DNA from: Bacteroidota bacterium
Lineage (GTDB): Bacteria > Bacteroidota > Bacteroidia > AKYH767-A > JABDAW01
Length of the DNA stretch: 64,000 nt
Reading direction: 5' to 3'
Assembly (NCBI GenBank): GCA_013288905.1
Contig: JABDAW010000002.1
Location: 3,265-67,264 of the forward strand
Each line of letters begins with the position of its first letter. The stretch's first letter is position 1. The notes beneath the pieces are model-generated. The model was not told the DNA's origin and did not search any database. It saw only the letters and a list, made by a program, of their open reading frames with translations. Both the position numbers and the translations under genes were made by a program. Below are positions 1 to 64,000 of this stretch, piece after piece.

Positions 1-427
1 GAAAGTTTTTGATGGTTGTTTTTTTGGTTCTAATAATTATTATTACTTTTGCCTCGCAAAATAAAAATAGAATGATGAAATAAAAAAGATAAAGATTAAA
101 CCAAAACATAGGCGTTTAGCAATCCTATCTAAGAAACCGACGAAATTTTAAAGTAATCAGGATTAAGCAAAGACGCTCACGACAGGCGTGGGCATTGCTT
201 TACTTGATTACTGGTTCTTCGTCGGACCTCTTAGATAGTCAGCAAGATTAGCTCACGCCGCTGTTTTATATAAGAACAAAGAATCGTGAAATATGTATAG
301 CGAAAGAAACATAACAAGAGCACCATGAATGAAAGGAAGAAAAATAATCAACCTCCAATCTTCCGAGCTACTGGAAGTGATGGCGTACACAGCAGCTTTG
401 TGAAAGTACGTTAAATCAAAATTTATA

Positions 428-435
428 TATCTTTG
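428..435 (+). promoter_or_regulatory. Bacteroidetes sigma-A -7 box (TAnnTTTG) 'tatctttg' about 25 nt upstream of the ATG at 460
   Basis: Exact match to the TAnnTTTG consensus in the AT-rich leader directly upstream of the first CDS. Confidence 0.4.
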
Positions 436-459
436 CAAACAAATTAAAATCATTAAAAA

Positions 460-1689
460 ATGAAAAGAATAAAACTAATTGTCTTAACAATAATGCTGCT
501 CGCCACGGTAGGCTTGAGCAAGAGCATTGCACAAGCACCGACCATTTTAGTAAACGGTACATCAACTAACTATAATTTATGTATAGGTGTTACATATGTA
601 TTAAATCCTCAAATACCTACAACATGCTATATGCATGATTCAAATAGTAGTGGCGGAGATTTTTTTATATCGGATAATATTTCCACTTATACAATAGTTC
701 CATTCAATGTTGGTAATGGTAGACAGTTTTCACAAGCTTATTTTACAATAAATGGACCAGGTATTTATAAAATTTATTGTAAATATTATTATAATTCTGA
801 TCCTTGGGATCCTTTTTACACGGATACAATTACTTTTACAGCTATTACATCATACCTTACATCAACCGCCGTTTTTAATAGCCCTTGCGTAAATTCAGGC
901 ATTGATATAATTATTAATTCAAATGGTACAGTAGATGGCGGATTTTGGACGTCTTCAAATAATAGTGTTTTTGATGGTGGATCATTTACATTTTTGGAAG
1001 GAACTTATAACACTTATTCTACCAATTCAACACCGGGATCGGAATACGTAATTTGTTGGGTAGATTTTGTAGAAGGCTGTTCTCGTCAATATGATTCATT
1101 ACTAATAAATAGTTATGATCTACCTCCTTCTGCTCCTTCTGGAACAATATCATGTATCTATGGTGCCCCGGAACTTTGCTCCGGTGGAGATCTAAATCTT
1201 TCTATTGACACAATTACTAATGCAGCAGGATATATTTGGACATCTTCAGTATGGGAAAATATATTATCTCCATTTTATATTACAGTTCCTTATTTGGATA
1301 TCGTGATTGGAGATTATGATCAAACTAATGTAGTTACCGTTGCAGCAGCTAATGGATGTGGAACAAGTGATTCTGCAGTGAGATCGTTTCATTCCTATCA
1401 GGAAAAAGATTGTACGCCTCCAAAGATTATTAATGTATCAAATAATCTTCAAAAGGAATATTCAATTTATCCTAATCCTGCTTCCTCAATAGTTACTGTT
1501 ATATTTGATCATCCTGAGCAAACTCATAAAATTTTTCTTCTTAATTTAGAAGGTCAAGTAATTACCAATTTTGTTTCAAAAGGAATTAGTTTAGAAATTG
1601 ATATTTCAAAATTACCATCAGGATTGTATCTACTTCATTCAAATTCAGATACCGATGAACATTATACCAAATTGAGCATTATTAGATAA
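460..1689 (+). CDS. Secreted protein with a type IX secretion C-terminal sorting domain (Por_Secre_tail-like)
   Basis: N-terminal signal peptide (MKRIKLIVLTIMLLATVGLS). C-terminal ~75 aa (YPNPASSIVTVIF...GLYLLHSNSDTDEHYTKLSIIR) has the T9SS CTD pattern. Confidence 0.65.
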   Translation: MKRIKLIVLTIMLLATVGLSKSIAQAPTILVNGTSTNYNLCIGVTYVLNPQIPTTCYMHDSNSSGGDFFISDNISTYTIVPFNVGNGRQFSQAYFTINGPGIYKIYCKYYYNSDPWDPFYTDTITFTAITSYLTSTAVFNSPCVNSGIDIIINSNGTVDGGFWTSSNNSVFDGGSFTFLEGTYNTYSTNSTPGSEYVICWVDFVEGCSRQYDSLLINSYDLPPSAPSGTISCIYGAPELCSGGDLNLSIDTITNAAGYIWTSSVWENILSPFYITVPYLDIVIGDYDQTNVVTVAAANGCGTSDSAVRSFHSYQEKDCTPPKIINVSNNLQKEYSIYPNPASSIVTVIFDHPEQTHKIFLLNLEGQVITNFVSKGISLEIDISKLPSGLYLLHSNSDTDEHYTKLSIIR

Positions 1690-1697
1690 ATTAAATA

Positions 1698-1731
1698 ACC
1701 CCAGCAGGAACAAATTTCCTGTTGGGGTTTT
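1698..1731 (+). terminator. Rho-independent terminator hairpin (ccccagcaggaa..ttcctgttgggg) followed by a T-run
   Basis: GC-rich inverted repeat and U-tract immediately after the stop at 1689. Confidence 0.5.
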
Positions 1732-1736
1732 ATAAA

Positions 1737-2459
1737 ATGAAAAGAATTTATCTTATTATACTTATAAATTTAGTCTCCTTTAATTTGTTTTCACAAGATT
1801 CTACCATTTCATTTTTTAATAAAAATATCATATCCGCAGGATTAGGCTCGGATTTTAAAATACCTACGAAGAGTAGTGGCTACTATTTTAATGCAAGTCC
1901 ATTAATAAATTTTGATTATTCTATTATTGTCAGTAATGAAAAGGATTATGCTTTAGGATTCAATATTAATGCTGAATTTGCTATTCAATTATTAGATTAC
2001 TCTGAGCATGGTGTTGTAATCGGATTATCAAATGGGAAATTGATACGTGCAAATATTTATACACATGAAAGTTCTCCTGATTTACTTACTTCAGTAGGGT
2101 TAAATTATTATAGAAAATTTTACTCTGAAAATTTTTATTTTTGTAATATAAGTTTGATACTTTTTGATTGTGCTTTCAAAGTTAATGGTATTAATTATGT
2201 TACAGTTCCACAAACTGGGGAAAGTGAAACGTATTATTACAATGTTTCAGGAAGTGCAAGTTTAGTTTTTGCATTTAATTACAAAATGGGGTTCATTTTC
2301 TCTCTTCCTAATTATAAAATCATCCCATTTATTGAAACCCCTCTTCTATATTTTAATAGTGTCATCCCGCCAAATGCAACTTTGTTTACAAGACATTCTG
2401 ATAATAATAATCAATTTCCTTTTCTTGAAATTTCAATAGGGTGTAATATAATATTTTGA
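1737..2459 (+). CDS. Hypothetical secreted or outer-membrane protein, paralog A (ends ...FLEISIGCNIIF)
   Basis: The ORF track starts at 1722 inside the terminator, so the likely start is the ATG at 1737 (MKRIYLIILINL..., signal peptide). The C-terminal Phe and alternating beta-pattern suggest a small OM beta-barrel. It is a paralog of 2606-3367. Confidence 0.55.
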   Translation: MKRIYLIILINLVSFNLFSQDSTISFFNKNIISAGLGSDFKIPTKSSGYYFNASPLINFDYSIIVSNEKDYALGFNINAEFAIQLLDYSEHGVVIGLSNGKLIRANIYTHESSPDLLTSVGLNYYRKFYSENFYFCNISLILFDCAFKVNGINYVTVPQTGESETYYYNVSGSASLVFAFNYKMGFIFSLPNYKIIPFIETPLLYFNSVIPPNATLFTRHSDNNNQFPFLEISIGCNIIF

Positions 2460-2460
2460 A

Positions 2461-2553
2461 ATGGGTATTTCAAAACTTCCTACAGGATTGTATCTCATTT
2501 CTTCATGTTCAAATTCAGAACGGCATTATTCAAAATTAAGCATTATAAGATAA
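2461..2553 (+). pseudogene. Orphan fragment of a T9SS C-terminal domain tail (MGISKLPTGLYLISSCSNSERHYSKLSIIR*)
   Basis: About 75% identical at the protein level to the last 29 aa of the 460-1689 product, and followed by a paralogous terminator hairpin. No upstream protein body. Confidence 0.6.
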
Positions 2554-2562
2554 GAACTACCA

Positions 2563-2594
2563 ACTCCGGCAAGAATAAATTCTTGCCGGAGTTT
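2563..2594 (+). terminator. Terminator hairpin (aactccggcaagaa..ttcttgccggagtt), paralogous copy of 1698-1731
   Basis: Inverted repeat plus T-run, in the same position relative to the CTD tail as the first copy. Confidence 0.45.
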
Positions 2595-2605
2595 TATATA
2601 AAAAG

Positions 2606-3367
2606 ATGAAGAGATTTTGTGTTATCATTCTAATTAGTTTAGCTTCTTTAAATATTTTTGCTCAAGATTCGACTAATGAAATTTTTTATAAAAACATTTT
2701 GTCAGCTGGATTAAGTACAAAGCTTATCGTTCCTCTTAAACCACAATACAATACTATGTATTATGCAACAAGCACGACTTTTTATTTTAGTGCTGGCGCA
2801 TCTGCAAATATTGATTATTCAATAATTATAAGTAATAAAGAAAATTATGCTTTTGGTATAGATTTTAACGCTGAATATAATATTGAAATAATTGATGACA
2901 CTGAAAATGGAGGATATGGATTATTCAATGGGAAAGTATTACCAGTTGATATTTATACACATAAACGCTTTAATATTTTAACACTATCAACAGGTCTCAA
3001 TTATTACAGAAAATTATCTTCCAATCGTTTTGCTTTTTTTAATTTGAGTGTAATACCTTTTAATTATCAATCTAACGGAGGAGGAACTGAAACTATTACA
3101 GATCCCATAACAGGAAATACTATAACTTCCTTTTTCAAATCTAATGGTGGAAATACATCCTTTATCACGGAGGGAAACATCGCTTTAAACTATAAAATGG
3201 GTTTGATTTTACCCTTTTCAAATTATAAAATTATTCCTTTTATTGAGACTCCAATTTTAGCAATTAATTCTTCCCCTTATTCCATATCTTGGTTTAACAG
3301 ATATGGAACGCCAAATTATCCAGTACCCTTTCTTGAGATCTCTATCGGTTGTAATATAATTTTTTGA
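2606..3367 (+). CDS. Hypothetical secreted or outer-membrane protein, paralog B
   Basis: Signal peptide MKRFCVIILISLASLNIFAQ. Shares the N-terminal block (QDST..F..N..SAGL) and the identical C-terminus PFLEISIGCNIIF with 1737-2459. Confidence 0.6.
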   Translation: MKRFCVIILISLASLNIFAQDSTNEIFYKNILSAGLSTKLIVPLKPQYNTMYYATSTTFYFSAGASANIDYSIIISNKENYAFGIDFNAEYNIEIIDDTENGGYGLFNGKVLPVDIYTHKRFNILTLSTGLNYYRKLSSNRFAFFNLSVIPFNYQSNGGGTETITDPITGNTITSFFKSNGGNTSFITEGNIALNYKMGLILPFSNYKIIPFIETPILAINSSPYSISWFNRYGTPNYPVPFLEISIGCNIIF

Positions 3368-3372
3368 TTAGT

Positions 3373-3486
3373 CAATCCATCCCATCCTCCAATCAGCAAT
3401 TAATAATAACAGACCTTCTCGGCACAGAAGTCTATAAAGATGAGTTGAGAATTGAGAGTTGAGAATTTGCATTCGACCCAATAATT
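3373..3486 (+). pseudogene. T9SS CTD remnant (..NQQLIITDLLGTEVYKDE..) with no protein body
   Basis: Translation matches the first half of the CTD fragment at 31797-31978 (NQQLIITDLLGNEVFKE). It is interrupted by a palindromic repeat. Confidence 0.45.
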
Positions 3487-3510
3487 CTCAACTCTCAACT
3501 CTCCATTCTT
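3431..3510. repeat. Composite palindrome with arms built of gagttgagaatt-type short repeats
   Basis: gagttgagaattgagagttgagaatt ... aattctcaactctcaactctc. Confidence 0.6.
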
Positions 3511-3513
3511 TCC

Positions 3514-3521
3514 TATCTTTG
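3514..3521 (+). promoter_or_regulatory. -7 box 'tatctttg' upstream of the antitoxin gene
   Basis: TAnnTTTG motif 20 nt upstream of the ATG at 3542. Confidence 0.4.
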
Positions 3522-3541
3522 CAACCTTAATATATTAAATC

Positions 3542-3739
3542 ATGAAGTCATTAATAATATCACCAAAGAGTAAAGAGGAACTGAAGTTTGTTGAATCCTT
3601 GTTAAATAAATTAGGCGTTGCAACAAAAGCCTTGACAGAAGAAGAGATTGAAGATGCTGGCTTGTCTTTACTGATGAAAGATGTTGACAGAACTAAAAAG
3701 GTTAGCAAGGAAGTAATCATGAAGAAGCTCAAAGCCTGA
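3542..3739 (+). CDS. Putative type II antitoxin (65 aa), paired with a degraded RelE/ParE toxin
   Basis: Small acidic/basic protein whose stop overlaps (ATGA) the start of a downstream RelE/ParE-like reading frame. This is classic toxin-antitoxin architecture. Confidence 0.45.
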   Translation: MKSLIISPKSKEELKFVESLLNKLGVATKALTEEEIEDAGLSLLMKDVDRTKKVSKEVIMKKLKA

Positions 3740-4004
3740 TGGAGGTTACGTTTCTTGATACATTCAATAAGGATTTAGATAAGATAAAAGATAAAACAGA
3801 ATGAAATCACTGCAACATCTTATCCACAAAGCAGAACATGCCAACAACCTTCACGATCTTCCTAATGTGAAGAAATAGGAAGGATATAAGTCTGCTTTTA
3901 GAATAAGAATTGGGGATTACAGAGTAGGAATATTTATGAAGGGAAACACAATTGAGTTTGCAAGGATGGTACATCGGAAAGATATTTATAAAGTCTTTCC
4001 ATAA
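3738..4004 (+). pseudogene. RelE/ParE-family toxin pseudogene (frameshift near 3803, in-frame stop near 3872)
   Basis: Three frame segments read MEVTFLDTFNKDLDKIKDKTE*, ..SLQHLIHKAEHANNLHDLPNVKK*, ..EGYKSAFRIRIGDYRVGIFMKGNTIEFARMVHRKDIYKVFP*. The last carries the RelE/ParE hallmark RIRIGDYRV. Confidence 0.6.
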
Positions 4005-4097
4005 GGGACATATTTCCTGATTCCTTTTTCTCTTCAAATATTATTCCGCCACCACCCTTCTACACATCCATCCATCCACCCCATCCCCCAATCAGCA

Positions 4098-4163
4098 GAG
4101 AGTTATGAGTTATGAATTATGAGTTAATGCCCACGACTCATAACTCATACTTCATAACTATAA
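4098..4163. repeat. Palindromic 'gagttatga' repeat element, copy 1
   Basis: gagagttatgagttatgaattatgagttaatgcccacgactcataactcatacttcataact. Same family as 4296-4350 and 27598-27696. Confidence 0.65.
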
Positions 4164-4164
4164 T

Positions 4165-4293
4165 GAAGTCTATAAAGAAATGCTTACAGGCATTGATAAT
4201 ACCATCTCTATCTCCACCTGGAGCGCAGGGCTTTATTTCTATGAAGTAAGAAGCAATAATTCAAGCATACGCGGGAAGTTCGTGAAGGAGTAG
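4165..4293 (+). pseudogene. T9SS CTD remnant (EVYKEMLTGIDNTISISTWSAGLYFYEVRSNNSSIRGKFVKE*)
   Basis: Matches the second half of the CTD fragment at 31797-31978 (FTGIDNSISIFTWSSGVYFYEIRSANENLRGKFIIE*). Has a CTD tail but no protein body. Confidence 0.55.
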
Positions 4294-4295
4294 TT

Positions 4296-4350
4296 AATAG
4301 TTATGAAGTATTAGTTATGAGTTTGTACAAACTCATAACTCATAATTTCT
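4296..4350. repeat. Palindromic 'gagttatga' repeat element, copy 2 (center gagtttgtacaaactc)
   Basis: agttatgaagtattagttatgagtttgtacaaactcataactcataa. Confidence 0.55.
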
Positions 4351-4497
4351 TTCATTCTTTTATGCTACCATTCCGCCCTGGTGGTGGTGCAATAAAAGGA
4401 AGAATAAGATGAAAGTTTATAGCCTAAAGTTTAAGGTTATTGTTCGATTCCTAAACCTTAAACCTTTTTCGTTACTTTGCAGCCTAATAATTTAATA

Positions 4498-6078
4498 ATG
4501 GATAACAGAAGAGTACGATTAAGATTTGCGCCGTCGCCCACGGGTCCCTTGCATATCGGGGGCGTGAGGACGGCATTGTACAACTACCTTTTTGCGAAAC
4601 GTCATGGCGGCGATTTCTTGTTGAGGATAGAGGATACCGACCAGACGCGGTATGTGCCGGGTGCCGAAGAATATATTATCGAATCCCTGAAATGGTGCGG
4701 GATACAGCTTGATGAAGGTGTTTCTGTGGGCGGCAAGTACGAGCCTTATCGCCAGTCAGAGCGCAAGGAATTGGGTATATATAAGAAGTATGCAGATCAA
4801 TTAATCGAGAGCGGACATGCTTACTATGCCTTTGATTCCGGTGAAGAATTGGATGCCATACGTGAGCGATTAAACAAGGCTAAGGAGAAGCCCTTTCAAT
4901 ATAATTCCATCACTCGCCAGACGATGAAGAACTCCTTGACATTGCCCGAAGATGAGGTGAAGCGTCGTCTTGAAAACAACGAGCCTTATGTCATTCGCCT
5001 CAAGGTTCCGCGCAATGAAGAGATACGTTTGCATGACATCATTAGAGGCTGGGTGGTGGTGCATTCTTCGCAAGTAGATGACAAGGTTTTGTTGAAGTCC
5101 GATGGTATGCCTACCTATCATTTGGCGCATATTGTGGATGATATTTTGATGGAGATTACCCATGCCGTTCGTGGTGAAGAATGGCTGCCTTCTGCGCCTG
5201 CACATCTCTTGATATACCGCTATCTTGGCTGGGAAGATGTGATGCCGCAATATGCACATCTTCCGCTTCTGTTAAAGCCAGATGGCAATGGGAAATTAAG
5301 TAAGCGTGATGGAGATAAGTTAGGCTTTCCGGTATTTCCTTTGGAATGGAAAGACCCTGCTACCAACGAGATTTCATCAGGCTATCGTGAGCAAGGATAC
5401 TTCCCTGAAGCGATGATTAATATCATCGCCTTGCTTGGCTGGAATCCCGGTCATAATACGGAAATGATGAGTATGGAGGAATTGATAGAGCAGTTTTCTT
5501 TTGAGAAAGTCAGTAAGTCAGGAGCGAAGTTTGATCCCGAGAAAGCCAAGTGGTTCAATCAACAATATCTTCGCAAGAAAGATGATAAAGAATTAGCCAT
5601 TGAATTCATGAAAGACTTGAATAAACGTGGCTTGAATCCTGATGCTGCTTATGTTGAGAATGTCTGTCGTTTAATAAAAGAGAAGGCACATTTCATCAAA
5701 GAGTTTTGGGAATTGGGAAGTTTCTTTTTCATTGCTCCAGATAAATATGATGAAGATGTTATCAAGAAGAGGTGGAATACAGATTCTAAAGCTGCCATTT
5801 CCAAGGTCAAAGATGATTTTAAAAAATTTGACGTGGAGAACGATATAGTAAATGATATTCAAAATGTAACTTGGAGAGGTTGGCAACAACGCTCAATCCA
5901 ATTATTATTCGAACAAAGTTGTGAAAGCATTGGAGTTAAATCAGGAAATGTAATGCAAGTTTTCAGAGTATGTCTTAGTGGAATTGGTGGAGGTCCGGTA
6001 TTGTGGGAGATGGCTGAACTACTTGGGAAAGATGAGGTGGTGAAGCGTTTGGAAACAGCTTTGGAAAAGATTAAATAG
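4498..6078 (+). CDS. gltX: Glutamate--tRNA ligase
   Basis: Class I HIGH motif (PSPTGPLHIGG), KMSKS-like KLSKR, and overall GluRS architecture. The ATG at 4498 is preferred over 4477 because a TAnnTTTG box ('ttactttg') sits at 4465-4472. Confidence 0.9.
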   Translation: MDNRRVRLRFAPSPTGPLHIGGVRTALYNYLFAKRHGGDFLLRIEDTDQTRYVPGAEEYIIESLKWCGIQLDEGVSVGGKYEPYRQSERKELGIYKKYADQLIESGHAYYAFDSGEELDAIRERLNKAKEKPFQYNSITRQTMKNSLTLPEDEVKRRLENNEPYVIRLKVPRNEEIRLHDIIRGWVVVHSSQVDDKVLLKSDGMPTYHLAHIVDDILMEITHAVRGEEWLPSAPAHLLIYRYLGWEDVMPQYAHLPLLLKPDGNGKLSKRDGDKLGFPVFPLEWKDPATNEISSGYREQGYFPEAMINIIALLGWNPGHNTEMMSMEELIEQFSFEKVSKSGAKFDPEKAKWFNQQYLRKKDDKELAIEFMKDLNKRGLNPDAAYVENVCRLIKEKAHFIKEFWELGSFFFIAPDKYDEDVIKKRWNTDSKAAISKVKDDFKKFDVENDIVNDIQNVTWRGWQQRSIQLLFEQSCESIGVKSGNVMQVFRVCLSGIGGGPVLWEMAELLGKDEVVKRLETALEKIK

Positions 6079-6082
6079 CTTC

Positions 6083-7312
6083 TTAGACAAAGTCCAATAA
6101 AGAGAACTTTCCATTTAAAACCTTTTGATGATCGGTCGTCAGCCATTTATCAAGGATGGTAGCATAGACTTGTCGGAAATCTATTTTGTAAATCAAATCA
6201 CCATTATCAAGATTCTTTAAGTCTGGCAGTTCATTGTAGATGCCGGCTTTTGAAAGCCCTCCACCGGCTATGTAGATGTTATTTGCTGTTCCATGATCGG
6301 TGCCTCTGCTGGCATTCTGAGCCACACGTCTTCCGAATTCAGAGAAGGTCATAACGACAGTATCTTTGAAGCGATCATTATCCATTAAATCGTCACAGAA
6401 AGTCTTCAAAGAATCAGCATATACTTTAAGCAATTTATCATGCCTATCCTTCTGATTGATATGAGTATCGAAACCTGAAAGAGATACATAATAAATCTTC
6501 GTCTCTGACCCTGAACATATCAATTCGGCAATGACTTTCATCCTTCTCCCGAAATCATTAACGGGATAAATCTTTGATGATTTATAGATTTTGGAATGCT
6601 TGAAGATATAGTCAGCGGACTGTGTGGTATCAACCAAAGTCTTGTGCAGGAATTCTATTTTCGGATGCTCATGTTCCTCATGGTAATTGGAGGAAACCGT
6701 TCGCAGGATTTTATTATCCGTTGCCAGATGAAGGTTTGCCGGATTGTTGAATGCAAGCCCTTTTTTAATCTCCCCTTTCATTGACAGACTCAAGTAATCA
6801 TCTATCTCTACCGCAGTGTGAGGCTTCACTTGCTGGGCAGGATTTGTAATCCTGCTCTCATCGGAACACGTGGCGTCCAGATACCTTCCCAACCAACCGG
6901 TATTCAAAACTTTTGCTTCATCGCTGGCAGTTTGCCAGATGTCCATGCTTCGGAAATGAGAACGGTTAGGATTGGGATAGCCAACACTGTTGATGATGGA
7001 AAGATGACCTGCATTATACAAATCCGCAAGCCCTTGAAGACTGCTGTTCAAACCGACTTTATCATTCAAAGAAATTATTTGAGAGTTCTCTAAACCCAAA
7101 TCAGGACGGGCATTGTAGTATAGATCATTGTGTAATGGAATGACACAATTCAAGCCATCATTGCCTCCGGATAATTGAATTACTACTAAAGTTTTTCCCT
7201 GATATTCGCCGGGAATGTTCATGCTTCCAAATGCCTTTAGGAATTGTGGAACCATCAATGATGCCGAGGCAAGGAAGGTCAGTTTTATAAAATCTCTTCG
7301 GGTATGTGCCAT
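6083..7312 (-). CDS. DUF1501 family protein with a Tat signal (RRDFIKL)
   Basis: Twin-arginine leader, sulfatase-like fold signature, and its position immediately downstream of a DUF1800 gene. Confidence 0.7.
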   Translation of the reverse strand: MAHTRRDFIKLTFLASASLMVPQFLKAFGSMNIPGEYQGKTLVVIQLSGGNDGLNCVIPLHNDLYYNARPDLGLENSQIISLNDKVGLNSSLQGLADLYNAGHLSIINSVGYPNPNRSHFRSMDIWQTASDEAKVLNTGWLGRYLDATCSDESRITNPAQQVKPHTAVEIDDYLSLSMKGEIKKGLAFNNPANLHLATDNKILRTVSSNYHEEHEHPKIEFLHKTLVDTTQSADYIFKHSKIYKSSKIYPVNDFGRRMKVIAELICSGSETKIYYVSLSGFDTHINQKDRHDKLLKVYADSLKTFCDDLMDNDRFKDTVVMTFSEFGRRVAQNASRGTDHGTANNIYIAGGGLSKAGIYNELPDLKNLDNGDLIYKIDFRQVYATILDKWLTTDHQKVLNGKFSLLDFV

Positions 7313-7314
7313 GA

Positions 7315-8709
7315 TTATATCAATTGAAATTCGGGTAAAGACATGATGTTTGCTGCCATGCTGATGATTCGTTTTTCTTCTGTAGAATTATCTGTTCCTG
7401 CTTCGAGATATTCCATTTTAATTCTTCCTGTATCACACTGAATGAGGCTGTGCAAAAGGCTTACAGGTAATTTATCTTTGGATTCATTACTGAAATTTGC
7501 GGCGAACTTGGTCCAGTCAGATTTAATCGTGCCGATATTTCCTTCTCTCAAAGTCTCTACAGGTGGTTCTTCGTAAGCAGGCTTGGCTTCGATGTCCATG
7601 CCTGAATTATTCAGGATGAATTGAGGAATACTTAATCTTAAAACCAGGGACGAACTATCTATCCAGTTCTGTCCGCCCTTCCAGCCCGCCACATTCGGTG
7701 GGGCGAAGAGCACTTGCCCAAGGACATGCTGAAGATTTATCTGCGTCTTTTGTTTCTCATAATCCAAACCAACAAGCTTCTTATATCGAACTAATAATTC
7801 GACAGGAGAAGCTATCTTGCTTCCTATATTTTCTTCGTCATAAAACCAATCCGATGTATAAATCGTCCTCATCAATTCATCAATATTATATTTAGAGTTG
7901 TAGAAGCTATTTGACAATTCATTCACTCGGTTTTGATTGATGCTGTCATTCACAAACTCACGGTAAATCTTGGTTACAATGAACTCAGCCACCTTTTTAT
8001 TCTCCAGGATGATATTGATAATATCGCCACCATCGAAATTCCCTTTCCTTCCCATAAATTCTTTTTCATCATAATCATGCTGCTTTGGATTCACGCTGAA
8101 TTGCCCTTTGTTATTAAACGCCCAACCAGTGAAAGCGCGGGCAGCTTCCTTGATATCTTTCTCGGTATAATTCCCCATTCCGAGCGTAAATAATTCCATG
8201 ACTTCACGCGCAAAATTTTCATTCGGATGCCCCTTGTGATTCTGCTGATTGTTAAGATAAAAAATCATTGCAGGGTCATGAGCAATGGCATGAATCAGGT
8301 CGCCGAACTTCCCCAAAGCATGTTTCCTGATGGTATTATTCTGAACCTGCATGAGGTAAGAAAATGGAACATTGGTAGCAAAATGATTGTGCCAGAAGAA
8401 CACCATTTTCTCCCGCAGAGGAGCTTTGGTATTCGCCATCTTAAAAACCCATTCGCAATTCAATTCTTCATTTTCTTTCTTTGATTTAAGAATCATTTTA
8501 AGAGCCTGAAACCCGCCCACGCCTTTTTCTTCATGCCCTTCCAGGGGATTATCAATGTATTCAATATCCTTGTAATTTTCTGAAGCCTTAAACAGGTCCG
8601 CCACAATCGTATTAATCGGGGTATTCAACAAATCCTTAATCTTATCAGGAGTTTCGCCGAAAGCCGCCCGAAGGAGGAGATGCTGTATTTTACGCTGTTG
8701 AGAAATCAT
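7315..8709 (-). CDS. DUF1800 family protein
   Basis: N-terminal HLLLRAAFGETPDKI motif typical of DUF1800, and the conserved DUF1800-DUF1501 gene pair. Confidence 0.7.
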   Translation of the reverse strand: MISQQRKIQHLLLRAAFGETPDKIKDLLNTPINTIVADLFKASENYKDIEYIDNPLEGHEEKGVGGFQALKMILKSKKENEELNCEWVFKMANTKAPLREKMVFFWHNHFATNVPFSYLMQVQNNTIRKHALGKFGDLIHAIAHDPAMIFYLNNQQNHKGHPNENFAREVMELFTLGMGNYTEKDIKEAARAFTGWAFNNKGQFSVNPKQHDYDEKEFMGRKGNFDGGDIINIILENKKVAEFIVTKIYREFVNDSINQNRVNELSNSFYNSKYNIDELMRTIYTSDWFYDEENIGSKIASPVELLVRYKKLVGLDYEKQKTQINLQHVLGQVLFAPPNVAGWKGGQNWIDSSSLVLRLSIPQFILNNSGMDIEAKPAYEEPPVETLREGNIGTIKSDWTKFAANFSNESKDKLPVSLLHSLIQCDTGRIKMEYLEAGTDNSTEEKRIISMAANIMSLPEFQLI

Positions 8710-9022
8710 CGGAATTCTATTTTGTAATGCGCTATTTGTGTTTTAGAGGAAAAATGATTGCAAGGGTTTAATGAAATCGGTAAATAAGAATTACAAAGTA
8801 TGCTTCACAATGCGTTAAAAAGAATATTTTGGGATTGAACTCATAAAAGGTTTCGATTCTAATCCCGAATTCATTTTATGTAGGTAAACCATCATTCTAT
8901 ATCAATATTATGACGAACAAAATCGAATTGACTGTCTTCAAATGAAGCACAATATTGAAGTAAATTAGTATCAGAACAGACTTTCTCTGAATCAGGACGA
9001 TGTTGTACTAAATCACTACTAA

Positions 9023-11152
9023 TCAAAAACTAATCCTCACTTCCGCCGAAACATCGGTCTTGGTATTTCCATTAATCAAATCCAATCCTGAACTGATAGT
9101 CGCCACATTGGTATAGACCGTTTGAGCCATGCGCAGCCAGATACTCACACCTTTTATTAGATGATATTGAATCATGAGATTCGTAAGACTGCCCTGATTA
9201 TTGAGAGAAGGAATGGAGAAGGAATTAGGAATATCACCGCCCGAAACAAAGACTCTTGAATAATAATTATTGCAGTCGAATAAAGCATATCGAAAAACAA
9301 TAGAAAGTTTTGATTTTTGAATTTTCAGAATCACATCCTGGGACAGTAAATAGCCATTGCCTTGTGGATAATGCCCTATTTGTGATTGAGTGATGACAAC
9401 CTTTTCAGCAACACTTAATGCATTCGAAAATTTATATTGAAGATTGAATTGCAAACTGTTTTGCATGAATCCTATGAGGTAATAAATCGGGATAATCATA
9501 TTGCCTTGCAGGGTCTGTTTATTTGATTCCTTAAAACGAATGTTCATAGCCAATTTCTTGTTTGGAGTATATGCTAATTGAACAAGATATTCAGTTCCGT
9601 GAGAAGGTGCCGTGCATTCATAATGGAGCCAGGGAAAATAAAACTGATCATAATAAGCGGAAAAAACCAAGAACTTCGTAAGGTTAGAAGTTAAGCCGAT
9701 ATATGTACCTTCTTCGTTACTGGTACTGGTTCCATCTTTGAATCCATTGCTTTGTAATGCCTGGTAATCCTTGGCGTAATTCCGATAAAGAATAGCAATG
9801 GAAGTCCTTGAATCCACACTTAGCAACACTCCGCTAAGATACGCCATTCCAGCGTTTGCGCTTCTTGCCACTTCTCCAAAGAAGTTGTAATTCTTAATGA
9901 TGTATGAATAATCCAAGCCGATATTATTATTCGATCTTCCTGAGAAATCGAATTGATTATAATACTTAGGCTTCCGAATATAATCAGCATCAAATTGGGT
10001 ATGATAAGAAGTAATTCCAATATTCAATTTGTCAATATTGTATGCAAGATGCCCGCCATACATAGCTTCTCCGATGATTTGCTTTTGGCTTAATTCCTTG
10101 TAAGTCCGGTGATACCCACTCGTTCCAAGTGATGAAAACACTGATGGGTCCTGGGTTAATGAATCAACAGAAGTAGCGATCCCATCCAATTTATGATAAG
10201 AATAAAAGGGAGTAAACTCAAAGTGTTTATAAGCAAAAGTCGCAGCATATCCCCTCATAAAAGCATTGGCATTAGAAGAAGTATTAGCAATCAAGTCCCG
10301 ACTCATCTTCTTAATTCCTAATACATCACCGGTCTTACTGAAACTTAATCCGGAAGACAGACAAAGCCCTTGCCCAAAGCCAAGCTGATAATCGCCAATA
10401 GCAAGGGTTTTAATGAATCCCTTTCCTTTGTATAAAAGATGAGCGGAGTAATAATCAAAGCCTTTATAGAATTGCAAAGTATGTTTTGGAATAGCGTTAG
10501 ACCCTTGGAAGAATTCTGCACCAGCATCCTTCTTTCCAGTAAAACCAAATGACAACTGATCAGAAAAAGTATATTTATATTTCATTAATATCAGATAAGG
10601 ACTTCCAAGATATTTTTTACTTGCAAGTAATTCACTTTGTGTGATTGGCTGGGCATATCCGACACTTGGCTCAAGTGTTTTTGTGGCAAGAAAATCCAAT
10701 TCCTGCTTTCCTTTTGTAAAGAAGTTTTTAAAGGACAGTGGCACGGTATTATCACTTGCCTGAACAACGATGAAAGGAAGAATCCGTTCTATTGTTTCAT
10801 AATTAAAACCATCAATAGATTGCAATTCATAAACCTCTATCAGCTTCCCAAACTGCCTGATATGATTGAGAAGCGAAGTAATCTGAACTTCGTTTAATAA
10901 CCCAAATTCCTGAAGCTGTTCACGGCTAGCAAAGTTGATATTTAAGGGATGATCTTTATAATTATTCAAATGATCAATCATCGTCGAGAAGTCAATGTAA
11001 TTATCTGTCTGTTCAGCGATAGTCTCAATTTTATCCTGAATGAAATAATCAGCGTTATTCCCTAATGTATCCTGTGAATAAGACCTATTACTAAACAGAA
11101 TAAGAATTATTAATCCCATTGCTGGAATCACGTTGAGTAGATTTATTTTCAT
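9023..11152 (-). CDS. Large outer-membrane beta-barrel-type protein with an N-terminal helix-hairpin-helix (ComEA-like) motif
   Basis: Signal peptide. HhH-like segment FASREQLQEFGLLNEVQITSLLNHIRQFGKL. C-terminal ...AEVRISF with terminal Phe. Confidence 0.5.
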   Translation of the reverse strand: MKINLLNVIPAMGLIILILFSNRSYSQDTLGNNADYFIQDKIETIAEQTDNYIDFSTMIDHLNNYKDHPLNINFASREQLQEFGLLNEVQITSLLNHIRQFGKLIEVYELQSIDGFNYETIERILPFIVVQASDNTVPLSFKNFFTKGKQELDFLATKTLEPSVGYAQPITQSELLASKKYLGSPYLILMKYKYTFSDQLSFGFTGKKDAGAEFFQGSNAIPKHTLQFYKGFDYYSAHLLYKGKGFIKTLAIGDYQLGFGQGLCLSSGLSFSKTGDVLGIKKMSRDLIANTSSNANAFMRGYAATFAYKHFEFTPFYSYHKLDGIATSVDSLTQDPSVFSSLGTSGYHRTYKELSQKQIIGEAMYGGHLAYNIDKLNIGITSYHTQFDADYIRKPKYYNQFDFSGRSNNNIGLDYSYIIKNYNFFGEVARSANAGMAYLSGVLLSVDSRTSIAILYRNYAKDYQALQSNGFKDGTSTSNEEGTYIGLTSNLTKFLVFSAYYDQFYFPWLHYECTAPSHGTEYLVQLAYTPNKKLAMNIRFKESNKQTLQGNMIIPIYYLIGFMQNSLQFNLQYKFSNALSVAEKVVITQSQIGHYPQGNGYLLSQDVILKIQKSKLSIVFRYALFDCNNYYSRVFVSGGDIPNSFSIPSLNNQGSLTNLMIQYHLIKGVSIWLRMAQTVYTNVATISSGLDLINGNTKTDVSAEVRISF

Positions 11153-11158
11153 TCTGGA

Positions 11159-11983
11159 TTATTTGAAAGAATAAGAAAGAGAAATGGCTGGTGTACTGCC
11201 TAATTCCTGATAAATGGTTTCCGAAAAATCAAATTTAAATGTCTTCATTACAAGCCCAATTCCAAATGCATCAGATACCGGATTAGTAGATATTCCACAG
11301 CGAAGATAAAATTGCTTGACCGCATGATATTCCACACCAGCCTTTACATTCTCTTGCTGTGTAATATCCTTTTCAAGTTCCAAACTGCAAATCACTTTAT
11401 CAGAAAAAGTATATGCCAAACCAATCCTCAAAATTGAAGGGATTCTTTCATCATAAGTAGCTGCAAGTTTGGCTCTTGTTGGATTATAAATATGAGCAGC
11501 AAGAACTAATTCTGGAAGAATCTTTGCCTGAAATCCTGCTTCTGCAGCAATAGCGTTATTGCTTCCATAACCATCCCCGACAAACGTGTTAAGATAATCC
11601 AATTGCATTCCAAAAGAGAAAACATCTCCATAAGATTTAGCATAACAAATACCCAACTTTGTTTCATTGTAAAGACTGTAACCAAAGCCTGTATATGACA
11701 ATCCAAATACTCCTAACTTCTTCAATGGAATAACAAAACCAAAAGCCTTTAAAGCAAGTTCAGGAAGCAGGAATTCATTCTCATAAAATACGCCGGCACT
11801 TATCTCCTTAAGACTTGCAATGCCCGCCTGATTTTGCCACAAAGACCACACATCTATATAAGTCAATGAAGCGTTAGCAACACCAGCCGACCGTGCCCCT
11901 ATTGAGAAATTATCATTGCCGGAAAACGACCATGTTGATAGTAAACAGAATACAATGGCTAACACAGGAGAATGATATTTCAT
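11159..11983 (-). CDS. Outer-membrane beta-barrel protein (hypothetical, possibly PorP/SprF-like)
   Basis: Signal peptide, alternating hydrophobic beta-strand pattern, C-terminus ...SLSYSFK. Confidence 0.45.
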   Translation of the reverse strand: MKYHSPVLAIVFCLLSTWSFSGNDNFSIGARSAGVANASLTYIDVWSLWQNQAGIASLKEISAGVFYENEFLLPELALKAFGFVIPLKKLGVFGLSYTGFGYSLYNETKLGICYAKSYGDVFSFGMQLDYLNTFVGDGYGSNNAIAAEAGFQAKILPELVLAAHIYNPTRAKLAATYDERIPSILRIGLAYTFSDKVICSLELEKDITQQENVKAGVEYHAVKQFYLRCGISTNPVSDAFGIGLVMKTFKFDFSETIYQELGSTPAISLSYSFK

Positions 11984-12001
11984 CCTCCGTGCTGTAGGGT
12001 A

Positions 12002-12535
12002 TTATTTGCCAGAATTGGTAGTACTGTTCACCATGAATTTGAAACTTGTATTCTTGATTTCTTCATTGCCAGCAACAACCTTATTCTTCATTTTTTCTTT
12101 GTAGGCAATCATTTTATTCTGAACAGTTTTATCTCCAGTTCCGATTATCTGAACAGCAAGTAAACCCGCATTGGTAGCACCATTCAATGCAACCGTAGCA
12201 ACTGGAATACCACTTGGCATTTGCAACATAGAAAGCACCGAATCCCATCCATCAATGGAGTTGGAAGACTTGATTGGTACAGCAATAATCGGTAAGGGTG
12301 TGAGTGCAGCAATAACTCCTGCCAGATGTGCAGCTCCTCCTGCACCAGCAATGATTGTTTTTAACCCTCTGTCAGCAGCTTCCATAGCATACTTAACGGC
12401 TTCATGTGGGGTGCGATGTGCTGAGATAACATTGACTTCAAAAGGTATCTCAAATTCTTCTAAAACTGCGGCAGCCTCTGACATCAATTTGAAGTCTGAC
12501 TGGCTGCCCATAATTATTCCTACTAATGGTTTCAT
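12002..12535 (-). CDS. purE: N5-carboxyaminoimidazole ribonucleotide mutase
   Basis: Strong PurE signature (GSQSD..., AGGAAHLAG..., SIDGWDSVLSMLQMP). The likely start is the MKPLVG Met at 12535. Unusual C-terminal ~25-aa extension. Confidence 0.85.
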   Translation of the reverse strand: MKPLVGIIMGSQSDFKLMSEAAAVLEEFEIPFEVNVISAHRTPHEAVKYAMEAADRGLKTIIAGAGGAAHLAGVIAALTPLPIIAVPIKSSNSIDGWDSVLSMLQMPSGIPVATVALNGATNAGLLAVQIIGTGDKTVQNKMIAYKEKMKNKVVAGNEEIKNTSFKFMVNSTTNSGK

Positions 12536-12625
12536 ATCATATTTATTTGCGGCAAAACTAAACATTATTTAATAAATGAAGATTACAAGCAAAAACAAAA
12601 CTACTTAACACGCTCTCCTTTATAA

Positions 12626-12680
12626 TGATCATCGTTTTGTTGCTGCACCGCGAGGGCGGATGCAATCACAAAACGATGAA
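12626..12680. repeat. REP-like 55-bp palindromic element (catcgttttgttgc..gggcggatgc..cacaaaacgatg), copy 1
   Basis: Near-identical copy in reverse orientation at 27697-27752 and a related copy at 15297-15350. Confidence 0.6.
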
Positions 12681-12817
12681 AGAATGAAACCGGAAGGTAG
12701 GCTTTAGTCTTCCTGTATGGTAGCAAGTTTTTTTTAATGTTGTATTTAAGAAGGTATTATGATTAATAAACGGGCAAACATACAGGAAGGCTAAAGCCTA
12801 CATGTCTGGTTTCATCG

Positions 12818-13642
12818 TCACTTAATAATTTTTTCTTTTAAGTTGCTTAAAAGGTAGTTGGGTTTGACAATAAATATAAGGCTATCTTCAGTAATACCTT
12901 GAGATGTCACACCACTAAAAATCCATTGTTTTGTACTTGGTTTATACAAAAAGACAGGAGCTCCTGAATATCCTGGCTTTACTCTTGATTTTGATTTTAC
13001 TGCATAATTTATAGAATCAAAAATTTGTTTATTTTTAACGGCAAAATTATAATTAATATTTTCATTTGGGCTACTAACCAAAACGCCTTCAATACAGGAT
13101 GCGTCACGTAATCTAAAGTTACTAAAATCATCATCATCCAACTCTGGATACCCAAAAATAAGTGCGTTTTGAATAGTAATTTCCGAATTTCTAAATATTA
13201 AGTTTTCAATAGAATTTATTTGGAATTTATTTGCATCTTTAATTTCAATAAAACAATAATCTGGTTCATTAAAGTAAAAATCTTCCTTTTCATCATTCTT
13301 CAAACTACTTATATCTAAAGGATAAAATGTAAATTCATTTTGATTCACTTTTCTTAATCTGACATAAAGAGTATCAGGGTAATTTCCCCTTTTTACAGAA
13401 TTACTGGCACTCCATGATGTTAATACATGTTTGGCAGATACGAGAAAAGTTTTTTCCTTGTATTTAATAAAGAAACAAGTTCCTTGAGTTATATTAACAT
13501 GATTTATATCATTCCCTTTATATACGCCGTAGATATAATAACTATACTTAATTAAAGAGTCTCTATCAGTTTGAGCATTTGAAAAACTAATATGATATAC
13601 AGAAAACAAGATAATAAGTATTTTGATTTTTGAACTTTTCAT
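12818..13642 (-). CDS. Secreted trypsin-like (S1/chymotrypsin fold) serine peptidase
   Basis: Signal peptide. His in GTCFFIKY..SAKHVL. Ser motif GYSGAPVF (GxSGxP). Confidence 0.55.
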   Translation of the reverse strand: MKSSKIKILIILFSVYHISFSNAQTDRDSLIKYSYYIYGVYKGNDINHVNITQGTCFFIKYKEKTFLVSAKHVLTSWSASNSVKRGNYPDTLYVRLRKVNQNEFTFYPLDISSLKNDEKEDFYFNEPDYCFIEIKDANKFQINSIENLIFRNSEITIQNALIFGYPELDDDDFSNFRLRDASCIEGVLVSSPNENINYNFAVKNKQIFDSINYAVKSKSRVKPGYSGAPVFLYKPSTKQWIFSGVTSQGITEDSLIFIVKPNYLLSNLKEKIIK

Positions 13643-13663
13643 AAAGCAAGTTAAGAATAAAGA

Positions 13664-14668
13664 TTAATCAAATCTTTGTTTCTTCAATGGGTAATAATAC
13701 TCCCTTTTTAAACTTTCAATTTTTTCTTTGGTAGTATGACTTAATGAAGGGTAATATAATGTTGGATACATTGTTCCTCCTTTAACAAGATTAGCATGAT
13801 TTTTTGCCCGGAATTCTCTATATTTTTTCCAATGTTCTATTGATTCATCAAACAAATCATCATTAAAGAAAAGGGTAATATGATCTGACTTTTTTGAAAT
13901 GCTTTTTATTTGTGTTATTAAATCATTCAATTCTGAATCAATTTTAGTAAATTCATTTATTGCAAATTTATTCATTTCACTTTGTGCTTCAGGAACATTC
14001 GGAAATAATTGGTTATGAATAAAACCATTTACTTGTTCCAAAAACACCTTAGAATGAATAAAACATTTTTGAATTTCAACAACATCAATTTCTACATCTG
14101 TTGCATATTCATGACAAAATATATGTCTCAATTCAAAAGTTCGCTTTACTGATATTATTATATCTGAAAAGTTTGAGATAAAATAATCAGTATTTTTATT
14201 TGTTAATTCATAGATGCTTTTCTTCTTAAAACCTTTTAAAGCCTCAGTAAAACTTGAGCCTAATAAAGTTGAAATATGTGAATCAATATCATCATAGTTA
14301 TTGAAAGATAAAATGTGAGAAACGAACTCTCCTGCTGTTACCATTTTGGATTGAATTGCACTAATAATCTCAAAGTCGAATTTAGTATTTTTCGATTGAT
14401 TGTAATTTATTACATTATCACTGAAAGGTTTACCATGGTCAACAAGATCCTTTACAATGAGCCTAAAAGTAGTTTCAAAACAAGCAATAGAAGAAATTAT
14501 TATATACCTTAAAAATTCTTCAGGAATAATTTTATTCTTTTCCTTTGATTTTATGTATTCATCCAAAACATACTCAAGGCTTGCAAACTTAAAAAATATA
14601 GAATAACGAGAGTTAAACTCTGAACGTTCCTTAATCGTTTTTATCTCATCAATTAATTTTCTTTTCAT
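13664..14668 (-). CDS. Hypothetical cytoplasmic protein with a possible Rx4H (HEPN-like) motif and a DUF1311-like C-terminus
   Basis: The likely start is MKRKLIDEI at 14668. Contains RHIFCHEYAT (Rx4H). The C-terminal WKKYREFRAKNHANLVKGGTMYPTL resembles the DUF1311/LprI motif. Confidence 0.4.
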   Translation of the reverse strand: MKRKLIDEIKTIKERSEFNSRYSIFFKFASLEYVLDEYIKSKEKNKIIPEEFLRYIIISSIACFETTFRLIVKDLVDHGKPFSDNVINYNQSKNTKFDFEIISAIQSKMVTAGEFVSHILSFNNYDDIDSHISTLLGSSFTEALKGFKKKSIYELTNKNTDYFISNFSDIIISVKRTFELRHIFCHEYATDVEIDVVEIQKCFIHSKVFLEQVNGFIHNQLFPNVPEAQSEMNKFAINEFTKIDSELNDLITQIKSISKKSDHITLFFNDDLFDESIEHWKKYREFRAKNHANLVKGGTMYPTLYYPSLSHTTKEKIESLKREYYYPLKKQRFD

Positions 14669-14932
14669 ATTAAACAGATTTAAGCAATTCTTTAATGCCG
14701 CCAAATTACACAAAAAATAAGTGAACCACATCAAATCCTCCAAAACAAAATCCCTTTCACCTCCTCCCCTCCAATCCCAGCTCCCCACGCCACTTTCCAC
14801 ACTCCCACCAACCTTCGTTATTAAAGGAAAAAAACTGTATCTTTCCGGTAAAACCTAATTATTCCCCTTTCCAACTCATTGATTTATAATACAAAAAATC
14901 AACAAAGACCATTTGTCGGAGATTTAGTCGTA

Positions 14933-15165
14933 ATCCTCCAACTTTTCGTTGCATCCATCTGACTTTTCGTTGCTTTTATCCGACAGTTGGTTGTTATTCT
15001 CCAACTGTTGGTTGTTATTCTCCAACAGATGGTTCTATCACTCCAACTTTTCGTTGCATTCGTCCAACGGATGGTTCTATCTCTCCAACTTTTCGTTGCA
15101 TTCGTCCAACAGATGGTTCTATCCATCCACTTTTTCGTTACATATCTCCAACAAATGGATGCAGC
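14933..15165. repeat. Tandem array with a 21-bp period (~11 units, ctccaacttttcgttgcattcg / tccaacagatggttctatct alternating)
   Basis: Direct reading. The ORFs 14899-15238 on both strands are repeat artefacts. Confidence 0.8.
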
Positions 15166-15204
15166 CCATTTTTTCTTACGTTTTGTTGTATTTTTTATGA
15201 AGTA

Positions 15205-15285
15205 CAATCCTGAAAGGTTTTTCTCCTTTCTGGTTTAATAAAATAGCTGTTAATACCTGAAATGAGAAAAACTTTTCAGGATACA
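15205..15285. repeat. Terminal hairpin element (aatcctgaaagg...ctttcagg / cctgaaatgagaaaaacttttcaggat), copy 1
   Basis: A near-identical copy lies at 19065-19145. Both directly follow a 21-bp-period array. Confidence 0.6.
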
Positions 15286-15296
15286 TTCATAATTTT

Positions 15297-15350
15297 TTCT
15301 TTCATCGTCTTGTGATTGCGACTTTTTTAAGGCGCAGCAACAAGACGATG
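15297..15350. repeat. REP-like palindromic element (catcgtcttgtgattgcg...cgcagcaacaagacgatg), related copy
   Basis: Shares the terminal inverted repeats catcgtYttgt / acaaRacgatg with 12626-12680 and 27697-27752. Confidence 0.5.
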
Positions 15351-15508
15351 ATGATTGTTAGTAAAGAAATAATTCGAAATATTCCATGACTCGATAAACT
15401 TATCTGTGCTATTTGTCAGACACCCTATAAACCTTTACTCTTTATCCTTCACCATGATTTTTGTAATATTGCAGTCTGAACGATGATTAATTTATTCCTT
15501 TTTATAAT

Positions 15509-15946
15509 ATGAATGACGGCTTCATTACCATAGCCACTTATCCTGAGCCTCTGGAAGCTAATCTGATGCGTTCTAAATTATTGTCAGAAGACATTGAATG
15601 TATTTTATTGGATGAAAATCTGATTTCAGTCCAGCCATTTTATTCCAATGCCATCGGCGGAATCAAGCTCCAGGTGCATGAAGATGATGCTCAGAGAGCT
15701 AAGGAAATTTTGGAGGAATCGAATAAGCCTCCCTTACATATTATTTATAAAAATATTAATCATAAAACGAATAAACATACTAAGCTTCATTGTCCTGAAT
15801 GTAACTCTACTGAAGTTTATTATGAGCGTCTTTCTAATAGCGAATTGGTATTGTGTATTCTTTTATTAGGCATCCCTTTATTGTTTTTAAAAGGGAAATA
15901 TCATTGCTATAATTGCGGTAATAAATGGGAGAAAGAAAAACTTTAA
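15509..15946 (+). CDS. DUF2007-like small protein with a C-terminal zinc ribbon (CPECNS...CYNCGN)
   Basis: N-terminal domain resembles the putative signal-transducing DUF2007 fold. Two CxxC pairs at the C-terminus. Confidence 0.4.
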   Translation: MNDGFITIATYPEPLEANLMRSKLLSEDIECILLDENLISVQPFYSNAIGGIKLQVHEDDAQRAKEILEESNKPPLHIIYKNINHKTNKHTKLHCPECNSTEVYYERLSNSELVLCILLLGIPLLFLKGKYHCYNCGNKWEKEKL

Positions 15947-15961
15947 TAGATTGAATTAATA

Positions 15962-16912
15962 ATGAATAGCAATCCAGATCATCACCATGAGAAGCACGAC
16001 AAACATCAGGACCACGGGCATTCTCATCACCATCATCATGTTTCTCCACAACATATAACCCGTGCTTTTATCATCGGTATTATTTTGAATCTTGCCTTTG
16101 TCATTACAGAAGCTATCACCGGATTCATGATTCATTCTCTTGCCCTGCTTACGGATGCTGGTCATAATCTCAGTGATGTAGCGAGTCTTGCTTTAGTCCT
16201 TGTGGCTACAAGTTTGTCGAAGAAGAAGGCTACGAAAAACTATACTTATGGCTACCAGAAAACAACTATACTTGTCGCACTTTCAAATGCTGTTCTTCTA
16301 TTGATTGCTGTGGGTGCTATTGGCTATGAAGCGGTGCAGCGAATGATTCATCCCGAGCCTGTGCAGGGCAATATTATTTCCATCATTGCAGGCATCGGAA
16401 TTCTTATCAATACTGCCACAGCACTTCTCTTCCTCAAAGATAAAGACAAAGATATTAATGTACGCGGTGCATATATTCACATGGCTTCGGATGCTGTCGT
16501 ATCTGCGGGTGTTGTTGTTGCGGGGATCATTATGTATTATACTAATTACTTTTGGTTGGATTCTATTATCAGCGTCGTGATTATTGTTGTAATTATTGTC
16601 AGCACATGGGACTTGCTTAAAGATTCATTGCGTTTGAGTTTGGATGGAGTTCCTGCGGGAATCGAATCCAACGAAATTATCAAATATCTCTATTCACTGG
16701 AAGGAGTCAGGGAAGTTCATGATCTTCATATCTGGGCGATGAGTACCACAGAAACCGCGTTGACAGTGCATCTTGTTATTCCAGACAAAATTACAGATGA
16801 CGAATTCCTGATGAAGATTAAGCATAAACTGGCTCATGATTTTCAGGTAGCGCATTCCACTATTCAGATAGAGAAGAATCTTAGTGGGGAAGACTGTGAT
16901 CAGCGATGTTGA
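15962..16912 (+). CDS. Cation diffusion facilitator (CzcD/ZitB-type) metal efflux transporter
   Basis: His-rich N-terminus (HHHEKHDKHQDHGHSHHHHH), CDF signature HSLALLTDAGHNLSD, six TM helices and a C-terminal cytoplasmic domain. Confidence 0.85.
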   Translation: MNSNPDHHHEKHDKHQDHGHSHHHHHVSPQHITRAFIIGIILNLAFVITEAITGFMIHSLALLTDAGHNLSDVASLALVLVATSLSKKKATKNYTYGYQKTTILVALSNAVLLLIAVGAIGYEAVQRMIHPEPVQGNIISIIAGIGILINTATALLFLKDKDKDINVRGAYIHMASDAVVSAGVVVAGIIMYYTNYFWLDSIISVVIIVVIIVSTWDLLKDSLRLSLDGVPAGIESNEIIKYLYSLEGVREVHDLHIWAMSTTETALTVHLVIPDKITDDEFLMKIKHKLAHDFQVAHSTIQIEKNLSGEDCDQRC

Positions 16913-16979
16913 TCAATTATTAATTAATAATTAATAATACTTGCTATTAATTGTTTGAGAATTCTCGAAGGGCTTAATC

Positions 16980-17948
16980 TTAGATAGTCTTTGAAAGCCT
17001 TGGTCCCGGGTCATTCTCTACTGGTTTCACGGTTCTAAGGAACTTATAAATAGCTGTAAGGTCATCATCGCTCATGTGAGAAAAGGGTCCCCAGGGCATT
17101 ATAGATTCATGGATAAGTCGTCCTTGGCGGAATCTCTCGATAAACTTTTCTTTTGACCAATTCGCAAGTATTCCTGTCTTGGCATCGCAGGTGATATTTG
17201 GAGTACAAAGCGTAATGGATGGGTCAATTTCTGAAGGAAGTTTGAATCCTCCTGCATAAAAAGGTCCGATATATTCCCCGGTATGTAAATCCCTGGCGGT
17301 ATGGCAGCCGCGGCAATTAGCGACATTCATAACTAAGTATTTGCCATATTCAACAGTAGGACCTACAGGCACACTCTTAGCGACTTCACCTTCAGGACCC
17401 ACAGGTTTCAACATAAATGCCTTGACAATTTTTCCCATTACATTGAATTCATTCTTAGGAACATCATTTTTAACAGGTTCCAAAGTACGAAGATAAGAAA
17501 TCACTGCTGTCAAATCCTCATCGCTCAAGTTATTAAATGGCATTAAATTAAACAATGCCCTTCCATCATGCCCGACACCAAATCGCAATGCGCGAGCAAT
17601 TTCGCCATCAGAAAGTTTTCCTATTCCAGTTTCATCAGAGGTCAAATTTCTGGAATAAAGCGTCCCTATCGGCAAGATAAAAGCATGACCTCCTGTCAAA
17701 GGAAGTATTTCGCCTTTCTCTACTTGAGGTAATTTATCAAGGGTGGTATGACAATATGCGCAATGCGCCGGTCCATATACAAAATCTCTTCCGCGAGCAA
17801 TAACGGCGGTGTCTTTACTGGCATGAATGTCGGGATAGGGGGCATCGAATTTTAGATTTTGCCTGGAGGCAACAGCAATAGTAATGATAATTAATATAAG
17901 GAACACGGTGATACCTGTCCATTTTAAGATTTTCTTTAGAGCTTTCAT
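16980..17948 (-). CDS. Di-heme c-type cytochrome
   Basis: Two CxxCH motifs (CAYCHT, CRGCHT). The ATG at 17948 gives an N-terminal TM/signal anchor (MKALKKILKWTGITVFLILIIITIAVA). The 5' extension in the ORF track is unlikely to be real. Confidence 0.7.
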   Translation of the reverse strand: MKALKKILKWTGITVFLILIIITIAVASRQNLKFDAPYPDIHASKDTAVIARGRDFVYGPAHCAYCHTTLDKLPQVEKGEILPLTGGHAFILPIGTLYSRNLTSDETGIGKLSDGEIARALRFGVGHDGRALFNLMPFNNLSDEDLTAVISYLRTLEPVKNDVPKNEFNVMGKIVKAFMLKPVGPEGEVAKSVPVGPTVEYGKYLVMNVANCRGCHTARDLHTGEYIGPFYAGGFKLPSEIDPSITLCTPNITCDAKTGILANWSKEKFIERFRQGRLIHESIMPWGPFSHMSDDDLTAIYKFLRTVKPVENDPGPRLSKTI

Positions 17949-18150
17949 TATAAAATTTATATTGTTATTGTTTCGGCAGCAAAAATAGGAAATGGACTTT
18001 AAGCTTCCAAATAAATTTTCATTTTTAACAATTAAGGGAAGATATTCTCTATAAATCGTGATGTAATTATTCCAAAGAAGTAGAAAAAGATTATTCAGAG
18101 GCGGCAAATTATACCATTTCTAAAGTTAAAATCGTCCAAATAACATCAAA

Positions 18151-18233
18151 TTCAACACTAAGACACTAAGTCCACTAAGATTCACTAAGGTACGCTTAGT
18201 GAATCTTAGTGGACTTAGTGTCTTAGTGTTGAA
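18151..18233. repeat. Perfect 39-bp-arm palindrome built from 'cactaag' repeats
   Basis: ttcaacactaagacactaagtccactaagattcactaag gtacgc ttagtgaatcttagtggacttagtgtcttagtgttgaa. Confidence 0.85.
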
Positions 18234-18240
18234 AATATTT

Positions 18241-18404
18241 AATGACTGTCGGGTTATTTATACCAACAATATAATTTCAGTATAAAAACTGTGTAAACTT
18301 GGCATTCCGACGAAGGAGGAATCCTATTGAAATATGGATAGGATTCCTCCTTCGTCGGAATGACAAGACAAAATTTGGTTTATACAAACCGACAGTCATT
18401 AAAT
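18241..18404. mobile_element. MITE-like nested-palindrome element, copy 1 (outer aatgactgtcgg/ccgacagtcatt, inner cattccgacgaaggaggaatcctat)
   Basis: A second copy at 25929-26088 has the same architecture and ~85% identity. No coding capacity. Confidence 0.65.
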
Positions 18405-18479
18405 ATTTTATTGCTTCCAGATTGTTTTGCAAATATAAATGATATTACCAAGTGCTAAAAACCTTAGTATAGTTGAATC

Positions 18480-19075
18480 TTCAAATTGAAAGAAAAGAGA
18501 ATACGAAAGTATGAATTGTTCTTGAATACCACGTCTTTCGGGAGGAATGGCAGCTTGGGGTTTTGGAATTGTAATGCTTTGGATAAAAAAAATAAGCTAA
18601 ATCTGTCAAAAAACAATGTTCCTTTCACAAAAAACAATGTTCGGTTTGCAAATAACATTCAATACGACGCGAATAACAATGGTCGTTTTGTCAAAAAGAA
18701 TCCTCGAGACTTCAAAATGAATGGTTGGGAAATAAAAAACAGAGGAAAGAAAATGAAAAACATTCCTCTGTTTTTCATTTCCATTTGATACGACACAAAA
18801 AACAATGGTCATTTCTTGAATAAATGAACATTACTTTGCGTGAAAGGAGGAATGTTTTTTGCACAATGAGGATTACTTTTGGTGAATCGAACCTTACTTT
18901 TGATGAAAGGATAATTACTATGGATGAAAGGAACTTTGTTTCTTATGAACTGAACCTTATTATTTGTGTTTTGAACATTGTTGTTTGTGTTTTGATGTCT
19001 GCTATTTATGAAATGAACATGGTTGTTTGTGTTTTGATGTCTATTAATTATGTAATGAGATGCGGAATCCTGAAA
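18480..19075. repeat. Degenerate repeat tract: loose 'caaaaaacaatgttc' repeats, then a decayed ~21-bp-period array at 18840-19075
   Basis: Units ending ..ttttg / ..tttg recur every 20-23 bp. The ORFs at 18486-18788 and 18824-19120 are likely artefacts. Confidence 0.5.
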
Positions 19076-19145
19076 GGCTTTTCTCTTTTCAGGTTTAATA
19101 AAATAGTTATCAAAAATTGAAAGGAGAAAAACTTTTCAGGATGGG
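19065..19145. repeat. Terminal hairpin element, copy 2 (aatcctgaaaggcttttctcttttcagg...gaaaggagaaaaacttttcaggat)
   Basis: Near-identical to 15205-15285. Confidence 0.6.
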
Positions 19146-19307
19146 ATGCTATTAAACTTCCAGCCATTTCTTAAGATTAATAATAGCCACAAATCTTTGG
19201 AGTAAACTAAGAATTAAAAAATCAAGATTCATTCCACATGATTTCAAACCTTTTCCTTTTATGACATTGCCTTTTTTGGGGCAATGCAATAAAAGGAGTA
19301 TCAAATC

Positions 19308-19378
19308 AATTAGGAATTACGAATTAGGAATTAGGAAAAGCGGACATCTTATTTCGTAATTCCTAATTCATAATTCCT
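19308..19378. repeat. Palindrome built from 'aggaatta' repeats
   Basis: aggaattacgaattaggaattagg ... cgtaattcctaattcataattcct. Confidence 0.7.
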
Positions 19379-19429
19379 GATTGATTAAACTTTCCTTATT
19401 TTTTCGTAATTTAGCAGCCAGATAAATTA

Positions 19430-20932
19430 ATGATGACAAACAAAATCTATAGTTCTGTTTTAGTTCTTTTCATGATGGTTTCGATTACTGTCGGAGGCAC
19501 TGTTCAGGCTTATCTTTCTACCTGTTCTTTCAATGTTCCCGGCAAGGGTCCTTATCTCGAAACTTATCTTTCGGTGGATGGAAAAGGACTTAGTTATGTC
19601 AAGAAAGAGAATGGTAAATATCAGGGGGCAATAGAAGTAACTCTCCTTGTAAAGCATGATACCACGTGGGTTTACAGAGACAGATATAATTTATTAAGTC
19701 CTGAAGTTGATGATACTTCGAAGTATCTGAAAGATTTTATTGACCAGCAAAGAATACCTCTTGCTAATGGGGATTATGATTTGAGCATCAGCATTACGGA
19801 TAAAAATAAACGGGAGCATCCGTTTGCTGGGAAAGCAAAAATTTATATCAATTATCCTGATACTGTTCCTGCGATTTCTGATATTGAATTGCTGGCTTCA
19901 TTTACCAAGTCCGTGCAAAAGAATATTCTTACGAAAAACGGGTATGACCTGACTCCATATATTGACAATTTTTATTCTCATTATAATAATAAAATAAAGT
20001 TCTATGCTGAAGTTTATAATTCGAAATATCTGGCTTCGGATAAGTACCTTGTGAAATATTATATCGAGCAATATAAAACCAAAAGGATAATGGGAGAATT
20101 CAGTCAATTCATAAAAATGATTCCCGAAGACATAAATGTCGTAATGGCAGAATTACCAATAGATTCGCTCGTATCGGGAAATTATAACCTGGTGATAGAG
20201 GTACGGAATAAGAAGGATGAATTGATGGCGATGAAAGAGCTTTTCTTTCAAAGAGAAAATCCGAATGTGAGGAACATAATCAAAGCAAGTGATTACGCCG
20301 GTTTTGACATCAACAGCACCTTTGTGAGAAATTATAATAACAGGGATACATTATATGAAATGTTGCTTTGCCTGCGACCCATTTCTTCTCAAACAGAAAT
20401 AGAGTTTGTTGATAATTATTTTCAAAAGGATTCGCGGAATAAAGATACACTATTAATGAAAAAGTATTTTTATGATTTCTGGGCAAAGAGAAATTCTGAT
20501 AATCCTAAAGAGGAATGGTTGAAATATCGGGCTGAAGTAATTAAAGTAAATGAGAAATGGGGGAATGTTTTTCGGAAAGGATATGAGAGCGACAGAGGAC
20601 GGGTTTATCTTCAATATGGACCTCCGGATATTATCGTTGATGGTACGGATGACCCTGCCGCAAAGCCTTATGAAATATGGGAATATTATAAGTTAGCAGA
20701 TAAAACTCACAAGATTCCTGATCAAACTTATAAGAGGTTTCTATTCTATGAACCAAACCAGGGGAATAATGAATTTGTGCTCTTGCATTCTGATGTCAAA
20801 GGAGAAATTTCAGATGAGAAATGGCAATTAGTTTTATATCAAAGGTCTTATCAAAGTACGGATATAGATGATGTGAATGCCCCGACTTATGCAGGAAGCA
20901 GGGCTTTGGATCTTTTTAATAATCCAAGATAA
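19430..20932 (+). CDS. GWxTD domain-containing protein (Bacteroidota-specific)
   Basis: Signal peptide. The C-terminal region KWGNVFRKGYESDRGRVYLQYGPPD matches the GWxTDRGRvyi..G.PD motif. Confidence 0.55.
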   Translation: MMTNKIYSSVLVLFMMVSITVGGTVQAYLSTCSFNVPGKGPYLETYLSVDGKGLSYVKKENGKYQGAIEVTLLVKHDTTWVYRDRYNLLSPEVDDTSKYLKDFIDQQRIPLANGDYDLSISITDKNKREHPFAGKAKIYINYPDTVPAISDIELLASFTKSVQKNILTKNGYDLTPYIDNFYSHYNNKIKFYAEVYNSKYLASDKYLVKYYIEQYKTKRIMGEFSQFIKMIPEDINVVMAELPIDSLVSGNYNLVIEVRNKKDELMAMKELFFQRENPNVRNIIKASDYAGFDINSTFVRNYNNRDTLYEMLLCLRPISSQTEIEFVDNYFQKDSRNKDTLLMKKYFYDFWAKRNSDNPKEEWLKYRAEVIKVNEKWGNVFRKGYESDRGRVYLQYGPPDIIVDGTDDPAAKPYEIWEYYKLADKTHKIPDQTYKRFLFYEPNQGNNEFVLLHSDVKGEISDEKWQLVLYQRSYQSTDIDDVNAPTYAGSRALDLFNNPR

Positions 20933-20940
20933 ATTCAGGG

Positions 20941-21126
20941 ATAAGGATATAGAGGTATAATGGAATAGAGGTATAGTGTATAAAATTATGTCGAATATAT
21001 TGATAACAATGATGACTAAAGTATGAAAGTGGTATTAAATATAATAAAGTTCAATGTTTGGAATTTAAAAGCAATTCTCAAATATTCCTTTATACCATTA
21101 TACCTTTATACCTCTTTATAATTTAT
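20941..21126. repeat. Imperfect inverted repeats built from 'aggtata' units flanking a ~100-bp AT-rich spacer
   Basis: ggatatagaggtataatggaatagaggtatag ... ctttataccattatacctttatacctctttat. Confidence 0.4.
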
Positions 21127-22186
21127 GAAGATTGCAATAGTTATTCTAAACTGGAATGGCAGGAAATTGCTGGAACAGTTCCTGCCGAAGGTTGTCGAAT
21201 ATAGCAAAGACATTGCTGAAGTAGTGATTGCTGATAATGATTCTAATGATGATTCTTTGGAATTCCTCAGAATAAATTATCCTGAAATAAGATTGATTAT
21301 TAATCATGAAAATGGTGGATTTGCAAAGGGGTATAATGATGCTTTGAAGTATGTGGAAGCGGATTATTATATCCTTTTAAATTCTGATGTAGAAGTAACT
21401 CCTGATTGGATAAAACCGATTATTTCTTTAATGGAGAATGATAAAAGTATTGCTGCTTGCCAACCGAAAATGTTATCTTTTAAGAACAAAGAAAAGTTTG
21501 AATATGCCGGTGCCGCAGGAGGTTTCATTGATCATTGGGGTTATCCTTTTTGCCAGGGAAGGATCTTTGGGAATCTTGAAACAGATCATGGGCAATATAA
21601 TGAAGCTTGTGAAGTCTTTTGGTCAACTGGTGCGTGTATGTTTGTTCGTTCTGAAGTCTTTCATCGGCTGAATGGTTTTGATGAAGAGTTTTTTGCGCAC
21701 ATGGAAGAAATAGATTTATGTTGGAGGATTCGAAATGCAGGATATAAAGTTCTTTATTGTCCGCAGTCCGTGGTTTATCATGTAGGAGGCGGAACTCTTC
21801 CTAAGAATAATCCAAGAAAAACTTATCTTAATTTCAGGAATAATCTTTTGATGATTTATAAGAATGCACCAAAGAAAGATCTATGGAAAATATGCTTTCT
21901 TCGTTTCGTTTTAGATGGAGTTGCTGGTGCTAAGTTTCTTTTTGAAGGTAATTGGAAAGATTGTATTGCGGTAATAAAGGCTCATTTTTATTTCTATAAA
22001 AACTATTCCAAGATCCGTAATAAAAGAAAAGCTACCATTAAGTCTTCCCTTGACAACAGTGATAAATTTATCTATCATGGAAGTATTGTTCTGCAATATT
22101 ATCTGAAGGGAAAGAGAACTTTTACTTCTCTTAATTGGAAAAGGAAATCAGTGAATAGTGAACAGGGGGCAGTGAATAGTGAATAG
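21125..22186 (+). CDS. Family 2 glycosyltransferase
   Basis: N-terminal GT-A signature (IVILNWNGRKLL...ADNDSNDDS...LLNSDVEV). The C-terminal ~12 codons run into a palindromic repeat arm, so the annotated 3' end is doubtful. Confidence 0.75.
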   Translation: MKIAIVILNWNGRKLLEQFLPKVVEYSKDIAEVVIADNDSNDDSLEFLRINYPEIRLIINHENGGFAKGYNDALKYVEADYYILLNSDVEVTPDWIKPIISLMENDKSIAACQPKMLSFKNKEKFEYAGAAGGFIDHWGYPFCQGRIFGNLETDHGQYNEACEVFWSTGACMFVRSEVFHRLNGFDEEFFAHMEEIDLCWRIRNAGYKVLYCPQSVVYHVGGGTLPKNNPRKTYLNFRNNLLMIYKNAPKKDLWKICFLRFVLDGVAGAKFLFEGNWKDCIAVIKAHFYFYKNYSKIRNKRKATIKSSLDNSDKFIYHGSIVLQYYLKGKRTFTSLNWKRKSVNSEQGAVNSE

Positions 22187-22368
22187 TGAACAGTGAATAG
22201 TGAACAGCGTGAAATGAAACTTTTTTTTACATCGAATCTCTTTAATGTTCTTCTTCTTCTGCACTGTTCACTATTCACTGTTCACTATTCACTATTCACT
22301 GTTCACTATTCACTATTCACTGTTCACTATTCACTGCCCCCTGTTCACTATTCACTGTCTCAAAATTA
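22150..22368. repeat. Large composite palindrome of 'gtgaatagtgaaca' repeats straddling the GT2 stop and the M23 peptidase start
   Basis: Left arm 22150-22208, ~55-nt loop, right arm 22263-22368 with extra repeat units. Confidence 0.8.
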
Positions 22369-23986
22369 TTTCCGAAGTCCTTTAGATATTCCTTTGAAGC
22401 TTGCTGCTAACTTCGGAGATATTCGGCCTAATCATTATCATGCCGGAATTGATATTGAAACAGAACAACGGGAAGGCTTGAAAGTATATGCTGTTGCAGA
22501 TGGATATGTTTCACGAATTAAAGTTGCTCCTAATGGTTATGGCAATGCAATTTATATCAATCACCCTAATGGATACACCAGTGTTTACGGGCATCTGCAA
22601 CGTTATGATAATAAGATTGCAGAGTATGTAAAGAAGAATCAATATCAATTGGAATCTTTCCAGGTTGATCTGTTTCCTGACTCTGCTTTGTTTATTGTAA
22701 AGAAAGGAGATGTCATTGCTTATTCCGGCAATACAGGGGATTCCGGTGGTCCTCATGTTCATTTTGAAATAAGAGATACTAAGAGTGAGGAACCTGTTGA
22801 TCCATTGTTATTTGGTTTTGATATTCCAGATCATAAGGCTCCTGTTTTTAATGCTTTAAAAGTTTATCCGGTTAATCATTCAGGGGTTATTAACGGCAAG
22901 GCAATTCAACAGAGATATTCTATTATTAATAAGTATTCAAACAGCTATCAGTTATTGGAAAATAGTGTTATTAATGTTCAAGGAACTATTGGTTTTGCTG
23001 TGGAAGGATATGATATGGAGGATGGTAATGAAGAACATTTTACTATCTATTCTTTGGAACTTATCATGGATGGAAAAACTCAATTTAATGCCACGATAGA
23101 TAGATTTAATTTTAATGAAACACGATGTGTGAATGCTCATATTGATTATGAAGAATTGAAAAAATCCAACGAACAATTCTTAAAGCTGTTCAAAGACCCT
23201 AATGATAAATTCAATGCATACAAAGCCCGCACCAATGGTGTTCTTACTATTAATGATACGCTCCTTCACCACATAAAGATTATTGCAAAGGATGCTTATG
23301 AAAACACTTCTGAATTAAATTTCAAGGTTAAAAGTAATCATGATAGTAAAGCACCGATAGCGACCATGAAACCTGCTAACATTGAAAACATAATTCCTTA
23401 TCAATACCCTGACTCATTCCAAACAAATGATATAAAGATTTTCTTTCCTGAAGGAACTTTGTATGATACGCTTTTCATGACTTATTCTTCCACGAAAGAG
23501 AGTCCGAATTACTATTCTTTCATTCACCACATTCATAATATTTATACCCCAATAAATTCCAACATAAATCTTTCTATTAAATGTCATAATCTTCCTAAGA
23601 ATATAGAGTCGAAAGCATTGTTAGTTCATCTTGATTCAAAAGGAAATGCGAGTGCTGTAAAGAGTTCTTTCAAAGATGGCTATGTAGTTGGTAATCCCAA
23701 TGTCCTTGGGGACTTCGCAGTGATGATTGATACCATCGCGCCTACTATTATTCGATTAAATAAAGCGAATGGAATGTATCCTATACAGTTTAAAATCACC
23801 GATAATCTTTCAGGAATAAAGTCTGTCAGAGCTACCCTTAATGGTCATTGGATATTGATGAAAGAAGATGCAAAGACGCAGACCTTTACTCTTGATTCTG
23901 ACAAGCCATTCCAAACAAATACTAACAATGGCTTTCATCTTGAAGTCGTTGATAACAAAGGCAACAAGGCTACTTATACACAATAA
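22193..23986 (+). CDS. M23 family metallopeptidase (LytM/lysostaphin-like)
   Basis: HYHAGIDI and GNTGDSGGPHVHFEI motifs. The signal peptide MKLFFTSNLFNVLLLLHC lies in the palindrome loop. The N-terminal SLFTVHY x3 repeat is encoded by the palindrome arm. Confidence 0.8.
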   Translation: MNSEQREMKLFFTSNLFNVLLLLHCSLFTVHYSLFTVHYSLFTVHYSLPPVHYSLSQNYFRSPLDIPLKLAANFGDIRPNHYHAGIDIETEQREGLKVYAVADGYVSRIKVAPNGYGNAIYINHPNGYTSVYGHLQRYDNKIAEYVKKNQYQLESFQVDLFPDSALFIVKKGDVIAYSGNTGDSGGPHVHFEIRDTKSEEPVDPLLFGFDIPDHKAPVFNALKVYPVNHSGVINGKAIQQRYSIINKYSNSYQLLENSVINVQGTIGFAVEGYDMEDGNEEHFTIYSLELIMDGKTQFNATIDRFNFNETRCVNAHIDYEELKKSNEQFLKLFKDPNDKFNAYKARTNGVLTINDTLLHHIKIIAKDAYENTSELNFKVKSNHDSKAPIATMKPANIENIIPYQYPDSFQTNDIKIFFPEGTLYDTLFMTYSSTKESPNYYSFIHHIHNIYTPINSNINLSIKCHNLPKNIESKALLVHLDSKGNASAVKSSFKDGYVVGNPNVLGDFAVMIDTIAPTIIRLNKANGMYPIQFKITDNLSGIKSVRATLNGHWILMKEDAKTQTFTLDSDKPFQTNTNNGFHLEVVDNKGNKATYTQ

Positions 23987-24022
23987 ATATTTTAAAAAAA
24001 TAGGTCGAAACTTTATTGCATA

Positions 24023-25804
24023 TCAATGCGGTTCAACATTTCTTTTTTTCGATTCGTTAATATATTCAATAACTTCAGCATCCGAAGGATTTAATATTAA
24101 TGCCTTATTAAAGTATTCCAATGCCTTAGAATATTGTTTAAGATTGGCATAAGCACTGCCAATATTCTTATAAGCATCTTCATAGTTCGGATTCCAATCA
24201 ATTTCCTTTTGGAAGGCATTAATTGCTTCTTCCAATCTTCCTGACTCTGCCAATGCGCATCCTTTATTATTATAAAGCCCCGCAAATTTTAATGTATCCA
24301 TTATCTTTAAAGCCTTGTCGAATTCAATTAAAGACTTACTGATATAAGCCTTCTGAAGCCCCGGATTTGTTTCCTTTGGTGCAAGTGTCAATAACAATTC
24401 TTTACCCCAAATAATATGGGCAGTGGCACTCTTATCTGAAATCTCAACATCATGACTAAACAGTGTAGCATTATCTTCCCAATCCATAGTTCTTGAAAGT
24501 GTTTTTACAGAATAGAGAAAAAATATGCCGAAGACTATCATGAACAATCGTGAGTTCATAGAAAAAAGATCATAAAGATTATTGTATGTTTTCTCCAGCG
24601 TTTCTTTCCTCATTAATTTGATAAACAGCATTGTGCAGAGCATTGAAAAACCTAAGGATGGCATGTACATAAAACGTTCTGCCATGGTAGCTCCGTTATT
24701 AAAAAAAAGATTTGAAACAGGTGCTACTGTTATGAAATAAAATAGAATCGCAAAGCTGACAATGCTTTTCTTTCTTAAATTTATCAGGGCATATATTACC
24801 AATCCAACATTAATCAAAATGCCCGCTATCACTGGCAGATTGCTTAATGACTGAATATTTATCATTGAATAATTATAGTCGCAAGTCAGGGAAATCGGGT
24901 AGATTAATAACAGAATATATCGCAGAAGAATATAAAATACCGTCGCTTCTCTGCTTACGAAATCGGGGGCTGCTACTACTGAATTGAAGAGGTAGGTAGT
25001 AGAAGTATTCATGCTTACAGATAGCAAAACCTGGTGCCTTATAATAAGATAAATTGCTAAAATAAGAAGGAGTTCTATTGAAATAATAAGAAGTTTTTTC
25101 ATTTTAATTCCTGTAAAAACAAGGAGGGCTAATGGTATTGTAAGCAGGAAAGTTATGCCTGTTTCTTTGGACAATAAGGAGATGAAAAAACTGATTCCAC
25201 CAAGAATAAAATATAGAATAGAATCCTTTGAACTGGATTTTACAAATGCTGTTATTGCCAGCAGCCCGAAAAGAAAACAGAGGATTTCGTCCATGCTTTT
25301 TATATTGCAAACAACTTCAGTATGTATGGGATGAGCGGCATAGAGGATGCTGCAAACAAAGGGAAATAACGTCGGGGCATTGCCAAATTTGTTTTCAAAA
25401 AGAAGGCACAACGTAAGAAATAATACACAGCAGGAGCAGGCAAAAAATAATACATTAAACAAATGATAGACCTGTGGAGAATCATGAAAAAATTGCCAGA
25501 TAGAAGCAAAAAGAACTAACGAAGCCGGACGATATACGGGACCTCTGTGATTGGACTCTAAGCCATACCAATAGTCGGTTTTCAACAAAGTAGGGATACC
25601 TGCAAAACCCATTTTGGTATATTTATTTTGATCTGTCACAGGATGATCGTCCAAAGTATAATTAAAAGAAATAGTCTGGGCATAAATCAAGAATGCAAAT
25701 GCAGCAATGATTATTCCGAGTGAAGTTTTTAATTTAGCAGAAGTCCCGCGGACGGCAGGTGTTGATTTTACTTCTAATCTATTATTGGTTTGTTTTTTTT
25801 GCAT
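24023..25804 (-). CDS. TMTC/PMT_2-like polytopic membrane protein with C-terminal TPR repeats (putative O-glycosyl/mannosyltransferase)
   Basis: N-terminal NYTLDDHP...YRPASLVLF block as in GT39/TMTC proteins, ~10 TM helices, three or more C-terminal TPR units. Confidence 0.55.
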   Translation of the reverse strand: MQKKQTNNRLEVKSTPAVRGTSAKLKTSLGIIIAAFAFLIYAQTISFNYTLDDHPVTDQNKYTKMGFAGIPTLLKTDYWYGLESNHRGPVYRPASLVLFASIWQFFHDSPQVYHLFNVLFFACSCCVLFLTLCLLFENKFGNAPTLFPFVCSILYAAHPIHTEVVCNIKSMDEILCFLFGLLAITAFVKSSSKDSILYFILGGISFFISLLSKETGITFLLTIPLALLVFTGIKMKKLLIISIELLLILAIYLIIRHQVLLSVSMNTSTTYLFNSVVAAPDFVSREATVFYILLRYILLLIYPISLTCDYNYSMINIQSLSNLPVIAGILINVGLVIYALINLRKKSIVSFAILFYFITVAPVSNLFFNNGATMAERFMYMPSLGFSMLCTMLFIKLMRKETLEKTYNNLYDLFSMNSRLFMIVFGIFFLYSVKTLSRTMDWEDNATLFSHDVEISDKSATAHIIWGKELLLTLAPKETNPGLQKAYISKSLIEFDKALKIMDTLKFAGLYNNKGCALAESGRLEEAINAFQKEIDWNPNYEDAYKNIGSAYANLKQYSKALEYFNKALILNPSDAEVIEYINESKKRNVEPH

Positions 25805-25928
25805 TTGTTTTTATGACCGGATGCAAAACTAAAAAACTATGAAGTAACATCAAAGGCTCCGAATGAGTTCTAAAAACTGAAAAATAATTAGGAATATTTA
25901 ATAAGGAATAACGGATCATCATTATTTA

Positions 25929-26088
25929 AAATGACTGTCGGTTTGTATATACCTCAAATTGTTTTAAAATATAAAAACTGTGAATGCTTGTCATTCGACG
26001 AAGGAGGAATCCTATCCATATTTCAATAGGATTCCTCCTTCGTAGGAATGACAAGCCGCAACTTGGTTTATATAACCCGACAGTCATT
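25929..26088. mobile_element. MITE-like nested-palindrome element, copy 2
   Basis: Same outer (aatgactgtcgg..ccgacagtcatt) and inner (gtcattcgacgaaggaggaatcctat...ataggattcctccttcgtaggaatgac) inverted repeats as 18241-18404. Confidence 0.65.
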
Positions 26089-26435
26089 TTATTTAATGAT
26101 GCAATTGGATATATGCCCTTTCGGCTCCTGTCCCGTTGTATCGTCATTCCATAAGGTTATTTTTTTCATGTCGTAAAAATTGGCAAATAAAGTATTCACA
26201 AATCTTGATGCCTTAATAAAATTTATCATCTTATAATTCATTCATCATTAAAAGGTATTGAAATTTTCAGGTGAATCAAAATCTCTTTTCAGATGGGCTT
26301 GGAATTTCAAGGTTGCATGATACGGATGAATTATACCATTGCGCATTTTCTTAATGGTGTGAATGATAGTGGTATTGCTCTTGTTGAATTCTATGATAAG
26401 ACAAAAAGCATTGGGAATGGCATTACATAATTTCC

Positions 26436-26830
26436 TGATGCCATAAATAACGTTGGGGATGACATCCCTTTTTTTCCTTATGCCATAGAAAACGTTGGGG
26501 ATGACATCCCTTTTTTTCCTTATGCCATAAATAACGTTGGGGATGACATCCTTTTTTTTCCTGATGCCATAAAAAACGTCGGGGATGACATTCCTTTTTT
26601 TCCGGATGCCATAAAAAACGCTGGGGATGGCATCCGGAAAAAATCGGAATGCCATCATGGCTTCGGGGATGGCATTCGGAAAAAACCAAAATGCCATCAT
26701 GGCTCTGTGGATGGCTTTCGGAAAGTACCGAAATGCCATCATGGCTCTGTGGATGGCATCCGGAAAAAACCGGAACGCTATCCTGACGTTTTAGATGGCA
26801 TTCGGAAAATAAATCATAGCCATGATGGCA
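26436..26830. repeat. Tandem array, 42-bp unit made of two 21-bp half-units, ~9-10 copies decaying toward the 3' end
   Basis: atgccataaataacgttgggg / atgacatccctttttttcctt repeated. The ORFs 26248-26742 and 26423-26689 are repeat artefacts. Confidence 0.85.
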
Positions 26831-26887
26831 GGTCTAAGCTATAATTTGATTAGACTTCCTCGATAAATAGATGGAGAACAGTTAATA

Positions 26888-26980
26888 GGAACGCAGATGA
26901 CGTGGATTAATATGAAAAGATATGATTTTTTCCTTGATGAAATCATATCTTTTCATATTAATCCGCGTCATCTGCGTTCC
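26888..26980. repeat. Near-perfect ~40-bp-arm palindrome
   Basis: ggaacgcagatgacgtggattaatatgaaaagatatgattt ... aaatcatatcttttcatattaatccgcgtcatctgcgttcc (1 mismatch). Confidence 0.85.
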
Positions 26981-27079
26981 CATAGCATATCAAAATCTCA
27001 ATTCCCGAATAAGTCTATCCTTAAAACCTTCCATGTCCTTACTTTAATGTAATTTTGCATCATACAATAAGATTAAAAA

Positions 27080-27544
27080 ATGATAGAAGAATTAAAATCA
27101 ATCCGTGCTGCCTGTGATAAAATGGAGCGTGAGGATGAGAGAGAAAAAATGCAATTCCGCGAAGCAGATTTTGGCAGATTTGATTTGCCGAAGCATGTTG
27201 GCGATATTGTGGATTATCTGCAACCGCTTTTATTGCCCAATGAAGCGGCAATTTATTGGTATCTTTTCAGAAAGAGCATCGTCAAAAATATGGACAAGAA
27301 CATACGGTTTTATGCAAAAGATTTGTGTAAGGATTTTGAAGTCATCAGTTCCGGTTCGGGGCGAGCAGAATTTATTGGTATCAAGGCTGCAATCAAAGCC
27401 GTAGATGGGCTGGAAGCAAAAGGAGTGATAGAAAGAATCTTAAAAACAGCGACCAAAGATGGTTTTTATTTTAGCATTAAAATTCCATCCGAAATCCCGA
27501 TGTGCATTGACCGCAAGAAAGTTATGGATGCACTGAAATTATAA
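27080..27544 (+). CDS. Hypothetical protein (154 aa)
   Basis: Clean ORF with no recognisable motif. Confidence 0.4.
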   Translation: MIEELKSIRAACDKMEREDEREKMQFREADFGRFDLPKHVGDIVDYLQPLLLPNEAAIYWYLFRKSIVKNMDKNIRFYAKDLCKDFEVISSGSGRAEFIGIKAAIKAVDGLEAKGVIERILKTATKDGFYFSIKIPSEIPMCIDRKKVMDALKL

Positions 27545-27597
27545 ATGAATTTAAATCCTTTTCAATACCAGCATCACCAGAGAGAAGTTCATAAAGG

Positions 27598-27696
27598 AGT
27601 TATGAAATATGAGTTATGAGTTATGAAGTATGAGTTATGAGTTTGTGCAAACTCATAACTCATAACTCATACTTCATAACTCATAACTCATAACTA
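27598..27696. repeat. Palindromic 'gagttatga' repeat element, copy 3 (longest; center gtttgtgcaaac)
   Basis: Same family as 4098-4163 and 4296-4350. Confidence 0.8.
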
Positions 27697-27752
27697 CAAT
27701 CGTTTTGTGATAGCATCCGCCCCTGCGGTGCTGCAACAAAACGATGATGATA
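27697..27752. repeat. REP-like 55-bp palindromic element, copy 2 (reverse orientation of 12626-12680)
   Basis: Its reverse complement aligns almost base-for-base with 12626-12680. Confidence 0.6.
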
Positions 27753-27785
27753 ATTATTAAACCAAAAGGATTCATACCTATGGAA

Positions 27786-28478
27786 TTAATTTTTATATTT
27801 ATATTTCAGGAATATTCCGGTATCAAACGCTGTCCATAAACAAGCTTTCTGTCCGCAGACTTTAAGTGCGCTATTAGCCCAAGTATTGCAAGTTTTAAAC
27901 ATGCTGTAACTGCCCGTAGCATCATAGAAAGCATCATGCTGCCCATAGTTTGCATTTGTCTTAATATTTATCAAATGTCCTTCGGCATCCTTTTGAAAAC
28001 TGTTTAATATATACTTTATCAACCGCGAATATTGCTCCTTACTAATAATGATTTTTCGACATGAATCACCGATATTTAATGTATCATAATAAGTAGCATG
28101 AATAGCGGTAGTGCTCAAAGCAAACATAGCCTTAAAGGCTGTGCTGAATTTCAAATCAGCCCACGTGGGAGTGTATAGGTAGAAGCCTTTGTCGCCCCAT
28201 CCCATGCCAAGCCATTTCATGTTAGAGTCTTTGCTGACAGTATTAGAAAATCTGATCTCTTGACTCCAATCAATCAAGTCACTTTTGACTGGAACTACAA
28301 GGTCTGTATGAACACCATTTGTCATGATGAAAATAGTCATTTCTGCAGGTTGATTCTTTTCTTTATCTACTGTAATCCTTGACAGGCACCATTCGGATAA
28401 AAGATAGGTAATTACAAATGCTATAATTGCCAAAACTGTTTTTCCAAGAATCTTTAGAAGTTGTTTTAATGCTTTCAT
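27786..28478 (-). CDS. TIGR02117/DUF2459-like membrane-anchored protein
   Basis: N-terminal TM anchor. MTNGVHTDLVVPV motif characteristic of the family. Confidence 0.45.
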   Translation of the reverse strand: MKALKQLLKILGKTVLAIIAFVITYLLSEWCLSRITVDKEKNQPAEMTIFIMTNGVHTDLVVPVKSDLIDWSQEIRFSNTVSKDSNMKWLGMGWGDKGFYLYTPTWADLKFSTAFKAMFALSTTAIHATYYDTLNIGDSCRKIIISKEQYSRLIKYILNSFQKDAEGHLINIKTNANYGQHDAFYDATGSYSMFKTCNTWANSALKVCGQKACLWTAFDTGIFLKYKYKN

Positions 28479-28592
28479 ATTATGTAAATCAATCCATGCC
28501 TTTTACATGATTCAAGATGATTGCATTCATTTATCTGCTTGATAATGCAAAATTAGAATAAAAATAAGTTTAGTAAAATAGTCTTTCCGGAC

Positions 28593-30146
28593 TTAGGAAA
28601 GCTTTATCTTTTCTTCAGAGGCATTGAAGAAATGATATTCCATGAAATGATAGGCAGAATCAGGGATTATTTTCACCCATTTATTGTATGCAAAAAACCA
28701 TTTCATTTGTATGGAAAAAATACCTTTCGTAAGGTAAGCATAGATATAAGGACTCGTGCGGATGGAGATGGATTTCTCGCCTTGCTCCTTGAGGAGATAG
28801 CGGAGATTGGTGTTGATGTCATCAAGGTAGAGGACGCTGGATTTAATTTCTCCGGTGCCATCGCAGGCAGGACATTTCTCGACAGTTACAACATTCATCT
28901 CCGGGCGAACACGCTGACGAGTTATCTGTACCAATCCGAATTTGCTGGGAGGAAGGATGTTGTGTTTCGCCCTGTCCTTCTTCATTTCTTCTTTAATCTT
29001 TTCATAAAGAAGTTTACGATTGGCAGCAACCCGCTGATCAATAAAATCAATAACTATGATGCCACCCATATCACGAAGCCTTAACTGGCGGGCAACTTCA
29101 CGCGCGGCTTCCATATTAACGGTAAGAGCATTTTCTTCCTGATTAATATCTGCTTTACTACGCAATCCACTGTTGACATCAATCACATGAAGAGCTTCAG
29201 TGTGTTCAATAATCAGGTAAGCTCCGCCGGGGAGATTAACAGTCTTTCCGAAACCGGATTTTATCTGCTTCTCAAGGCTGAAATGTTCAAAGATAGGCTC
29301 CTTGCCTTTGTATAGCTTAACGATGTTTTCGTGCTCCGGCGCAATGGAACGGAGATAGAGTTTAATATCCTCGAATATTGCAGAGTCATTGACATGAATG
29401 TTTTGGAAATTAGGATTCAATAAATCCCGCAGTATCGTAGAAGTTCTGTTTAATTCCCCATGCAGTTTGAATGGAGGTTTTGCAGTTAATAATTGATGAT
29501 GAAGATTGTTCCATTTCTCCATCATATCAGCCAAATCCTTTTCCAAATCAGATACCTTTGCACCAACTGCTGCGGTACGAATAATAAGACCGAAATTCTT
29601 TGGCTTGAGACCAATCATGATCTTCTTTAAACGGCTTCTTTCATCAATGTTTTTAATCTTTTGAGAAATAGTTACCGAATCTTCAAACGGAACCAAAACC
29701 ATGTATCTGCCCGGAAGAGATATTTCAGTACTGATGCGAGGACCCTTTGTGGAAATAGGTTCCTTGGCAACTTGTACCATCACCCATTGATTTGCTGCAA
29801 GGATACTGCTAATCTTGCCAGTCTTTTCAATATCCTTTTCCAGAACAAAATTATCCAAGGAAGGATTAGGATTCTTGCCGGTAGAAGTATTCCTCGTAAA
29901 TTTAATAACAGAATTTACCTGTGCTCCCAAATCGAGATAATGGAGAAAAGCATCTCTTTCGTAACCGACATCCACAAAAGCCGCACTAAGACCGGGAATT
30001 ATCTTCCTGATACGACCCAAATAAATATCTCCTACCGAGAAACTCTGGTCTTCCTTTTCACTGTTTAATTCAGCTAATTTCCCATCCTCAACAAGGGCAA
30101 TTGTTACCTCGTTGGGTGTAGAATTTATATATAATTCACTAATCAA
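28593..30146 (-). CDS. rng: Ribonuclease E/G family endoribonuclease
   Basis: N-terminal S1 domain (VGDIYLGRIRKIIPGLSAAFVDVG), the catalytic DNase-I-like region, and a ~517-aa size typical of RNase G. Confidence 0.85.
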   Translation of the reverse strand: MISELYINSTPNEVTIALVEDGKLAELNSEKEDQSFSVGDIYLGRIRKIIPGLSAAFVDVGYERDAFLHYLDLGAQVNSVIKFTRNTSTGKNPNPSLDNFVLEKDIEKTGKISSILAANQWVMVQVAKEPISTKGPRISTEISLPGRYMVLVPFEDSVTISQKIKNIDERSRLKKIMIGLKPKNFGLIIRTAAVGAKVSDLEKDLADMMEKWNNLHHQLLTAKPPFKLHGELNRTSTILRDLLNPNFQNIHVNDSAIFEDIKLYLRSIAPEHENIVKLYKGKEPIFEHFSLEKQIKSGFGKTVNLPGGAYLIIEHTEALHVIDVNSGLRSKADINQEENALTVNMEAAREVARQLRLRDMGGIIVIDFIDQRVAANRKLLYEKIKEEMKKDRAKHNILPPSKFGLVQITRQRVRPEMNVVTVEKCPACDGTGEIKSSVLYLDDINTNLRYLLKEQGEKSISIRTSPYIYAYLTKGIFSIQMKWFFAYNKWVKIIPDSAYHFMEYHFFNASEEKIKLS

Positions 30147-30319
30147 ATTCTTAGTATTTAAAAAAGAAACCCTGACTTGATATTCTTAAGTACATGCCAC
30201 TCCAAAAGACATCACTTCAAAACAAACCAAATCAGGATAGGATAGTATTTTTTCATCATCAAACAATATGCAGGGAATTTACTCCTCTGAAATGCATAAA
30301 ATGCTGAAAGAACTATGGG

Positions 30320-30409
30320 TTATTTCTTCTTATGTCTGTTCTTTCTAAGGGCTTTCTTCCGCTTGTGGGTAGCCATTTTATGTCTCTTTCTTTTTTTTCC
30401 GCTTGGCAT
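30320..30409 (-). CDS. Possible small highly basic protein (MPSGKKRKRHKMATHKRKKALRKNRHKKK), unannotated
   Basis: A 29-codon ORF between the TPR gene and rng. Lys/Arg-rich like small ribosome-associated proteins. Below the ORF-track size cut-off. Confidence 0.25.
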   Translation of the reverse strand: MPSGKKRKRHKMATHKRKKALRKNRHKKK

Positions 30410-30440
30410 ATTATTTAATATTTTTTTAAATTAGTTAAAA

Positions 30441-31289
30441 TCAATTTACTTGTTCTTTAAGATTTCTTATTTCTTTTATGTAGCTATCAACTTGTGAAAT
30501 CCTTATGGTATCAGTCAAATAGCTCTTATACTTTTCAAAGTTTGTAATAGCTTTTTCCTTATCCCCTTTCTTAAGGAAGACATCACCGAGGTAGCTATAG
30601 ACCTCAATGTTTTTGGGATTAATCATCAAAACAGTGTCAAATCTTGCAATTGCCTTATCATATTGTCCTGATTTAACAGCAAGAAATCCAAGATTCAATT
30701 GAGCTGTTTCATGTTTAGGATTTGCTGCAACTACTTCTCGCAATAACATGATCCCTTGCATAGGATTACTTGTTCCTTCAGCATAACAAACTCCCAGGTC
30801 GGTTTTCGCATCCAGGTTCTTAGGATTAAATTCCAAAACTTTATTGTAACAAAGAATAGCCTTGTCAACAAGGGCTTTCATAGCTAAGGAATCATTGGCA
30901 GATTTGAAACCATCAAAATAACGATAAGCGGCATTCAACCAATGCTTTTCAGTAGGTTCCGAAACAGCTACTTTTTCACAATAGTATGCTGCAATAGCAG
31001 GCATATTTGCATGATCAAAAATCTTTGCAATAGAATCATTTGCTTCGACACTTCTGCTTGGTTTCTTTTCAGCAATGGTTTCCAGATTTTGAATGCTGTT
31101 CGTTTCCTCAGACGATAAATTTTGCTTAGCCTTATTCACTATATCTTCGAAATTAAAGGCACTTGTTTTTACAGATTCAACATTAGCCATAGCAGGATTA
31201 TAACCTTCGCGAGGTGCGAAATAAATCAGTGCAGTAAGCATTAAAGTACCTGTAATCAAGAGCAATTGACTTCGAGAAAGTGAGCGCAT
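30441..31289 (-). CDS. TPR repeat-containing periplasmic or membrane-anchored protein
   Basis: N-terminal signal anchor, then four or more TPR motifs. Confidence 0.6.
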   Translation of the reverse strand: MRSLSRSQLLLITGTLMLTALIYFAPREGYNPAMANVESVKTSAFNFEDIVNKAKQNLSSEETNSIQNLETIAEKKPSRSVEANDSIAKIFDHANMPAIAAYYCEKVAVSEPTEKHWLNAAYRYFDGFKSANDSLAMKALVDKAILCYNKVLEFNPKNLDAKTDLGVCYAEGTSNPMQGIMLLREVVAANPKHETAQLNLGFLAVKSGQYDKAIARFDTVLMINPKNIEVYSYLGDVFLKKGDKEKAITNFEKYKSYLTDTIRISQVDSYIKEIRNLKEQVN

Positions 31290-31295
31290 CAGGAA

Positions 31296-31610
31296 TTATT
31301 TTTCCTTTTTATCGTCCGTCAGTCTCTTCTTGTTATTCGCTTTTACTTTGTCCAAAAAGCCTTTAGAGGGCTTCCATGTCGGCACATATCTTTCCGGCAC
31401 AATCACAGGTACACCGGCAATGATATTCCTCCCTATTTTACCTTTTCTTTTCTTCACCACGAAGCTACCGAAGCCACGAAGGTAGCAGTTTTCGCCCTTC
31501 ATCATGGTGTTCTTGATAATACTGATAGTAGCTTCTAAAATTTCGGTTACTACAACACGCTCAACACCAGTCTTTTTTGACAATTCAATGATGAGTTTTT
31601 GTTTAGTCAT
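31296..31610 (-). CDS. HU family DNA-binding protein
   Basis: HU/IHF fold (..GFGSFVVKKRKGKIGRNIIAGVPVIVPE..). Likely start MTKQKL at 31610. A TAnnTTTG box lies on the minus strand at 31670-31677. Confidence 0.75.
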   Translation of the reverse strand: MTKQKLIIELSKKTGVERVVVTEILEATISIIKNTMMKGENCYLRGFGSFVVKKRKGKIGRNIIAGVPVIVPERYVPTWKPSKGFLDKVKANNKKRLTDDKKEK

Positions 31611-31796
31611 GTTAGTCTTGTACATACTTTTAATTTTTAAATTTATTAATCTGATTATTTTTAGGGCTGCAAAGATATATTTTTTTTTTGAAACCAAAAA
31701 TGGATTAATAAAAAATGTCCCGTAGTTAGGATTGTCTCCTTAAGATGTTTTGCCGCTATTTTTGTAATAGTCTGCTAAAGAAACGATCTACTTCTC

Positions 31797-31978
31797 TATT
31801 ATAAACTTTCCTCTCAAATTTTCATTAGCCGATCTTATTTCATAGAAATAAACCCCTGAACTCCATGTAAAAATTGAGATAGAATTATCAATACCTGTAA
31901 ATATTTCTTTAAACACTTCATTGCCGAGAAGGTCGGTGATTATTAATTGCTGATTAGGGGATGGGAAGGATTGTAATT
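31797..31978 (-). pseudogene. Stand-alone T9SS CTD remnant (QSFPSPNQQLIITDLLGNEVFKEIFTGIDNSISIFTWSSGVYFYEIRSANENLRGKFIIE*)
   Basis: Complete CTD-like ~60 aa with no upstream protein body, next to the bona fide CTD of the 1224-aa gene. Confidence 0.55.
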
Positions 31979-31991
31979 TTTCAGCGCAAAA

Positions 31992-34900
31992 TTACATTTC
32001 TTTTATGAATTTTCCTCTCATAATATCTTTTCCATTTGTTATCTCATAAAAATAAATGCCATTATTCCAATTTGAAACATCTAATCTGGTATTTATTCCT
32101 TCGAGGGTTTTATGACAAATTATTCTTCCAAAGACATCAGTTACCATCATTGTTTCATTAGCACTAAAAATTGATAATTTTATGTTTATTGCTGTATTGG
32201 TTGGATTGGGGAAAATAAGAACTCCATCATATTTTTGATTGCTTAAATTGGGAATGCCTCCTAATCCAACTGCATATAAATCAAAACAAGCAATATAACC
32301 ATACATATAATCATAATTACCAGTGTCTGAAACTGGTCCATCTACAAACCAGGAACTTCCTCCAGGGTTTCTAAATGGGAAATTTACACCCCAATAGTTA
32401 TCATATCCGAGAGTTGCGGAATATCCTGTTATATATAATTTATTCGTTTTATAAACTGTTATAGATGAACTAATATCACTAAACATACTATTATTATCGT
32501 TAGGAGAATTTAAACCTGGCGATCCAAATAGTGATGCCCAAAAAAGATTATCATCAGATCCAAATCCTATAACACAGGCATCAGGGTTTAAACCCTGAAA
32601 ACCAAATTCAGAATCAGGTGCAGTATTATTTTCTTCCTGTAGATACATTCCTGAAGGTGTTGAAGATTGTGTCTGAAAATGTTGGAGGGTAGTTGATGTA
32701 ATGAATAAATCACCATTATCATCACATGTAGCATCAATAAATTTATCATAAGCAGTAACCGTAAGACTAAAACCAAAATCCGTACCATGAACAATATCCA
32801 TAAATCCCGGATATAAGGTTGACCAATCTAAAGTATCTTCATTGACATCGAATCTTACAACAAATAAATTTCCTCCGTCTGATGCCGAACTGGAAAAGCC
32901 TGAAATAGGGTTGTAAACAGGTACATGATCAGTTGAAATAGGGTTGCAATTAGAAACGGAAGTCCCCGTTACATTAGTTATACCAACCGCATACATGCTG
33001 TTAGTAATAGATGATGTCGTTACCGTTTGAAAACTATTAACATTATTAAAATTAGTTGACCATTGCAAGACTCCACCAATCGAAAATTTACATAAAAAAG
33101 CATTGCTATGACTGGTGTTTGTTGCTACTTGAGAATAACTGCTACCTGTACTGATTAAAGGGAAATGTCCACCACTGGCAGATGTTATTGTGGAATGATT
33201 CATTGCTGATGTATCATCCGTTTTTGTAGTCATTCCGCATAAGTAAAGAGCTACCACATCGGCAGTTCTTATAAATCCTATTTCATAAACAGAATCTTCC
33301 TTATCACTACCTACTAAGGTACTCCATTTTAATTTATTCGCAGTGTCAAATTTTATAACAAAAATATCTCCTCCACCTGCATTAAAGTTCTGGAAATATG
33401 CTCCAAGTCCCGGATCGCATAAAGGAAAATTATTTCCAATTGTTGCAAGGCAGCCATTAGCTTGCAACTGAGTACTTCTTGTATTACCTGTTACAAAAAT
33501 ATTACCAGCCAAATCACATGTAATACTTCTGCCATCATCATCGCCATCTCCACCTATTAATGCAATCCATGTTGGAATCCCTGTATGTTTACCTATCCTT
33601 GCAATAAAGGCATCCTTCCCACCTGAATTGGTACCCTTATAGTAACTCCCATTACTTGGATTTGTTAATGGTAGAATTGGTAAACCTGTACTTTTTGTAT
33701 AGCCTGTAATATATAATGCCGTATCAATAGGATTAAAAACAACTCCATGCACTTCTGTACTGTCACTGCTGCCAATATAAGTACAAACAAGAAGTGTATC
33801 GCCGGAATTAAATTGCATATAAAAACCATCTATAGTCCCATTATATTGAACTTGAAATGCACCATTGGTATAAGGAATAGTGCCGTAATATGTTCTTCCT
33901 ACGGCATAACTATTGCCTGCTGTGTCTGTAGTAACATCTAAATTATTTGTCTCTTCCCCTGAATCATCATCCAAATAATCGTAGGTACTCCATTTTAGGT
34001 TACCAATAGTTACAGGATTAAGAGACGGAAAGTTCCTGTCAATCTGGATGATAAGAGGAAGGTTGGTATTATATGCACCCAGATTGAACCCTAATTCATT
34101 GGTACCTGATACATAATAATTCGCTCCCCAGGTTAGTGCTACTCTGTCTCCACTGCTATCTACTTGATAAACTTCAGGAGGCAATTGCTTAATACCTCCA
34201 AATTTACAATAAGTTCGCATTGAGCCATCAACAAGAATAACGGTAGAATCAATATCAACACCAGAATATTGAAGTTTAATTTGTGAAGTATCGGCTCCTG
34301 GCATTATCATAATATAATATTTTAAACCGGCATTTGTGCCGGTAAATAATGCCTCAACATGATTGTATATTTCGGGGTATAATAAATATTGATAAGGGTG
34401 AACATCTGTAATTCCTGTAGGACATTGTGGTAGATAAAAATTTTGAACTCCTCCAAATAATTGTTCAATTGCTATTGGGTTTGATGTGTTTCCTTTTGGG
34501 AAAGAAAGATCAACCCTTGCCGATGTATCGTGGTGTGCGGATGTAGAATCTCTTTTCAAAAAGGCATAACTAATTGTATCCTGTAAAAAATAATTTCCTC
34601 CCATAGTATAAAACTTAACGGCAGTACTTACACTATCTCTCGTATCTTTTATCTGTCCATAGTTTTGATAAAAGCAGAAACTCGGTGAGACTCCTTCTGT
34701 ATCCGGCAAATTGATTGCTTGACTGATCATAGCAGTACATCCATGAGCATCAGTAACAACAACTGAATTCCCTCCAAACTCTGAACTTATTATGGTTTGC
34801 GTGGTTGCTCCTGTTGGACTCCAAAGATAGGTATAAGGGCTTATTCCACCAGTTGCAGTTACTGCCGCAATGCCAATAGAATAAATAACAGTATCAGTTA

Positions 34901-35666
34901 AGGTAAGAACAATTGGTGAAGGTTGTGTGATTATTGCCGCTGGTGTTACTGCTGTGCATCCGTTATGGTCGGTAACGGTTACATGATAAATACCTGCAAT
35001 TAAATTGTCCGCGTAACTTGTTGTTTGTGGAGGGCTTGTGTTCCATAAGTAGGTATATGGAGTTGTTCCATAGTTTATATTCGTTGAAATATATCCATTA
35101 TTTCCGCCATTACAAGTTACATTTGTTTGAATTGCGTTAGATGCTGATAACTGATTATTTATAGCAAATTGATTGGTAGCAGATGAGGTAATTCCCGAAG
35201 GATTGGTTCCAATAATTCTGATGCGGTAATTAGTACTTGGTGGATAAGTAGAGCATGGAATTTGAGACGGAATAGATGAGGCACTTGTACCAGCGACAAC
35301 TCCAATGTTAACCGGAGAACCAAAGCCCCCTGATGCATCGCTTAACTGAGCGATAAAATTGTTACCGGATAAGAATCCGGTACTTGTAGAACAAGGTACA
35401 TAGACCGAATCTCCAGGATTAAAGGACGATGCGACAGTACCGATGTAAATTGTTTGTGCTTCAATCGTAGCAGGGGCTAATGTTGCAAACACAGCAGCAC
35501 TTGCAACACCAATAGTAATAACACTTGTGGATGTTGAACTTACTGTTAGAACACTTGTTGTTATGGCTGAAAGATTCAGCATAAATGCAACAATGATAAT
35601 TAAACTTTTATGGACAAAGTTACTAACCATTTTCCCGAAGGAAATTTTTGTACAGATTTTTTTCAT
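31992..35666 (-). CDS. Very large secreted T9SS cargo protein (beta-propeller / SBBP-like repeats) with a C-terminal sorting domain
   Basis: Signal peptide. Repetitive Thr/Ser/Gly-rich beta-propeller-like repeats. C-terminal FPNPTNTAINIKL...GIYFYEITNGKDIMRGKFIKEM. Confidence 0.7.
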   Translation of the reverse strand: MKKICTKISFGKMVSNFVHKSLIIIVAFMLNLSAITTSVLTVSSTSTSVITIGVASAAVFATLAPATIEAQTIYIGTVASSFNPGDSVYVPCSTSTGFLSGNNFIAQLSDASGGFGSPVNIGVVAGTSASSIPSQIPCSTYPPSTNYRIRIIGTNPSGITSSATNQFAINNQLSASNAIQTNVTCNGGNNGYISTNINYGTTPYTYLWNTSPPQTTSYADNLIAGIYHVTVTDHNGCTAVTPAAIITQPSPIVLTLTDTVIYSIGIAAVTATGGISPYTYLWSPTGATTQTIISSEFGGNSVVVTDAHGCTAMISQAINLPDTEGVSPSFCFYQNYGQIKDTRDSVSTAVKFYTMGGNYFLQDTISYAFLKRDSTSAHHDTSARVDLSFPKGNTSNPIAIEQLFGGVQNFYLPQCPTGITDVHPYQYLLYPEIYNHVEALFTGTNAGLKYYIMIMPGADTSQIKLQYSGVDIDSTVILVDGSMRTYCKFGGIKQLPPEVYQVDSSGDRVALTWGANYYVSGTNELGFNLGAYNTNLPLIIQIDRNFPSLNPVTIGNLKWSTYDYLDDDSGEETNNLDVTTDTAGNSYAVGRTYYGTIPYTNGAFQVQYNGTIDGFYMQFNSGDTLLVCTYIGSSDSTEVHGVVFNPIDTALYITGYTKSTGLPILPLTNPSNGSYYKGTNSGGKDAFIARIGKHTGIPTWIALIGGDGDDDGRSITCDLAGNIFVTGNTRSTQLQANGCLATIGNNFPLCDPGLGAYFQNFNAGGGDIFVIKFDTANKLKWSTLVGSDKEDSVYEIGFIRTADVVALYLCGMTTKTDDTSAMNHSTITSASGGHFPLISTGSSYSQVATNTSHSNAFLCKFSIGGVLQWSTNFNNVNSFQTVTTSSITNSMYAVGITNVTGTSVSNCNPISTDHVPVYNPISGFSSSASDGGNLFVVRFDVNEDTLDWSTLYPGFMDIVHGTDFGFSLTVTAYDKFIDATCDDNGDLFITSTTLQHFQTQSSTPSGMYLQEENNTAPDSEFGFQGLNPDACVIGFGSDDNLFWASLFGSPGLNSPNDNNSMFSDISSSITVYKTNKLYITGYSATLGYDNYWGVNFPFRNPGGSSWFVDGPVSDTGNYDYMYGYIACFDLYAVGLGGIPNLSNQKYDGVLIFPNPTNTAINIKLSIFSANETMMVTDVFGRIICHKTLEGINTRLDVSNWNNGIYFYEITNGKDIMRGKFIKEM

Positions 35667-35924
35667 TTTCTTTAATTTTTGATTGTTTAAATAATTTAAT
35701 TTTATATTCTTAATTTTACTGATTCTTTATAATGCAACGTGGGCTAACACCACTTTGCATTGGAGGAACTGAGATCCCTGTAGAACAAAATAAATGCGCC
35801 CACGCTTACGAGGGCATCATGCTTATTTCTATTCTACATGAAAGTTCTCAGTTTCCCAATGTAGATAAAAGCTGACGCTTTTATGTTTAAAAAAATTACT
35901 ACTTACAGTTTTAAATTCTACATA

Positions 35925-37214
35925 TTATTCTATTATAAATTTTCCGTTATAAATTTCTTGATTGTTTGTTATTTGATAAAAATACATTCCTTTGCTCCAT
36001 TTCGAAACATCAATTGTTTCGTTGCTATTATTCAATATTTCTTTATAAACTTCATTACCCAAAATGTCTTTAATCAACAAGGTTTCATTAGTGATATAAG
36101 ATGATAGATGAATGTTTAATGTTGTGTTTGTAGGATTAGGATAAATATCAACTCCTCCATTCTTCTTTATAGTATTTTCTCCAAGATACCAACCATTATA
36201 CTTTGCGATATACATAACCGTATCAGAATTGATTTTAGTAAATCCACCAGTAACATAAAGCTCATTATTAAATACTGCTATATCACCTATTCCAATATTA
36301 AAAGTATCAGATGAAAAAGCAGACCAATTATAACCATCCCACACAGCAATATTACTTACGGATACAATACCTGCTTGAGTAAAACTACCTACAGCATAAA
36401 GTTTATTACCAATAACTCTTAAATTATCTATCTCATTATTGATTCCACCACCGACATTGACAAAATTAGTTCCATCCCACTTGTAAATAAATTGTCCGTT
36501 AGCAAGTGGTCCTCCACCGATATATAATTCATTATTATAAACTGCCAAACTATGAATAAATGAACCTAAGTTATTACCCAATTCATTCCAATTTGTTCCA
36601 TCAAATGTTAGTAAACTAAAGCTGGTATTAGTCAAAGTATCATAAAAACTACTTGCAAAGTATATCATGTTTTGAAATACAATACTATAACAAACACCCT
36701 CAACCTCGCTTACTCCATGAGGTAATCCAATGGGAATCCAATTATTACCATTCCATACTGCAATACCAAGAGAATAATTTCCATTGACATCAATAAAATT
36801 TCCTGAACAATAAAGAAGACTGTCATATACAATTAAAGTATTAGCAGCACCTGTATTACCAAATGCCCAATCAATACTATCCCATGATGTTCCATTCCAT
36901 TTTGTAAATCCATTATATTCAATATACCCGCTTACATAAAGATTGTTTTGATATTCATTAATTGATAATACAGGATAACCATTTAATCCCGTTATTGAAG
37001 TATCCCAGGATGTGCCTGTCCAAGCAGCTATTCCAACTTGAGAATGTCCATTCACTGCCCAAAAATTACCACCAACAAATAAGCGATTTAAAATAGTATC
37101 AGCATATAACACTCTTGCTTGAGAGTTTAAGCCTGTGCCGAGGGCTAACCATCCTTGGGCATAAAAGAGATTACAAGATAAGGAGAGCGTTAGTATAAAG
37201 AAGATTTTTTTCAT
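35925..37214 (-). CDS. Secreted beta-propeller protein with a T9SS C-terminal sorting domain
   Basis: Signal peptide. Repeated ..NELY.GG.F.. blades. C-terminal YPNPTNTTLNIHL...GMYFYQITNNQEIYNGKFIIE. Confidence 0.7.
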   Translation of the reverse strand: MKKIFFILTLSLSCNLFYAQGWLALGTGLNSQARVLYADTILNRLFVGGNFWAVNGHSQVGIAAWTGTSWDTSITGLNGYPVLSINEYQNNLYVSGYIEYNGFTKWNGTSWDSIDWAFGNTGAANTLIVYDSLLYCSGNFIDVNGNYSLGIAVWNGNNWIPIGLPHGVSEVEGVCYSIVFQNMIYFASSFYDTLTNTSFSLLTFDGTNWNELGNNLGSFIHSLAVYNNELYIGGGPLANGQFIYKWDGTNFVNVGGGINNEIDNLRVIGNKLYAVGSFTQAGIVSVSNIAVWDGYNWSAFSSDTFNIGIGDIAVFNNELYVTGGFTKINSDTVMYIAKYNGWYLGENTIKKNGGVDIYPNPTNTTLNIHLSSYITNETLLIKDILGNEVYKEILNNSNETIDVSKWSKGMYFYQITNNQEIYNGKFIIE

Positions 37215-37579
37215 ATTGATATTTTCTGAAATTTAGATAGTAGTATTTTAAACGCCTTTATGTTTTTATAATTCTTCTTTCCTTATATCTTTTTATAATT
37301 TTTGGAGTTGCAATATTATGCAATTAATTTCTAATGACCAAATAATATGTTTTAAAAAAAATATTTTATTGGCACTCATCATAGCTGAAAGCCATACATC
37401 AAGAGGGAATTGGTAACGTTCATATAGAACCGGATATGATGTATTATGCGTATTTTTAGACATAAATTCATTATAGTATTGGTCAGTATTGCGGCAATAC
37501 TGGTCAGTATTGGAGACATTTTCAGGTAAGTATTTTGGAAAAATTCCTTCCAAAGTTTGTAAAAACTCCTTCCATACTA

Positions 37580-37815
37580 ACCATTATGGAGGATATCATG
37601 ACCATTATGCGAGCCATAATGGTCATGATGCGAGGCATAATGGTTATGATAGGAGACATAATGGTTATGATGCGAGGCATAATGGTCATGATGGGAGCCA
37701 TAATGGTTATGATGGGAGATATAATGGTCATGATGCGAGCCATAATGGTCATGATGGGAGATATAATGGTTATGATGCGAGGCATAATGGTCATGATATC
37801 CTCCATAATGGTCAG
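37580..37815. repeat. 21-bp-period tandem array (cataatggtYatgatgSgagg, ~11 units)
   Basis: Direct reading. The overlapping ORFs 37489-37881, 37522-38052 and 37535-38161 are repeat artefacts. Confidence 0.85.
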
Positions 37816-37833
37816 TATTTTGACTGTCATCTT

Positions 37834-38160
37834 ATCGAACAGGTCTTTACCGAAAGCTACCGTGTCATTAGCGAACGATAAAGTGTCCTTTCCGAACGAT
37901 AAGGTGCTCTTGTCTAACGATAAGGTGTCTTTCCCGAACGATAAGGTGTCCTTCCCGAACGATAAAGTGCTCTTGTCGAAGGATAATGTGTCTTTCCCGA
38001 ACGATAAGGTGTCCTTCCCGAACGATAATGTGTCCCGAACGATAAGGTGCACTTGTCGAACAATAAGGTGTCTTTCCCGAACGATAGGGTGCTTTTGTCG
38101 AACCTCAAGGGGACTTTATCGAACCTTATGGTGTCTTTGTCTCTCGACAAGGTGCCTTTG
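37834..38160. repeat. Second 21-bp-period array with a different sequence (cgaacgataaggtgtcYttYc, ~15 units), directly adjacent to the first
   Basis: Direct reading. Confidence 0.85.
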
Positions 38161-38304
38161 AAAATCTACAAAAAACAAAAAAGATGGGTATTTGGAAGTT
38201 CAAAATCTCCGAATCATAAATTTAAAAGTCGCTTCATTTTAATGAAATACATGGCTTCTGTTATTTTTACTATTTTTGCAACCTGAATAAACAGAAAAGA
38301 AGAA

Positions 38305-39420
38305 ATGGAACTGGATACAGAACTCGAAAAGCAAGAAGATTTTATCATCAATGTAGGTCCTCAACACCCCTCTACACATGGTGTCCTTCATATCAAATTG
38401 AAGATTAACGGCGAAACGATTCTTGATGTCGAGCCTCACCTCGGATACATTCATCGTTCGATAGAAAAGATGTGCGAGAGCCATACCTACAGACAGTTTA
38501 TTTATGTTACCAGCCGCATGGATTATCTCTCCTCGCATATCAATAATGAATGCTGCGCGCTGGCTGTCGAGAAAGGTTTGCAAGTTGAAGTTCCACCAAG
38601 GGCTAAGGTCATCAGGATATTGATGGCAGAGCTTACCCGCCTGGCATCCCATCAATTGTGGTGGGGCTGCACTGGGCTTGATCTGGGAGCTATCACGCCT
38701 TTCTTCCATGCCTTCCGCGAGCGCGAAATGATTAACGAAATCATGGAAAAGACCTGTGGTGCACGCCTGACTATGAACTATATGGTTCCAGGTGGAGTGA
38801 TGATAGATTTGCACCCTGATTTCCAGAAAGATGTGAAGAATTTTATTAAAGAATTCAAAGGAAAGATACATGAATATAGTGACCTGCTGACGGGTAATAT
38901 AATCTTTGAGCAACGGACCAAGGGCGTAGGACTTTTATCTAAAGAAGATGCCTTGTCTTATGGTTGTAGCGGTCCTGTGGCGCGGGCTTCAGGATTGAGC
39001 TGTGATGTCAGGAAATGGTATCCTTATGATGGTTACGAGAATGTTGAATTCGATGAAGTCCTTCGCACCGAAGGCGATTGTTATGCCCGATACCTGGTGC
39101 GGATGGATGAGATGAAGCAATCCATGCGCATCATTGAGCAATTGATAGATAATATCCCGGAAGGAGAGTTTCAGGCGAAGACCAAAGCTGTTATTAAATT
39201 GCCCAAAGGAGAATTCTATCAACGCGTGGAAACTGCTCGCGGCGAACTGGGTCTTTATATCGTCAGTGAAGGCGGCACGACCCCTTATCGCATCAAGTTT
39301 CGTTCTCCGGGTTTCTCCAATTTATCTGTTCTAAAACATTTATGTGTTGGTGGTAAGATTGCTGACCTGGTTACTAATATGGCACTTCTTGACTTGGTAA
39401 TCCCGGATATTGACAGGTAG
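38305..39420 (+). CDS. nuoD: NADH-quinone oxidoreductase subunit D (49-kDa subunit)
   Basis: INVGPQHPSTHGVLH...HLGYIHRSIEK and C-terminal ...VIPDIDR are diagnostic of NuoD/Nqo4. No other nuo genes are adjacent. Confidence 0.85.
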   Translation: MELDTELEKQEDFIINVGPQHPSTHGVLHIKLKINGETILDVEPHLGYIHRSIEKMCESHTYRQFIYVTSRMDYLSSHINNECCALAVEKGLQVEVPPRAKVIRILMAELTRLASHQLWWGCTGLDLGAITPFFHAFREREMINEIMEKTCGARLTMNYMVPGGVMIDLHPDFQKDVKNFIKEFKGKIHEYSDLLTGNIIFEQRTKGVGLLSKEDALSYGCSGPVARASGLSCDVRKWYPYDGYENVEFDEVLRTEGDCYARYLVRMDEMKQSMRIIEQLIDNIPEGEFQAKTKAVIKLPKGEFYQRVETARGELGLYIVSEGGTTPYRIKFRSPGFSNLSVLKHLCVGGKIADLVTNMALLDLVIPDIDR

Positions 39421-39497
39421 AATAATTATAGTTTTATTATTCCGGTCTTGCTATTTATATAAATTTCATTGATACTATTTTCTTTAATTTTGCAGCG

Positions 39498-40064
39498 ATG
39501 ATAAAGCATAAAATAATCATTGCTGCCACTGGTGCCAGCGGTGCCATATATACAAAGGTTTTGTTTGATAAATTATCCATTTTAAAAGATCAGATAGAAG
39601 ATGTCGGAGTTATATTGTCAGACAATGCAAAAGAGGTCTGGAGATATGAATTAGGTAATTCGGATTATGAAAATATTTCCTTCAAAGTTTATGATAAAAA
39701 TGATTTCCATGCACCTTTTGCATCAGGTTCGGCAAGGTATAAGACAATGATAGTATGTCCTTGTTCTATGGGAACTTTAGCACGGATTGCTTCTGGAATT
39801 TCTAATGATTTATTGACCCGTGCTGCCGATGTTATCCTTAAGGAGAGAAGAAAATTAATTCTTGTTACGAGGGATACTCCACTGAGTTTAATTCACATTA
39901 ATAATATGAAAACAATTGCTGAAGCCGGAGGAATAATAAGCCCTGCTTCTCCTTCATTCTACAGCAAACCTGCTACATTTGAAGACCTTGCATCAACAGT
40001 AATTGACAGGGTTTTAGACTTGGCAGGATTTGAATTAAATTCCTTTCGATGGAATGAAAAATAA
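39498..40064 (+). CDS. ubiX: Flavin prenyltransferase UbiX
   Basis: KIIIAATGASGAIYTKVL and the conserved flavoprotein fold, ~188 aa. Confidence 0.8.
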   Translation: MIKHKIIIAATGASGAIYTKVLFDKLSILKDQIEDVGVILSDNAKEVWRYELGNSDYENISFKVYDKNDFHAPFASGSARYKTMIVCPCSMGTLARIASGISNDLLTRAADVILKERRKLILVTRDTPLSLIHINNMKTIAEAGGIISPASPSFYSKPATFEDLASTVIDRVLDLAGFELNSFRWNEK

Positions 40065-40293
40065 TTTTTATATATTTGCGTTCTGGAACCCACATGTTTT
40101 AAACCAATATTTTTAACCATTATGTTTGAATACACTAAGCAAATCCTTTTGAAAGTCAGTTTCGACAAAGTTTTGTTCCGTAAAGAATTGCTCAAAGCAA
40201 TAGAGTTTATGAAGAATGATGAAAAACATTTATTAAAAATCTGGTGCCTTACCACTTTCGGACATCATTACCACGATATAATAATGGAAGTAT

Positions 40294-41229
40294 TTAAGAA
40301 GATCTCTTAATAAAATCAAGGTTTCTTTTTAATCCATTATAACCCGTTCTTCTTATTGCAGAATCTGCAAAGATTTTATTGAAGATATCTTCCGTAATTT
40401 CTTCCCATTCATGTTTATTCATTTTTAAGACTTGTTCATTGATGAATTCAGGGGTTTTATGAGGTTTTGAGAAACGATTCCAGGGGCAAACATCCTGACA
40501 TATATCACAACCAAATGCCCAATCCTCAAATTTTCCGGCTACTTCATTTGGAATAGCATCTTTCAATTCAATAGTGAAATAAGAAATACACTTGCTTCCA
40601 TCAACTGCATAAGGCGCAACGATTGCATCTGTCGGGCAGGCATCAATACATCTTGTACAGGTGCCACAATACTCTTGAACAGGGACATCATAATCTAATT
40701 CCAGATCAATGATTAATTCGGCAATGAAAAAAAATGACCCTATGTTTTTATTTAATAAATTGGAGTTCTTCCCTATCCATCCTAAGCCAGCTTTTGCAGC
40801 CCAGGCTTTATCCAAAACAGGTGCCGAATCAACGAAAGCTCTTCCGTTTACTTCCCCTATATTTGTTTTGATGAAAGATAAAAGGTCCTTTAGTTTCTCT
40901 TTTATTACCAGGTGGTAATCTCTTCCATAAGCATACTTTGAAATCTTAAAAGCATCTTCATTTTGTTGTTGTGAAGGATAATAATTCAATAATAGAGAAA
41001 CAACCGACTTTGCCCCATCAACCAATAATCTTGGGTCTAATCGTTTATCAAAATGATTCTCCATATAGGACATTTTACCATGCATATCATTTAATAACCA
41101 TTGTTCTAGCCTTGGTGCTTCATCTTCAAGAAAATCAGCCTTTGCAATTCCGCAATAATCAAAGCCAAGACGAATAGCTTCCTCTTTAATTGATTGAGAA
41201 TATTTTGCTTGGGAACTTATTTTATTCAT
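40294..41229 (-). CDS. queG: Epoxyqueuosine reductase
   Basis: Two 4Fe-4S ferredoxin motifs ([23 protein letters not shown]) in the QueG context. Likely start MNKISSQ at 41229. Confidence 0.8.
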
Positions 41230-41304
41230 ATTGGCTTCAAGATTAGTATAGCATGATAAATAATAGACAAAAAAAATCCTGCAATTGCAGGAAGATTTTT
41301 TCAA

Positions 41305-41393
<89 letters not shown>

Positions 41394-41556
41394 GGCGGCA
41401 AAACTACAATAATTTATGATAATGCAAAAAAAGGTTGAATGATTTCATTAATCAACATGAGATTTATTATCATTGTTGATCAAGAAAAGATTCAAATTTT
41501 TCATAAAAAGGTAAGTAAACATAGGAATATTCCTAGTTCCCCACCTTGACAATCTA

Positions 41557-43011
41557 TTAGTAGTAAGTAAGTCGAACAACATTTGCCAGATGTTTCGCAA
41601 AGCGAACAACCTGCCTGCTATAGCCATATTCATTATCATACCAAATGTAAAGAACAATGCTTTTCTTGTCCTTTGAAACAATGGTAGCAGGACTATCAAC
41701 TATGCAAGCACAGGGATTTCCAACCAAATCAGAAGAAACCAATTCATTGGAATAGGAATACTGAATCTGTTCCACCAAATCCCCTATTAATGCAGCATCT
41801 TTAAGAACCTGATTAACTTCTTCTTTTGTCACTTCCCTGCCAACTGTAAGGTTTAAAATAGCAAGAGAAACATCTGGTGTAGGAACCCGAACGGCATTAC
41901 CGGTAAGCTTTCCGGATAGGTTGGGAAGTACCTTTGAAACTGCCTTATCTGCACCGGTTTCGGTGATGACCATATTCAAAGCAGCAGCTCTTCCCCGGCG
42001 ATATTTGTCATGATAATTATCCAATAAGTTTTGGTCATTAGTATAAGCATGAATGGTTTCAAGATGCCCCTTGGAAATACCTAATTTCTCATCAATAACT
42101 TTCAATATCGGAACGATAGCATTAGTAGTGCAGGATGCAGCAGAGAAAACGGTTTCTTCTTTATCAAATTGTGTATGATTAACTCCATGAACGATATTTG
42201 GAATATCTCCTTTGCCGGGAGCAGTCAACAGAACCTTGCTAATACCTTTTGATTTTAGATGCCTGCACAAGCCTTCTCTGTCACGCGCAATACCAGTGCT
42301 ATCAATCAAAAGCGCATCCGAGATTTCATATTTGGTATAGTCAATTTCATCGGGATTCTTTGCAGCAATCATGTGAATTGTATGACCATTTACAATGATA
42401 GCTTTATTTGCCAAGTCTTCAATAACATTACCTGGGAAGGGACCATGAACTGAATCATTGCGCAATAAATCCGCTCGTTTAATAATCGTGTCGTCACTGT
42501 TATCACGAGTCACAATCGCTTTGAGACGAAGCTGTTCTCCCTTTCCTGCCTGGGAAACAAGCTCACGTGCAACCAATCTTCCAATTCTTCCAAAGCCATA
42601 AAGAACAACATCTTTAGGAACCAAAACACGTTTGTCCTGACCTATGTGGTTACTCATTTTATCTTTTACAAAAGCTTTCGCACTATCATACTTTCCTTGC
42701 TCTTTGAGCCATTCAGCACCAAGACGACCAATGTCAATTCGTGAAGGTGCCATGTCTAATTCATAAATTTCCTTAGCCAATAACAAGGTATCCTGGACTT
42801 GTATCGGTTGATTAATAATGTTCTTGGCATAGAGATGCAGTTTAAGGATTTCCGTGGCACTTCTATCCACCATTTGATTCCGGAAAATGATTAATTCCAC
42901 CGACTTATCAAACCATAGATTCCCTATCACATGGATCAATTCAATTGCAGATTTCTCATACCCGATCCACTCTTTCAATTCAGTTTCATACTTACTTTTT
43001 GTTTCAATCAT
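41557..43011 (-). CDS. Glyceraldehyde-3-phosphate dehydrogenase family protein with a ~130-aa N-terminal extension
   Basis: GFGRIGRLVAR (NAD binding), ASCTTNAIVP (catalytic Cys) and further GAPDH motifs. Total 484 aa versus ~335 for canonical GapA. Confidence 0.7.
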   Translation of the reverse strand: MIETKSKYETELKEWIGYEKSAIELIHVIGNLWFDKSVELIIFRNQMVDRSATEILKLHLYAKNIINQPIQVQDTLLLAKEIYELDMAPSRIDIGRLGAEWLKEQGKYDSAKAFVKDKMSNHIGQDKRVLVPKDVVLYGFGRIGRLVARELVSQAGKGEQLRLKAIVTRDNSDDTIIKRADLLRNDSVHGPFPGNVIEDLANKAIIVNGHTIHMIAAKNPDEIDYTKYEISDALLIDSTGIARDREGLCRHLKSKGISKVLLTAPGKGDIPNIVHGVNHTQFDKEETVFSAASCTTNAIVPILKVIDEKLGISKGHLETIHAYTNDQNLLDNYHDKYRRGRAAALNMVITETGADKAVSKVLPNLSGKLTGNAVRVPTPDVSLAILNLTVGREVTKEEVNQVLKDAALIGDLVEQIQYSYSNELVSSDLVGNPCACIVDSPATIVSKDKKSIVLYIWYDNEYGYSRQVVRFAKHLANVVRLTYY

Positions 43012-43131
43012 TACTATATTTATTTATTTAATTTCCTATAAAAACAAAAGACGCAAGGTCGCTTGCGTCTTTTAATTATTTTAAACATTGAGAGACTTTT
43101 TAAGCCCCGCAAAATTAGCTAAATTTTGGTA

Positions 43132-43995
43132 TTATCCAAGATATGCTTTCAAGAGATTGCTCCTTGATTTATGTCTTAATCTCCTGATAGCCTTTTCTTT
43201 GATCTGGCGTACACGTTCTTTGGTCAGATTAAACTTCAAAGCAATCTCTTCCAATGTCAAGCCTACAGGAATTCCCAAGCCATAAAACAATTTGACAATC
43301 TCGCTTTCTTTATCAGTTAAGGTACTTAAAGAACGATCAATTTCATCACGAAGAGATTCGGTCATTAACAGGTTATCAGTATCAGGAGTATCTTCGTTCT
43401 CAAGAATATCTCCCAAAGAATTTTCTTCTCCCAAAACAAATGGCGCATCCATAGAGACAGACCTACCTGAAACACGCATCGTATCAAAGACTTTATCCAC
43501 AGGCATTTCCAATAAATCACTTATCTCATCAGGTGTAGGCTCGCGCTCAAATTCCTGTTCCAATCTTGAAAAAGCTTTGTTGACTTTATTGATATTCCCA
43601 ACCTGATTTAATGGCAAGCGAATGATACGGCTTTGCTCTGCCAGAGCCTGAAGCACGGACTGACGAATCCACCAGACAGCATAAGAAATAAATTTAAAAC
43701 CGCGTGTCTCATCGAACCTTTGAGCGGCTTTTATCAGACCTATATTTCCTTCATTAATAAGGTCAGGAAGGCTTAATCCCTGGTTCTGGTATTGCTTTGC
43801 AACAGATACCACGAAGCGAAGATTTGCCTTGACCAACCTGTCCAAAGCTACCTGATCGCCTTCACGAATCTTCTTTGTCAGAAGAGCTTCTTCATCGGCA
43901 TTAACCATAACTTCCTTGCCAATCTCCTGAAGATACTTCTCAAGAGCTAAACTCTCCCGATTCGTTATCGTCTTTTGAATTTTTAGTTGTCTCAT
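43132..43995 (-). CDS. rpoD: Primary RNA polymerase sigma factor (sigma-70 / SigA)
   Basis: Regions 1.2-4 all present (..[11 protein letters not shown].., ..[28 protein letters not shown]..). The ~287-aa length is typical of Bacteroidota SigA. Confidence 0.9.
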
Positions 43996-44076
43996 ACTTT
44001 TATAATTATTATGTAAAGTTACGAAGAAAAAATGATTCGACCAAATAAAATTTCAAAAGTTTTCAACATTTTCTTT

Positions 44077-45537
44077 TTAAAGTCCAAATCCATAGTAGGC
44101 ACGCATCCCATTCGGATAGACGCCTTCTATAAGAACACCGTCCTTTTTATTTTGCAATGCATCAACCAAATCTTCGGTACTTCTTATCTCTTTATGGTCA
44201 ATGCTTGTAACGATGAAACCCTCATGAATACCGGCATTGCGGAACTTACCCCCATTTAATTTCTGAATTTTCACTCCTCCATTAAGACCCAATTTATTTT
44301 GCTCCTCAGGTGTGACATTAGTAAACTGACAATCCATAAAAGATACAGGAGAATTCTTCTCAACTTTTACAAGCTCGGTATTGTTATTTTTATTCTTCAA
44401 AATCATCGTCAGATTCTTTTCTGAATCACCACGAAGAATCGTTACAGTTGCCTTATCTCCCGGGCGAAAGCGACCTATTTGTTCCTGTAATTCAGAAGAA
44501 GAATTGACAGCAACATCACCTACTTTAAGAATGATATCGCCTTCCTTCATTCCTGCTTCCTGGGCAGAGCCTCCATCGCTTAATCCCGCCACATAGACAC
44601 CTTTAATTTGTTTGATACCTTTTTCTTCCGCAAGCTTAGAGTCAAGATCACGGATACTCACGCCAATAAAGGCTCTCTGCACAGTACCATACTCCAATAA
44701 ATCCCCGATAACCTTCTTTACAATATTAACAGGAATGGCAAACGAATAGCCTGCATAAGACCCTGTATTGGATGCGATGGCAGAGTTGATTCCTATCAGT
44801 TCTCCATTGGTATTAACGAGCGCACCGCCACTGTTTCCGGGGTTCACGGCAGCATCTGTCTGAATGTAGGATTCGATCTTTCGGTCTCCTTTTAATATAT
44901 CAATATTCCTTCCTTTGGCACTGATGATTCCGGCAGTAACAGTGGAGGTAAGATTGAATGGATTACCTACTGCCAACACCCATTGACCTACTTTCACATC
45001 ATCAGAATTACCATAGACAATGTATGGCAAATTCTTCTCGTCAATCTTCAGCAAAGCCAGGTCAGTAGAGGGATCCCGACCAATTACCTTGGCGGTGTAT
45101 TCACGCTTGTCATTAAGGGTAATAGAAACTTTTTCGGCATTCTCAATGACATGATTATTGGTTGCGATATACCCGTCATCAGAGATGATAACTCCCGAAC
45201 CACTTGCTTCTACTTCTCGCTGTGGCTGCTGATATTGAGGGCTTCCAAAGAGTCCTCCCCAGGGATCATTAAATTGAAACGGATTACCGAAACTCTTTTG
45301 TTCATAGGCAGTCTTGACATGCACGACAGCATGAACAGTGAGGTCGGCAGCATGGACGAAATCATTGGCAACCTCGGGAGGTGGAGGAGTTAAATTTGTG
45401 AAATGCGCAGGAACATCTCCTGCATAATGAACATACACCGGATGCTTGTCAGTCAACTTAAATACTTCAGCCCCAGTGAAACCAGCAATGCCCGCTATGA
45501 GGACAATTGCGACATACTTCTTAATTACTTTTAACAT
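44077..45537 (-). CDS. Do/DegP/HtrA family periplasmic serine endoprotease with PDZ domains
   Basis: Catalytic triad context (..ATNNHVI.., ..DLALLKI.., GNSGGALVN) plus two PDZ-like segments. Confidence 0.85.
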   Translation of the reverse strand: MLKVIKKYVAIVLIAGIAGFTGAEVFKLTDKHPVYVHYAGDVPAHFTNLTPPPPEVANDFVHAADLTVHAVVHVKTAYEQKSFGNPFQFNDPWGGLFGSPQYQQPQREVEASGSGVIISDDGYIATNNHVIENAEKVSITLNDKREYTAKVIGRDPSTDLALLKIDEKNLPYIVYGNSDDVKVGQWVLAVGNPFNLTSTVTAGIISAKGRNIDILKGDRKIESYIQTDAAVNPGNSGGALVNTNGELIGINSAIASNTGSYAGYSFAIPVNIVKKVIGDLLEYGTVQRAFIGVSIRDLDSKLAEEKGIKQIKGVYVAGLSDGGSAQEAGMKEGDIILKVGDVAVNSSSELQEQIGRFRPGDKATVTILRGDSEKNLTMILKNKNNNTELVKVEKNSPVSFMDCQFTNVTPEEQNKLGLNGGVKIQKLNGGKFRNAGIHEGFIVTSIDHKEIRSTEDLVDALQNKKDGVLIEGVYPNGMRAYYGFGL

Positions 45538-46000
45538 GATTTTATTTATTTAATTATTATTGTTTGTAAAATTTACCAAGTCTGATTTATCAAATTTTAT
45601 GCCAGCAAACGCTGTGACATTTTAAAGAAATTCTTGTACTAAATTTGTCAAATAATAAGTATTAAATAATGACATTTTTTCAATGCCTGTTGTTGTTCTA
45701 TATTTGTTAAAACGATTCATGATTTGAATTATTTTATGAAGCGGGTTAAGGGTTGGTTAATTCACTTAATCTTTTTTTACCTTTGATTAATTCAAAAAAT
45801 ATTATAAAATCTACAATAAGCCAACAAGATTAAAAATAACCCTCCACACTTCCCTAATTTTTTTTAAGAAAAGCATTTTATTGAATTAATGCTTTTCACT
45901 TTCAATAGGCTTTAAGAAACCGGAAGGCATCACCGAATTTAATCCTTGATGAATTTTCAAAGGACTTCATTCAAGGCATAATCTGGTGCCAAATCTTCTT

Positions 46001-47074
46001 TTATGCCCCAACTCCTTCCTTCAACCGTTCTGCATTATCAGCTAATTGAAGGGCATCAATAAACTCTTGAACGTCGCCATCCATAAAGTTGGGGAGGTTA
46101 TAGGTAGAGATGCCGATACGATGATCAGTAACGCGGCTTTGAGGGTAATTATAAGTCCGAATTTTCGCTGAGCGATCACCGGTAGAAACCATTAGTTTAC
46201 GTTTTTTGGATTGCTCTTCCATGCGCTTGTTAAATTCCACTTCATAGATACGGGAACGAAGCACTTCCAAAGCCATATCATAGTTTTTCATCTGTGATTT
46301 TTGATCCTGGCATTGGGCGATGATACCGGTAGGAATATGGGTCAATCGAACAGCAGATTTAGTGGTATTTACAGACTGCCCTCCAGGTCCTGATGAACAG
46401 AAAACATCTCTCCGAATATCCGATTCCTTCAAGTCCACATCATATTCATCAGCTTCCGGCATCACTACAACAGTAGCGGCAGAAGTATGTACCCGACCCA
46501 TTGTTTCGGTATCTGGAACGCGCTGCACACGATGCACGCCGGATTCATATTTCATCTGACCATAAGCTTTATCTCCAATGACATTAAAGATAATTTCCTT
46601 GAATCCGCCAGCAGTACCCTGGGTGAAATCTATCAACTCCAGTTTCCAGCCTTTATTTTCACAAAAGCGGGTGTACATTCGATACAAATCCCCGGCAAAA
46701 ATACTTGCTTCATCGCCACCTGTACCGGCTCTTATTTCCACAATGGCATTCTTGGAATCTTCAGGGTCGGCTGGGATTAATAACTGACGGATTTCATTCT
46801 CCATCCTGTCTCTTGTAGCGGTAAGTTCGTCATATTCCATCTGTGCCATCTCTCTAAATTCCTCATCCTTTTCCGTTGCCAGCACACTTTTGGCACTATC
46901 AATATTATGCATCACATTCCGATAGATATAATAGACATCGACAATTTCCTTGAGGTCTTTATATTCCTTATTCAGTGAAGCATACCGCTTCATATCCTCC
47001 ATAATATTGGGATTGATCAACTCCTTTTCCACTTCCTTCCAGCGGTCTTCAATAGCTTTTAATTTATCTAACAT
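46001..47074 (-). CDS. prfA: Peptide chain release factor 1
   Basis: GGQ motif (GGQSVNTT), RF1-type tripeptide region (RVQRVPDTE), 357 aa with no programmed frameshift. Confidence 0.85.
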   Translation of the reverse strand: MLDKLKAIEDRWKEVEKELINPNIMEDMKRYASLNKEYKDLKEIVDVYYIYRNVMHNIDSAKSVLATEKDEEFREMAQMEYDELTATRDRMENEIRQLLIPADPEDSKNAIVEIRAGTGGDEASIFAGDLYRMYTRFCENKGWKLELIDFTQGTAGGFKEIIFNVIGDKAYGQMKYESGVHRVQRVPDTETMGRVHTSAATVVVMPEADEYDVDLKESDIRRDVFCSSGPGGQSVNTTKSAVRLTHIPTGIIAQCQDQKSQMKNYDMALEVLRSRIYEVEFNKRMEEQSKKRKLMVSTGDRSAKIRTYNYPQSRVTDHRIGISTYNLPNFMDGDVQEFIDALQLADNAERLKEGVGA

Positions 47075-47387
47075 CTTATCTTATTTTCGGCTGCAAAATT
47101 AAGCATTTTCGGGGAAAGGGAAATTAATCGAATATTGTTCTTCTTCCTTATTTTTTGCGACAATATATATAAGAATCCTGATTCACTTTCCCAAAATATG
47201 AAACCATTCTTCTATATCAAATGTCAGTACGCGTATCTTTTCATTCATCGGGTGCGAAATTAGGGAAAAATAGGTTAGGGCAAAGGTATCGAGGGAATTT
47301 TCTGGTCGTGGAGTAAGAATGATTGGATGATAAATGTGAAATTATGGAGTAACCATTGGATTCTAAAGGAGTGACCATTTCATTTTC

Positions 47388-47647
47388 GGAGGTGCGAGGA
47401 CGATTTTCGCGAGAGAAAGTGCGATTTTCTGGGGAACGAGAACGATTTTCTTGGATGTGAGTACGATTTTCGGACATGCGAGATGGGATTTTCATGAGTG
47501 CGAGTACGATTTTCCGAGGTGCGAGTACGATTTTCTTTGATGCGAGTATGATAATCCAAGGTACGAGGACGATTTTCGGAGGTGCGAGGTGGGATTTTCT
47601 TGGGTGCGAGTATGGTTTTCTTGAATGTGAGAACGATTTTCTTGGGC
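47388..47647. repeat. 21-bp-period tandem array (gaggtgcgagtacgattttcg-type, ~12 units)
   Basis: Direct reading. The ORFs 47241-47660 and 47476-47736 are artefacts. Confidence 0.85.
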
Positions 47648-47796
47648 GTTTTTTCAGCATTTGCGCTATAACGATGAAAAATAGGGGGTATAGTGGTATT
47701 TTGGTTTTGAAGGGAATTGATGAATTTAGGGGTTAAATTGGGAAATCAATGGAAATCGATGTTTTTTACTCCTATCGTAGAATTCTTTCATAATTC

Positions 47797-47968
47797 AGTC
47801 CCAGAGGGACGAACTTTTGGTATTAATAATAACATAACAATGCCTATTAAAGTCCCAGCGGGACGACCTTTCATATTAGTCAGGATTTATTGTCAAAAGG
47901 TCGCCCCTTTGGGACTTAATTCTTTTTCATGAGCAATTTATTACCAAAAGACTGTCCCTCCGGGACTT
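47797..47968. repeat. Cluster of four ~28-bp GTCCC-N3-GGGAC hairpin motifs, two forward and two inverted
   Basis: agtcccagagggacgaacttttggtatta; agtcccagcgggacgacctttcatatta; aaaaggtcgcccctttgggactt; taccaaaagactgtccctccgggactt. Confidence 0.7.
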
Positions 47969-48147
47969 TCATTAAACTTTTAACAGAACAATTATGAAAG
48001 AAGTCTAGTATAGGAGAGGATTCTTTTAAGGGTTTTGGAATGGTATTCAAAAAGGGAAAATTATACAGGATATGTGGGTGTGATGGAATAATAGACATTT
48101 TACAGTTATTTATCTTTGTATCATTAAATGAAAAAAAAATGTCATCT

Positions 48148-48870
48148 CTATAAATTTCTGTAAACAATATAAACCGCGATTACGAACATTATACTTCCCA
48201 GTAATTTGAGGTATAAACTTGTTTTGGGGAAGAGATAAAGTTTACTTATCTTTGCTTTAATTGGCGAATATAATTTGTAAAGGACAAGCAATGAAAAGGT
48301 GATTCCAAGGAAACTTCCGGCAAGTATATCGCCCAGGAAATGAACACCAAGATAGACCCGGGTGTATATAATCAGTATGGCAAATAAACTTAAAACTAAT
48401 AAAAACAGGCGGCTTTTACGACGATATGCAAATGCTACAATGGTGAATACACTTGCTATTGTGGTGCTATGACCCGATGGAAAGGCGTCATCGCGTAATA
48501 CATAGTTTTTTAAATAATGTATTGGTGGATTTAATTGATTAAATACAACGAAAGGACGACTCCAGGAACCAAAAAAATTGATCTTAAGAAATTGCACCAT
48601 TAATCCTGATAAAATTACAGAGATAATAGCACAGGAAAGAAGGTCGAGTTTGTCTTTTTGCCATACCAATGCAAGGATGGAAATTATCATTAAACCATTG
48701 CCTATATGAGTAAGGAGAAATAGCGGGAAGTCAAGCCAGGTAAGGTAATGACTGTTGAGGAGAAGAAAACTACCCTTGTAACCTTTGAAAATCAAAAGCA
48801 TCATTCCCGCTATCCAAAAGAGAATAATAGGATAGAAAAACCAAATGAAATTATTCTTTTCTTTGTTCAA
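48148..48870 (-). CDS. PAP2 family phosphatase (phosphatidic acid phosphatase type 2 / undecaprenyl-PP phosphatase-like)
   Basis: PAP2 motifs KxxxxxxRP-like, PSGHST, and LGVHFLGDILAG in a six-TM protein. Confidence 0.75.
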   Translation of the reverse strand: MNKEKNNFIWFFYPIILFWIAGMMLLIFKGYKGSFLLLNSHYLTWLDFPLFLLTHIGNGLMIISILALVWQKDKLDLLSCAIISVILSGLMVQFLKINFFGSWSRPFVVFNQLNPPIHYLKNYVLRDDAFPSGHSTTIASVFTIVAFAYRRKSRLFLLVLSLFAILIIYTRVYLGVHFLGDILAGSFLGITFSLLVLYKLYSPIKAKISKLYLFPKTSLYLKLLGSIMFVIAVYIVYRNL

Positions 48871-48888
48871 GATAAAAGTCTGGATTTA

Positions 48889-49815
48889 TTAAAATATTTC
48901 TCCTTCTTGAGCAATGTGGAAGCCATTTTGTTCGACCTCCTTTTGCTCCTTGCTGCCTTTTATCAAAGCAGGATTGGTATGATTGAGATGGATGAAATGA
49001 ATCTTGGCTTTGTCGGCAGAAGAGAGGTCTTTGAAAAGTGTCATACTCTCTTCGATGGAAGGATGCGGAATCTGTGACATGTCTCTGCCTGGAAGTTCGT
49101 TGCTATTATAAAAAGTTCCATCAATAAAAAGCAGGTCGTTTCCTTTCACCAATTGCACAATGTCTTTATCCCATTTTTGCCATTTATCTATGTCAGGAAT
49201 GAAGATGATGTTCTTGCTGCCGTAAGAGATTTTATACCCCACAGTCTTGCTGAATTCCTCTCTATGGGGCACAAAGAAAGGAGTGATAGTGATATGTTCA
49301 TTAAGTTGGAAAGGTTCTCCTGTAACTAAGGACATCAAGCTGATATTATCATTTTTTTGCAACAATGACCAAGGACCATTTTGGTCAAGAAATTCATAGA
49401 AGTCCAAGGTTAGATAAACCACGATGTGCTTAGTATTCATCGCCTCCTTTCCAAGGTACATTAAGCCTGTATAATGCCCGATGTGAGCATGGGTCAGGAA
49501 GATGCCGTCAAACAGACTGGAGTCTGGGGGAAAGATGGCATTAAGATTGTGAAGTTGCGCAGTGAAATCAGGAGTGCAATCAAACAAAAATCGTTGCTTC
49601 GTAATGGGGTCAATGAGCGCAAGAGAGGACACATAATGCTTCTTTTCTTTGCCTTGATAAAACATCTGACAACATGCTTTATCGCAGCCCGGATGTGGGT
49701 ATCCTCCATCCTGAACAGTGCCAAGAACGACTAAATATGGCGAATTGGAATCCTGGGCAGTCGTTACTGAAACCATTGCTATCAGAAGAATAATGATTAA
49801 TAATTGCTTGTTCAT
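48889..49815 (-). CDS. Secreted MBL-fold metallo-hydrolase
   Basis: THAHIGHYTG (HxHxxH-type metal site) and a signal peptide from the MNKQLLIIILL start at 49815. Confidence 0.6.
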   Translation of the reverse strand: MNKQLLIIILLIAMVSVTTAQDSNSPYLVVLGTVQDGGYPHPGCDKACCQMFYQGKEKKHYVSSLALIDPITKQRFLFDCTPDFTAQLHNLNAIFPPDSSLFDGIFLTHAHIGHYTGLMYLGKEAMNTKHIVVYLTLDFYEFLDQNGPWSLLQKNDNISLMSLVTGEPFQLNEHITITPFFVPHREEFSKTVGYKISYGSKNIIFIPDIDKWQKWDKDIVQLVKGNDLLFIDGTFYNSNELPGRDMSQIPHPSIEESMTLFKDLSSADKAKIHFIHLNHTNPALIKGSKEQKEVEQNGFHIAQEGEIF

Positions 49816-49905
49816 AATATGAAAATATATGGCGGCAAAAATAATATCTTTACGATTTCTTTTCGTCATACCTAACATTTTAGCTTCTTAACCAAAGCTA
49901 TAACT

Positions 49906-51045
49906 TTAGTTTGAAGTTTTATTGGGAACAATTTCTTCCAATTTTGTATGCACAGAATAATGGTCGGGATAGGCAAATTCGGCACCGTATTTTTCGACAA
50001 TTTCCATGATTTTATAATTCACTTCTTCACGCACTTTCAGGTACTCCTCATACTCCATCGTATTCACAAAATAAAGCACCATAATATTCAAAGAAGTAGG
50101 ACTGAATTCAAAGAAACGAATAATCGCCTCACCATTTTTGGTCTTAGGATTGTTGTCAAGATAAGTTTGAAGGTCATTTACGATACCTTTTAATTGGTCA
50201 CTGGAAGTATCATAAGTAAGCGAAACATTAAACGCAGCGCGGCGAGTGGAGCGCAAGGAGAGATTGTCAAGGCTCGTATCCACCATCTTTTTATTGGGAA
50301 TGGTAACGAAACTTTTCTCCAGAGTTCTGATTCTTGTAGAACGAAAACCAATCTTTTCGATGTTGCCGGTGACATCTCCGACCTTCACCAAATCGCCCTG
50401 CTTGAAAGGCTTATCGAGAAATATGGTGAATGAACCAAGGAGGTTTTCGATGGTCTCCTTAGCTGCCAATGCAATGGCTAATCCACCGATTCCAAGCCCC
50501 GCAATGAGTGAAGTAAGATTGATGTGGAAGATGGCTCCGAGGATAATCATCAGGCAAATAATGCCAATTAATATCTTGAATCCATCACGAACGAAAGTGA
50601 TTAATTGATCTTTGGAATTGGTATCATTTAATGTCGCTCTATAATTATAAATATCGCCAATGAAATCAATAAATCGAAGGATTATCCATGTAATGGAAAG
50701 TGTCATTATCACTTGGAATGTTCGGTAGATTATCAGCCGCAGCCCGATGTGTTCTATTGAAACCATATTCCATTCCGAAGGGAAGTGAAGTTTGTCAAAA
50801 GCCGCATATAGCGTGAGAAGCAAGATGAATATAGCGAATGGTCTGTCGAGCAGAAAATGGAATTTATTGATGCCTACACCTTTGGAATATTTCCTGAAGG
50901 AGAAGTAAATAAGCCATGAAATAACCTTTGAAATGATCTTCTTAAAGATGATTCCAAAAGCAAGAATTACGACACACCAAAACCATGCGTAGAGAGTGTT
51001 GTCAAAAAATATTCTGCTGGCGTATTCTTCAAACATTTCATTCAT
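49906..51045 (-). CDS. Mechanosensitive ion channel (MscS family)
   Basis: Conserved MscS core (..AGLGIGGLAIALAAKETIENLLGSF..QGDLVKVGDVTGNIEKIGFRSTRIRT..). Likely start MNEMFEE at 51045. The ORF-track 5' extension is not supported. Confidence 0.8.
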   Translation of the reverse strand: MNEMFEEYASRIFFDNTLYAWFWCVVILAFGIIFKKIISKVISWLIYFSFRKYSKGVGINKFHFLLDRPFAIFILLLTLYAAFDKLHFPSEWNMVSIEHIGLRLIIYRTFQVIMTLSITWIILRFIDFIGDIYNYRATLNDTNSKDQLITFVRDGFKILIGIICLMIILGAIFHINLTSLIAGLGIGGLAIALAAKETIENLLGSFTIFLDKPFKQGDLVKVGDVTGNIEKIGFRSTRIRTLEKSFVTIPNKKMVDTSLDNLSLRSTRRAAFNVSLTYDTSSDQLKGIVNDLQTYLDNNPKTKNGEAIIRFFEFSPTSLNIMVLYFVNTMEYEEYLKVREEVNYKIMEIVEKYGAEFAYPDHYSVHTKLEEIVPNKTSN

Positions 51046-51142
51046 TATTTCGGCGACAAAATTACTAAACAAAGTCGAATGAAGGTATATTACTCGTCGA
51101 ATTCTGATATTTTTTGTAATTTTGCATCCTAAATTATAAATC

Positions 51143-51364
51143 ATGATAAGTACAATTTTATTAAGTTTCCTCAACTTGTTCGACGGTTGGGATGGCATCA
51201 TAATCATTGTGGTGATACTGCTTTTATTTGGTGGTAAAAAGATTCCTGAATTGGCGAAAGGACTTGGAAAAGGCATTCACGATTTCAAAAAAGCTTACAA
51301 AGAAGGCGGCGATGGGGAAGATGAAAACAAGCTTCCAGAAGGGAAAGCCCAGGATAAGAAATAA
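51143..51364 (+). CDS. tatA: Twin-arginine translocase subunit TatA/E
   Basis: TM helix followed by the [25 protein letters not shown] amphipathic motif and an acidic tail. Confidence 0.7.
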
Positions 51365-51474
51365 TTTTAAACACTTACCACAAAGGTAAGAAGGACACGA
51401 ATGGACACGAAGAAAACCTTCGTGTTTCTCCATGTTCTTCTTACCTTCGTGGTGAAATAAAAACCCAATACACC

Positions 51475-52896
51475 TTGAATAATTACACTTCTTTTTCACA
51501 GATTCAAACTGATTTAAAGTCTGGAAAGACCACTGTTTTAGGGCTTGTCAGAGATTATATTTATAAGATAGATCAGAATAAACATCTCAATGCTTTCCTT
51601 GAAGTTTATACCGATGAAGCCTTGCATCAAGCAAAAGAAATTGATAAGAAACTTGCTGATGGAACGGCTGGTAAATTAGCCGGAATGGTTATTGGTTTGA
51701 AGGATGTAATTTGTCATAAGAACCATAAAGTTTCGGCTTCATCGAAGTTGATAGAAAACTTCACTTCACTATATTCTGCAACTGTTACAGAGCGTCTCCT
51801 TGCAGAGGATGCCATCATTATCGGTCGTACTAACTGTGATGAATTCGCTATGGGAAGTTCAAATGAAAACTCTGCCTTTCGACCCGTTCTTAATCCTCAT
51901 GATAACAAGTGCGTTCCCGGTGGTTCTTCGGGAGGTTCTACTGCTGCTGTTGCTGCCAGACTTTGCCTTGCAGCTCTTGGCACGGATACTGGTGGATCCA
52001 TTCGTCAGCCCGCGTCTTTCTGCGGAGTCATTGGTTTTAAGCCCACGTATGGCAGGGTTTCCCGCTATGGCTTGCTTGCTTATGCGTCTTCTTTTGATCA
52101 GATAGGACCTATCACGAATACTGTTGAAGATGCTGCTTTGATTCTTGAAGTTATTGCTGGAAAAGATAGTTATGATGCCACAGCTTCTTCTAAAGAAGTG
52201 CCTCATTATTCCAAGGAATTAAACTTCAATGGCAAAGCCAAGATAGGCTATATCACTGAATGTATAGACAACCCACATCTTGATCCAGAGATTGCCGCTA
52301 ACCTTAGAAATCTTATTGATAAATTGAAAAGCGAAGGGCATGCCGTCGAGCCGGTGAGCTTCCCATTCCTTGATTACATGGTTCCTACTTATTATGTCAT
52401 TACTACTGCCGAAGCATCTTCTAATCTTTCAAGATATGGAGGCGTTATTTATGGTCGCCGAAGCCCGAATGCCAAGGATATTGATTCTATCTATTCCAAG
52501 TCAAGGACAGAAGGTTTTGGTGAGGAAGTTAAGCGCAGAATCATGCTGGGCACCTTCGTTTTAAGCTCCGGATATTACGATGCCTATTATACAAAAGCAC
52601 AAAAAGTGAGAAGAATTCTTCAAGACAAAACCCTTGAAATACTAAAGACCTACGACTTCATTTTATTACCCACAACTCCTGATACTGCCTTCGAAATAGA
52701 TTCTGTCCATGACCCGGTAACCATGTATTTAGAAGACATATTTACTGTCCAGGCAAACCTCACCGGCATGCCCGCCATCTCTCTCCCCATGGGCAAACAC
52801 AGCAATGGCATGCCTTTCGGAATTCAATTGATTGGAAGGAAATTCGAGGAAGCAAACCTATTGGCTTTCTCTAATTATCTTTATCTCAACAAATAA
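51475..52896 (+). CDS. gatA: Glutamyl-tRNA(Gln)/aspartyl-tRNA(Asn) amidotransferase subunit A
   Basis: Amidase signature (GGSSGGSTAAVAA..GTDTGGSIRQPA) and GatA length of 473 aa. Confidence 0.9.
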   Translation: MNNYTSFSQIQTDLKSGKTTVLGLVRDYIYKIDQNKHLNAFLEVYTDEALHQAKEIDKKLADGTAGKLAGMVIGLKDVICHKNHKVSASSKLIENFTSLYSATVTERLLAEDAIIIGRTNCDEFAMGSSNENSAFRPVLNPHDNKCVPGGSSGGSTAAVAARLCLAALGTDTGGSIRQPASFCGVIGFKPTYGRVSRYGLLAYASSFDQIGPITNTVEDAALILEVIAGKDSYDATASSKEVPHYSKELNFNGKAKIGYITECIDNPHLDPEIAANLRNLIDKLKSEGHAVEPVSFPFLDYMVPTYYVITTAEASSNLSRYGGVIYGRRSPNAKDIDSIYSKSRTEGFGEEVKRRIMLGTFVLSSGYYDAYYTKAQKVRRILQDKTLEILKTYDFILLPTTPDTAFEIDSVHDPVTMYLEDIFTVQANLTGMPAISLPMGKHSNGMPFGIQLIGRKFEEANLLAFSNYLYLNK

Positions 52897-52968
52897 ATTA
52901 TTATTTATAATCTTCATCCTTAAATTGCATCCTTGTAAAAAGCAGAATGGTTGCATAAAAAATTTAAT

Positions 52969-53002
52969 AAAAAAAAGCGGCACAATCTGTACCGCTTTTT
53001 TT
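52969..53002. terminator. Bidirectional rho-independent terminator (A-run, gcggcac..gtaccgc hairpin, T-run) between convergent genes
   Basis: aaaaaaaagcggcacaatctgtaccgcttttttt. Confidence 0.5.
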
Positions 53003-53023
53003 ATTTGTATTTATATCTTAAAC

Positions 53024-55213
53024 CTATAAATCATCAATTGCTGTAGAGGCGTCTCTATCGGCTTCAACATCATGGATTAGCGTACTCATATCTTTCCCAA
53101 AAGAATAAATTTCTCCAAGAGTTGCCGACTTCTTGAAGTGATGCTTAATACCTAATCGTTGTGCCAACAGATTTGCATCTAATTCATTCAATGCCTTAAA
53201 TTCTTTTCTGGCAATCAATCGACCAGGGCGAAGCAGCGCGCTATCCAATTTCTTTAAATCAACATTAAACGTACAGATTATTTGAAGATTCAACATATCA
53301 TTCAAGAGACCGTCTGTCATATTCAAAAGGTTCGTGACACCTTGAATTCTAATTCCTTCCTGACGTTTCGCAAGCAAGGGTTCGGCATCTTCTATTAATA
53401 AAACGCAGAAATATCCTTGTCGAGAATAATGCTCAACTTGTGTGGAAACAAAAGTCATGAAGCCAGGCTCAACAAGATGATCAACCATATTAGGAGGCAT
53501 ATAGATAACGATCTTTTTATTATTCGCCATACTTCTTAATAAGTGTCTGATATAATATGTTTTCCCTGTTCCAGGCTCTCCATGAAATAAAACCAAACCT
53601 TTGCTCTCATTTAGAAATCGTTCCATCAATTCATTATGAAACTTCGCAAAGCCATTGCCATAGTTCAAGTCCAGATCCTTTATTTCAAAGTTATCTTCGA
53701 CAGCATGAGATTTTAGATAGAAGTTTTGACTGTATTGAATCATATAAATCTTTGGCTTGTCTGGAATCCTTTCCAAAGAACACATTGACATTATTCTTTC
53801 TAACTGTCGTTCAAAAACCTTATCTCGCTTACCAGAACCATCACTTGGACGCAACAAAACTATATTGCTGGTATAAACACCTGAATATTCATAACGAATG
53901 ATTTGCCGGATATAATCCGGCACATCATATTCTCCACTATCTTCATGTGAAATCTGGGTAGCTTGCAATACATACCCGACATTAGGAAATCCCAAAGTAT
54001 ATTTCGTTAATCGCTCTCCTTCAAAATCATATTTCTCACTACAAGTATGAAGTTCCTTTGCGCCCATCGTCTCTTTTAATTCTCTCATCAAAGCTATAGC
54101 CTCAATTCGATCCCCCGAAAAGGTAATAATGGATGGGGATTGATTGTTCTTAAGAACATAATATCGTGGTGCAGAGAATATATCTGGAGTAGGGCTTGCC
54201 TCTTGCAACCACCGTGCTAATGCTGGTTCCAATTCTCCAGCCGCTAACTCTATTGCAGGAGCAACACCTGTCTTCAAATCTTCTGTTGAATTGTTATTTA
54301 CTGATGTTTCAATCTCCTCAACAATACTCAAATACTCTTTAAATGGTGGTTGTTCTCCATAATAAACGATTTCTCGAACCCATACATTTATCATTTCGTT
54401 TTTATAGTATTTCCATTTCTCAATCCAATTACCAAAAGCATCGCGCTCCCAGGCATTCTCTTCAAATTCTTTACTTCGTCTTGCAACTTCTTTCTGTATT
54501 ATCCTATCTCCATTTTCATCATATTCATCATAACACATATATCTGTTATCCAGACTGCCATCTTCCTTATAAACGGTTATTTCCACAGGATGTCCTTTGT
54601 GATTATTTTTATAAACGCTTCTCCGTTTAATCATCCCTATACCATCTTCCATTAAGTCTTCAATCTTAAAACCATTGTCATCATAGATAATTGTAGACTT
54701 ACCATAAACCACACCGCCCATATATGAAATATGACCTAAGCTATCCCCTTTCTCATTCCGCAAGTATTCAGTGCTATTGGTTTCTATTCCATCTTTATTA
54801 AGTGAACGAGTCACTGATAATTGATCTTTATCATCATAAATATATTCATGAGTACTTGTGATGTTTCCTTCCTTATCATGGCTTATCATCGCAGTATATT
54901 TTCCATTTTCATTATAAACTACTTTGAGAATCGTTTCTTCTTTTGTAAAAATATCCCGCCCAGTCATTTTACCAAGTTCATTATAGAAAGTAATATTATT
55001 TGTTTCCACACCAATCAATTCTTCCCTTTTTCCACGAATAATCTTATCTCCTTGATTATAGGCTTTATGATAAGTTTCTTTAACTGATTTAACGGCTCCC
55101 TTCATGTCATTTAATTCAACATCAGTAGGAGTATTAGGAACCACCTTCATTTCCACTTCCTTATCAGCCGCTTTAATTTCTTTTTTCTTTGCCATAATTA
55201 ATATATATTTCAA
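53024..55213 (-). CDS. Paralog B of a tandem pair: N-terminal YD/MORN-like beta-repeat region fused to a C-terminal classical AAA+ ATPase
   Basis: Walker A GEPGTGKT, Walker B LLIEDAEPL, sensor-1 TFN, Arg finger LLRPGRL. N-terminal repeats of the type ..YIYDDKDQL.., ..IIYDDNGFKIE.., ..YDEYDENGDRI... Likely true start MAKKKEIKAADKEVE. Confidence 0.6.
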   Translation of the reverse strand: MKYILIMAKKKEIKAADKEVEMKVVPNTPTDVELNDMKGAVKSVKETYHKAYNQGDKIIRGKREELIGVETNNITFYNELGKMTGRDIFTKEETILKVVYNENGKYTAMISHDKEGNITSTHEYIYDDKDQLSVTRSLNKDGIETNSTEYLRNEKGDSLGHISYMGGVVYGKSTIIYDDNGFKIEDLMEDGIGMIKRRSVYKNNHKGHPVEITVYKEDGSLDNRYMCYDEYDENGDRIIQKEVARRSKEFEENAWERDAFGNWIEKWKYYKNEMINVWVREIVYYGEQPPFKEYLSIVEEIETSVNNNSTEDLKTGVAPAIELAAGELEPALARWLQEASPTPDIFSAPRYYVLKNNQSPSIITFSGDRIEAIALMRELKETMGAKELHTCSEKYDFEGERLTKYTLGFPNVGYVLQATQISHEDSGEYDVPDYIRQIIRYEYSGVYTSNIVLLRPSDGSGKRDKVFERQLERIMSMCSLERIPDKPKIYMIQYSQNFYLKSHAVEDNFEIKDLDLNYGNGFAKFHNELMERFLNESKGLVLFHGEPGTGKTYYIRHLLRSMANNKKIVIYMPPNMVDHLVEPGFMTFVSTQVEHYSRQGYFCVLLIEDAEPLLAKRQEGIRIQGVTNLLNMTDGLLNDMLNLQIICTFNVDLKKLDSALLRPGRLIARKEFKALNELDANLLAQRLGIKHHFKKSATLGEIYSFGKDMSTLIHDVEADRDASTAIDDL

Positions 55214-57336
55214 TCCACATCATGAATCAGAGTACTCTTGTTTGTTGCCTTCGCATAGATTTCAGCAAGGGTGGCTGCTCCGGTGAAATGATGTTTGATC
55301 CCCAAGCGTGATGCCAACAGATTCGCCTCAAATTCAGGTAGTGCTTTGAACTCCTTACGCGCAAGTAATCTCCCTGGTCGCAGCAAGGCTTTATCGAGCT
55401 TGCTTACTTTGACATTGAATGTGCAGATGATTTGAAGATTCAGCATATCGTTAAGCAATCCATCAGTCATATTAAGAAGATTGGAAACGCCTTGTATCCT
55501 TGTATCCGATGAACGCGAAGCCAGCAGTGGCTCTGCATCTTCTATCAGCAATACACAGAAATTATCATCTTGAGAAAACTGTTGTACTTCTCGAGAGATG
55601 AAAGACATGAATTGTGGTTCGACCATATAATCAACCATGTTAGGAGGCATATAGATAACTATCTTATTCTTGTTCGCCATAGAGCGAAGGAGATGACGGA
55701 TATAGAATGTCTTCCCCGTGCCCGGCTCACCATGAAACAACACCAAGCCTTTATTTTCATTCTCAAAACGACCCATCAATTCATCATGGAAATCTTCAAA
55801 GCCATGTCCATAATTCAAGCTCAAGTCCTTGATTTCAAAATCAGCGTTCACATCATGCCCCTCCAAAGAATAGCTGCCTGCGCCATTTACTTGCACCATA
55901 TATATCTGTGGCTTCTCGGGTTTTTCATAGAGTTTGCACATATCTATCAAACTCTTTATTTCTTCTTCAAAAACCATATCCCTTTTACAGGAATCATTGC
56001 TTGGATGATACATAATCAACTGGCTGGTATGAATATAATTGTAATCATACTCCGGCGCCTGTCTAAGAAAATCGGGAATGTAGAAAAGTTCCGCATCACG
56101 TTGCTGAATCTGAAACGCACTCAACAAATATTTCCCGTCAAGAAAGCTCAAAGTATAACGAATCATCTTAGTATTATGAGAATTCTCGCTATCCATAGCA
56201 TAAGAGTTAATGATTCGACCGCCCAGCTTATCAATCAAATGCATCTTTAAACCAAAAGCATCGCAATCATGACCGGCGTATGAATATTGTGATGGAAACT
56301 CCTTATTCTTCAAAACATAATACCGCAACACAGGGAACTGCTCTTGCACACTTCCTTCAGTCATCCACTTGTTCTGCTCCTCATTCATAAAAGTTGGCTG
56401 ATATTCCTTTTCTTTTGCTTCATCAACTTTCGCTTGCGTGGCAAAAATGTCAGTTGGTATTTCCAAGGTTTTCTTTTTTGATGCATCATCATAATAAGTG
56501 ATGTCACGAATGATAATATTCATCGCCACTGTCTTGAAATAGATGGTCTTCTTCACCCAATTACCGTGGCTATCCAGTTCCTTTACATCCTTAAATCTCC
56601 ATTGCAGAAAAGTATTCCCATCAGGTTCGGCAGAGACCTTCTTGCCAAGATGATTAATCTTGTATTTCGGGATTTCAATCTCTGTAATTTTACCATTGGC
56701 ATCATACTCTTTCTTTTCAAGGATATTTGATTCGTCATCATACAACCAAACCCACCGATGCTGCAAAACTTCTGCTTCATTATAATTGTAATGATCATAT
56801 AGATGCGTGTTGTCCTCATTATAGGTCATGAAGGTTTGCCCCGTCATCTTACCCTCTGCATTATAGGTTTTAGAACCAATGCGCTTACCTTGCTTGTCAT
56901 TGGTAAAATACGCTCTATTCAAGACTCTCCCGTCTGCATATATTAATGAGCTTTCTATCTCGAAGCCATTCTTATCGAAGATATGATCACTGATAAAATT
57001 CTCTGTACCATCCTTATTATAATGGATGCTTTTTGAATGGCTACCTTTTTCATTAAACAGTAGCGTATGATTCTCGCCAGTAATCTTAAAACCATAAAAT
57101 TCCCTTCTAATTCCGTTCTCATCAAAGTTCGACAACCCATTATGGTCATCATCAAGATAATCCATGATAGCACCCGGAACCACCTCACCATTCACCTTAG
57201 TTGCCTTATGAATTGTTAGCTTCATCTGCTTCACTTTGCCTGTTAATTCAAGTCTTTCCATAACGGTCTTCTCCTTCTTAACCTCTACTTTTTCAACTTC
57301 CTTAGTAGCTGCTTTACTTTCTTTTTTCTTTGCCAT
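55210..57336 (-). CDS. Paralog A: N-terminal YD/MORN-like repeat region plus C-terminal AAA+ ATPase
   Basis: Same AAA motifs (GEPGTGKTFYIRHLLRSMANK..LLIEDAEPLL..ICTFNV..LLRPGRLLARKEFKAL). Starts MAKKKESKAATKEVE. Its stop overlaps the start of paralog B by 4 nt. Confidence 0.6.
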   Translation of the reverse strand: MAKKKESKAATKEVEKVEVKKEKTVMERLELTGKVKQMKLTIHKATKVNGEVVPGAIMDYLDDDHNGLSNFDENGIRREFYGFKITGENHTLLFNEKGSHSKSIHYNKDGTENFISDHIFDKNGFEIESSLIYADGRVLNRAYFTNDKQGKRIGSKTYNAEGKMTGQTFMTYNEDNTHLYDHYNYNEAEVLQHRWVWLYDDESNILEKKEYDANGKITEIEIPKYKINHLGKKVSAEPDGNTFLQWRFKDVKELDSHGNWVKKTIYFKTVAMNIIIRDITYYDDASKKKTLEIPTDIFATQAKVDEAKEKEYQPTFMNEEQNKWMTEGSVQEQFPVLRYYVLKNKEFPSQYSYAGHDCDAFGLKMHLIDKLGGRIINSYAMDSENSHNTKMIRYTLSFLDGKYLLSAFQIQQRDAELFYIPDFLRQAPEYDYNYIHTSQLIMYHPSNDSCKRDMVFEEEIKSLIDMCKLYEKPEKPQIYMVQVNGAGSYSLEGHDVNADFEIKDLSLNYGHGFEDFHDELMGRFENENKGLVLFHGEPGTGKTFYIRHLLRSMANKNKIVIYMPPNMVDYMVEPQFMSFISREVQQFSQDDNFCVLLIEDAEPLLASRSSDTRIQGVSNLLNMTDGLLNDMLNLQIICTFNVKVSKLDKALLRPGRLLARKEFKALPEFEANLLASRLGIKHHFTGAATLAEIYAKATNKSTLIHDVD

Positions 57337-57386
57337 ATTTATAATTTATAATTCAACATTTATAATTCTATCCACTAAACCACCGG

Positions 57387-58352
57387 CTATGCTCTCACCA
57401 AATGAATTGTTACCGATACATCTTCGCCAGCCGTGATGGGGCAGGCTACATGTCCCGGAACAGCTCCCGTCATTTCATAAATAATAAACAAATCTTCACC
57501 CGTCTGTGTCGTGTCCAAAATCAGCACTGCATGGGCATTAGCAATACCTTTAACACCTTGCACAGATTCCTTTCCTTCAGAAGTTTCCAACTTGGCGATT
57601 CTGCCATGAGCTCCCGGCACTATGCCTGTACCATCCGCCCAAACAAAGAGAATATCAACCTCCGTTTCTACCTTCAGAATCCTGTATTTTATCCCCCAAA
57701 GACCGCAATAAACTCGCATAGCAGGCTCTGCATAATCTACTACATGAAACTGAACTTCCTTGCGAATAGTAATCAGCAAAGTCTTACAAATCTTTTGACG
57801 AATAGCTACAGTAGTTGCTTTTCCAATAAAATCTTCGGTTGCTTCATTCGCTGCTGATGATTTTGCTACCAAATCAATATTCAACAGATCGTTTTGAGCA
57901 GCAGTAAAATCCAAGGGAGGTGTCTTTCCTGCTGCAATCAAGACTAAATTAGCTGATTTAATATGGTCTGAAACATTTAAAACCTGCGCTCGGGTAATCA
58001 TTTCAGGAAGATCAGGAGAACCAACAAGCATCAACAAATTGGTCCTTATAGATGCATCATAAGTACCATATTTAATATGACCATTGACGATGCCGATATA
58101 GAGCACGTTATGCTCTCTCAATTCTTTCTCCGCAGTATCGGCAATACTGTTCAGATGCACTTTATTGCCCTCCGCAGTATCCATAATGGATACTAAATTT
58201 GGGAAATCGGCCCAATTAAACTCCAAATCAATGTCGGTTTGGGTCTTTAAAAATCTATCTCCTACTAAAATAGATTGTTGTTTTGTTCTGGCGGCTGATA
58301 AGCCTTCCACGATTTGTCGGACGCTTTTCGGGATTTCTACTACTTCACTCAT
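57387..58352 (-). CDS. Hypothetical 321-aa protein, first gene of the AAA+ cassette
   Basis: Clean ORF 50 bp upstream of the first AAA gene. No recognisable motif. Confidence 0.5.
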   Translation of the reverse strand: MSEVVEIPKSVRQIVEGLSAARTKQQSILVGDRFLKTQTDIDLEFNWADFPNLVSIMDTAEGNKVHLNSIADTAEKELREHNVLYIGIVNGHIKYGTYDASIRTNLLMLVGSPDLPEMITRAQVLNVSDHIKSANLVLIAAGKTPPLDFTAAQNDLLNIDLVAKSSAANEATEDFIGKATTVAIRQKICKTLLITIRKEVQFHVVDYAEPAMRVYCGLWGIKYRILKVETEVDILFVWADGTGIVPGAHGRIAKLETSEGKESVQGVKGIANAHAVLILDTTQTGEDLFIIYEMTGAVPGHVACPITAGEDVSVTIHLVRA

Positions 58353-58458
58353 AATTTATATATATTTTAATTGTTTATTATTTAATTTGATGGTTTATTA
58401 TTTTATTAAAATAATATCTATACATGAATAGATATTCTTACGAAATAAAAAAGAAGCC

Positions 58459-58514
58459 CTTTTCGAGTTAGCTTCGCCCAAAAAAACGTTTTTTTGGGCG
58501 AAGCTAACTCGAAA
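58459..58514. repeat. Perfect ~50-bp palindrome (cgagttagcttcgcccaaaaaaacg|tttttttgggcgaagctaactcg)
   Basis: Direct reading. Lies ~110 bp upstream of the cassette start. Confidence 0.85.
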
Positions 58515-58943
58515 CATTGGAGAAAATTCAACCAAACGCCGAAAGCTCTTCCTATACATTTTAATAAATTCAGTCGTCAGAATAAAGCTAAGTGTGTACA
58601 TTGCTACTTTTGGGGAAGTTTTGGGAAAGCTTACCCTGTATGCCTCATAAATTTTTGAGAATCTAATTTTAGAAAAGGGAATAAAGGGACGATATGTTCG
58701 TAGCACGCTCATGTGTAGGTTCTGTGAATATATTTATTTGGCGTGCTATGTAAAGTTTAAAAACTTATTGAATCATAAAATCTATCTGCTTTCTTATGTT
58801 GTTATTTTCTATTCGAGGGCGCTAAATAACAAAAATTAATCGAGAACAACAAAACGGATAAAAGATTAAAGTCTAAATATGACCTTAATGATTCTCAACA
58901 ACTCCGTTTCTAAATAGAAACTATTTCAAATAAAGGAAGGACT

Positions 58944-59309
58944 CTATTTCAATTTCTTTTTCTGAACCTGGTATTCCACTTCTACCTCCTCAAAAATCTC
59001 ATTGCAAACATTCTCGATAGTGGCAACCATCTCAGGAAGTTCCTCAAGATGTTCCTTCTTATATGAATAATCCATGATGCTCTTCAGCATGTCGCGATAT
59101 TCCTCAGACATGCCGACGATGCGCAGTGAGGAAGCTATCTTGTGCGTGGCTTCAAACAAATTATCCCAGTCTTTCTTTGCAGTACATTCACTCATTCTTT
59201 TGACTATCGGCGGGGTGATGTCAAGGAATGATTTCAGTATATCTACAAGGAATTTCTGATCTCCGTCTGCCTGGTTGATTAAGGTATCGAGGTTGCTAAA
59301 TTTAGCCAT
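58944..59309 (-). CDS. Histidine phosphotransfer (Hpt) domain protein
   Basis: Hpt four-helix signature around the phosphorylatable His (ATHKIASSLRIVGM). Immediately downstream of the hybrid kinase. Confidence 0.65.
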   Translation of the reverse strand: MAKFSNLDTLINQADGDQKFLVDILKSFLDITPPIVKRMSECTAKKDWDNLFEATHKIASSLRIVGMSEEYRDMLKSIMDYSYKKEHLEELPEMVATIENVCNEIFEEVEVEYQVQKKKLK

Positions 59310-59321
59310 GCCATGCGCCGA

Positions 59322-62300
59322 TTAATTCGGACTGTGAATACTATGATTGCTTACTAATGTAATGATCTTTTTATACAGAATGTTTTCATCAACAGGCTTT
59401 GCCACGTAGTCATTCATGCCATCCTCCTTACATTTGTCAAAATCCATGTTGGTAACGTCTGCTGTCAATGCAATGATGGGCACTTGCGATTTTGGCGAAG
59501 GCATCTCATTACGGATGATTTTTGTGGCTTCGTATCCATCCATTTCAGGCATGTGAAGATCCATCAACACCAGATCAAAATGATTCTCCTTAATCTTCTC
59601 TATCGCTATCTTTCCATTCTCAGCAACATCTTGCTGGCAGCCTAAGTCATGCAATAATTTCTTTATCAATAGCTGGTTGAATTCATTATCTTCGACCACC
59701 AGGATATTAATATTCTTCATCTCGAACTCCAAGTATTCTTCCTCCTTGATCTTCTCTTCCATGTCAGTAATATCACCCTTTTTGAAGGTCAGAACAAAGC
59801 TAAATGTGGAGCCTTCATCCAACTTACTTTCCAGCTTAATAGTACCGCCCTGCGCCTCCACCAATTGTTTCACAATGGCAAGCCCCAAACCGGTTCCGCC
59901 ATAAGTTCTCGATGTAGAACTTGATGCCTGCTGGAACTTCTCAAAGATAGTCTCCAGCTTATCTTCCGGTATTCCGATGCCGGTATCCTTCACATAGAAT
60001 TCTATCGAAACATAGTCATTTACTTCCTTCAATAAGTGAATGCCGACCGTTATCTTTCCTTTGGAAGTAAACTTAACGGCGTTGCTGATAAGGTTTAAAA
60101 TAATCTGATGAAGCCTCATCGGATCGCCGATTACTATTTCCGGAATTCTGGAATCAAAAACTTTTATCAGCTTCAAATGCTTCTCCTCAATCTTATTCTC
60201 ATACAACAGCATCATTGTGGAAATGGAAGTCTCCAAATCAAATGGAATGCGCTCGAATGTCATCTTCCCGGATTCAACTTTTGCGAGGTCAAGAATGTCA
60301 TCAATCAACACCAGCAATGTATCTCCTGATACTTTTATCGCATCAAGATATTGCTTCTGTTTCTCGGTCATCCTGGTTTTCAGAAGCACTTTCGTGAAGC
60401 CAATAATTGCATTCATCGGGGTCCTGATCTCATGACTCATATTCGACAAGAACTGTTGCTTGGCTCTTGCAGCTTCTTCAGCTCTGTGCAATTCAGTTAT
60501 CGTTTCGATACGTTCTGTAATATCCTGGTTAGTGCCAGCCAGCTTGATCACTTCGCCTTTGTCATCCAGGTAAACTTCGCCAAGCGTATTCAATACCTTC
60601 ACCTCATTATTCCAGGTCTTGATGCGGTAATCGAAGTTAAATGATTTCTTTTCTTTAATGGCATTTGCCATAGTATTCCGAATAATATCGCGGTCCACTT
60701 CATAATTAAACTGCGCCAAATGATCACTGGTCAATGGCACTTCGCCAGGCTCGAAACCATATATCTTATACAACTGATCAGACCATGTTATTGCTCCTGT
60801 CTTGACATCAACTTCCCAGTTTCCCATCTTCGACAACTCCTGCGCTTCCTTCAATTGCTTGATAGATGCGTTGATCTTTTCTTCTGCAAACTTCCGCTCG
60901 GTGACATCCTGAACAGAACAGGAAATCTTTTCCCCATCACCCTTATCATCCGTAGCGACTTCGCCTACTACATAAAGATATTTCAATGCTCCATACCTGT
61001 CATTAATACGAATATCAAAATTGAAAGATGCTTTTTCAGCAACAGCTTTCTCATAGATTTCATTTGACATCTTTCTATCTTCAGGATGAATATAATCGTT
61101 TAGCTTTCCATAGAATAAATGAATCTCATGAGGCTCGAAACCATAGATGCGAAGAAGCTCGTCGGAGTAGCTGGGTTTCTTTGTTTTCAAATCCATTTCC
61201 CAACTGCCGATATGCGCCAACTCCTGCGAATCGGATAATTGCTTAACGGTTTCACTTAGTTTTTCCTCTGCCAATTTCCTTCTGGTAATATCCTGTGCCG
61301 CACCGGTAATCTTCAAAGGATTGCCCTTGGCATCCGTCATTACTTCGCACATCACATTCAGGATTTTCAATTCGCCTGCCATATTTGTGATGCGTGTTTC
61401 GTATTGGAATGGCTGCTTATCATCTATCGCATGAACGATATTCATCAGCCTTAATTCCGAATCAATATTCAAGCGATTGAGCTCTTTGAATTGAATCTTC
61501 GTGCCGACTTCCATTCCATAAATCTTATACAATTCGTCAGAGAAAATAATCTCCCTCGTCTTGAAATCCATCTCGAAGTTCCCTATATGAGCGCGTTCCT
61601 GTGCCTGCTGCAATTGATGCAACGTATGATTGAGCTTCTCTTCATTCGCTTTCCGTTGTGTAATATCCTGCGATGAAGCAAACAGGTGAGTTGGATTGCC
61701 ATCCTTATCGCAGATGATTTCGCACATCACATTCATGTCTCGTATCTGTCCTTTCTTGTTGATTATTCGCGTCTCATATTCAAATGGTTCCTTCCTCGCA
61801 ATAGCCTTCTTCAGCAGCTCTCTTCTCCCTTCATCATCGGTATTCATGCTGGCTACTTCATCATAATTAACTACCGAATCTGGCTCCAGCCCAAAGATGC
61901 GATACATCTCATCAGAGAATTTAAGTTCCTTAGTAGCAAGATTTAATTCCGAAGAACCGATATGCGCCCTCGCCTGTGCCAGCTCCAATTGTTTATTAGT
62001 CTTTTGAATCACTTCCTCATTCTTTTTCCTGTCGGTAATATCCTGAACAGTAGCAAACAGGTGTGTCGCATTCCCATTCTCATCGGTAATCACCTCGAAT
62101 ATACTATAATTATATCGCGGAATTCCTTTGGCATTAATTATCAGGGTTTCATATTCAAAAGGTTGCTTATCGGTGAGGAGTTTCTTCATCCTTTCTTCTC
62201 TGCCCTCTTGATTGGTATTCATCATGGCGAGCGTTTCATAATTCAATGGAGAGCCAATCTCCAGCCCGAAGATGCGATACAATTCATCAGAGAATTTCAA

Positions 62301-63230
62301 CTCCTTAGTCTTCAGATCAAATTCCAAAGTGCCGATATGCGCACGCTCCTGCGCTGTCTGAAGATCTTTTAATGTCTTATTTATCCTGTCTTCCGTGGCT
62401 TTCCGTTCGGTAACATCTTTTAATGCGCCATATCTCTTCACCGCGATTCCATTTTCATCAGCCAAAATATTCCCCCACATTTCAAGCACCTTATGTTCGC
62501 CTTTCTCACTGATGATGCGGTATTCGCTATGATAAGGAATCTGTTTTTCGGTAGCATTATTAATCACTTCTTCGAGATGTTTCCTGTCATCAGGATGCAC
62601 ATATTTCGTGTATTCACTCTTAGGCATTGGCGAATCCGGCTCCAAGCCATATATCTTATAAAGCTCATCAGACCAGAAGACTTCGCGGGTTATCAAATTC
62701 GTTTCAAAATTGCCGATATGAGCCAGACGTTGCGCTTCATTCAACTGATTCAGGGTCGTACTCAATTTATCTTCCACCTTCCTCTGGATATTATCGAAGG
62801 TCTGGAACGAAATCTTTCGCATCTCGGTATAAAGCAGATTAATGTCATTAACAATGCCCAATGCCTCCTCCATATCAGTCGCAAATTGAGGAATAAAATG
62901 TTGCATCGCCCTCACCTGGGCAGCATAAACCAGCACCAGATCCATGACCTTGATGTCGCGGTTAGAATACCCTCCCTCCAGCTTATCGGATTCCCAAAGT
63001 AATGAACGTTTCCTGGAATCTTCCAACAGGGTCCCATTTATTATAGGGTCGAATAAATTGGAAATCGTCGTTTTCATACTCATCTGAACCAATTCCTCAT
63101 CGGTATATTTAGGAATTAATTTCATCAACGGCACATCCATCGTTTTGATGACCTCAATCTGGTAGCGGACGAATTCCTCCAGATGTCCTTCCTTCAAAAA
63201 TGCAACGTAATCCTGTAAAGTTCTCTTCAT
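59322..63230 (-). CDS. Hybrid sensor histidine kinase with about nine tandem PAS/PAC domains, HisKA, HATPase_c and a C-terminal receiver domain
   Basis: Repeated PAS cores (..AHIG.(F|W)E.D..T...(F|Y)SDE(L|M)Y(R|K)I(F|Y)G..). H-box LSNMSHEIRTPMNAIIGF. G-boxes (..DTGIGI.., GGTGLGLAI). Receiver ..LVLMDLHMPEMDGYEAT... Confidence 0.85.
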   Translation of the reverse strand: MKRTLQDYVAFLKEGHLEEFVRYQIEVIKTMDVPLMKLIPKYTDEELVQMSMKTTISNLFDPIINGTLLEDSRKRSLLWESDKLEGGYSNRDIKVMDLVLVYAAQVRAMQHFIPQFATDMEEALGIVNDINLLYTEMRKISFQTFDNIQRKVEDKLSTTLNQLNEAQRLAHIGNFETNLITREVFWSDELYKIYGLEPDSPMPKSEYTKYVHPDDRKHLEEVINNATEKQIPYHSEYRIISEKGEHKVLEMWGNILADENGIAVKRYGALKDVTERKATEDRINKTLKDLQTAQERAHIGTLEFDLKTKELKFSDELYRIFGLEIGSPLNYETLAMMNTNQEGREERMKKLLTDKQPFEYETLIINAKGIPRYNYSIFEVITDENGNATHLFATVQDITDRKKNEEVIQKTNKQLELAQARAHIGSSELNLATKELKFSDEMYRIFGLEPDSVVNYDEVASMNTDDEGRRELLKKAIARKEPFEYETRIINKKGQIRDMNVMCEIICDKDGNPTHLFASSQDITQRKANEEKLNHTLHQLQQAQERAHIGNFEMDFKTREIIFSDELYKIYGMEVGTKIQFKELNRLNIDSELRLMNIVHAIDDKQPFQYETRITNMAGELKILNVMCEVMTDAKGNPLKITGAAQDITRRKLAEEKLSETVKQLSDSQELAHIGSWEMDLKTKKPSYSDELLRIYGFEPHEIHLFYGKLNDYIHPEDRKMSNEIYEKAVAEKASFNFDIRINDRYGALKYLYVVGEVATDDKGDGEKISCSVQDVTERKFAEEKINASIKQLKEAQELSKMGNWEVDVKTGAITWSDQLYKIYGFEPGEVPLTSDHLAQFNYEVDRDIIRNTMANAIKEKKSFNFDYRIKTWNNEVKVLNTLGEVYLDDKGEVIKLAGTNQDITERIETITELHRAEEAARAKQQFLSNMSHEIRTPMNAIIGFTKVLLKTRMTEKQKQYLDAIKVSGDTLLVLIDDILDLAKVESGKMTFERIPFDLETSISTMMLLYENKIEEKHLKLIKVFDSRIPEIVIGDPMRLHQIILNLISNAVKFTSKGKITVGIHLLKEVNDYVSIEFYVKDTGIGIPEDKLETIFEKFQQASSSTSRTYGGTGLGLAIVKQLVEAQGGTIKLESKLDEGSTFSFVLTFKKGDITDMEEKIKEEEYLEFEMKNINILVVEDNEFNQLLIKKLLHDLGCQQDVAENGKIAIEKIKENHFDLVLMDLHMPEMDGYEATKIIRNEMPSPKSQVPIIALTADVTNMDFDKCKEDGMNDYVAKPVDENILYKKIITLVSNHSIHSPN

Positions 63231-63320
63231 TTCATACTATTAATAATGTAGATTGATATTATAAACATATAAATTTTGAAAAATCATTGTTGTAAAAGTG
63301 ATTTGCTGGCGAATACAAAT

Positions 63321-63427
63321 CCTTACTATGTACATAGTAGCGACTAACATGTACATAGTAGCGGCTAACATGTACATAGTAGCGACTAGTATGTGCATGT
63401 TAGCGGCTAACATGTATATAGTAGTCA
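63321..63427. repeat. 21-bp-period tandem array (ctaacatgtacatagtagcgR x5)
   Basis: Direct reading. ~90 bp upstream of the hybrid kinase start. The ORFs 63240-63584 and 63298-63612 are artefacts. Confidence 0.8.
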
Positions 63428-63627
63428 TTTTTATCAAATTCCTGAAGGTTTTTCTGCCATCAGGTTTAATACTATCTTTAAAAAAAGGGTCGGGATTACA
63501 ATTTGTAATTAACTTGTGTGTTGTATTTCCAGAAATATTGGACAAACTGCTCCCGACCACCATGCCTTGTTGTTTTGTTGTCATTATATTAATGTTCTAC
63601 GAAATCATTTAATAAAAGTTAATTCTA

Positions 63628-64000
63628 TTAATCAGAAAAGAAGCGGTCTAAAACTTCATCCAGCATCTCTCTTGACAGCGGCTTGCTTTTGAAATCCCTC
63701 ACCTCCTCGATGCTATGTGCCTTTTCCTTATCCGCCGGATTGACGGAAGTCGAAAGCATGATGACTACCACCTCAGCCTTTTGGTCGGGGTTTAACAATT
63801 TATATTCCTCCAGGAACTCCCAGCCATTCATCTTCGGCATGTTAATATCCAGGAAAATAAGTTCCGGAATATCCTTACCTTTCTTGAGATATTCCAATGC
63901 CTCGGTGCCGCTTTCAGCCACTTGAATCTTGTGGCAGACATCTGCTCTTTTCAGCACAATCTGATGAATGAAGTTGTCGTCTTCGTTGTCATCAATGAGC
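63628..64000 (-). CDS. Single-domain response regulator (CheY-like receiver), 5' end beyond the window
   Basis: ..LIDDNEDD..ELIFLDINMPKMNGWEFLEE... The reading frame continues past position 64000. Confidence 0.7.
   Translation of the reverse strand, partial: LIDDNEDDNFIHQIVLKRADVCHKIQVAESGTEALEYLKKGKDIPELIFLDINMPKMNGWEFLEEYKLLNPDQKAEVVVIMLSTSVNPADKEKAHSIEEVRDFKSKPLSREMLDEVLDRFFSD

Follow-up and report, generated by a model that had tools for sequence, protein, structure and literature searches.

The window, by which we mean the whole stretch of 64,000 nucleotides that was analysed, contains seven tandem arrays (A1 to A7) with a common period of 21 bp, and these arrays are non-coding minisatellites specific to one Bacteroidota clade. 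We tentatively favour, at somewhat less than an even chance, the reading that they would be helically phased protein-binding arrays growing and shrinking as VNTRs; one of them, A3, looks like a conserved binding-site array beside the gene of a winged-helix protein. An earlier note on this DNA had listed seven such arrays, all of which were recovered by Tandem Repeats Finder (TRF) at or close to the places assigned to them (no strand is attached to any of them):

14921 to 15165, A1: approximately 11 units of 21 bp, of three types, every one ending in TCCAA; higher-order period 42 bp (TRF: 14962-15158, period 42, score 220).
18602 to 19063, A2: approximately 22 degenerate 21-bp units in a single register (TRF: 18607-19058, in several pieces of period 21 or 42, 0% indels).
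26417 to 26830, A3: 42-bp units, five L-type and five R-type (TRF: 26431-26809, period 42, scores 333 and 231).
37574 to 37818, A4: approximately 11 units of 21 bp (CCATAATGGTYATGATGSGAG); higher-order period 63 bp (TRF: 37603-37797, period 21/63, scores 264 and 313, 0% indels).
37830 to 38160, A5: approximately 15 units of 21 bp, each made of CGAACGATAAGGTG and a variable 7-mer; higher-order period 63 bp (TRF: 37862-38138, period 21/63, score 317).
47382 to 47654, A6: approximately 13 degenerate units, in which GATTTTC and GCGAG blocks are conserved; two units are 22 bp long (TRF: 47391-47646, period 21, 67% matches, score 165).
63321 to 63427, A7: approximately 5 units of 21 bp (ATGTACATAGTAGCGRCTAAC) (TRF: 63328-63424, period 21/42, scores 138 and 152).

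The "decayed" array placed at 18840-19075 is indeed an array, but a larger one: A2 consists of a forward half (18602-18810) mirroring an inverted half (18812-19063), the arms being 71-73% complementary. Likewise, the period had been called strict, which stands as a general rule but not for one 17-bp unit (37862-38138) and for the two 22-bp units of A6. Almost all strong tandem arrays found by TRF in the window have a period of 21, 42 or 63 bp, i.e., integer multiples of 10.5, and neither TRF of the window nor the duplication scan of clade DNA returned arrays of period 10/11 or 31/32, or of further multiples of 3 or 7 (14, 18, 24 and 28, for example). A lag-coverage scan of the window gave 749 bp at lag 21, 1310 bp at lag 42, 335 bp at lag 63 and 710 bp at lag 84, and at most 110 bp at any lag not divisible by 7. 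The excess of the 21-bp period is present both in the window and in approximately 100 kb of clade DNA (the window, L006, L086 and L092) and is stronger than had been claimed: in a duplication scan at 85% identity, this clade DNA gave 19 loci of period 21, 8 of period 42 and none of periods 18-20 and 22-27. The same kind of scan over 2.0 Mb of other Bacteroidota gave 6 loci of period 21, 7 of period 22 and 8 of period 18, and the enrichment in the clade is approximately 60-fold. No such array occurs in approximately 150 kb of relatives at 72% prfA identity; the period rule is restricted to one Bacteroidota clade, an uncultured lineage. Since the arrays recur at 99.7-100% identity in independent assemblies (JGI, ENA and Logan), they are genomic and not assembly artefacts. 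The arrays are, as had been noted, unrelated in sequence: the longest k-mers common to any two of them are at chance level, and a self-BLAST of the window gave no cross-matches between arrays. Our literature search found no published description of a 21-bp array family.

Comparison of near-identical strains revealed array length differences of whole units (63, 84 and 84 bp). Exactly 63 bp are missing from A5 in strain L004, and strain L005 has a full 21 bp at the place of the 17-bp unit of A5 in the window. The C/T alternation in cataatggtYatgatg, to which attention had been drawn, is real and part of a 63-bp higher-order unit. Arrays may gain and lose whole units by replication slippage or by unequal exchange, and, in the reading that we favour, two full turns of the helix, or an exact multiple of them, set the length of the unit: 21 bp, with higher-order forms of 42 and 63 bp. 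Twenty-one bp is also 7 codons, and the arrays could be imagined to code for proteins with heptad (7-aa) or 14-aa repeats: open frames 83-208 aa long run through every array, the one at 37489-37881 being rich in His, and metagenome pipelines have called genes on these frames. We regard this as hardly credible, in agreement with the non-coding status proposed earlier. Several frames are open simultaneously and on both strands, none of the ORFs extends beyond its array, and a 4-bp inter-strain indel and two 1-bp register shifts, all frame-breaking, are tolerated. Unit variation has no three-base periodicity (p = 0.04 in 2 of 16 arrays, the chance expectation), the array ORFs are without Pfam match, and the other multiples of three (18, 24 and 27) are absent.

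The case for protein binding centres on A3, downstream of which lie two features:

27050 to 27057, forward strand: Bacteroidota-type -7 promoter box, TAATTTTG, from a pattern scan; a consensus match, not a mapped start site.
27080 to 27544, forward strand: winged-helix gene encoding a 154-aa predicted DNA-binding protein.

The box stands 23 nt ahead of the ATG of the winged-helix gene, which puts A3 upstream of the promoter, and an equivalent box is kept in relatives. This gene is the sole one whose link with an array is conserved across species: in 5/5 species the orthologous gene is preceded by a period-42 array, the other flank being variable. Among the orthologous arrays compared (L157, L160, L163 and L164-166), unit homology is recognisable in three species (z = 14.8, 7.5 and 6.6), internal indels of 2-4 bp compensate each other so that the unit length stays 42 bp, and the distal degenerate units of A3-type arrays hold the 42-bp register, free of indels, over 11-13 units. 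A3 itself includes 17 ATGNCAT palindromes at a spacing of 20-22 bp, and its R-type units form a 26-bp inverted repeat (TGGCATTCGG-N6-CCGAAATGCCA) whose arms are conserved, with diverged loop and linker and a compensatory CGG/CCG to AGG/CCT change. With its position, period and, in part, sequence conserved, A3 shows the comparative signature of a putative phased binding-site array. It is tempting to propose that the 154-aa protein binds this array upstream of its own gene, and A3 might then serve as an operator or iteron-like array, either for autoregulation or for building a larger nucleoprotein complex. The protein has no Pfam family match, its distant homologues possess a C-terminal HNH nuclease domain, and its AF2 model, of only moderate confidence (pLDDT 66), weakens the proposal. 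HU had been put forward as an adjacent candidate binder; the HU gene (31296-31697) adjoins no array and the link is unfounded.

For the other six arrays, which may also be bound by some protein, the phased geometry suggested for the whole family is the entire argument, and neither a candidate binding protein nor cross-species conservation was found for them. The equation of 21 bp with two helical turns is supported: for any 21-mer of the genome the summed twist is 717-720 degrees under two twist models. Each unit would present a short site, often dyad-symmetric, on one face of the DNA, and dimeric DNA-binding proteins would line up next to each other ahead of promoters. Dyad symmetry within units is enriched (z = 3.8), though not universal; a stem of at least 5 was found in 9 of 28 units where 4.0 were expected. 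The units of A7 are each semi-palindromic (palindrome 77% complementary), A1 is flanked by a 15-nt inverted repeat (14909-14923 and 15144-15158), and A4 is bounded by inverted unit copies of 37 nt (37574-37610 and 37782-37818, 97%). Against binding, a wedge model predicts unremarkable intrinsic curvature in 3/7 arrays (A4, A5 and A7). As the unit sequences differ between arrays, one sequence-specific protein cannot explain the whole family, which would take many proteins or one shape-reading protein.

A1 and A2 occupy divergent spacers of 708 and 1322 bp, respectively, A5 ends approximately 110 bp ahead of the nuoD -7 box, A6 lies 280 bp upstream of the prfA promoter box (-7 box at 47094-47101), and A7 is located between genes for a response regulator and a hybrid histidine kinase. 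Intergenic regions had been described as abnormally long, which is true of the array-holding spacers but not of the window generally, with an intergenic share of 17.9% and a median spacer of 136 bp. These long spacers also contain MITE-like and hairpin repeats, and a 77-nt strongly folding hairpin element directly follows two arrays. Transcribed arrays might act as consecutive-hairpin RNA or single-stranded DNA, for instance as sponges for proteins, as substrates of processing or as structured leaders. The 77-nt element would fit, as would the 5-6 bp stems of many units, the near-perfect hairpins among 42-bp units (A3 R-type; L025) and the A3 R-type stem, whose compensatory change is accompanied by several G-T pairs of one polarity. 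We nevertheless consider such a role improbable, since the promoter boxes of the flanking genes stand between array and gene, which places the arrays upstream of predicted starts rather than in leaders (pattern scan), and the arrays themselves have no -7 box ahead of them. There is no Rfam family match, approximately two thirds of the units are without significant stem, the G-T polarity (4 vs 1) is not significant, and the same covariation is expected from palindromic operators. We are not aware of anything at the RNA level that would call for a 21-nt ruler.

The main rival takes the arrays for satellite DNA, neutral or selfish, born from lineage-specific duplication in 21-bp steps and expanded by slippage, most of them being functionless; we hold this quite possible, although on balance doubtful. 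The steps could come from a staggered-cut or integrase-like enzyme, or from slippage for which a chromatin protein covering 21 bp provides the template, and the array beside the winged-helix gene would be a later co-option. Arbitrary, unrelated unit sequences and the restriction to one clade agree with it, as does turnover, most arrays being replaced fast between species: an upstream array is present at prfA in 2/4 species and at nuoD in 1/4, the equivalent of A6 being found in L006 and missing from L086 and L092. Gene order within the clade is scrambled to an extreme degree, with arrays at junctions, and the A4 and A5 pair upstream of nuoD sits at a recent rearrangement junction absent from L171 (96% nucleotide identity), where nuoC is directly upstream of nuoD and similarity ends at 38347. 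This junction and the patchy presence at prfA both count against the binding arrays. So does the occupation of every spacer type: L006 and L086 also house arrays in convergent spacers, and the tie to promoters and upstream regions asserted earlier therefore does not hold. Two-copy 21-bp duplications coexist with the long arrays (duplication scan), the MITE-like and hairpin repeats share the long spacers, and two pairs of heptamer arrays were observed:

22149 to 22356, no strand: inverted heptamer array pair (AGTGAAT, CACTATT), best period 21 bp, not 7.
27597 to 27695, no strand: inverted heptamer array pair (GAGTTAT, AACTCAT) between convergent genes; in the left arm the higher-order period is 21 bp.

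By TRF, matches at period 21 reach 93% for 22262-22356 (82% at period 7) and 96% for 27597-27695 (80% at period 7); a dispersed copy related to the latter pair lies at 4100-4345. The best period at 22149-22356 implies amplification in three-heptamer steps, and since heptamer hairpin arrays in terminator-like positions likewise expand 21 bp at a time, a general process is indicated more than regulation of particular loci. On the other hand, to our knowledge no bacterial mechanism produces 21-bp duplications, the window has no transposase, integrase or reverse transcriptase, and satellite DNA leaves unexplained the cross-species sequence conservation and indel-free register of A3 as well as the dyad-symmetry enrichment.

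Among known systems, an assignment to CRISPR, REP/BIME, MITE-internal repeats or chromosomally integrated plasmid or phage iteron origins appears very unlikely. The arrays are intergenic, some palindromic units alternate in orientation in a BIME-like manner, MITE-like elements share the spacers, and one array adjoins a winged-helix gene as iterons adjoin rep. CRISPRs can be set aside, as had been argued, by the lack of spacers between units and of cas genes. Like REP/BIME elements of enterobacteria and pseudomonads, which are bound by nucleoid proteins, the arrays include intergenic palindromic tandem units of partly alternating orientation; REPs, however, are one genome-wide family mobilised by RAYT, whereas the units here are locus-unique and the window has no RAYT. 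Iterons (R6K, P1, pPS10 and RK2) with their Rep genes differ in that the context of A3 is chromosomal and housekeeping, that A3 has approximately 10 units of 42 bp instead of 3-7 of 22 bp, and that the 154-aa protein has a single winged-helix domain instead of a pair, with no Rep homology and no match in plasmid or phage collections; moreover, the same genome has many unrelated arrays lacking such a gene. Centromere-like arrays (parC/ParR, tubC/TubR and omega-repressor heptads) lie upstream of the binder's gene and are bound cooperatively, in a filament-like manner, on one DNA face. They resemble A3 in their many phased short repeats upstream of a winged-helix gene and in mixing direct and inverted units, but no partition NTPase gene adjoins the array in 5/5 species and the A3 locus is not plasmid-borne.

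Cyanobacterial STRR or TAACTGA-type heptamers are tandem repeats in the intergenic DNA of particular lineages, with a fixed unit length and unknown function; they have also been reported from a few Bacteroidetes (MacGregor 2015, PMC4679880). The heptamer arrays of the window are similar, e.g., AACTCAT, one mismatch from TAACTGA, with their 21-bp higher-order period; the STRR-type units are 7 bp long, with one heptamer recurring at many loci, whereas each 21-bp array has its own sequence and no internal 7-bp period (consensus units inspected). With the VNTRs and minisatellites used for MLVA typing, our arrays have in common head-to-tail units, higher-order repeats, concerted evolution and strain copy-number differences. 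They depart from them in holding a common period, since ordinary bacterial VNTRs, as far as we know, have none within one genome. We know of no 21-bp chromatin ruler in bacteria; still, a common period with unrelated sequences is what is seen in eukaryotic satellites with nucleosome-sized periods, and recalls a monomer length that follows a chromatin ruler.

All seven arrays that the earlier note had described as sharing a 21-bp period were recovered by Tandem Repeats Finder (TRF) with scores of 97-333, and besides short heptamer and octamer runs no further repeat in the whole 64 kb scored above 70. Each array is built of head-to-tail units, of a size within the 10-100 bp of VNTRs or minisatellites, and they are listed here with the one gene that will concern us most.

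A1, 14921-15165: array with neither inverted blocks nor palindromic units
A2, 18602-19063: forward block followed by an inverted block
A3, 26417-26830: forward block followed by an inverted block; 42-bp units of two kinds, L-type and R-type, five of each
27080-27544, forward strand: gene downstream of A3, encoding a 154-aa predicted winged-helix protein
A4, 37574-37818: array of palindromic units
A5, 37830-38160: array with neither inverted blocks nor palindromic units
A6, 47382-47654: array with neither inverted blocks nor palindromic units
A7, 63321-63427: array of palindromic units

The period, said to be strict, holds as a rule, the exceptions being one 17-bp unit in A5 and two 22-bp units in A6. 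A2, held to be a decayed array, is an array indeed; its extent had been misjudged, since about 22 units keep a single register over 18602-19063 through a forward and an inverted half. The HU gene, thought to adjoin the arrays, lies at 31296-31697 with no array beside it. A lag-coverage scan of the window gave 749 bp at lag 21, 1310 bp at lag 42, 335 bp at lag 63 and 710 bp at lag 84, and at most 110 bp at any lag not divisible by 7. Independent assemblies of the same strain (JGI, ENA and Logan) match the arrays at 99.7-100% identity, and the arrays are therefore present in the genome rather than being assembly artefacts. They are also mutually unrelated, as had been proposed: self-BLAST of the window gave no match between arrays and longest-common-substring sharing was at the level of chance, which disposes of two candidate shared motifs (CCATNATGG in A3 and A4; TGATGCGAG in A4 and A6).

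The periods seen are 21, 42 and 63 bp, all integer multiples of 10.5; periods of 10/11, 31/32 and other multiples of 3 or 7 were not found among the arrays. The summed twist of 21-mers from this genome is about 717-720 degrees whatever their sequence, so 21 bp amounts to two turns irrespective of sequence; selection for an exact 720-degree twist was rejected because array units and random 21-mers are alike in this respect. Since only 21, 42 and 63 bp occur, two readings fit, namely selection for helical phasing and duplication in steps of 21 bp. The observation made in the earlier note is confirmed, and its interpretation is partly supported.

This period is a property of a clade. Arrays of the same kind, with different unit sequences, were found in the following loci of relatives.

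L006 (prfA 94% identical in amino acids): seven arrays within 19 kb, every one of period 21/42
L086 (prfA 89%): two arrays, of period 21/63
L157 (winged-helix protein 71%): several arrays within 20 kb, every one of period 21/42
L160 (winged-helix protein 64%): three arrays, every one of period 21/42
L167 (nuoD 84%): a single 42-bp array downstream of nuoH

At 2380-2620 of L006, an eight-unit array has units of two further 21-bp types (TGTTACTCCCAACAAG... and TGTTGCGAG...) on its left and again on its right, all in one register, so a single 21-bp frame is common to different unit types. About 150 kb of the next-nearest relatives (prfA 72%; L007-L013, L017 and L087-L089) contained no such arrays. 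When duplications were scanned at 85% identity, 100 kb of clade DNA yielded 19 loci of period 21, eight of period 42 and none of periods 18-20 or 22-27, as against six loci of period 21, seven of period 22 and eight of period 18 in 2.0 Mb of other Bacteroidota loci. Two contigs of termite-gut Bacteroidales MAGs, a distant lineage, carry clean intergenic 21-bp and 42-bp arrays (L024, 278-486; L025, 6774-7031), which shows that such arrays exist outside the clade at low density. In L025 the 42-bp unit is an almost perfect hairpin, and another locus, L119, has arrays of 22 bp.

The window itself is ordinary chromosome of an uncultured Bacteroidota, of about 37% GC, encoding T9SS cargo proteins, gltX, purE, rpoD, prfA, HU and hybrid histidine kinases, together with two pairs of tandem paralogous genes (1590-2169 and 2454-3065, 67% nucleotide identity; 53064-53707 and 55214-55857, 70%, with adjacent ORFs of 729 and 708 aa). 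Intergenic DNA makes up 17.9% of it with a median spacer of 136 bp, and the seven arrays occupy six long spacers, four of the window's five divergent ones and two co-directional ones. Matches to the Bacteroidota-type -7 box consensus (TAnnTTTG) stand 20-30 nt ahead of the start codons of flanking genes, and boxes so close to the start codons would place the arrays upstream of predicted promoters and outside leaders.

Beyond the period, the arrays share very little. By wedge-model curvature A2, A3 and A6 fall within the bottom 3-5% of windows of the genome, and A4, A5 and A7 are unremarkable, so strong intrinsic curvature is not a common property. Nor is there a common flanking element: a 77-nt hairpin lies directly after A1 and A2 (15206-15282 and 19066-19142; copies 87% identical, RNA folding z = -8.6 and -6.8) and is missing from the other arrays and from the loci of relatives examined, a flank of A7 (63437-63470) resembling its left arm. 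Two spacers that hold arrays also contain a MITE-like element of about 170 bp (18232-18409 and 25917-26101; copies 80% identical) with terminal inverted repeats of 35-37 nt (AATGACTGTCGG core). Dyad symmetry within units is enriched (summed best stem 116 against 99.2 ± 4.4, z = 3.8). The enrichment is real overall; a hairpin in every unit was rejected, as stems of at least 5 were confined to about one third of the units (9 of 28). With no Rfam match in the window except tRNA, and with the predicted promoters placed as they are, we regard RNA hairpin arrays as improbable.

Could the arrays simply be coding repeats? Each has multiple open frames on both strands whose ends coincide with those of the array, and metagenome annotation pipelines have called "genes" of 45-191 aa on such frames (L003, L153, L157 and elsewhere; one is the 164-aa ORF at 26248-26742 on the reverse strand, another a 145-aa ORF in L157). 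Frame-breaking changes are tolerated, among them one indel of 4 bp that distinguishes strains and two shifts of register by 1 bp; among-unit variation had no three-base periodicity across 16 arrays, and no array ORF matches any Pfam family. Translation is not the ruler either, given that periods of 18, 24 and 27 would be expected under it and are absent. The multiple frames, the indels, the lack of phase bias and the lack of a Pfam match rule out coding repeats, to which we leave next to no probability, in agreement with the non-coding status first proposed; the gene calls on arrays are spurious proteins in public databases.

Membership of a known repeat class is hardly more credible, even though the period of 21/42 bp is that of iterons, direct repeats of about 17-22 bp or some two helical turns. 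The arrays are not CRISPRs, as had been argued, since units abut without spacers and the annotated genes of the window encode no cas-like domains. They are not REP/BIME elements, for the units do not recur elsewhere in the window, which also has no Y1 transposase. The STRR or heptamer class was rejected because TRF gives the seven arrays no 7-bp period, and hidden 7-bp substructure within the 21-bp units is absent from the TRF output and by eye, being confined to separate heptamer arrays. As to a partition centromere (parC/tubC), the gene 3' of the winged-helix gene varies between all species and is never an NTPase. A Rep-initiator homologue beside the arrays was likewise rejected: a candidate gene exists at only one of the seven, the 154-aa protein has no Pfam family and no PDB sequence match, and tblastn against plasmid and phage collections found no match to it, which also speaks against the winged-helix gene having come from a plasmid or phage.

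A3 is the one array that is conserved. In every species with upstream DNA (the window, L157-159, L160, L163 and L164-166), a long period-42 array lies directly 5' of the gene for the 154-aa protein, the orthologues of which are 64-76% identical, and a sixth locus known from protein calls has the tell-tale spurious opposite-strand ORF at the equivalent place. The neighbours of this locus are housekeeping genes that differ from species to species, the gene on the far side of A3 being different in each. L-type units of the window have homologues in L164 (z = 14.8) and L160 (z = 7.5), and R-type units in L164 (z = 6.6); in these alignments internal indels of 2-4 bp compensate one another so that the unit remains exactly 42 bp. 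The R-type unit contains an inverted repeat, TGGCATTCGG-N6-CCGAAATGCCA, whose arms are kept in L164 with a compensatory change from CGG/CCG to AGG/CCT while loop and linker have diverged. ATGNCAT occurs 17 times in A3 of the window at a spacing of 20-22 bp. In L163 and L164 the distal, degenerate units stay in the 42-bp register, free of indels, over 11-13 units, and the units of L157 and L163 are unrelated in sequence and nonetheless have a period of 42. Taken together, the conservation, the cancelling indels and the register are the best evidence that the period as such is constrained and that A3, at least, is under sequence-specific selection. A hairpin with 44-nt arms, 95% complementary, separates A3 from the promoter of the winged-helix gene (26885-26983); it is missing from the equivalent place in four related species.

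The AlphaFold model of the 154-aa protein (pLDDT 66, pTM 0.60) has a winged-helix topology in the order H1-b1-H2-H3-b2-b3, its structural likeness being to the generic fold only. A profile search of 1.84 billion representatives gave a family of 93 members, homologues including P0134, P0137, P0138, P0140, P0151, P0164 and P0174. Of ten longer members, seven have an HNH endonuclease domain at the C terminus, and one of these aligns with the window protein at 34% identity (E = 2e-26); the clade protein therefore resembles a member of an HNH nuclease family from which the nuclease is gone and the DNA-binding module is left. When the alignment is read by eye, the first residues of the predicted recognition helix vary between species with different arrays and resemble each other in the window and L164, which have homologous arrays. 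Co-evolution of protein and site would fit this pattern, drawn as it is from few sequences and a moderate model.

The comparative evidence for A3 supports selection for helical phasing, which we tentatively rank first: sites recurring on one face of the DNA would favour cooperative protein binding. Iterons, centromere arrays and operator arrays are precedents for such phasing.

Apart from A3, most arrays are not conserved from species to species. An array 5' of prfA is found in the window and L006 and not in L086 or L092, L086 having its arrays 3' of prfA in a convergent spacer. The nuoD gene belongs to a normal nuoABCDH operon in the relative at 84% amino acid identity and has no upstream array in that at 91%; neither the prfA nor the nuoD array thus proved to be conserved at orthologous positions among the relatives compared. 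In the L171 contig (96.2% nucleotide identity) nuoC lies directly upstream of nuoD and similarity to the window stops at 38347, within the first codons of nuoD, which places A4 and A5 at a very recent rearrangement junction. The nuoD-like gene of the window (38305-39420) is isolated, with its 5' end replaced and a new promoter, and the window has no nuoC; close relatives carry nuoC-nuoD or nuoABCDH. The locus records a very recent rearrangement within a respiratory-complex operon. Gene order in the clade is scrambled overall, prfA being the only gene common to L006 and the window.

Copy number varies between near-identical strains, and where the length difference is clean it amounts to whole higher-order units: -63 bp between the window and L004, and -84 and -84 bp between L157 and L158 (flanks 99.7-100% identical), with the limit that short-read assemblies may collapse repeats by whole units. 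The difference seen in L159 was discarded, being a 100-N scaffold gap.

The window also contains inverted pairs of 7-mer and 8-mer tandem repeats (3445-3503, 4100-4163, 4283-4345, 18151-18233, 19288-19402, 20937-21113, 22149-22356 and 27597-27695), mainly between co-directional or convergent genes, which would fold as long hairpins; that at 18151-18233 has 39-nt arms, 100% complementary. One of the heptamers, AACTCAT/TAACTCA, is one mismatch off the TAACTGA repeat described (PMC4679880) from Beggiatoaceae, from cyanobacteria and from a few Bacteroidetes. A 21-bp higher-order period is present in several of the arrays, and by TRF matches period 21 is better than period 7 (93% versus 82% and 96% versus 80%); the heptamer arrays too were therefore amplified in 21-bp steps.

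A lineage-specific duplication process in 21-bp steps followed by slippage ranks below helical phasing as a possibility that we also hold tentatively. It better accounts for how arbitrary the unit sequences are and how fast the arrays turn over, for their occurrence in convergent spacers and at rearrangement junctions, and for the 21-bp steps of the heptamer arrays; we know of no mechanism for it. The two readings are compatible with each other. It is tempting to go further and imagine, as an unlikely possibility, a system of "two-turn satellites" in which a chromatin or DNA-processing factor of the clade with a 21-bp step seeds and maintains hundreds of unrelated arrays along the chromosome as architectural or recombination-prone elements; the HNH-derived winged-helix family beside the conserved array might include a relative of this factor. 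If so, bacteria would have in these arrays their own version of satellite DNA whose phase is set by a chromatin ruler, and the unusually scrambled gene order of the clade could be connected with it.

To our knowledge, bacterial tandem repeats have so far been treated one locus at a time. A genome-wide rule would differ in imposing an exact two-turn period on dozens to perhaps hundreds of unrelated arrays in a single clade, and points to one physical ruler for all of them, whether it lies in the architecture by which DNA is bound or in the mechanism by which it is duplicated. A clade-wide family of 21-bp arrays in Bacteroidota is undescribed in the literature as far as our partial search reached, an absence of evidence only; the nearest published case concerns heptamer arrays, a few Bacteroidetes included (MacGregor 2015, PMC4679880). 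Should the arrays be junk, the clade would still show satellite-like DNA and rapid rearrangement persisting in a free-living bacterium, and would still expose a source of spurious gene calls, array ORFs having been annotated by several pipelines. The 42-bp array and its winged-helix protein, derived from an HNH-nuclease family, are directly testable, since protein, site and phasing rule are all given.

In comparison with known systems, the 21-bp arrays are not STRRs, and STRR-like heptamer arrays coexist with them in the window. By analogy, A3 and its neighbour gene would work like an iteron/Rep module, from which they differ in having no Rep homology and no apparent replicon, or like a centromere and its binding protein, from which they differ in having no NTPase. 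The arrays behave as VNTRs and belong to that class; among tandem-repeat or operator arrays they are set apart by a period rule that would hold across the genome.

Follow-up and report, generated by a model that had tools for sequence, protein, structure and literature searches.

Adjacent paralogs of an uncharacterised AAA+ ATPase family with YD-type repeat domains in a Bacteroidota genome

Gene layout and flanking hairpins

Using ORF analysis of a 64,000-nucleotide stretch of contig JABDAW010000002.1 from a Bacteroidota bacterium (the whole stretch is called the window below), we found three minus-strand genes, as an earlier preliminary description had stated: a gene for a 321-aa protein (58352..57387), gene A (57336..55210, 708 aa) and gene B (55213/55195..53024, 729/723 aa). 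Genes A and B encode AAA+ ATPases with YD-type repeats, and the pair is flanked by gatA on one side and a sensor-kinase operon on the other. The 321-aa gene and gene A are 50 bp apart, in agreement with that description. The 4-bp overlap that it claimed between A and B, however, exists only if gene B begins at a TTG (55213). Most likely, translation starts at the ATG of position 55195, where the conserved MAKKKE leader opens and where the paralog and every homologue also start; the product then has 723 aa and is identical to the database protein P0045, and a 14-nt spacer separates its start from the gene A stop. A protein identical to the gene A product is likewise present in public collections. 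Since the spacers are 50 nt and 14 nt long and an internal terminator is absent, co-transcription of the 321-aa gene, A and B in the source genome is plausible. The 321-aa protein (57387..58352, minus strand) combines long helical hairpins (aa 11-217) with a C-terminal transthyretin/CarboxypepD_reg-like beta-sandwich (aa 223-318).

Just 3' of gene B lies the downstream terminator described earlier, an intrinsic-terminator-like hairpin of 15 pairs with a T-run (52970..53002, minus strand); the convergent gatA can use it as well. The region separating the 321-aa gene from the Hpt gene upstream of it contains a palindrome (58461..58514) that is perfect, as reported, with 27+27 nt and 100% complementarity; its length is 54 bp rather than 50. 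It occurs once in the window, has no match in Rfam, and probably acts as a hairpin that terminates the sensor-kinase/Hpt operon upstream, rather than belonging to the cassette.

Domain anatomy of the two ATPases

The two large proteins are paralogs, as had been proposed, with 41% identity over the full length (E = 2e-171). Both consist of a Lys-rich tail, a YD domain, a linker, an alpha/beta middle domain and a single AAA module, in this order. The gene A product was modelled with AF2 as a monomer from a 49-sequence alignment (mean pLDDT 81). The leader MAKKKE(S/I)KAA(T/D)KEVE, already noticed in the preliminary description, opens both proteins; in gene A it comprises aa 1-23 (MAKKKESKAATKEVEKVEVKKEK; 57268..57336, minus strand), is predicted to be disordered (pLDDT 33-39 for residues 1-19), and is common to gene B and homologues.

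The leader is followed in gene A by a YD/RHS-like beta-hairpin repeat domain of ~20 strands (aa 24-285; 56482..57267, minus strand; AF2 E35-E281, pLDDT ~90). The description of ~450 aa of YD/MORN-type repeats was thus correct in pointing to the YD/RHS type, whereas the span is ~260 aa and the middle domain is separate. The corresponding domain of gene B (aa 24-282; 54350..55126, minus strand) has 20% identity to that of gene A, and the N-domain HMM covers both repeat domains end to end. Pfam repeat models do not match the window proteins themselves; the family profile of the domain reaches proteins with PF05593, PF11178 and PF07661, and also matches the OspA single-layer sheet. Among the 20,754 matches of a profile search, ~280-aa proteins cover profile positions 20-283. 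The YD domain is homologous end to end to these abundant exported YD-repeat lipoproteins; for example, gene A aa 31-282 align with lipoprotein P0125 (26% identity, E = 5e-17). Unlike these homologues, the YD domain of the ATPases has no signal peptide.

The charged, partly helical linker of gene A (aa 286-330; 56347..56481, minus strand; pLDDT 55-71) varies in length in the alignment and is the least conserved segment of the family (17% mean identity). The alpha/beta middle domain (gene A aa 331-512; 55801..56346, minus strand; AF2 secondary structure E349-E495) is family-specific, being matched in gene A by no Pfam model, PF08740 (BCS1_N) included, and is present in phage homologues as well. 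Its counterpart in gene B (aa 337-515; 53651..54187, minus strand) is 37% identical.

The AAA module had been described as complete and classical, and this holds: both proteins match PF00004 above the gathering score (E = 7.7e-12 for gene A and 3.6e-10 for gene B) with intact catalytic motifs. In gene A the module (aa 513-708; 55213..55800, minus strand) carries Walker A GEPGTGKT, Walker B LLIEDAE, sensor-1 TFN and SRH LLRPGRL. Its lid subdomain is short, which could mean altered oligomerisation. Proteins of the gene A clade stop directly after LIHDVD without a C-terminal tail, and gene B ends in an acidic tail (VEADRDASTAIDDL) of a type found in most family members (module plus tail, aa 516-723; 53027..53650, minus strand). 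The AAA modules of A and B are 74% identical, but only 42% of the identical residues use the same codon; this likeness is therefore attributed to purifying selection and not to recent gene conversion.

Family distribution, paralog exchange and phage relatives

We found at least 117 family loci, the number of stretches confirmed by tblastn among GTDB species representatives, and ~45-50 full-length representatives remain at 50% clustering. Among the matches listed, the 78 distinct loci are from Bacteroidota MAGs save for four records, namely three titled "uncultured bacterium" and a single contig assigned to Saccharibacteria by binning. Most loci are single-copy. Tandem duplication, noted before for this locus, is nevertheless a recurrent trait of the family (24 of 89 loci are arrays of 2-4 copies), and copy number rises to 9 per genome in Umea1_bin-1585, over 4 contigs. 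Mean identity across the family is 24% in the repeat domain, 34% in the middle domain and 70% in the AAA module. Across 49 members there is no variation in Walker A, Walker B, the sensor-1 Asn or the two SRH arginines. Pore loop 1 reads (H/Y)-(L/M)-(V/T)-(E/D)-P, in place of the aromatic-hydrophobic-Gly motif of classical-clade AAA proteins, on a comparison by hand with canonical AAA motifs at a place where the AF2 model has helices. The preliminary description knew of no described family with this architecture, and this was borne out: Pfam, NCBIfam, PADLOC and the function-annotated PHROGs contain no model of YD repeats with an AAA module, and our literature search found no description of such a fusion. 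By these sequence comparisons, A and B are adjacent paralogs of an uncharacterised, unmodelled family of soluble AAA+ ATPases, confined almost entirely to Bacteroidota.

Comparison with relatives shows how the pair is composed. The A proteins of the window and of locus L011 are 85/86/97% identical (repeat/middle/AAA), whereas the adjacent B proteins are only 28/41/87% identical, and the window B matches L004 B and L015_8 instead of the B of L011. As judged from these identities, paralogs are swapped between loci and the partner of gene A differs among relatives; the tandem pair of the window is a snapshot of a dynamic array of paralogs and not a two-subunit machine of fixed composition. The preliminary description had proposed a three-gene cassette resembling two-ATPase modules. 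As a model, this would be an operon in which A and B form an obligate, hetero-oligomeric ATPase and the 321-aa protein serves it as a dedicated partner, either its adaptor or its substrate. Such an operon would fit the single strand, the short spacers and the hairpins placed at the outer ends only. It would also fit the identical arrangement of the genes in two assemblies obtained independently from this organism, the only one in which the trio was seen, and the succession of a tail-less A-type gene and a tail-bearing paralog in 5 of 6 species-level genomes with an A-type gene. However, the 321-aa gene is missing at all 86 other loci carrying the ATPase, and its homologues at L001-L003 have other, unrelated surroundings that include no AAA gene. 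Nucleotide homology with the closest relative (86%) extends no further upstream than 3 bp ahead of the start codon of gene A. Further, L007 has an A-type gene alone with no remnant of B, and the prevalence of single-copy loci and the exchange of A's partner point the same way. The three-gene arrangement as a functional unit is thus largely refuted and very improbable. Given its absence from the 86 loci, its homologues elsewhere and the end of DNA homology at gene A, the 321-aa gene is, on sequence evidence, an unrelated chance neighbour outside the unit of the ATPase family. Because of the 50-nt spacer without a terminator, its product may still be co-expressed and locally co-opted in the source genome.

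No conserved neighbour gene was found, the biggest non-family cluster occurring at 7 of 86 loci. The earlier suggestion of a defence module gains no support from the family neighbourhoods. It would describe an anti-phage or conflict system in which an invader protein is sensed by the hypervariable YD domain, and the conserved AAA ring then unfolds, sequesters or poisons either this protein or the ATPase ring of the phage itself, with paralog arrays broadening the target range. The lineage-specific expansion to as many as 9 copies, tandem arrays, paralog replacement and pairing of a variable domain with a conserved NTPase do form an immune-like pattern, and genomic context differs even between close relatives. 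L004 lies beside an IS1595 transposase and 2CompART/SLFN-like genes, and L009 has Type ISP R-M-like, AAA and HIRAN genes upstream and UmuDC/SRAP downstream. Against this, PADLOC gives only weak, AAA-only matches for the family, and PADLOC matches among neighbours (12 models) are no commoner than near gatA, a crude control. The closest neighbours are chiefly ordinary Bacteroidota genes (Por_Secre_tail, histidine kinases, TPR), the pair in the window sits between gatA and the sensor-kinase operon, and no effector domain accompanies the ATPase. We consider a defence role rather unlikely.

The same neighbourhoods bear on a housekeeping role in proteostasis or assembly, for example as a chaperone whose YD domain would pair, prior to export, with like domains of its clients; these would be the abundant exported YD lipoproteins or other cargo of the cell envelope or the T9SS. 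The end-to-end homology to exported lipoproteins is consistent with it, as are the chaperones or translocases that are the nearest solved AAA folds and the Por_Secre_tail proteins that are the commonest neighbours (9 of 139). Por_Secre_tail, however, is a domain found very commonly in Bacteroidota, and a YD lipoprotein gene adjoins no family locus and is absent from the window. The patchy spread, variable copy number, lack of any conserved position found, and recovery of genomes that are all environmental MAGs also speak against this role, which appears distinctly improbable. An Hsp20-like gene that follows the phage homologue in 4 viral loci would be in its favour.

These phage homologues belong to jumbo phages and megaphages, which encode the middle and AAA core at 35-51% identity without the YD domain (absent from all 24 IMG/VR loci). 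A 735-kb megaphage has a 426-aa protein that covers 99% of aa 330-708 at 37% identity; phrog_14322 is a further match (E = 2e-20), and Foldseek aligns phage ATPases over >400 alignment columns. The record of MIJ3, a PA5oct-like phage, annotates its homologue as "AAA+ ATPase and BCS1 domain protein". A core common to jumbo phages, the megaphage included, and related to a phage assembly ATPase would suit the anti-phage reading. Together with the variable contexts, it would also suit a remnant or domesticated phage gene, i.e., a "BCS1-like" virion-assembly ATPase persisting as a selfish or decaying copy with no benefit to the host. Decay is at odds with the catalytic residues, all invariant in 49 diverged members, and with saturated A/B synonymous sites alongside a conserved protein, which indicate long-term purifying selection. 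There are no phage structural genes nearby, and the YD fusion is missing from all viral loci; a phage remnant is extremely improbable.

Proposed mechanism and comparison with known systems

A recognition domain coupled to an AAA motor is the best reading of the anatomy. We propose, with a probability of about 0.5 and largely by analogy, that the proteins are ring-forming remodellers with interchangeable YD recognition domains, of which the window shows one paralog-array state with the 321-aa gene as a bystander. To our knowledge, every classical AAA protein forms nucleotide-dependent rings, and by analogy A and B would assemble likewise. The YD domains, on their flexible linker, would act as swappable recognition modules, each delivering its specific target, a protein or something else, to the ring, where ATP hydrolysis would then remodel or displace it. 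Since pore loop 1 does not have the aromatic-hydrophobic-Gly motif, handling of folded clients rather than threading may apply. The near-identical AAA modules could permit mixed rings of paralogs; a constraint other than co-assembly could also lie behind their strong conservation. YD repeats are usually extracytoplasmic, and we therefore know of no precedent for cytoplasmic recognition by them.

Among known systems, the classical-clade AAA proteins (Cdc48/p97, Afg2/Drg1, VAT, Rpt/PAN, FtsH, spastin/katanin, Msp1/ATAD1) share with A/B the PF00004 match, Walker A, the sensor-1 Asn, an SRH with two arginines (LDxALLRPGR) and a motor preceded by an N-terminal domain. The best PDB sequence matches are Afg2, VAT, Cdc48 and Rpt4 (E = 2e-11 to 1e-7), with only ~16-20% identity to any solved structure. 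In contrast to this clade, A/B have one AAA module with a truncated lid, a Walker B of E-D (LLIEDAE) instead of D-E, the divergent pore loop 1, and YD-repeat and middle domains without a counterpart.

BCS1 is the mitochondrial AAA translocase of the folded Rieske protein, and "phage BCS1 orthologs" have been described in jumbo phages (Iyer et al. 2021, PMC7824862). It shares the E-D Walker B (LLEDVD in mouse Bcs1) and an N-proximal beta-rich domain followed by a single AAA module; hhalign gives 95.8% probability to the window AAA core, the phage relatives at 37% identity are annotated or described as phage BCS1, and giant-virus "BCS1" proteins also match in Foldseek. However, A/B have no transmembrane anchor, BCS1 has no repeat domain and was not among the 60 best PDB sequence matches, and membership was not confirmed: PF08740 matches neither the window proteins nor family members nor phage relatives even at E = 10, and hhalign aligns the AAA core only, not the middle domain.

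Bacterial Trip13/Pch2 (CBASS Cap6) resembles A/B in joining a single classical-type AAA module to an N-terminal recognition domain and in remodelling folded clients, and a weak PADLOC TRIP13 match (E = 1e-4) covers the AAA core only. The N-terminal domains are unrelated, and the neighbourhood analysis found no HORMA or CD-NTase genes near family loci.

RHS/YD proteins (Tc toxins, Rhs effectors, teneurins) and the small Bacteroidota YD-repeat lipoproteins have the same repeat unit with its G/D/Y pattern, and the A/B repeat profile matches PF05593/TIGR01643 proteins. The mere ~10 hairpins of the A/B domain would not suffice to form a closed shell, and the proteins have no RHS core or C-terminal toxin. 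With the ~280-aa lipoproteins it shares the opening LKGxVK and closing D-x-x-GNWxK...RExxYY motifs, whereas in A/B it has no signal peptide or lipobox and is fused to a cytoplasmic ATPase.

A fusion of ankyrin repeats with AAA is found in human CLPB/SKD3 (PMC9934407). This protein and the NLR/STAND sensors differ from A/B in repeat type, domain order and ATPase clade, and A/B have no effector domain; the likeness is one of design only, a variable repeat recognition module on a conserved oligomerising NTPase, and NLR-like families share with A/B the expansion of paralogs and the variation of the recognition domain.

Gene layout and the 321-aa protein

The three genes lie on the minus strand as ORFs at 58352..57387 (321 aa), 57336..55210 (gene A, 708 aa) and 55213 or 55195..53024 (gene B, 729 or 723 aa, depending on whether TTG 55213 or ATG 55195 is taken as the start), with a spacer of 50 nt between the first two. 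The two large proteins are paralogs, as the preliminary description had proposed, and align over their full length with 41% identity (E = 2e-171). The 4-bp overlap of genes A and B that it reported arises only from the TTG at 55213; since the ATG at 55195 opens the MAKKKE leader, as in gene A and every homologue, and gene B is represented in the database by a 723-aa form (protein P0045), a spacer of 14 nt is most likely. The A-rich leader ATGGCAAAGAAAAAAGAA is preserved in the DNA of both paralogs (55193-55213 and 57319-57336). Among identical residues of A and B, 86% of the codons are identical in aa 1-23, compared to 42-59% elsewhere; this leader may have a role in translation initiation or as a recombination anchor.

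Both flanking elements described previously were recovered, i.e., a terminator-like hairpin after gene B (15 pairs with a T-run, 53002..52970) and a perfect palindrome (27+27 nt, 58461-58514) between the Hpt gene and the 321-aa gene. The latter, 54 bp without a loop and with an A7C/GT7 centre, occurs once in the window and is probably the terminator of the upstream sensor-kinase/Hpt operon. A mechanically listed 104-aa ORF (58398..58712) spans the palindrome and is probably spurious, and an Rfam scan of the region gave no match. The upstream operon (minus strand, 58944-63230) is predicted to encode a 1302-aa hybrid sensor kinase followed by a 121-aa Hpt-like protein; read from sequence only, the kinase carries many PAS-like repeats, a histidine kinase domain and a receiver.

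The 321-aa protein matches no Pfam or NCBIfam family; in its AF2 model (pLDDT 88), a transthyretin/CarboxypepD_reg-like beta-sandwich comes after long helical hairpins. The proposal that it forms a cassette with the two ATPases did not withstand the neighbourhood comparison that the preliminary description had itself named as the check. Nine homologues of the protein were found, and they adjoin DUF5618 genes or T9SS cargo genes and never this ATPase; the gene is present at 0/86 other ATPase loci; at the DNA level, the window and its closest relative are homologous (86%) from 3 bp ahead of the gene A start codon through to the gene B stop; and the trio was seen only in assemblies of this same organism. 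Therefore, the three genes are not conserved together, and an operon of the 321-aa gene with genes A and B as the functional unit is very improbable.

At other loci, different genes stand directly 5' of the ATPase on the same strand. These include a divergent family of ~221 aa at seven loci (L019:388-1050, L033:1107-1802, L041:9218-9883, L042:3239-3901, L055:9069-9734, L066:1130-1792 and L069:8904-9569; L-numbers denote the genomic loci compared) and a second family of ~200 aa at four loci (L020, L029, L052 and L023). The ~221-aa family was considered as a homologue of the 321-aa protein and rejected, neither family being related to it (hhalign probability 0.1%), and the upstream genes of 332 aa (L007) and 328 aa (L009) showed no BLASTP similarity to it.

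Domain anatomy of the ATPases

The only Pfam family that passed thresholds in the ATPases is PF00004 (AAA; 46.2 and 40.8 bits in the two window proteins, gathering cutoff 21.2), and searches of NCBIfam, PADLOC and PHROGs returned matches to the AAA core only, except for two PHROGs of unknown function that extend into the middle domain as well. An AF2 model of gene A, based on the alignment of 49 family sequences (mean pLDDT 81), consists of a disordered Lys-rich tail (aa 1-19), ~20 beta-strands arranged as hairpins (aa 35-281, pLDDT ~90), a partly helical linker that is weakly conserved in the family, an alpha/beta middle domain with strands at 349-495, and an AAA module with a short lid (aa 513-700). 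The repeats to which ~450 aa had been assigned are thus present, but the domain boundaries resolved in the model reduce their extent to ~260 aa.

Profile comparisons place the repeat domain in the YD/RHS type. The family profile recovers proteins with PF05593, PF11178 and PF07661, and among PDB entries it hits the OspA single-layer beta-sheet. An exhaustive profile search yielded 20,754 matches, including many ~280-aa proteins that align in one stretch to profile positions 20-283 and that carry signal peptides or lipoboxes, along with RHS_repeat and YD_repeat_2x matches. One such lipoprotein aligns end-to-end with gene A aa 31-282 (26% identity, E = 5e-17); in the lipoproteins a signal peptide occupies the site where the ATPases carry the Lys-rich tail. 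The homologous lipoproteins match both PF05593 and TIGR01643, and the family member P0052 (a database protein) scores 24.1 bits against these models (cutoff 22); the window proteins have no match to either at E <= 0.1. Of the earlier YD/MORN-like label, the YD/RHS part is supported by the family profile and the MORN part is not supported: the window proteins have no PF02493 or PF07661 match, and PF07661 is carried by only a few remote matches of the family profile. A large closed RHS shell, complete with RHS core and C-terminal toxin, was not found in the AF2 model, in which the ~260 aa and ~20 strands are followed by the linker and the ATPase. Neither the genes adjoining the ATPases nor the rest of the window included a YD-lipoprotein gene.

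The catalytic motifs of the AAA module are intact, as had been described. Walker A, the Walker B acidic pair, the sensor-1 Asn and both SRH Arg are invariant in the 49 sequences (G536, P538, G539, G541, K542, T543, E599, D600, N641, R653 and R656), and the order of the acidic pair is E-D. A canonical pore loop 1 (aromatic-hydrophobic-Gly) is absent: positions 570-574 read (H/Y)-(L/M)-(V/T)-(E/D)-P, in a register that is our own reading, and this region forms helices in the AF2 model. Comparison of the module gave values of 14.4 for the BCS1 AAA domain (6u1y), 14.3-13.6 for FtsHi, 14.2 for bacterial Trip13, 13.5 for ATAD1 and 13.1 for spastin; the closest solved proteins by sequence are Afg2, VAT, Cdc48 and Rpt4 (E = 2e-11 to 1e-7). 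Gene B (window 53027-53080) and most other family members carry an acidic C-terminal tail, ...DAST-x-IDDL(L/I), and the gene A clade has no C-terminal tail.

A relationship to BCS1 was examined because mouse Bcs1 likewise has an E-D Walker B (LLEDVD). The hallmarks of BCS1 are an N-terminal transmembrane anchor and a heptameric ring that acts on a folded client (PMC11143374). In hhalign comparison to mouse Bcs1, the sequence of which was verified against PDB 6uko, the AAA core alone aligned (probability 95.8%). BCS1_N was rejected as the identity of the middle domain: hhalign was negative there, and PF08740, searched up to E = 10, was absent from the window proteins, from three further members of the family and from two phage relatives. 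An N-terminal transmembrane anchor was found neither in the sequence nor in the AF2 model, where the disordered Lys-rich N-terminus is followed by beta-hairpins with no hydrophobic helix. Given the alignment of the AAA core only, the lack of PF08740 matches and the lack of a transmembrane segment, membership of the window ATPases in the BCS1 family is not established.

Phage relatives and evolution of the family

A tblastn search with the middle domain and AAA module of gene A (aa 330-708) detected 74 phage records. The best relative is a 426-aa protein of a 735-kb uncultured megaphage (37% identity over 99% of the query), followed by proteins of PA5oct-like Pseudomonas jumbo phages, and the homologue in one of these, MIJ3, is annotated as 'AAA+ ATPase and BCS1 domain protein'. 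In a Foldseek comparison to viral models, more than 400 columns aligned with such phage ATPases. Orthologs of BCS1 have been described across jumbo phages and are suggested to help assemble virions close to the membrane (Iyer et al., PMC7824862), and it appears to be these proteins that the present search recovered. In IMG/VR, the core is encoded at 24 loci and the YD domain at 0/24; accordingly, the YD fusion arose in cells, on a motor that they share with large phages.

Nearly all phage core homologues (L092-L115 and L089:3887-5167) have a basic tail containing [IVLM]GF (e.g., ..KIGFK, ..RLGFGK and ..AIGFGNKR), and the phage basic tail, the bacterial acidic tail and the tail-less gene A clade look like alternative docking motifs. 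A search for a conserved partner of the phage ATPase gave only partial candidates, namely, a UvdE-like gene 5' of it in 7/24 viral loci (among L093-L108) and an Hsp20-like small heat-shock gene 3' of it in 4/24.

A word-indexed search found only about 10 clusters of the cellular family, and the exhaustive search about 45-50 full-length representatives at 50% clustering. GTDB species representatives hold 117 stretches confirmed by tblastn; the matches listed comprise 78 distinct loci, which come from Bacteroidota MAGs, except for three 'uncultured bacterium' records and one contig binned as Saccharibacteria. The MAG Umea1_bin-1585 has nine copies over four contigs, four of which are consecutive (L015:4164-12118), the middle two (419 and 443 aa) lacking the YD domain. 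Tandem copies occur at 24/89 loci, and, judging from tail types, several of the pairs are independent duplications. Clustering of all ORFs within 10 kb revealed no conserved neighbour, the largest non-family cluster being present at 7/86 loci.

Mean pairwise identity rises from 24% in the repeat domain and 34% in the middle domain to 70% in the AAA module. Only 42% of the identical AAA residues of A and B share a codon; thus, recent gene conversion was rejected as the source of this conservation, which reflects selection. Window gene A and gene A of L011 are 85/86/97% identical (repeat/middle/AAA), compared to 28/41/87% for window gene B and the adjacent B gene of L011; window B is instead similar to the L004 B gene and to gene four of the L015 array, L015 and L011 being parts of one MAG. 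No B-gene remnant was found after the lone A-type gene in L007, and an 'empty site' search in metagenomes, anchored on the convergent gatA beyond gene B, gave relatives at most 68% identical, with no synteny in common. Taken together, the distribution, copy number, arrays, neighbours, conservation gradient, selection and paralog replacement point to a dynamic array in which paralogs are interchangeable, and not to a fixed heteromer.

Possible function and comparison with known AAA+ systems

From the domain architecture and its intact catalytic site, together with the gradient of conservation, the turnover of paralogs and the link to phages, the ATPases would be expected, by analogy with all classical AAA proteins, to form a nucleotide-dependent ring. 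Tethered YD domains on this ring would pick targets for the AAA motor to remodel. The departure of the pore loop from the canonical motif suggests that clients are handled folded and not threaded, and the near-identical motors would permit paralogs to combine into mixed rings. That this activity serves as a housekeeping chaperone seems to us improbable.

A role in conflict is suggested by an evolutionary pattern like that of immune-like families; however, the immediate neighbours of the family loci are ordinary genes, and defence-island association showed no enrichment by Pfam and PADLOC, PADLOC matches among 139 immediate neighbours not exceeding those of 129 gatA neighbours, a crude control. 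We consider such a role unlikely. Against PADLOC-DB, the ATPases themselves gave only AAA-core matches, to mad8 and TRIP13 (E = 1e-5 to 1e-4), with neither a full-length component match nor co-located system genes. Certain family loci do adjoin defence-like genes: at L009 (3275-9224), a Type ISP R-M-like gene, a 365-aa AAA gene, the 328-aa gene and a HIRAN gene lie upstream and UmuD/UmuC/SRAP downstream, and at L004 (15467-21548), DUF1848, a 2OG-Fe(II) oxygenase, 2CompART/2CompARG and an SLFN-like helicase lie downstream and an IS1595 transposase upstream.

The most far-reaching interpretation, which we give a probability of roughly 15%, is that the YD-AAA proteins form an immune-like family that is specific to Bacteroidota and diversifying: a swappable YD domain would recognise invader proteins (e.g., of the virion), and the conserved ring, possibly mixed from several paralogs, would dismantle or trap them, or co-assemble with the phage ATPase and poison it. 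If true, single-gene defence of this kind, with a classical AAA remodeller as effector and a motor shared with the jumbo-phage 'BCS1-like' assembly ATPases, would be a new class. Literature searches on bacterial BCS1-like defence found nothing specific, nor did those on YD repeats combined with AAA, in keeping with the preliminary description, which knew of no such family. At present, this is an uncharacterised, delimited family and not a demonstrated new mechanism. If its targets were identified, they would account for a recurrent orphan family of environmental Bacteroidota and probably also for the phage 'BCS1-like' ATPases, and the family could supply a naturally modular system of binder and remodeller.

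AAA+ machines are defined by the targets of their N-terminal domains, and a beta-hairpin domain of the YD/RHS type usually serves outside the cell, in shells or adhesins. The architecture of the YD-repeat AAA+ proteins, a variation on the AAA+ theme, is real and well delimited and does not appear to have been described before. The family has up to nine copies per genome, a recognition domain that diversifies against a near-frozen motor, paralog exchange between loci, and a motor shared with jumbo and mega-phages; a YD/RHS domain joined inside the cell to a motor of the classical AAA type has not been described.
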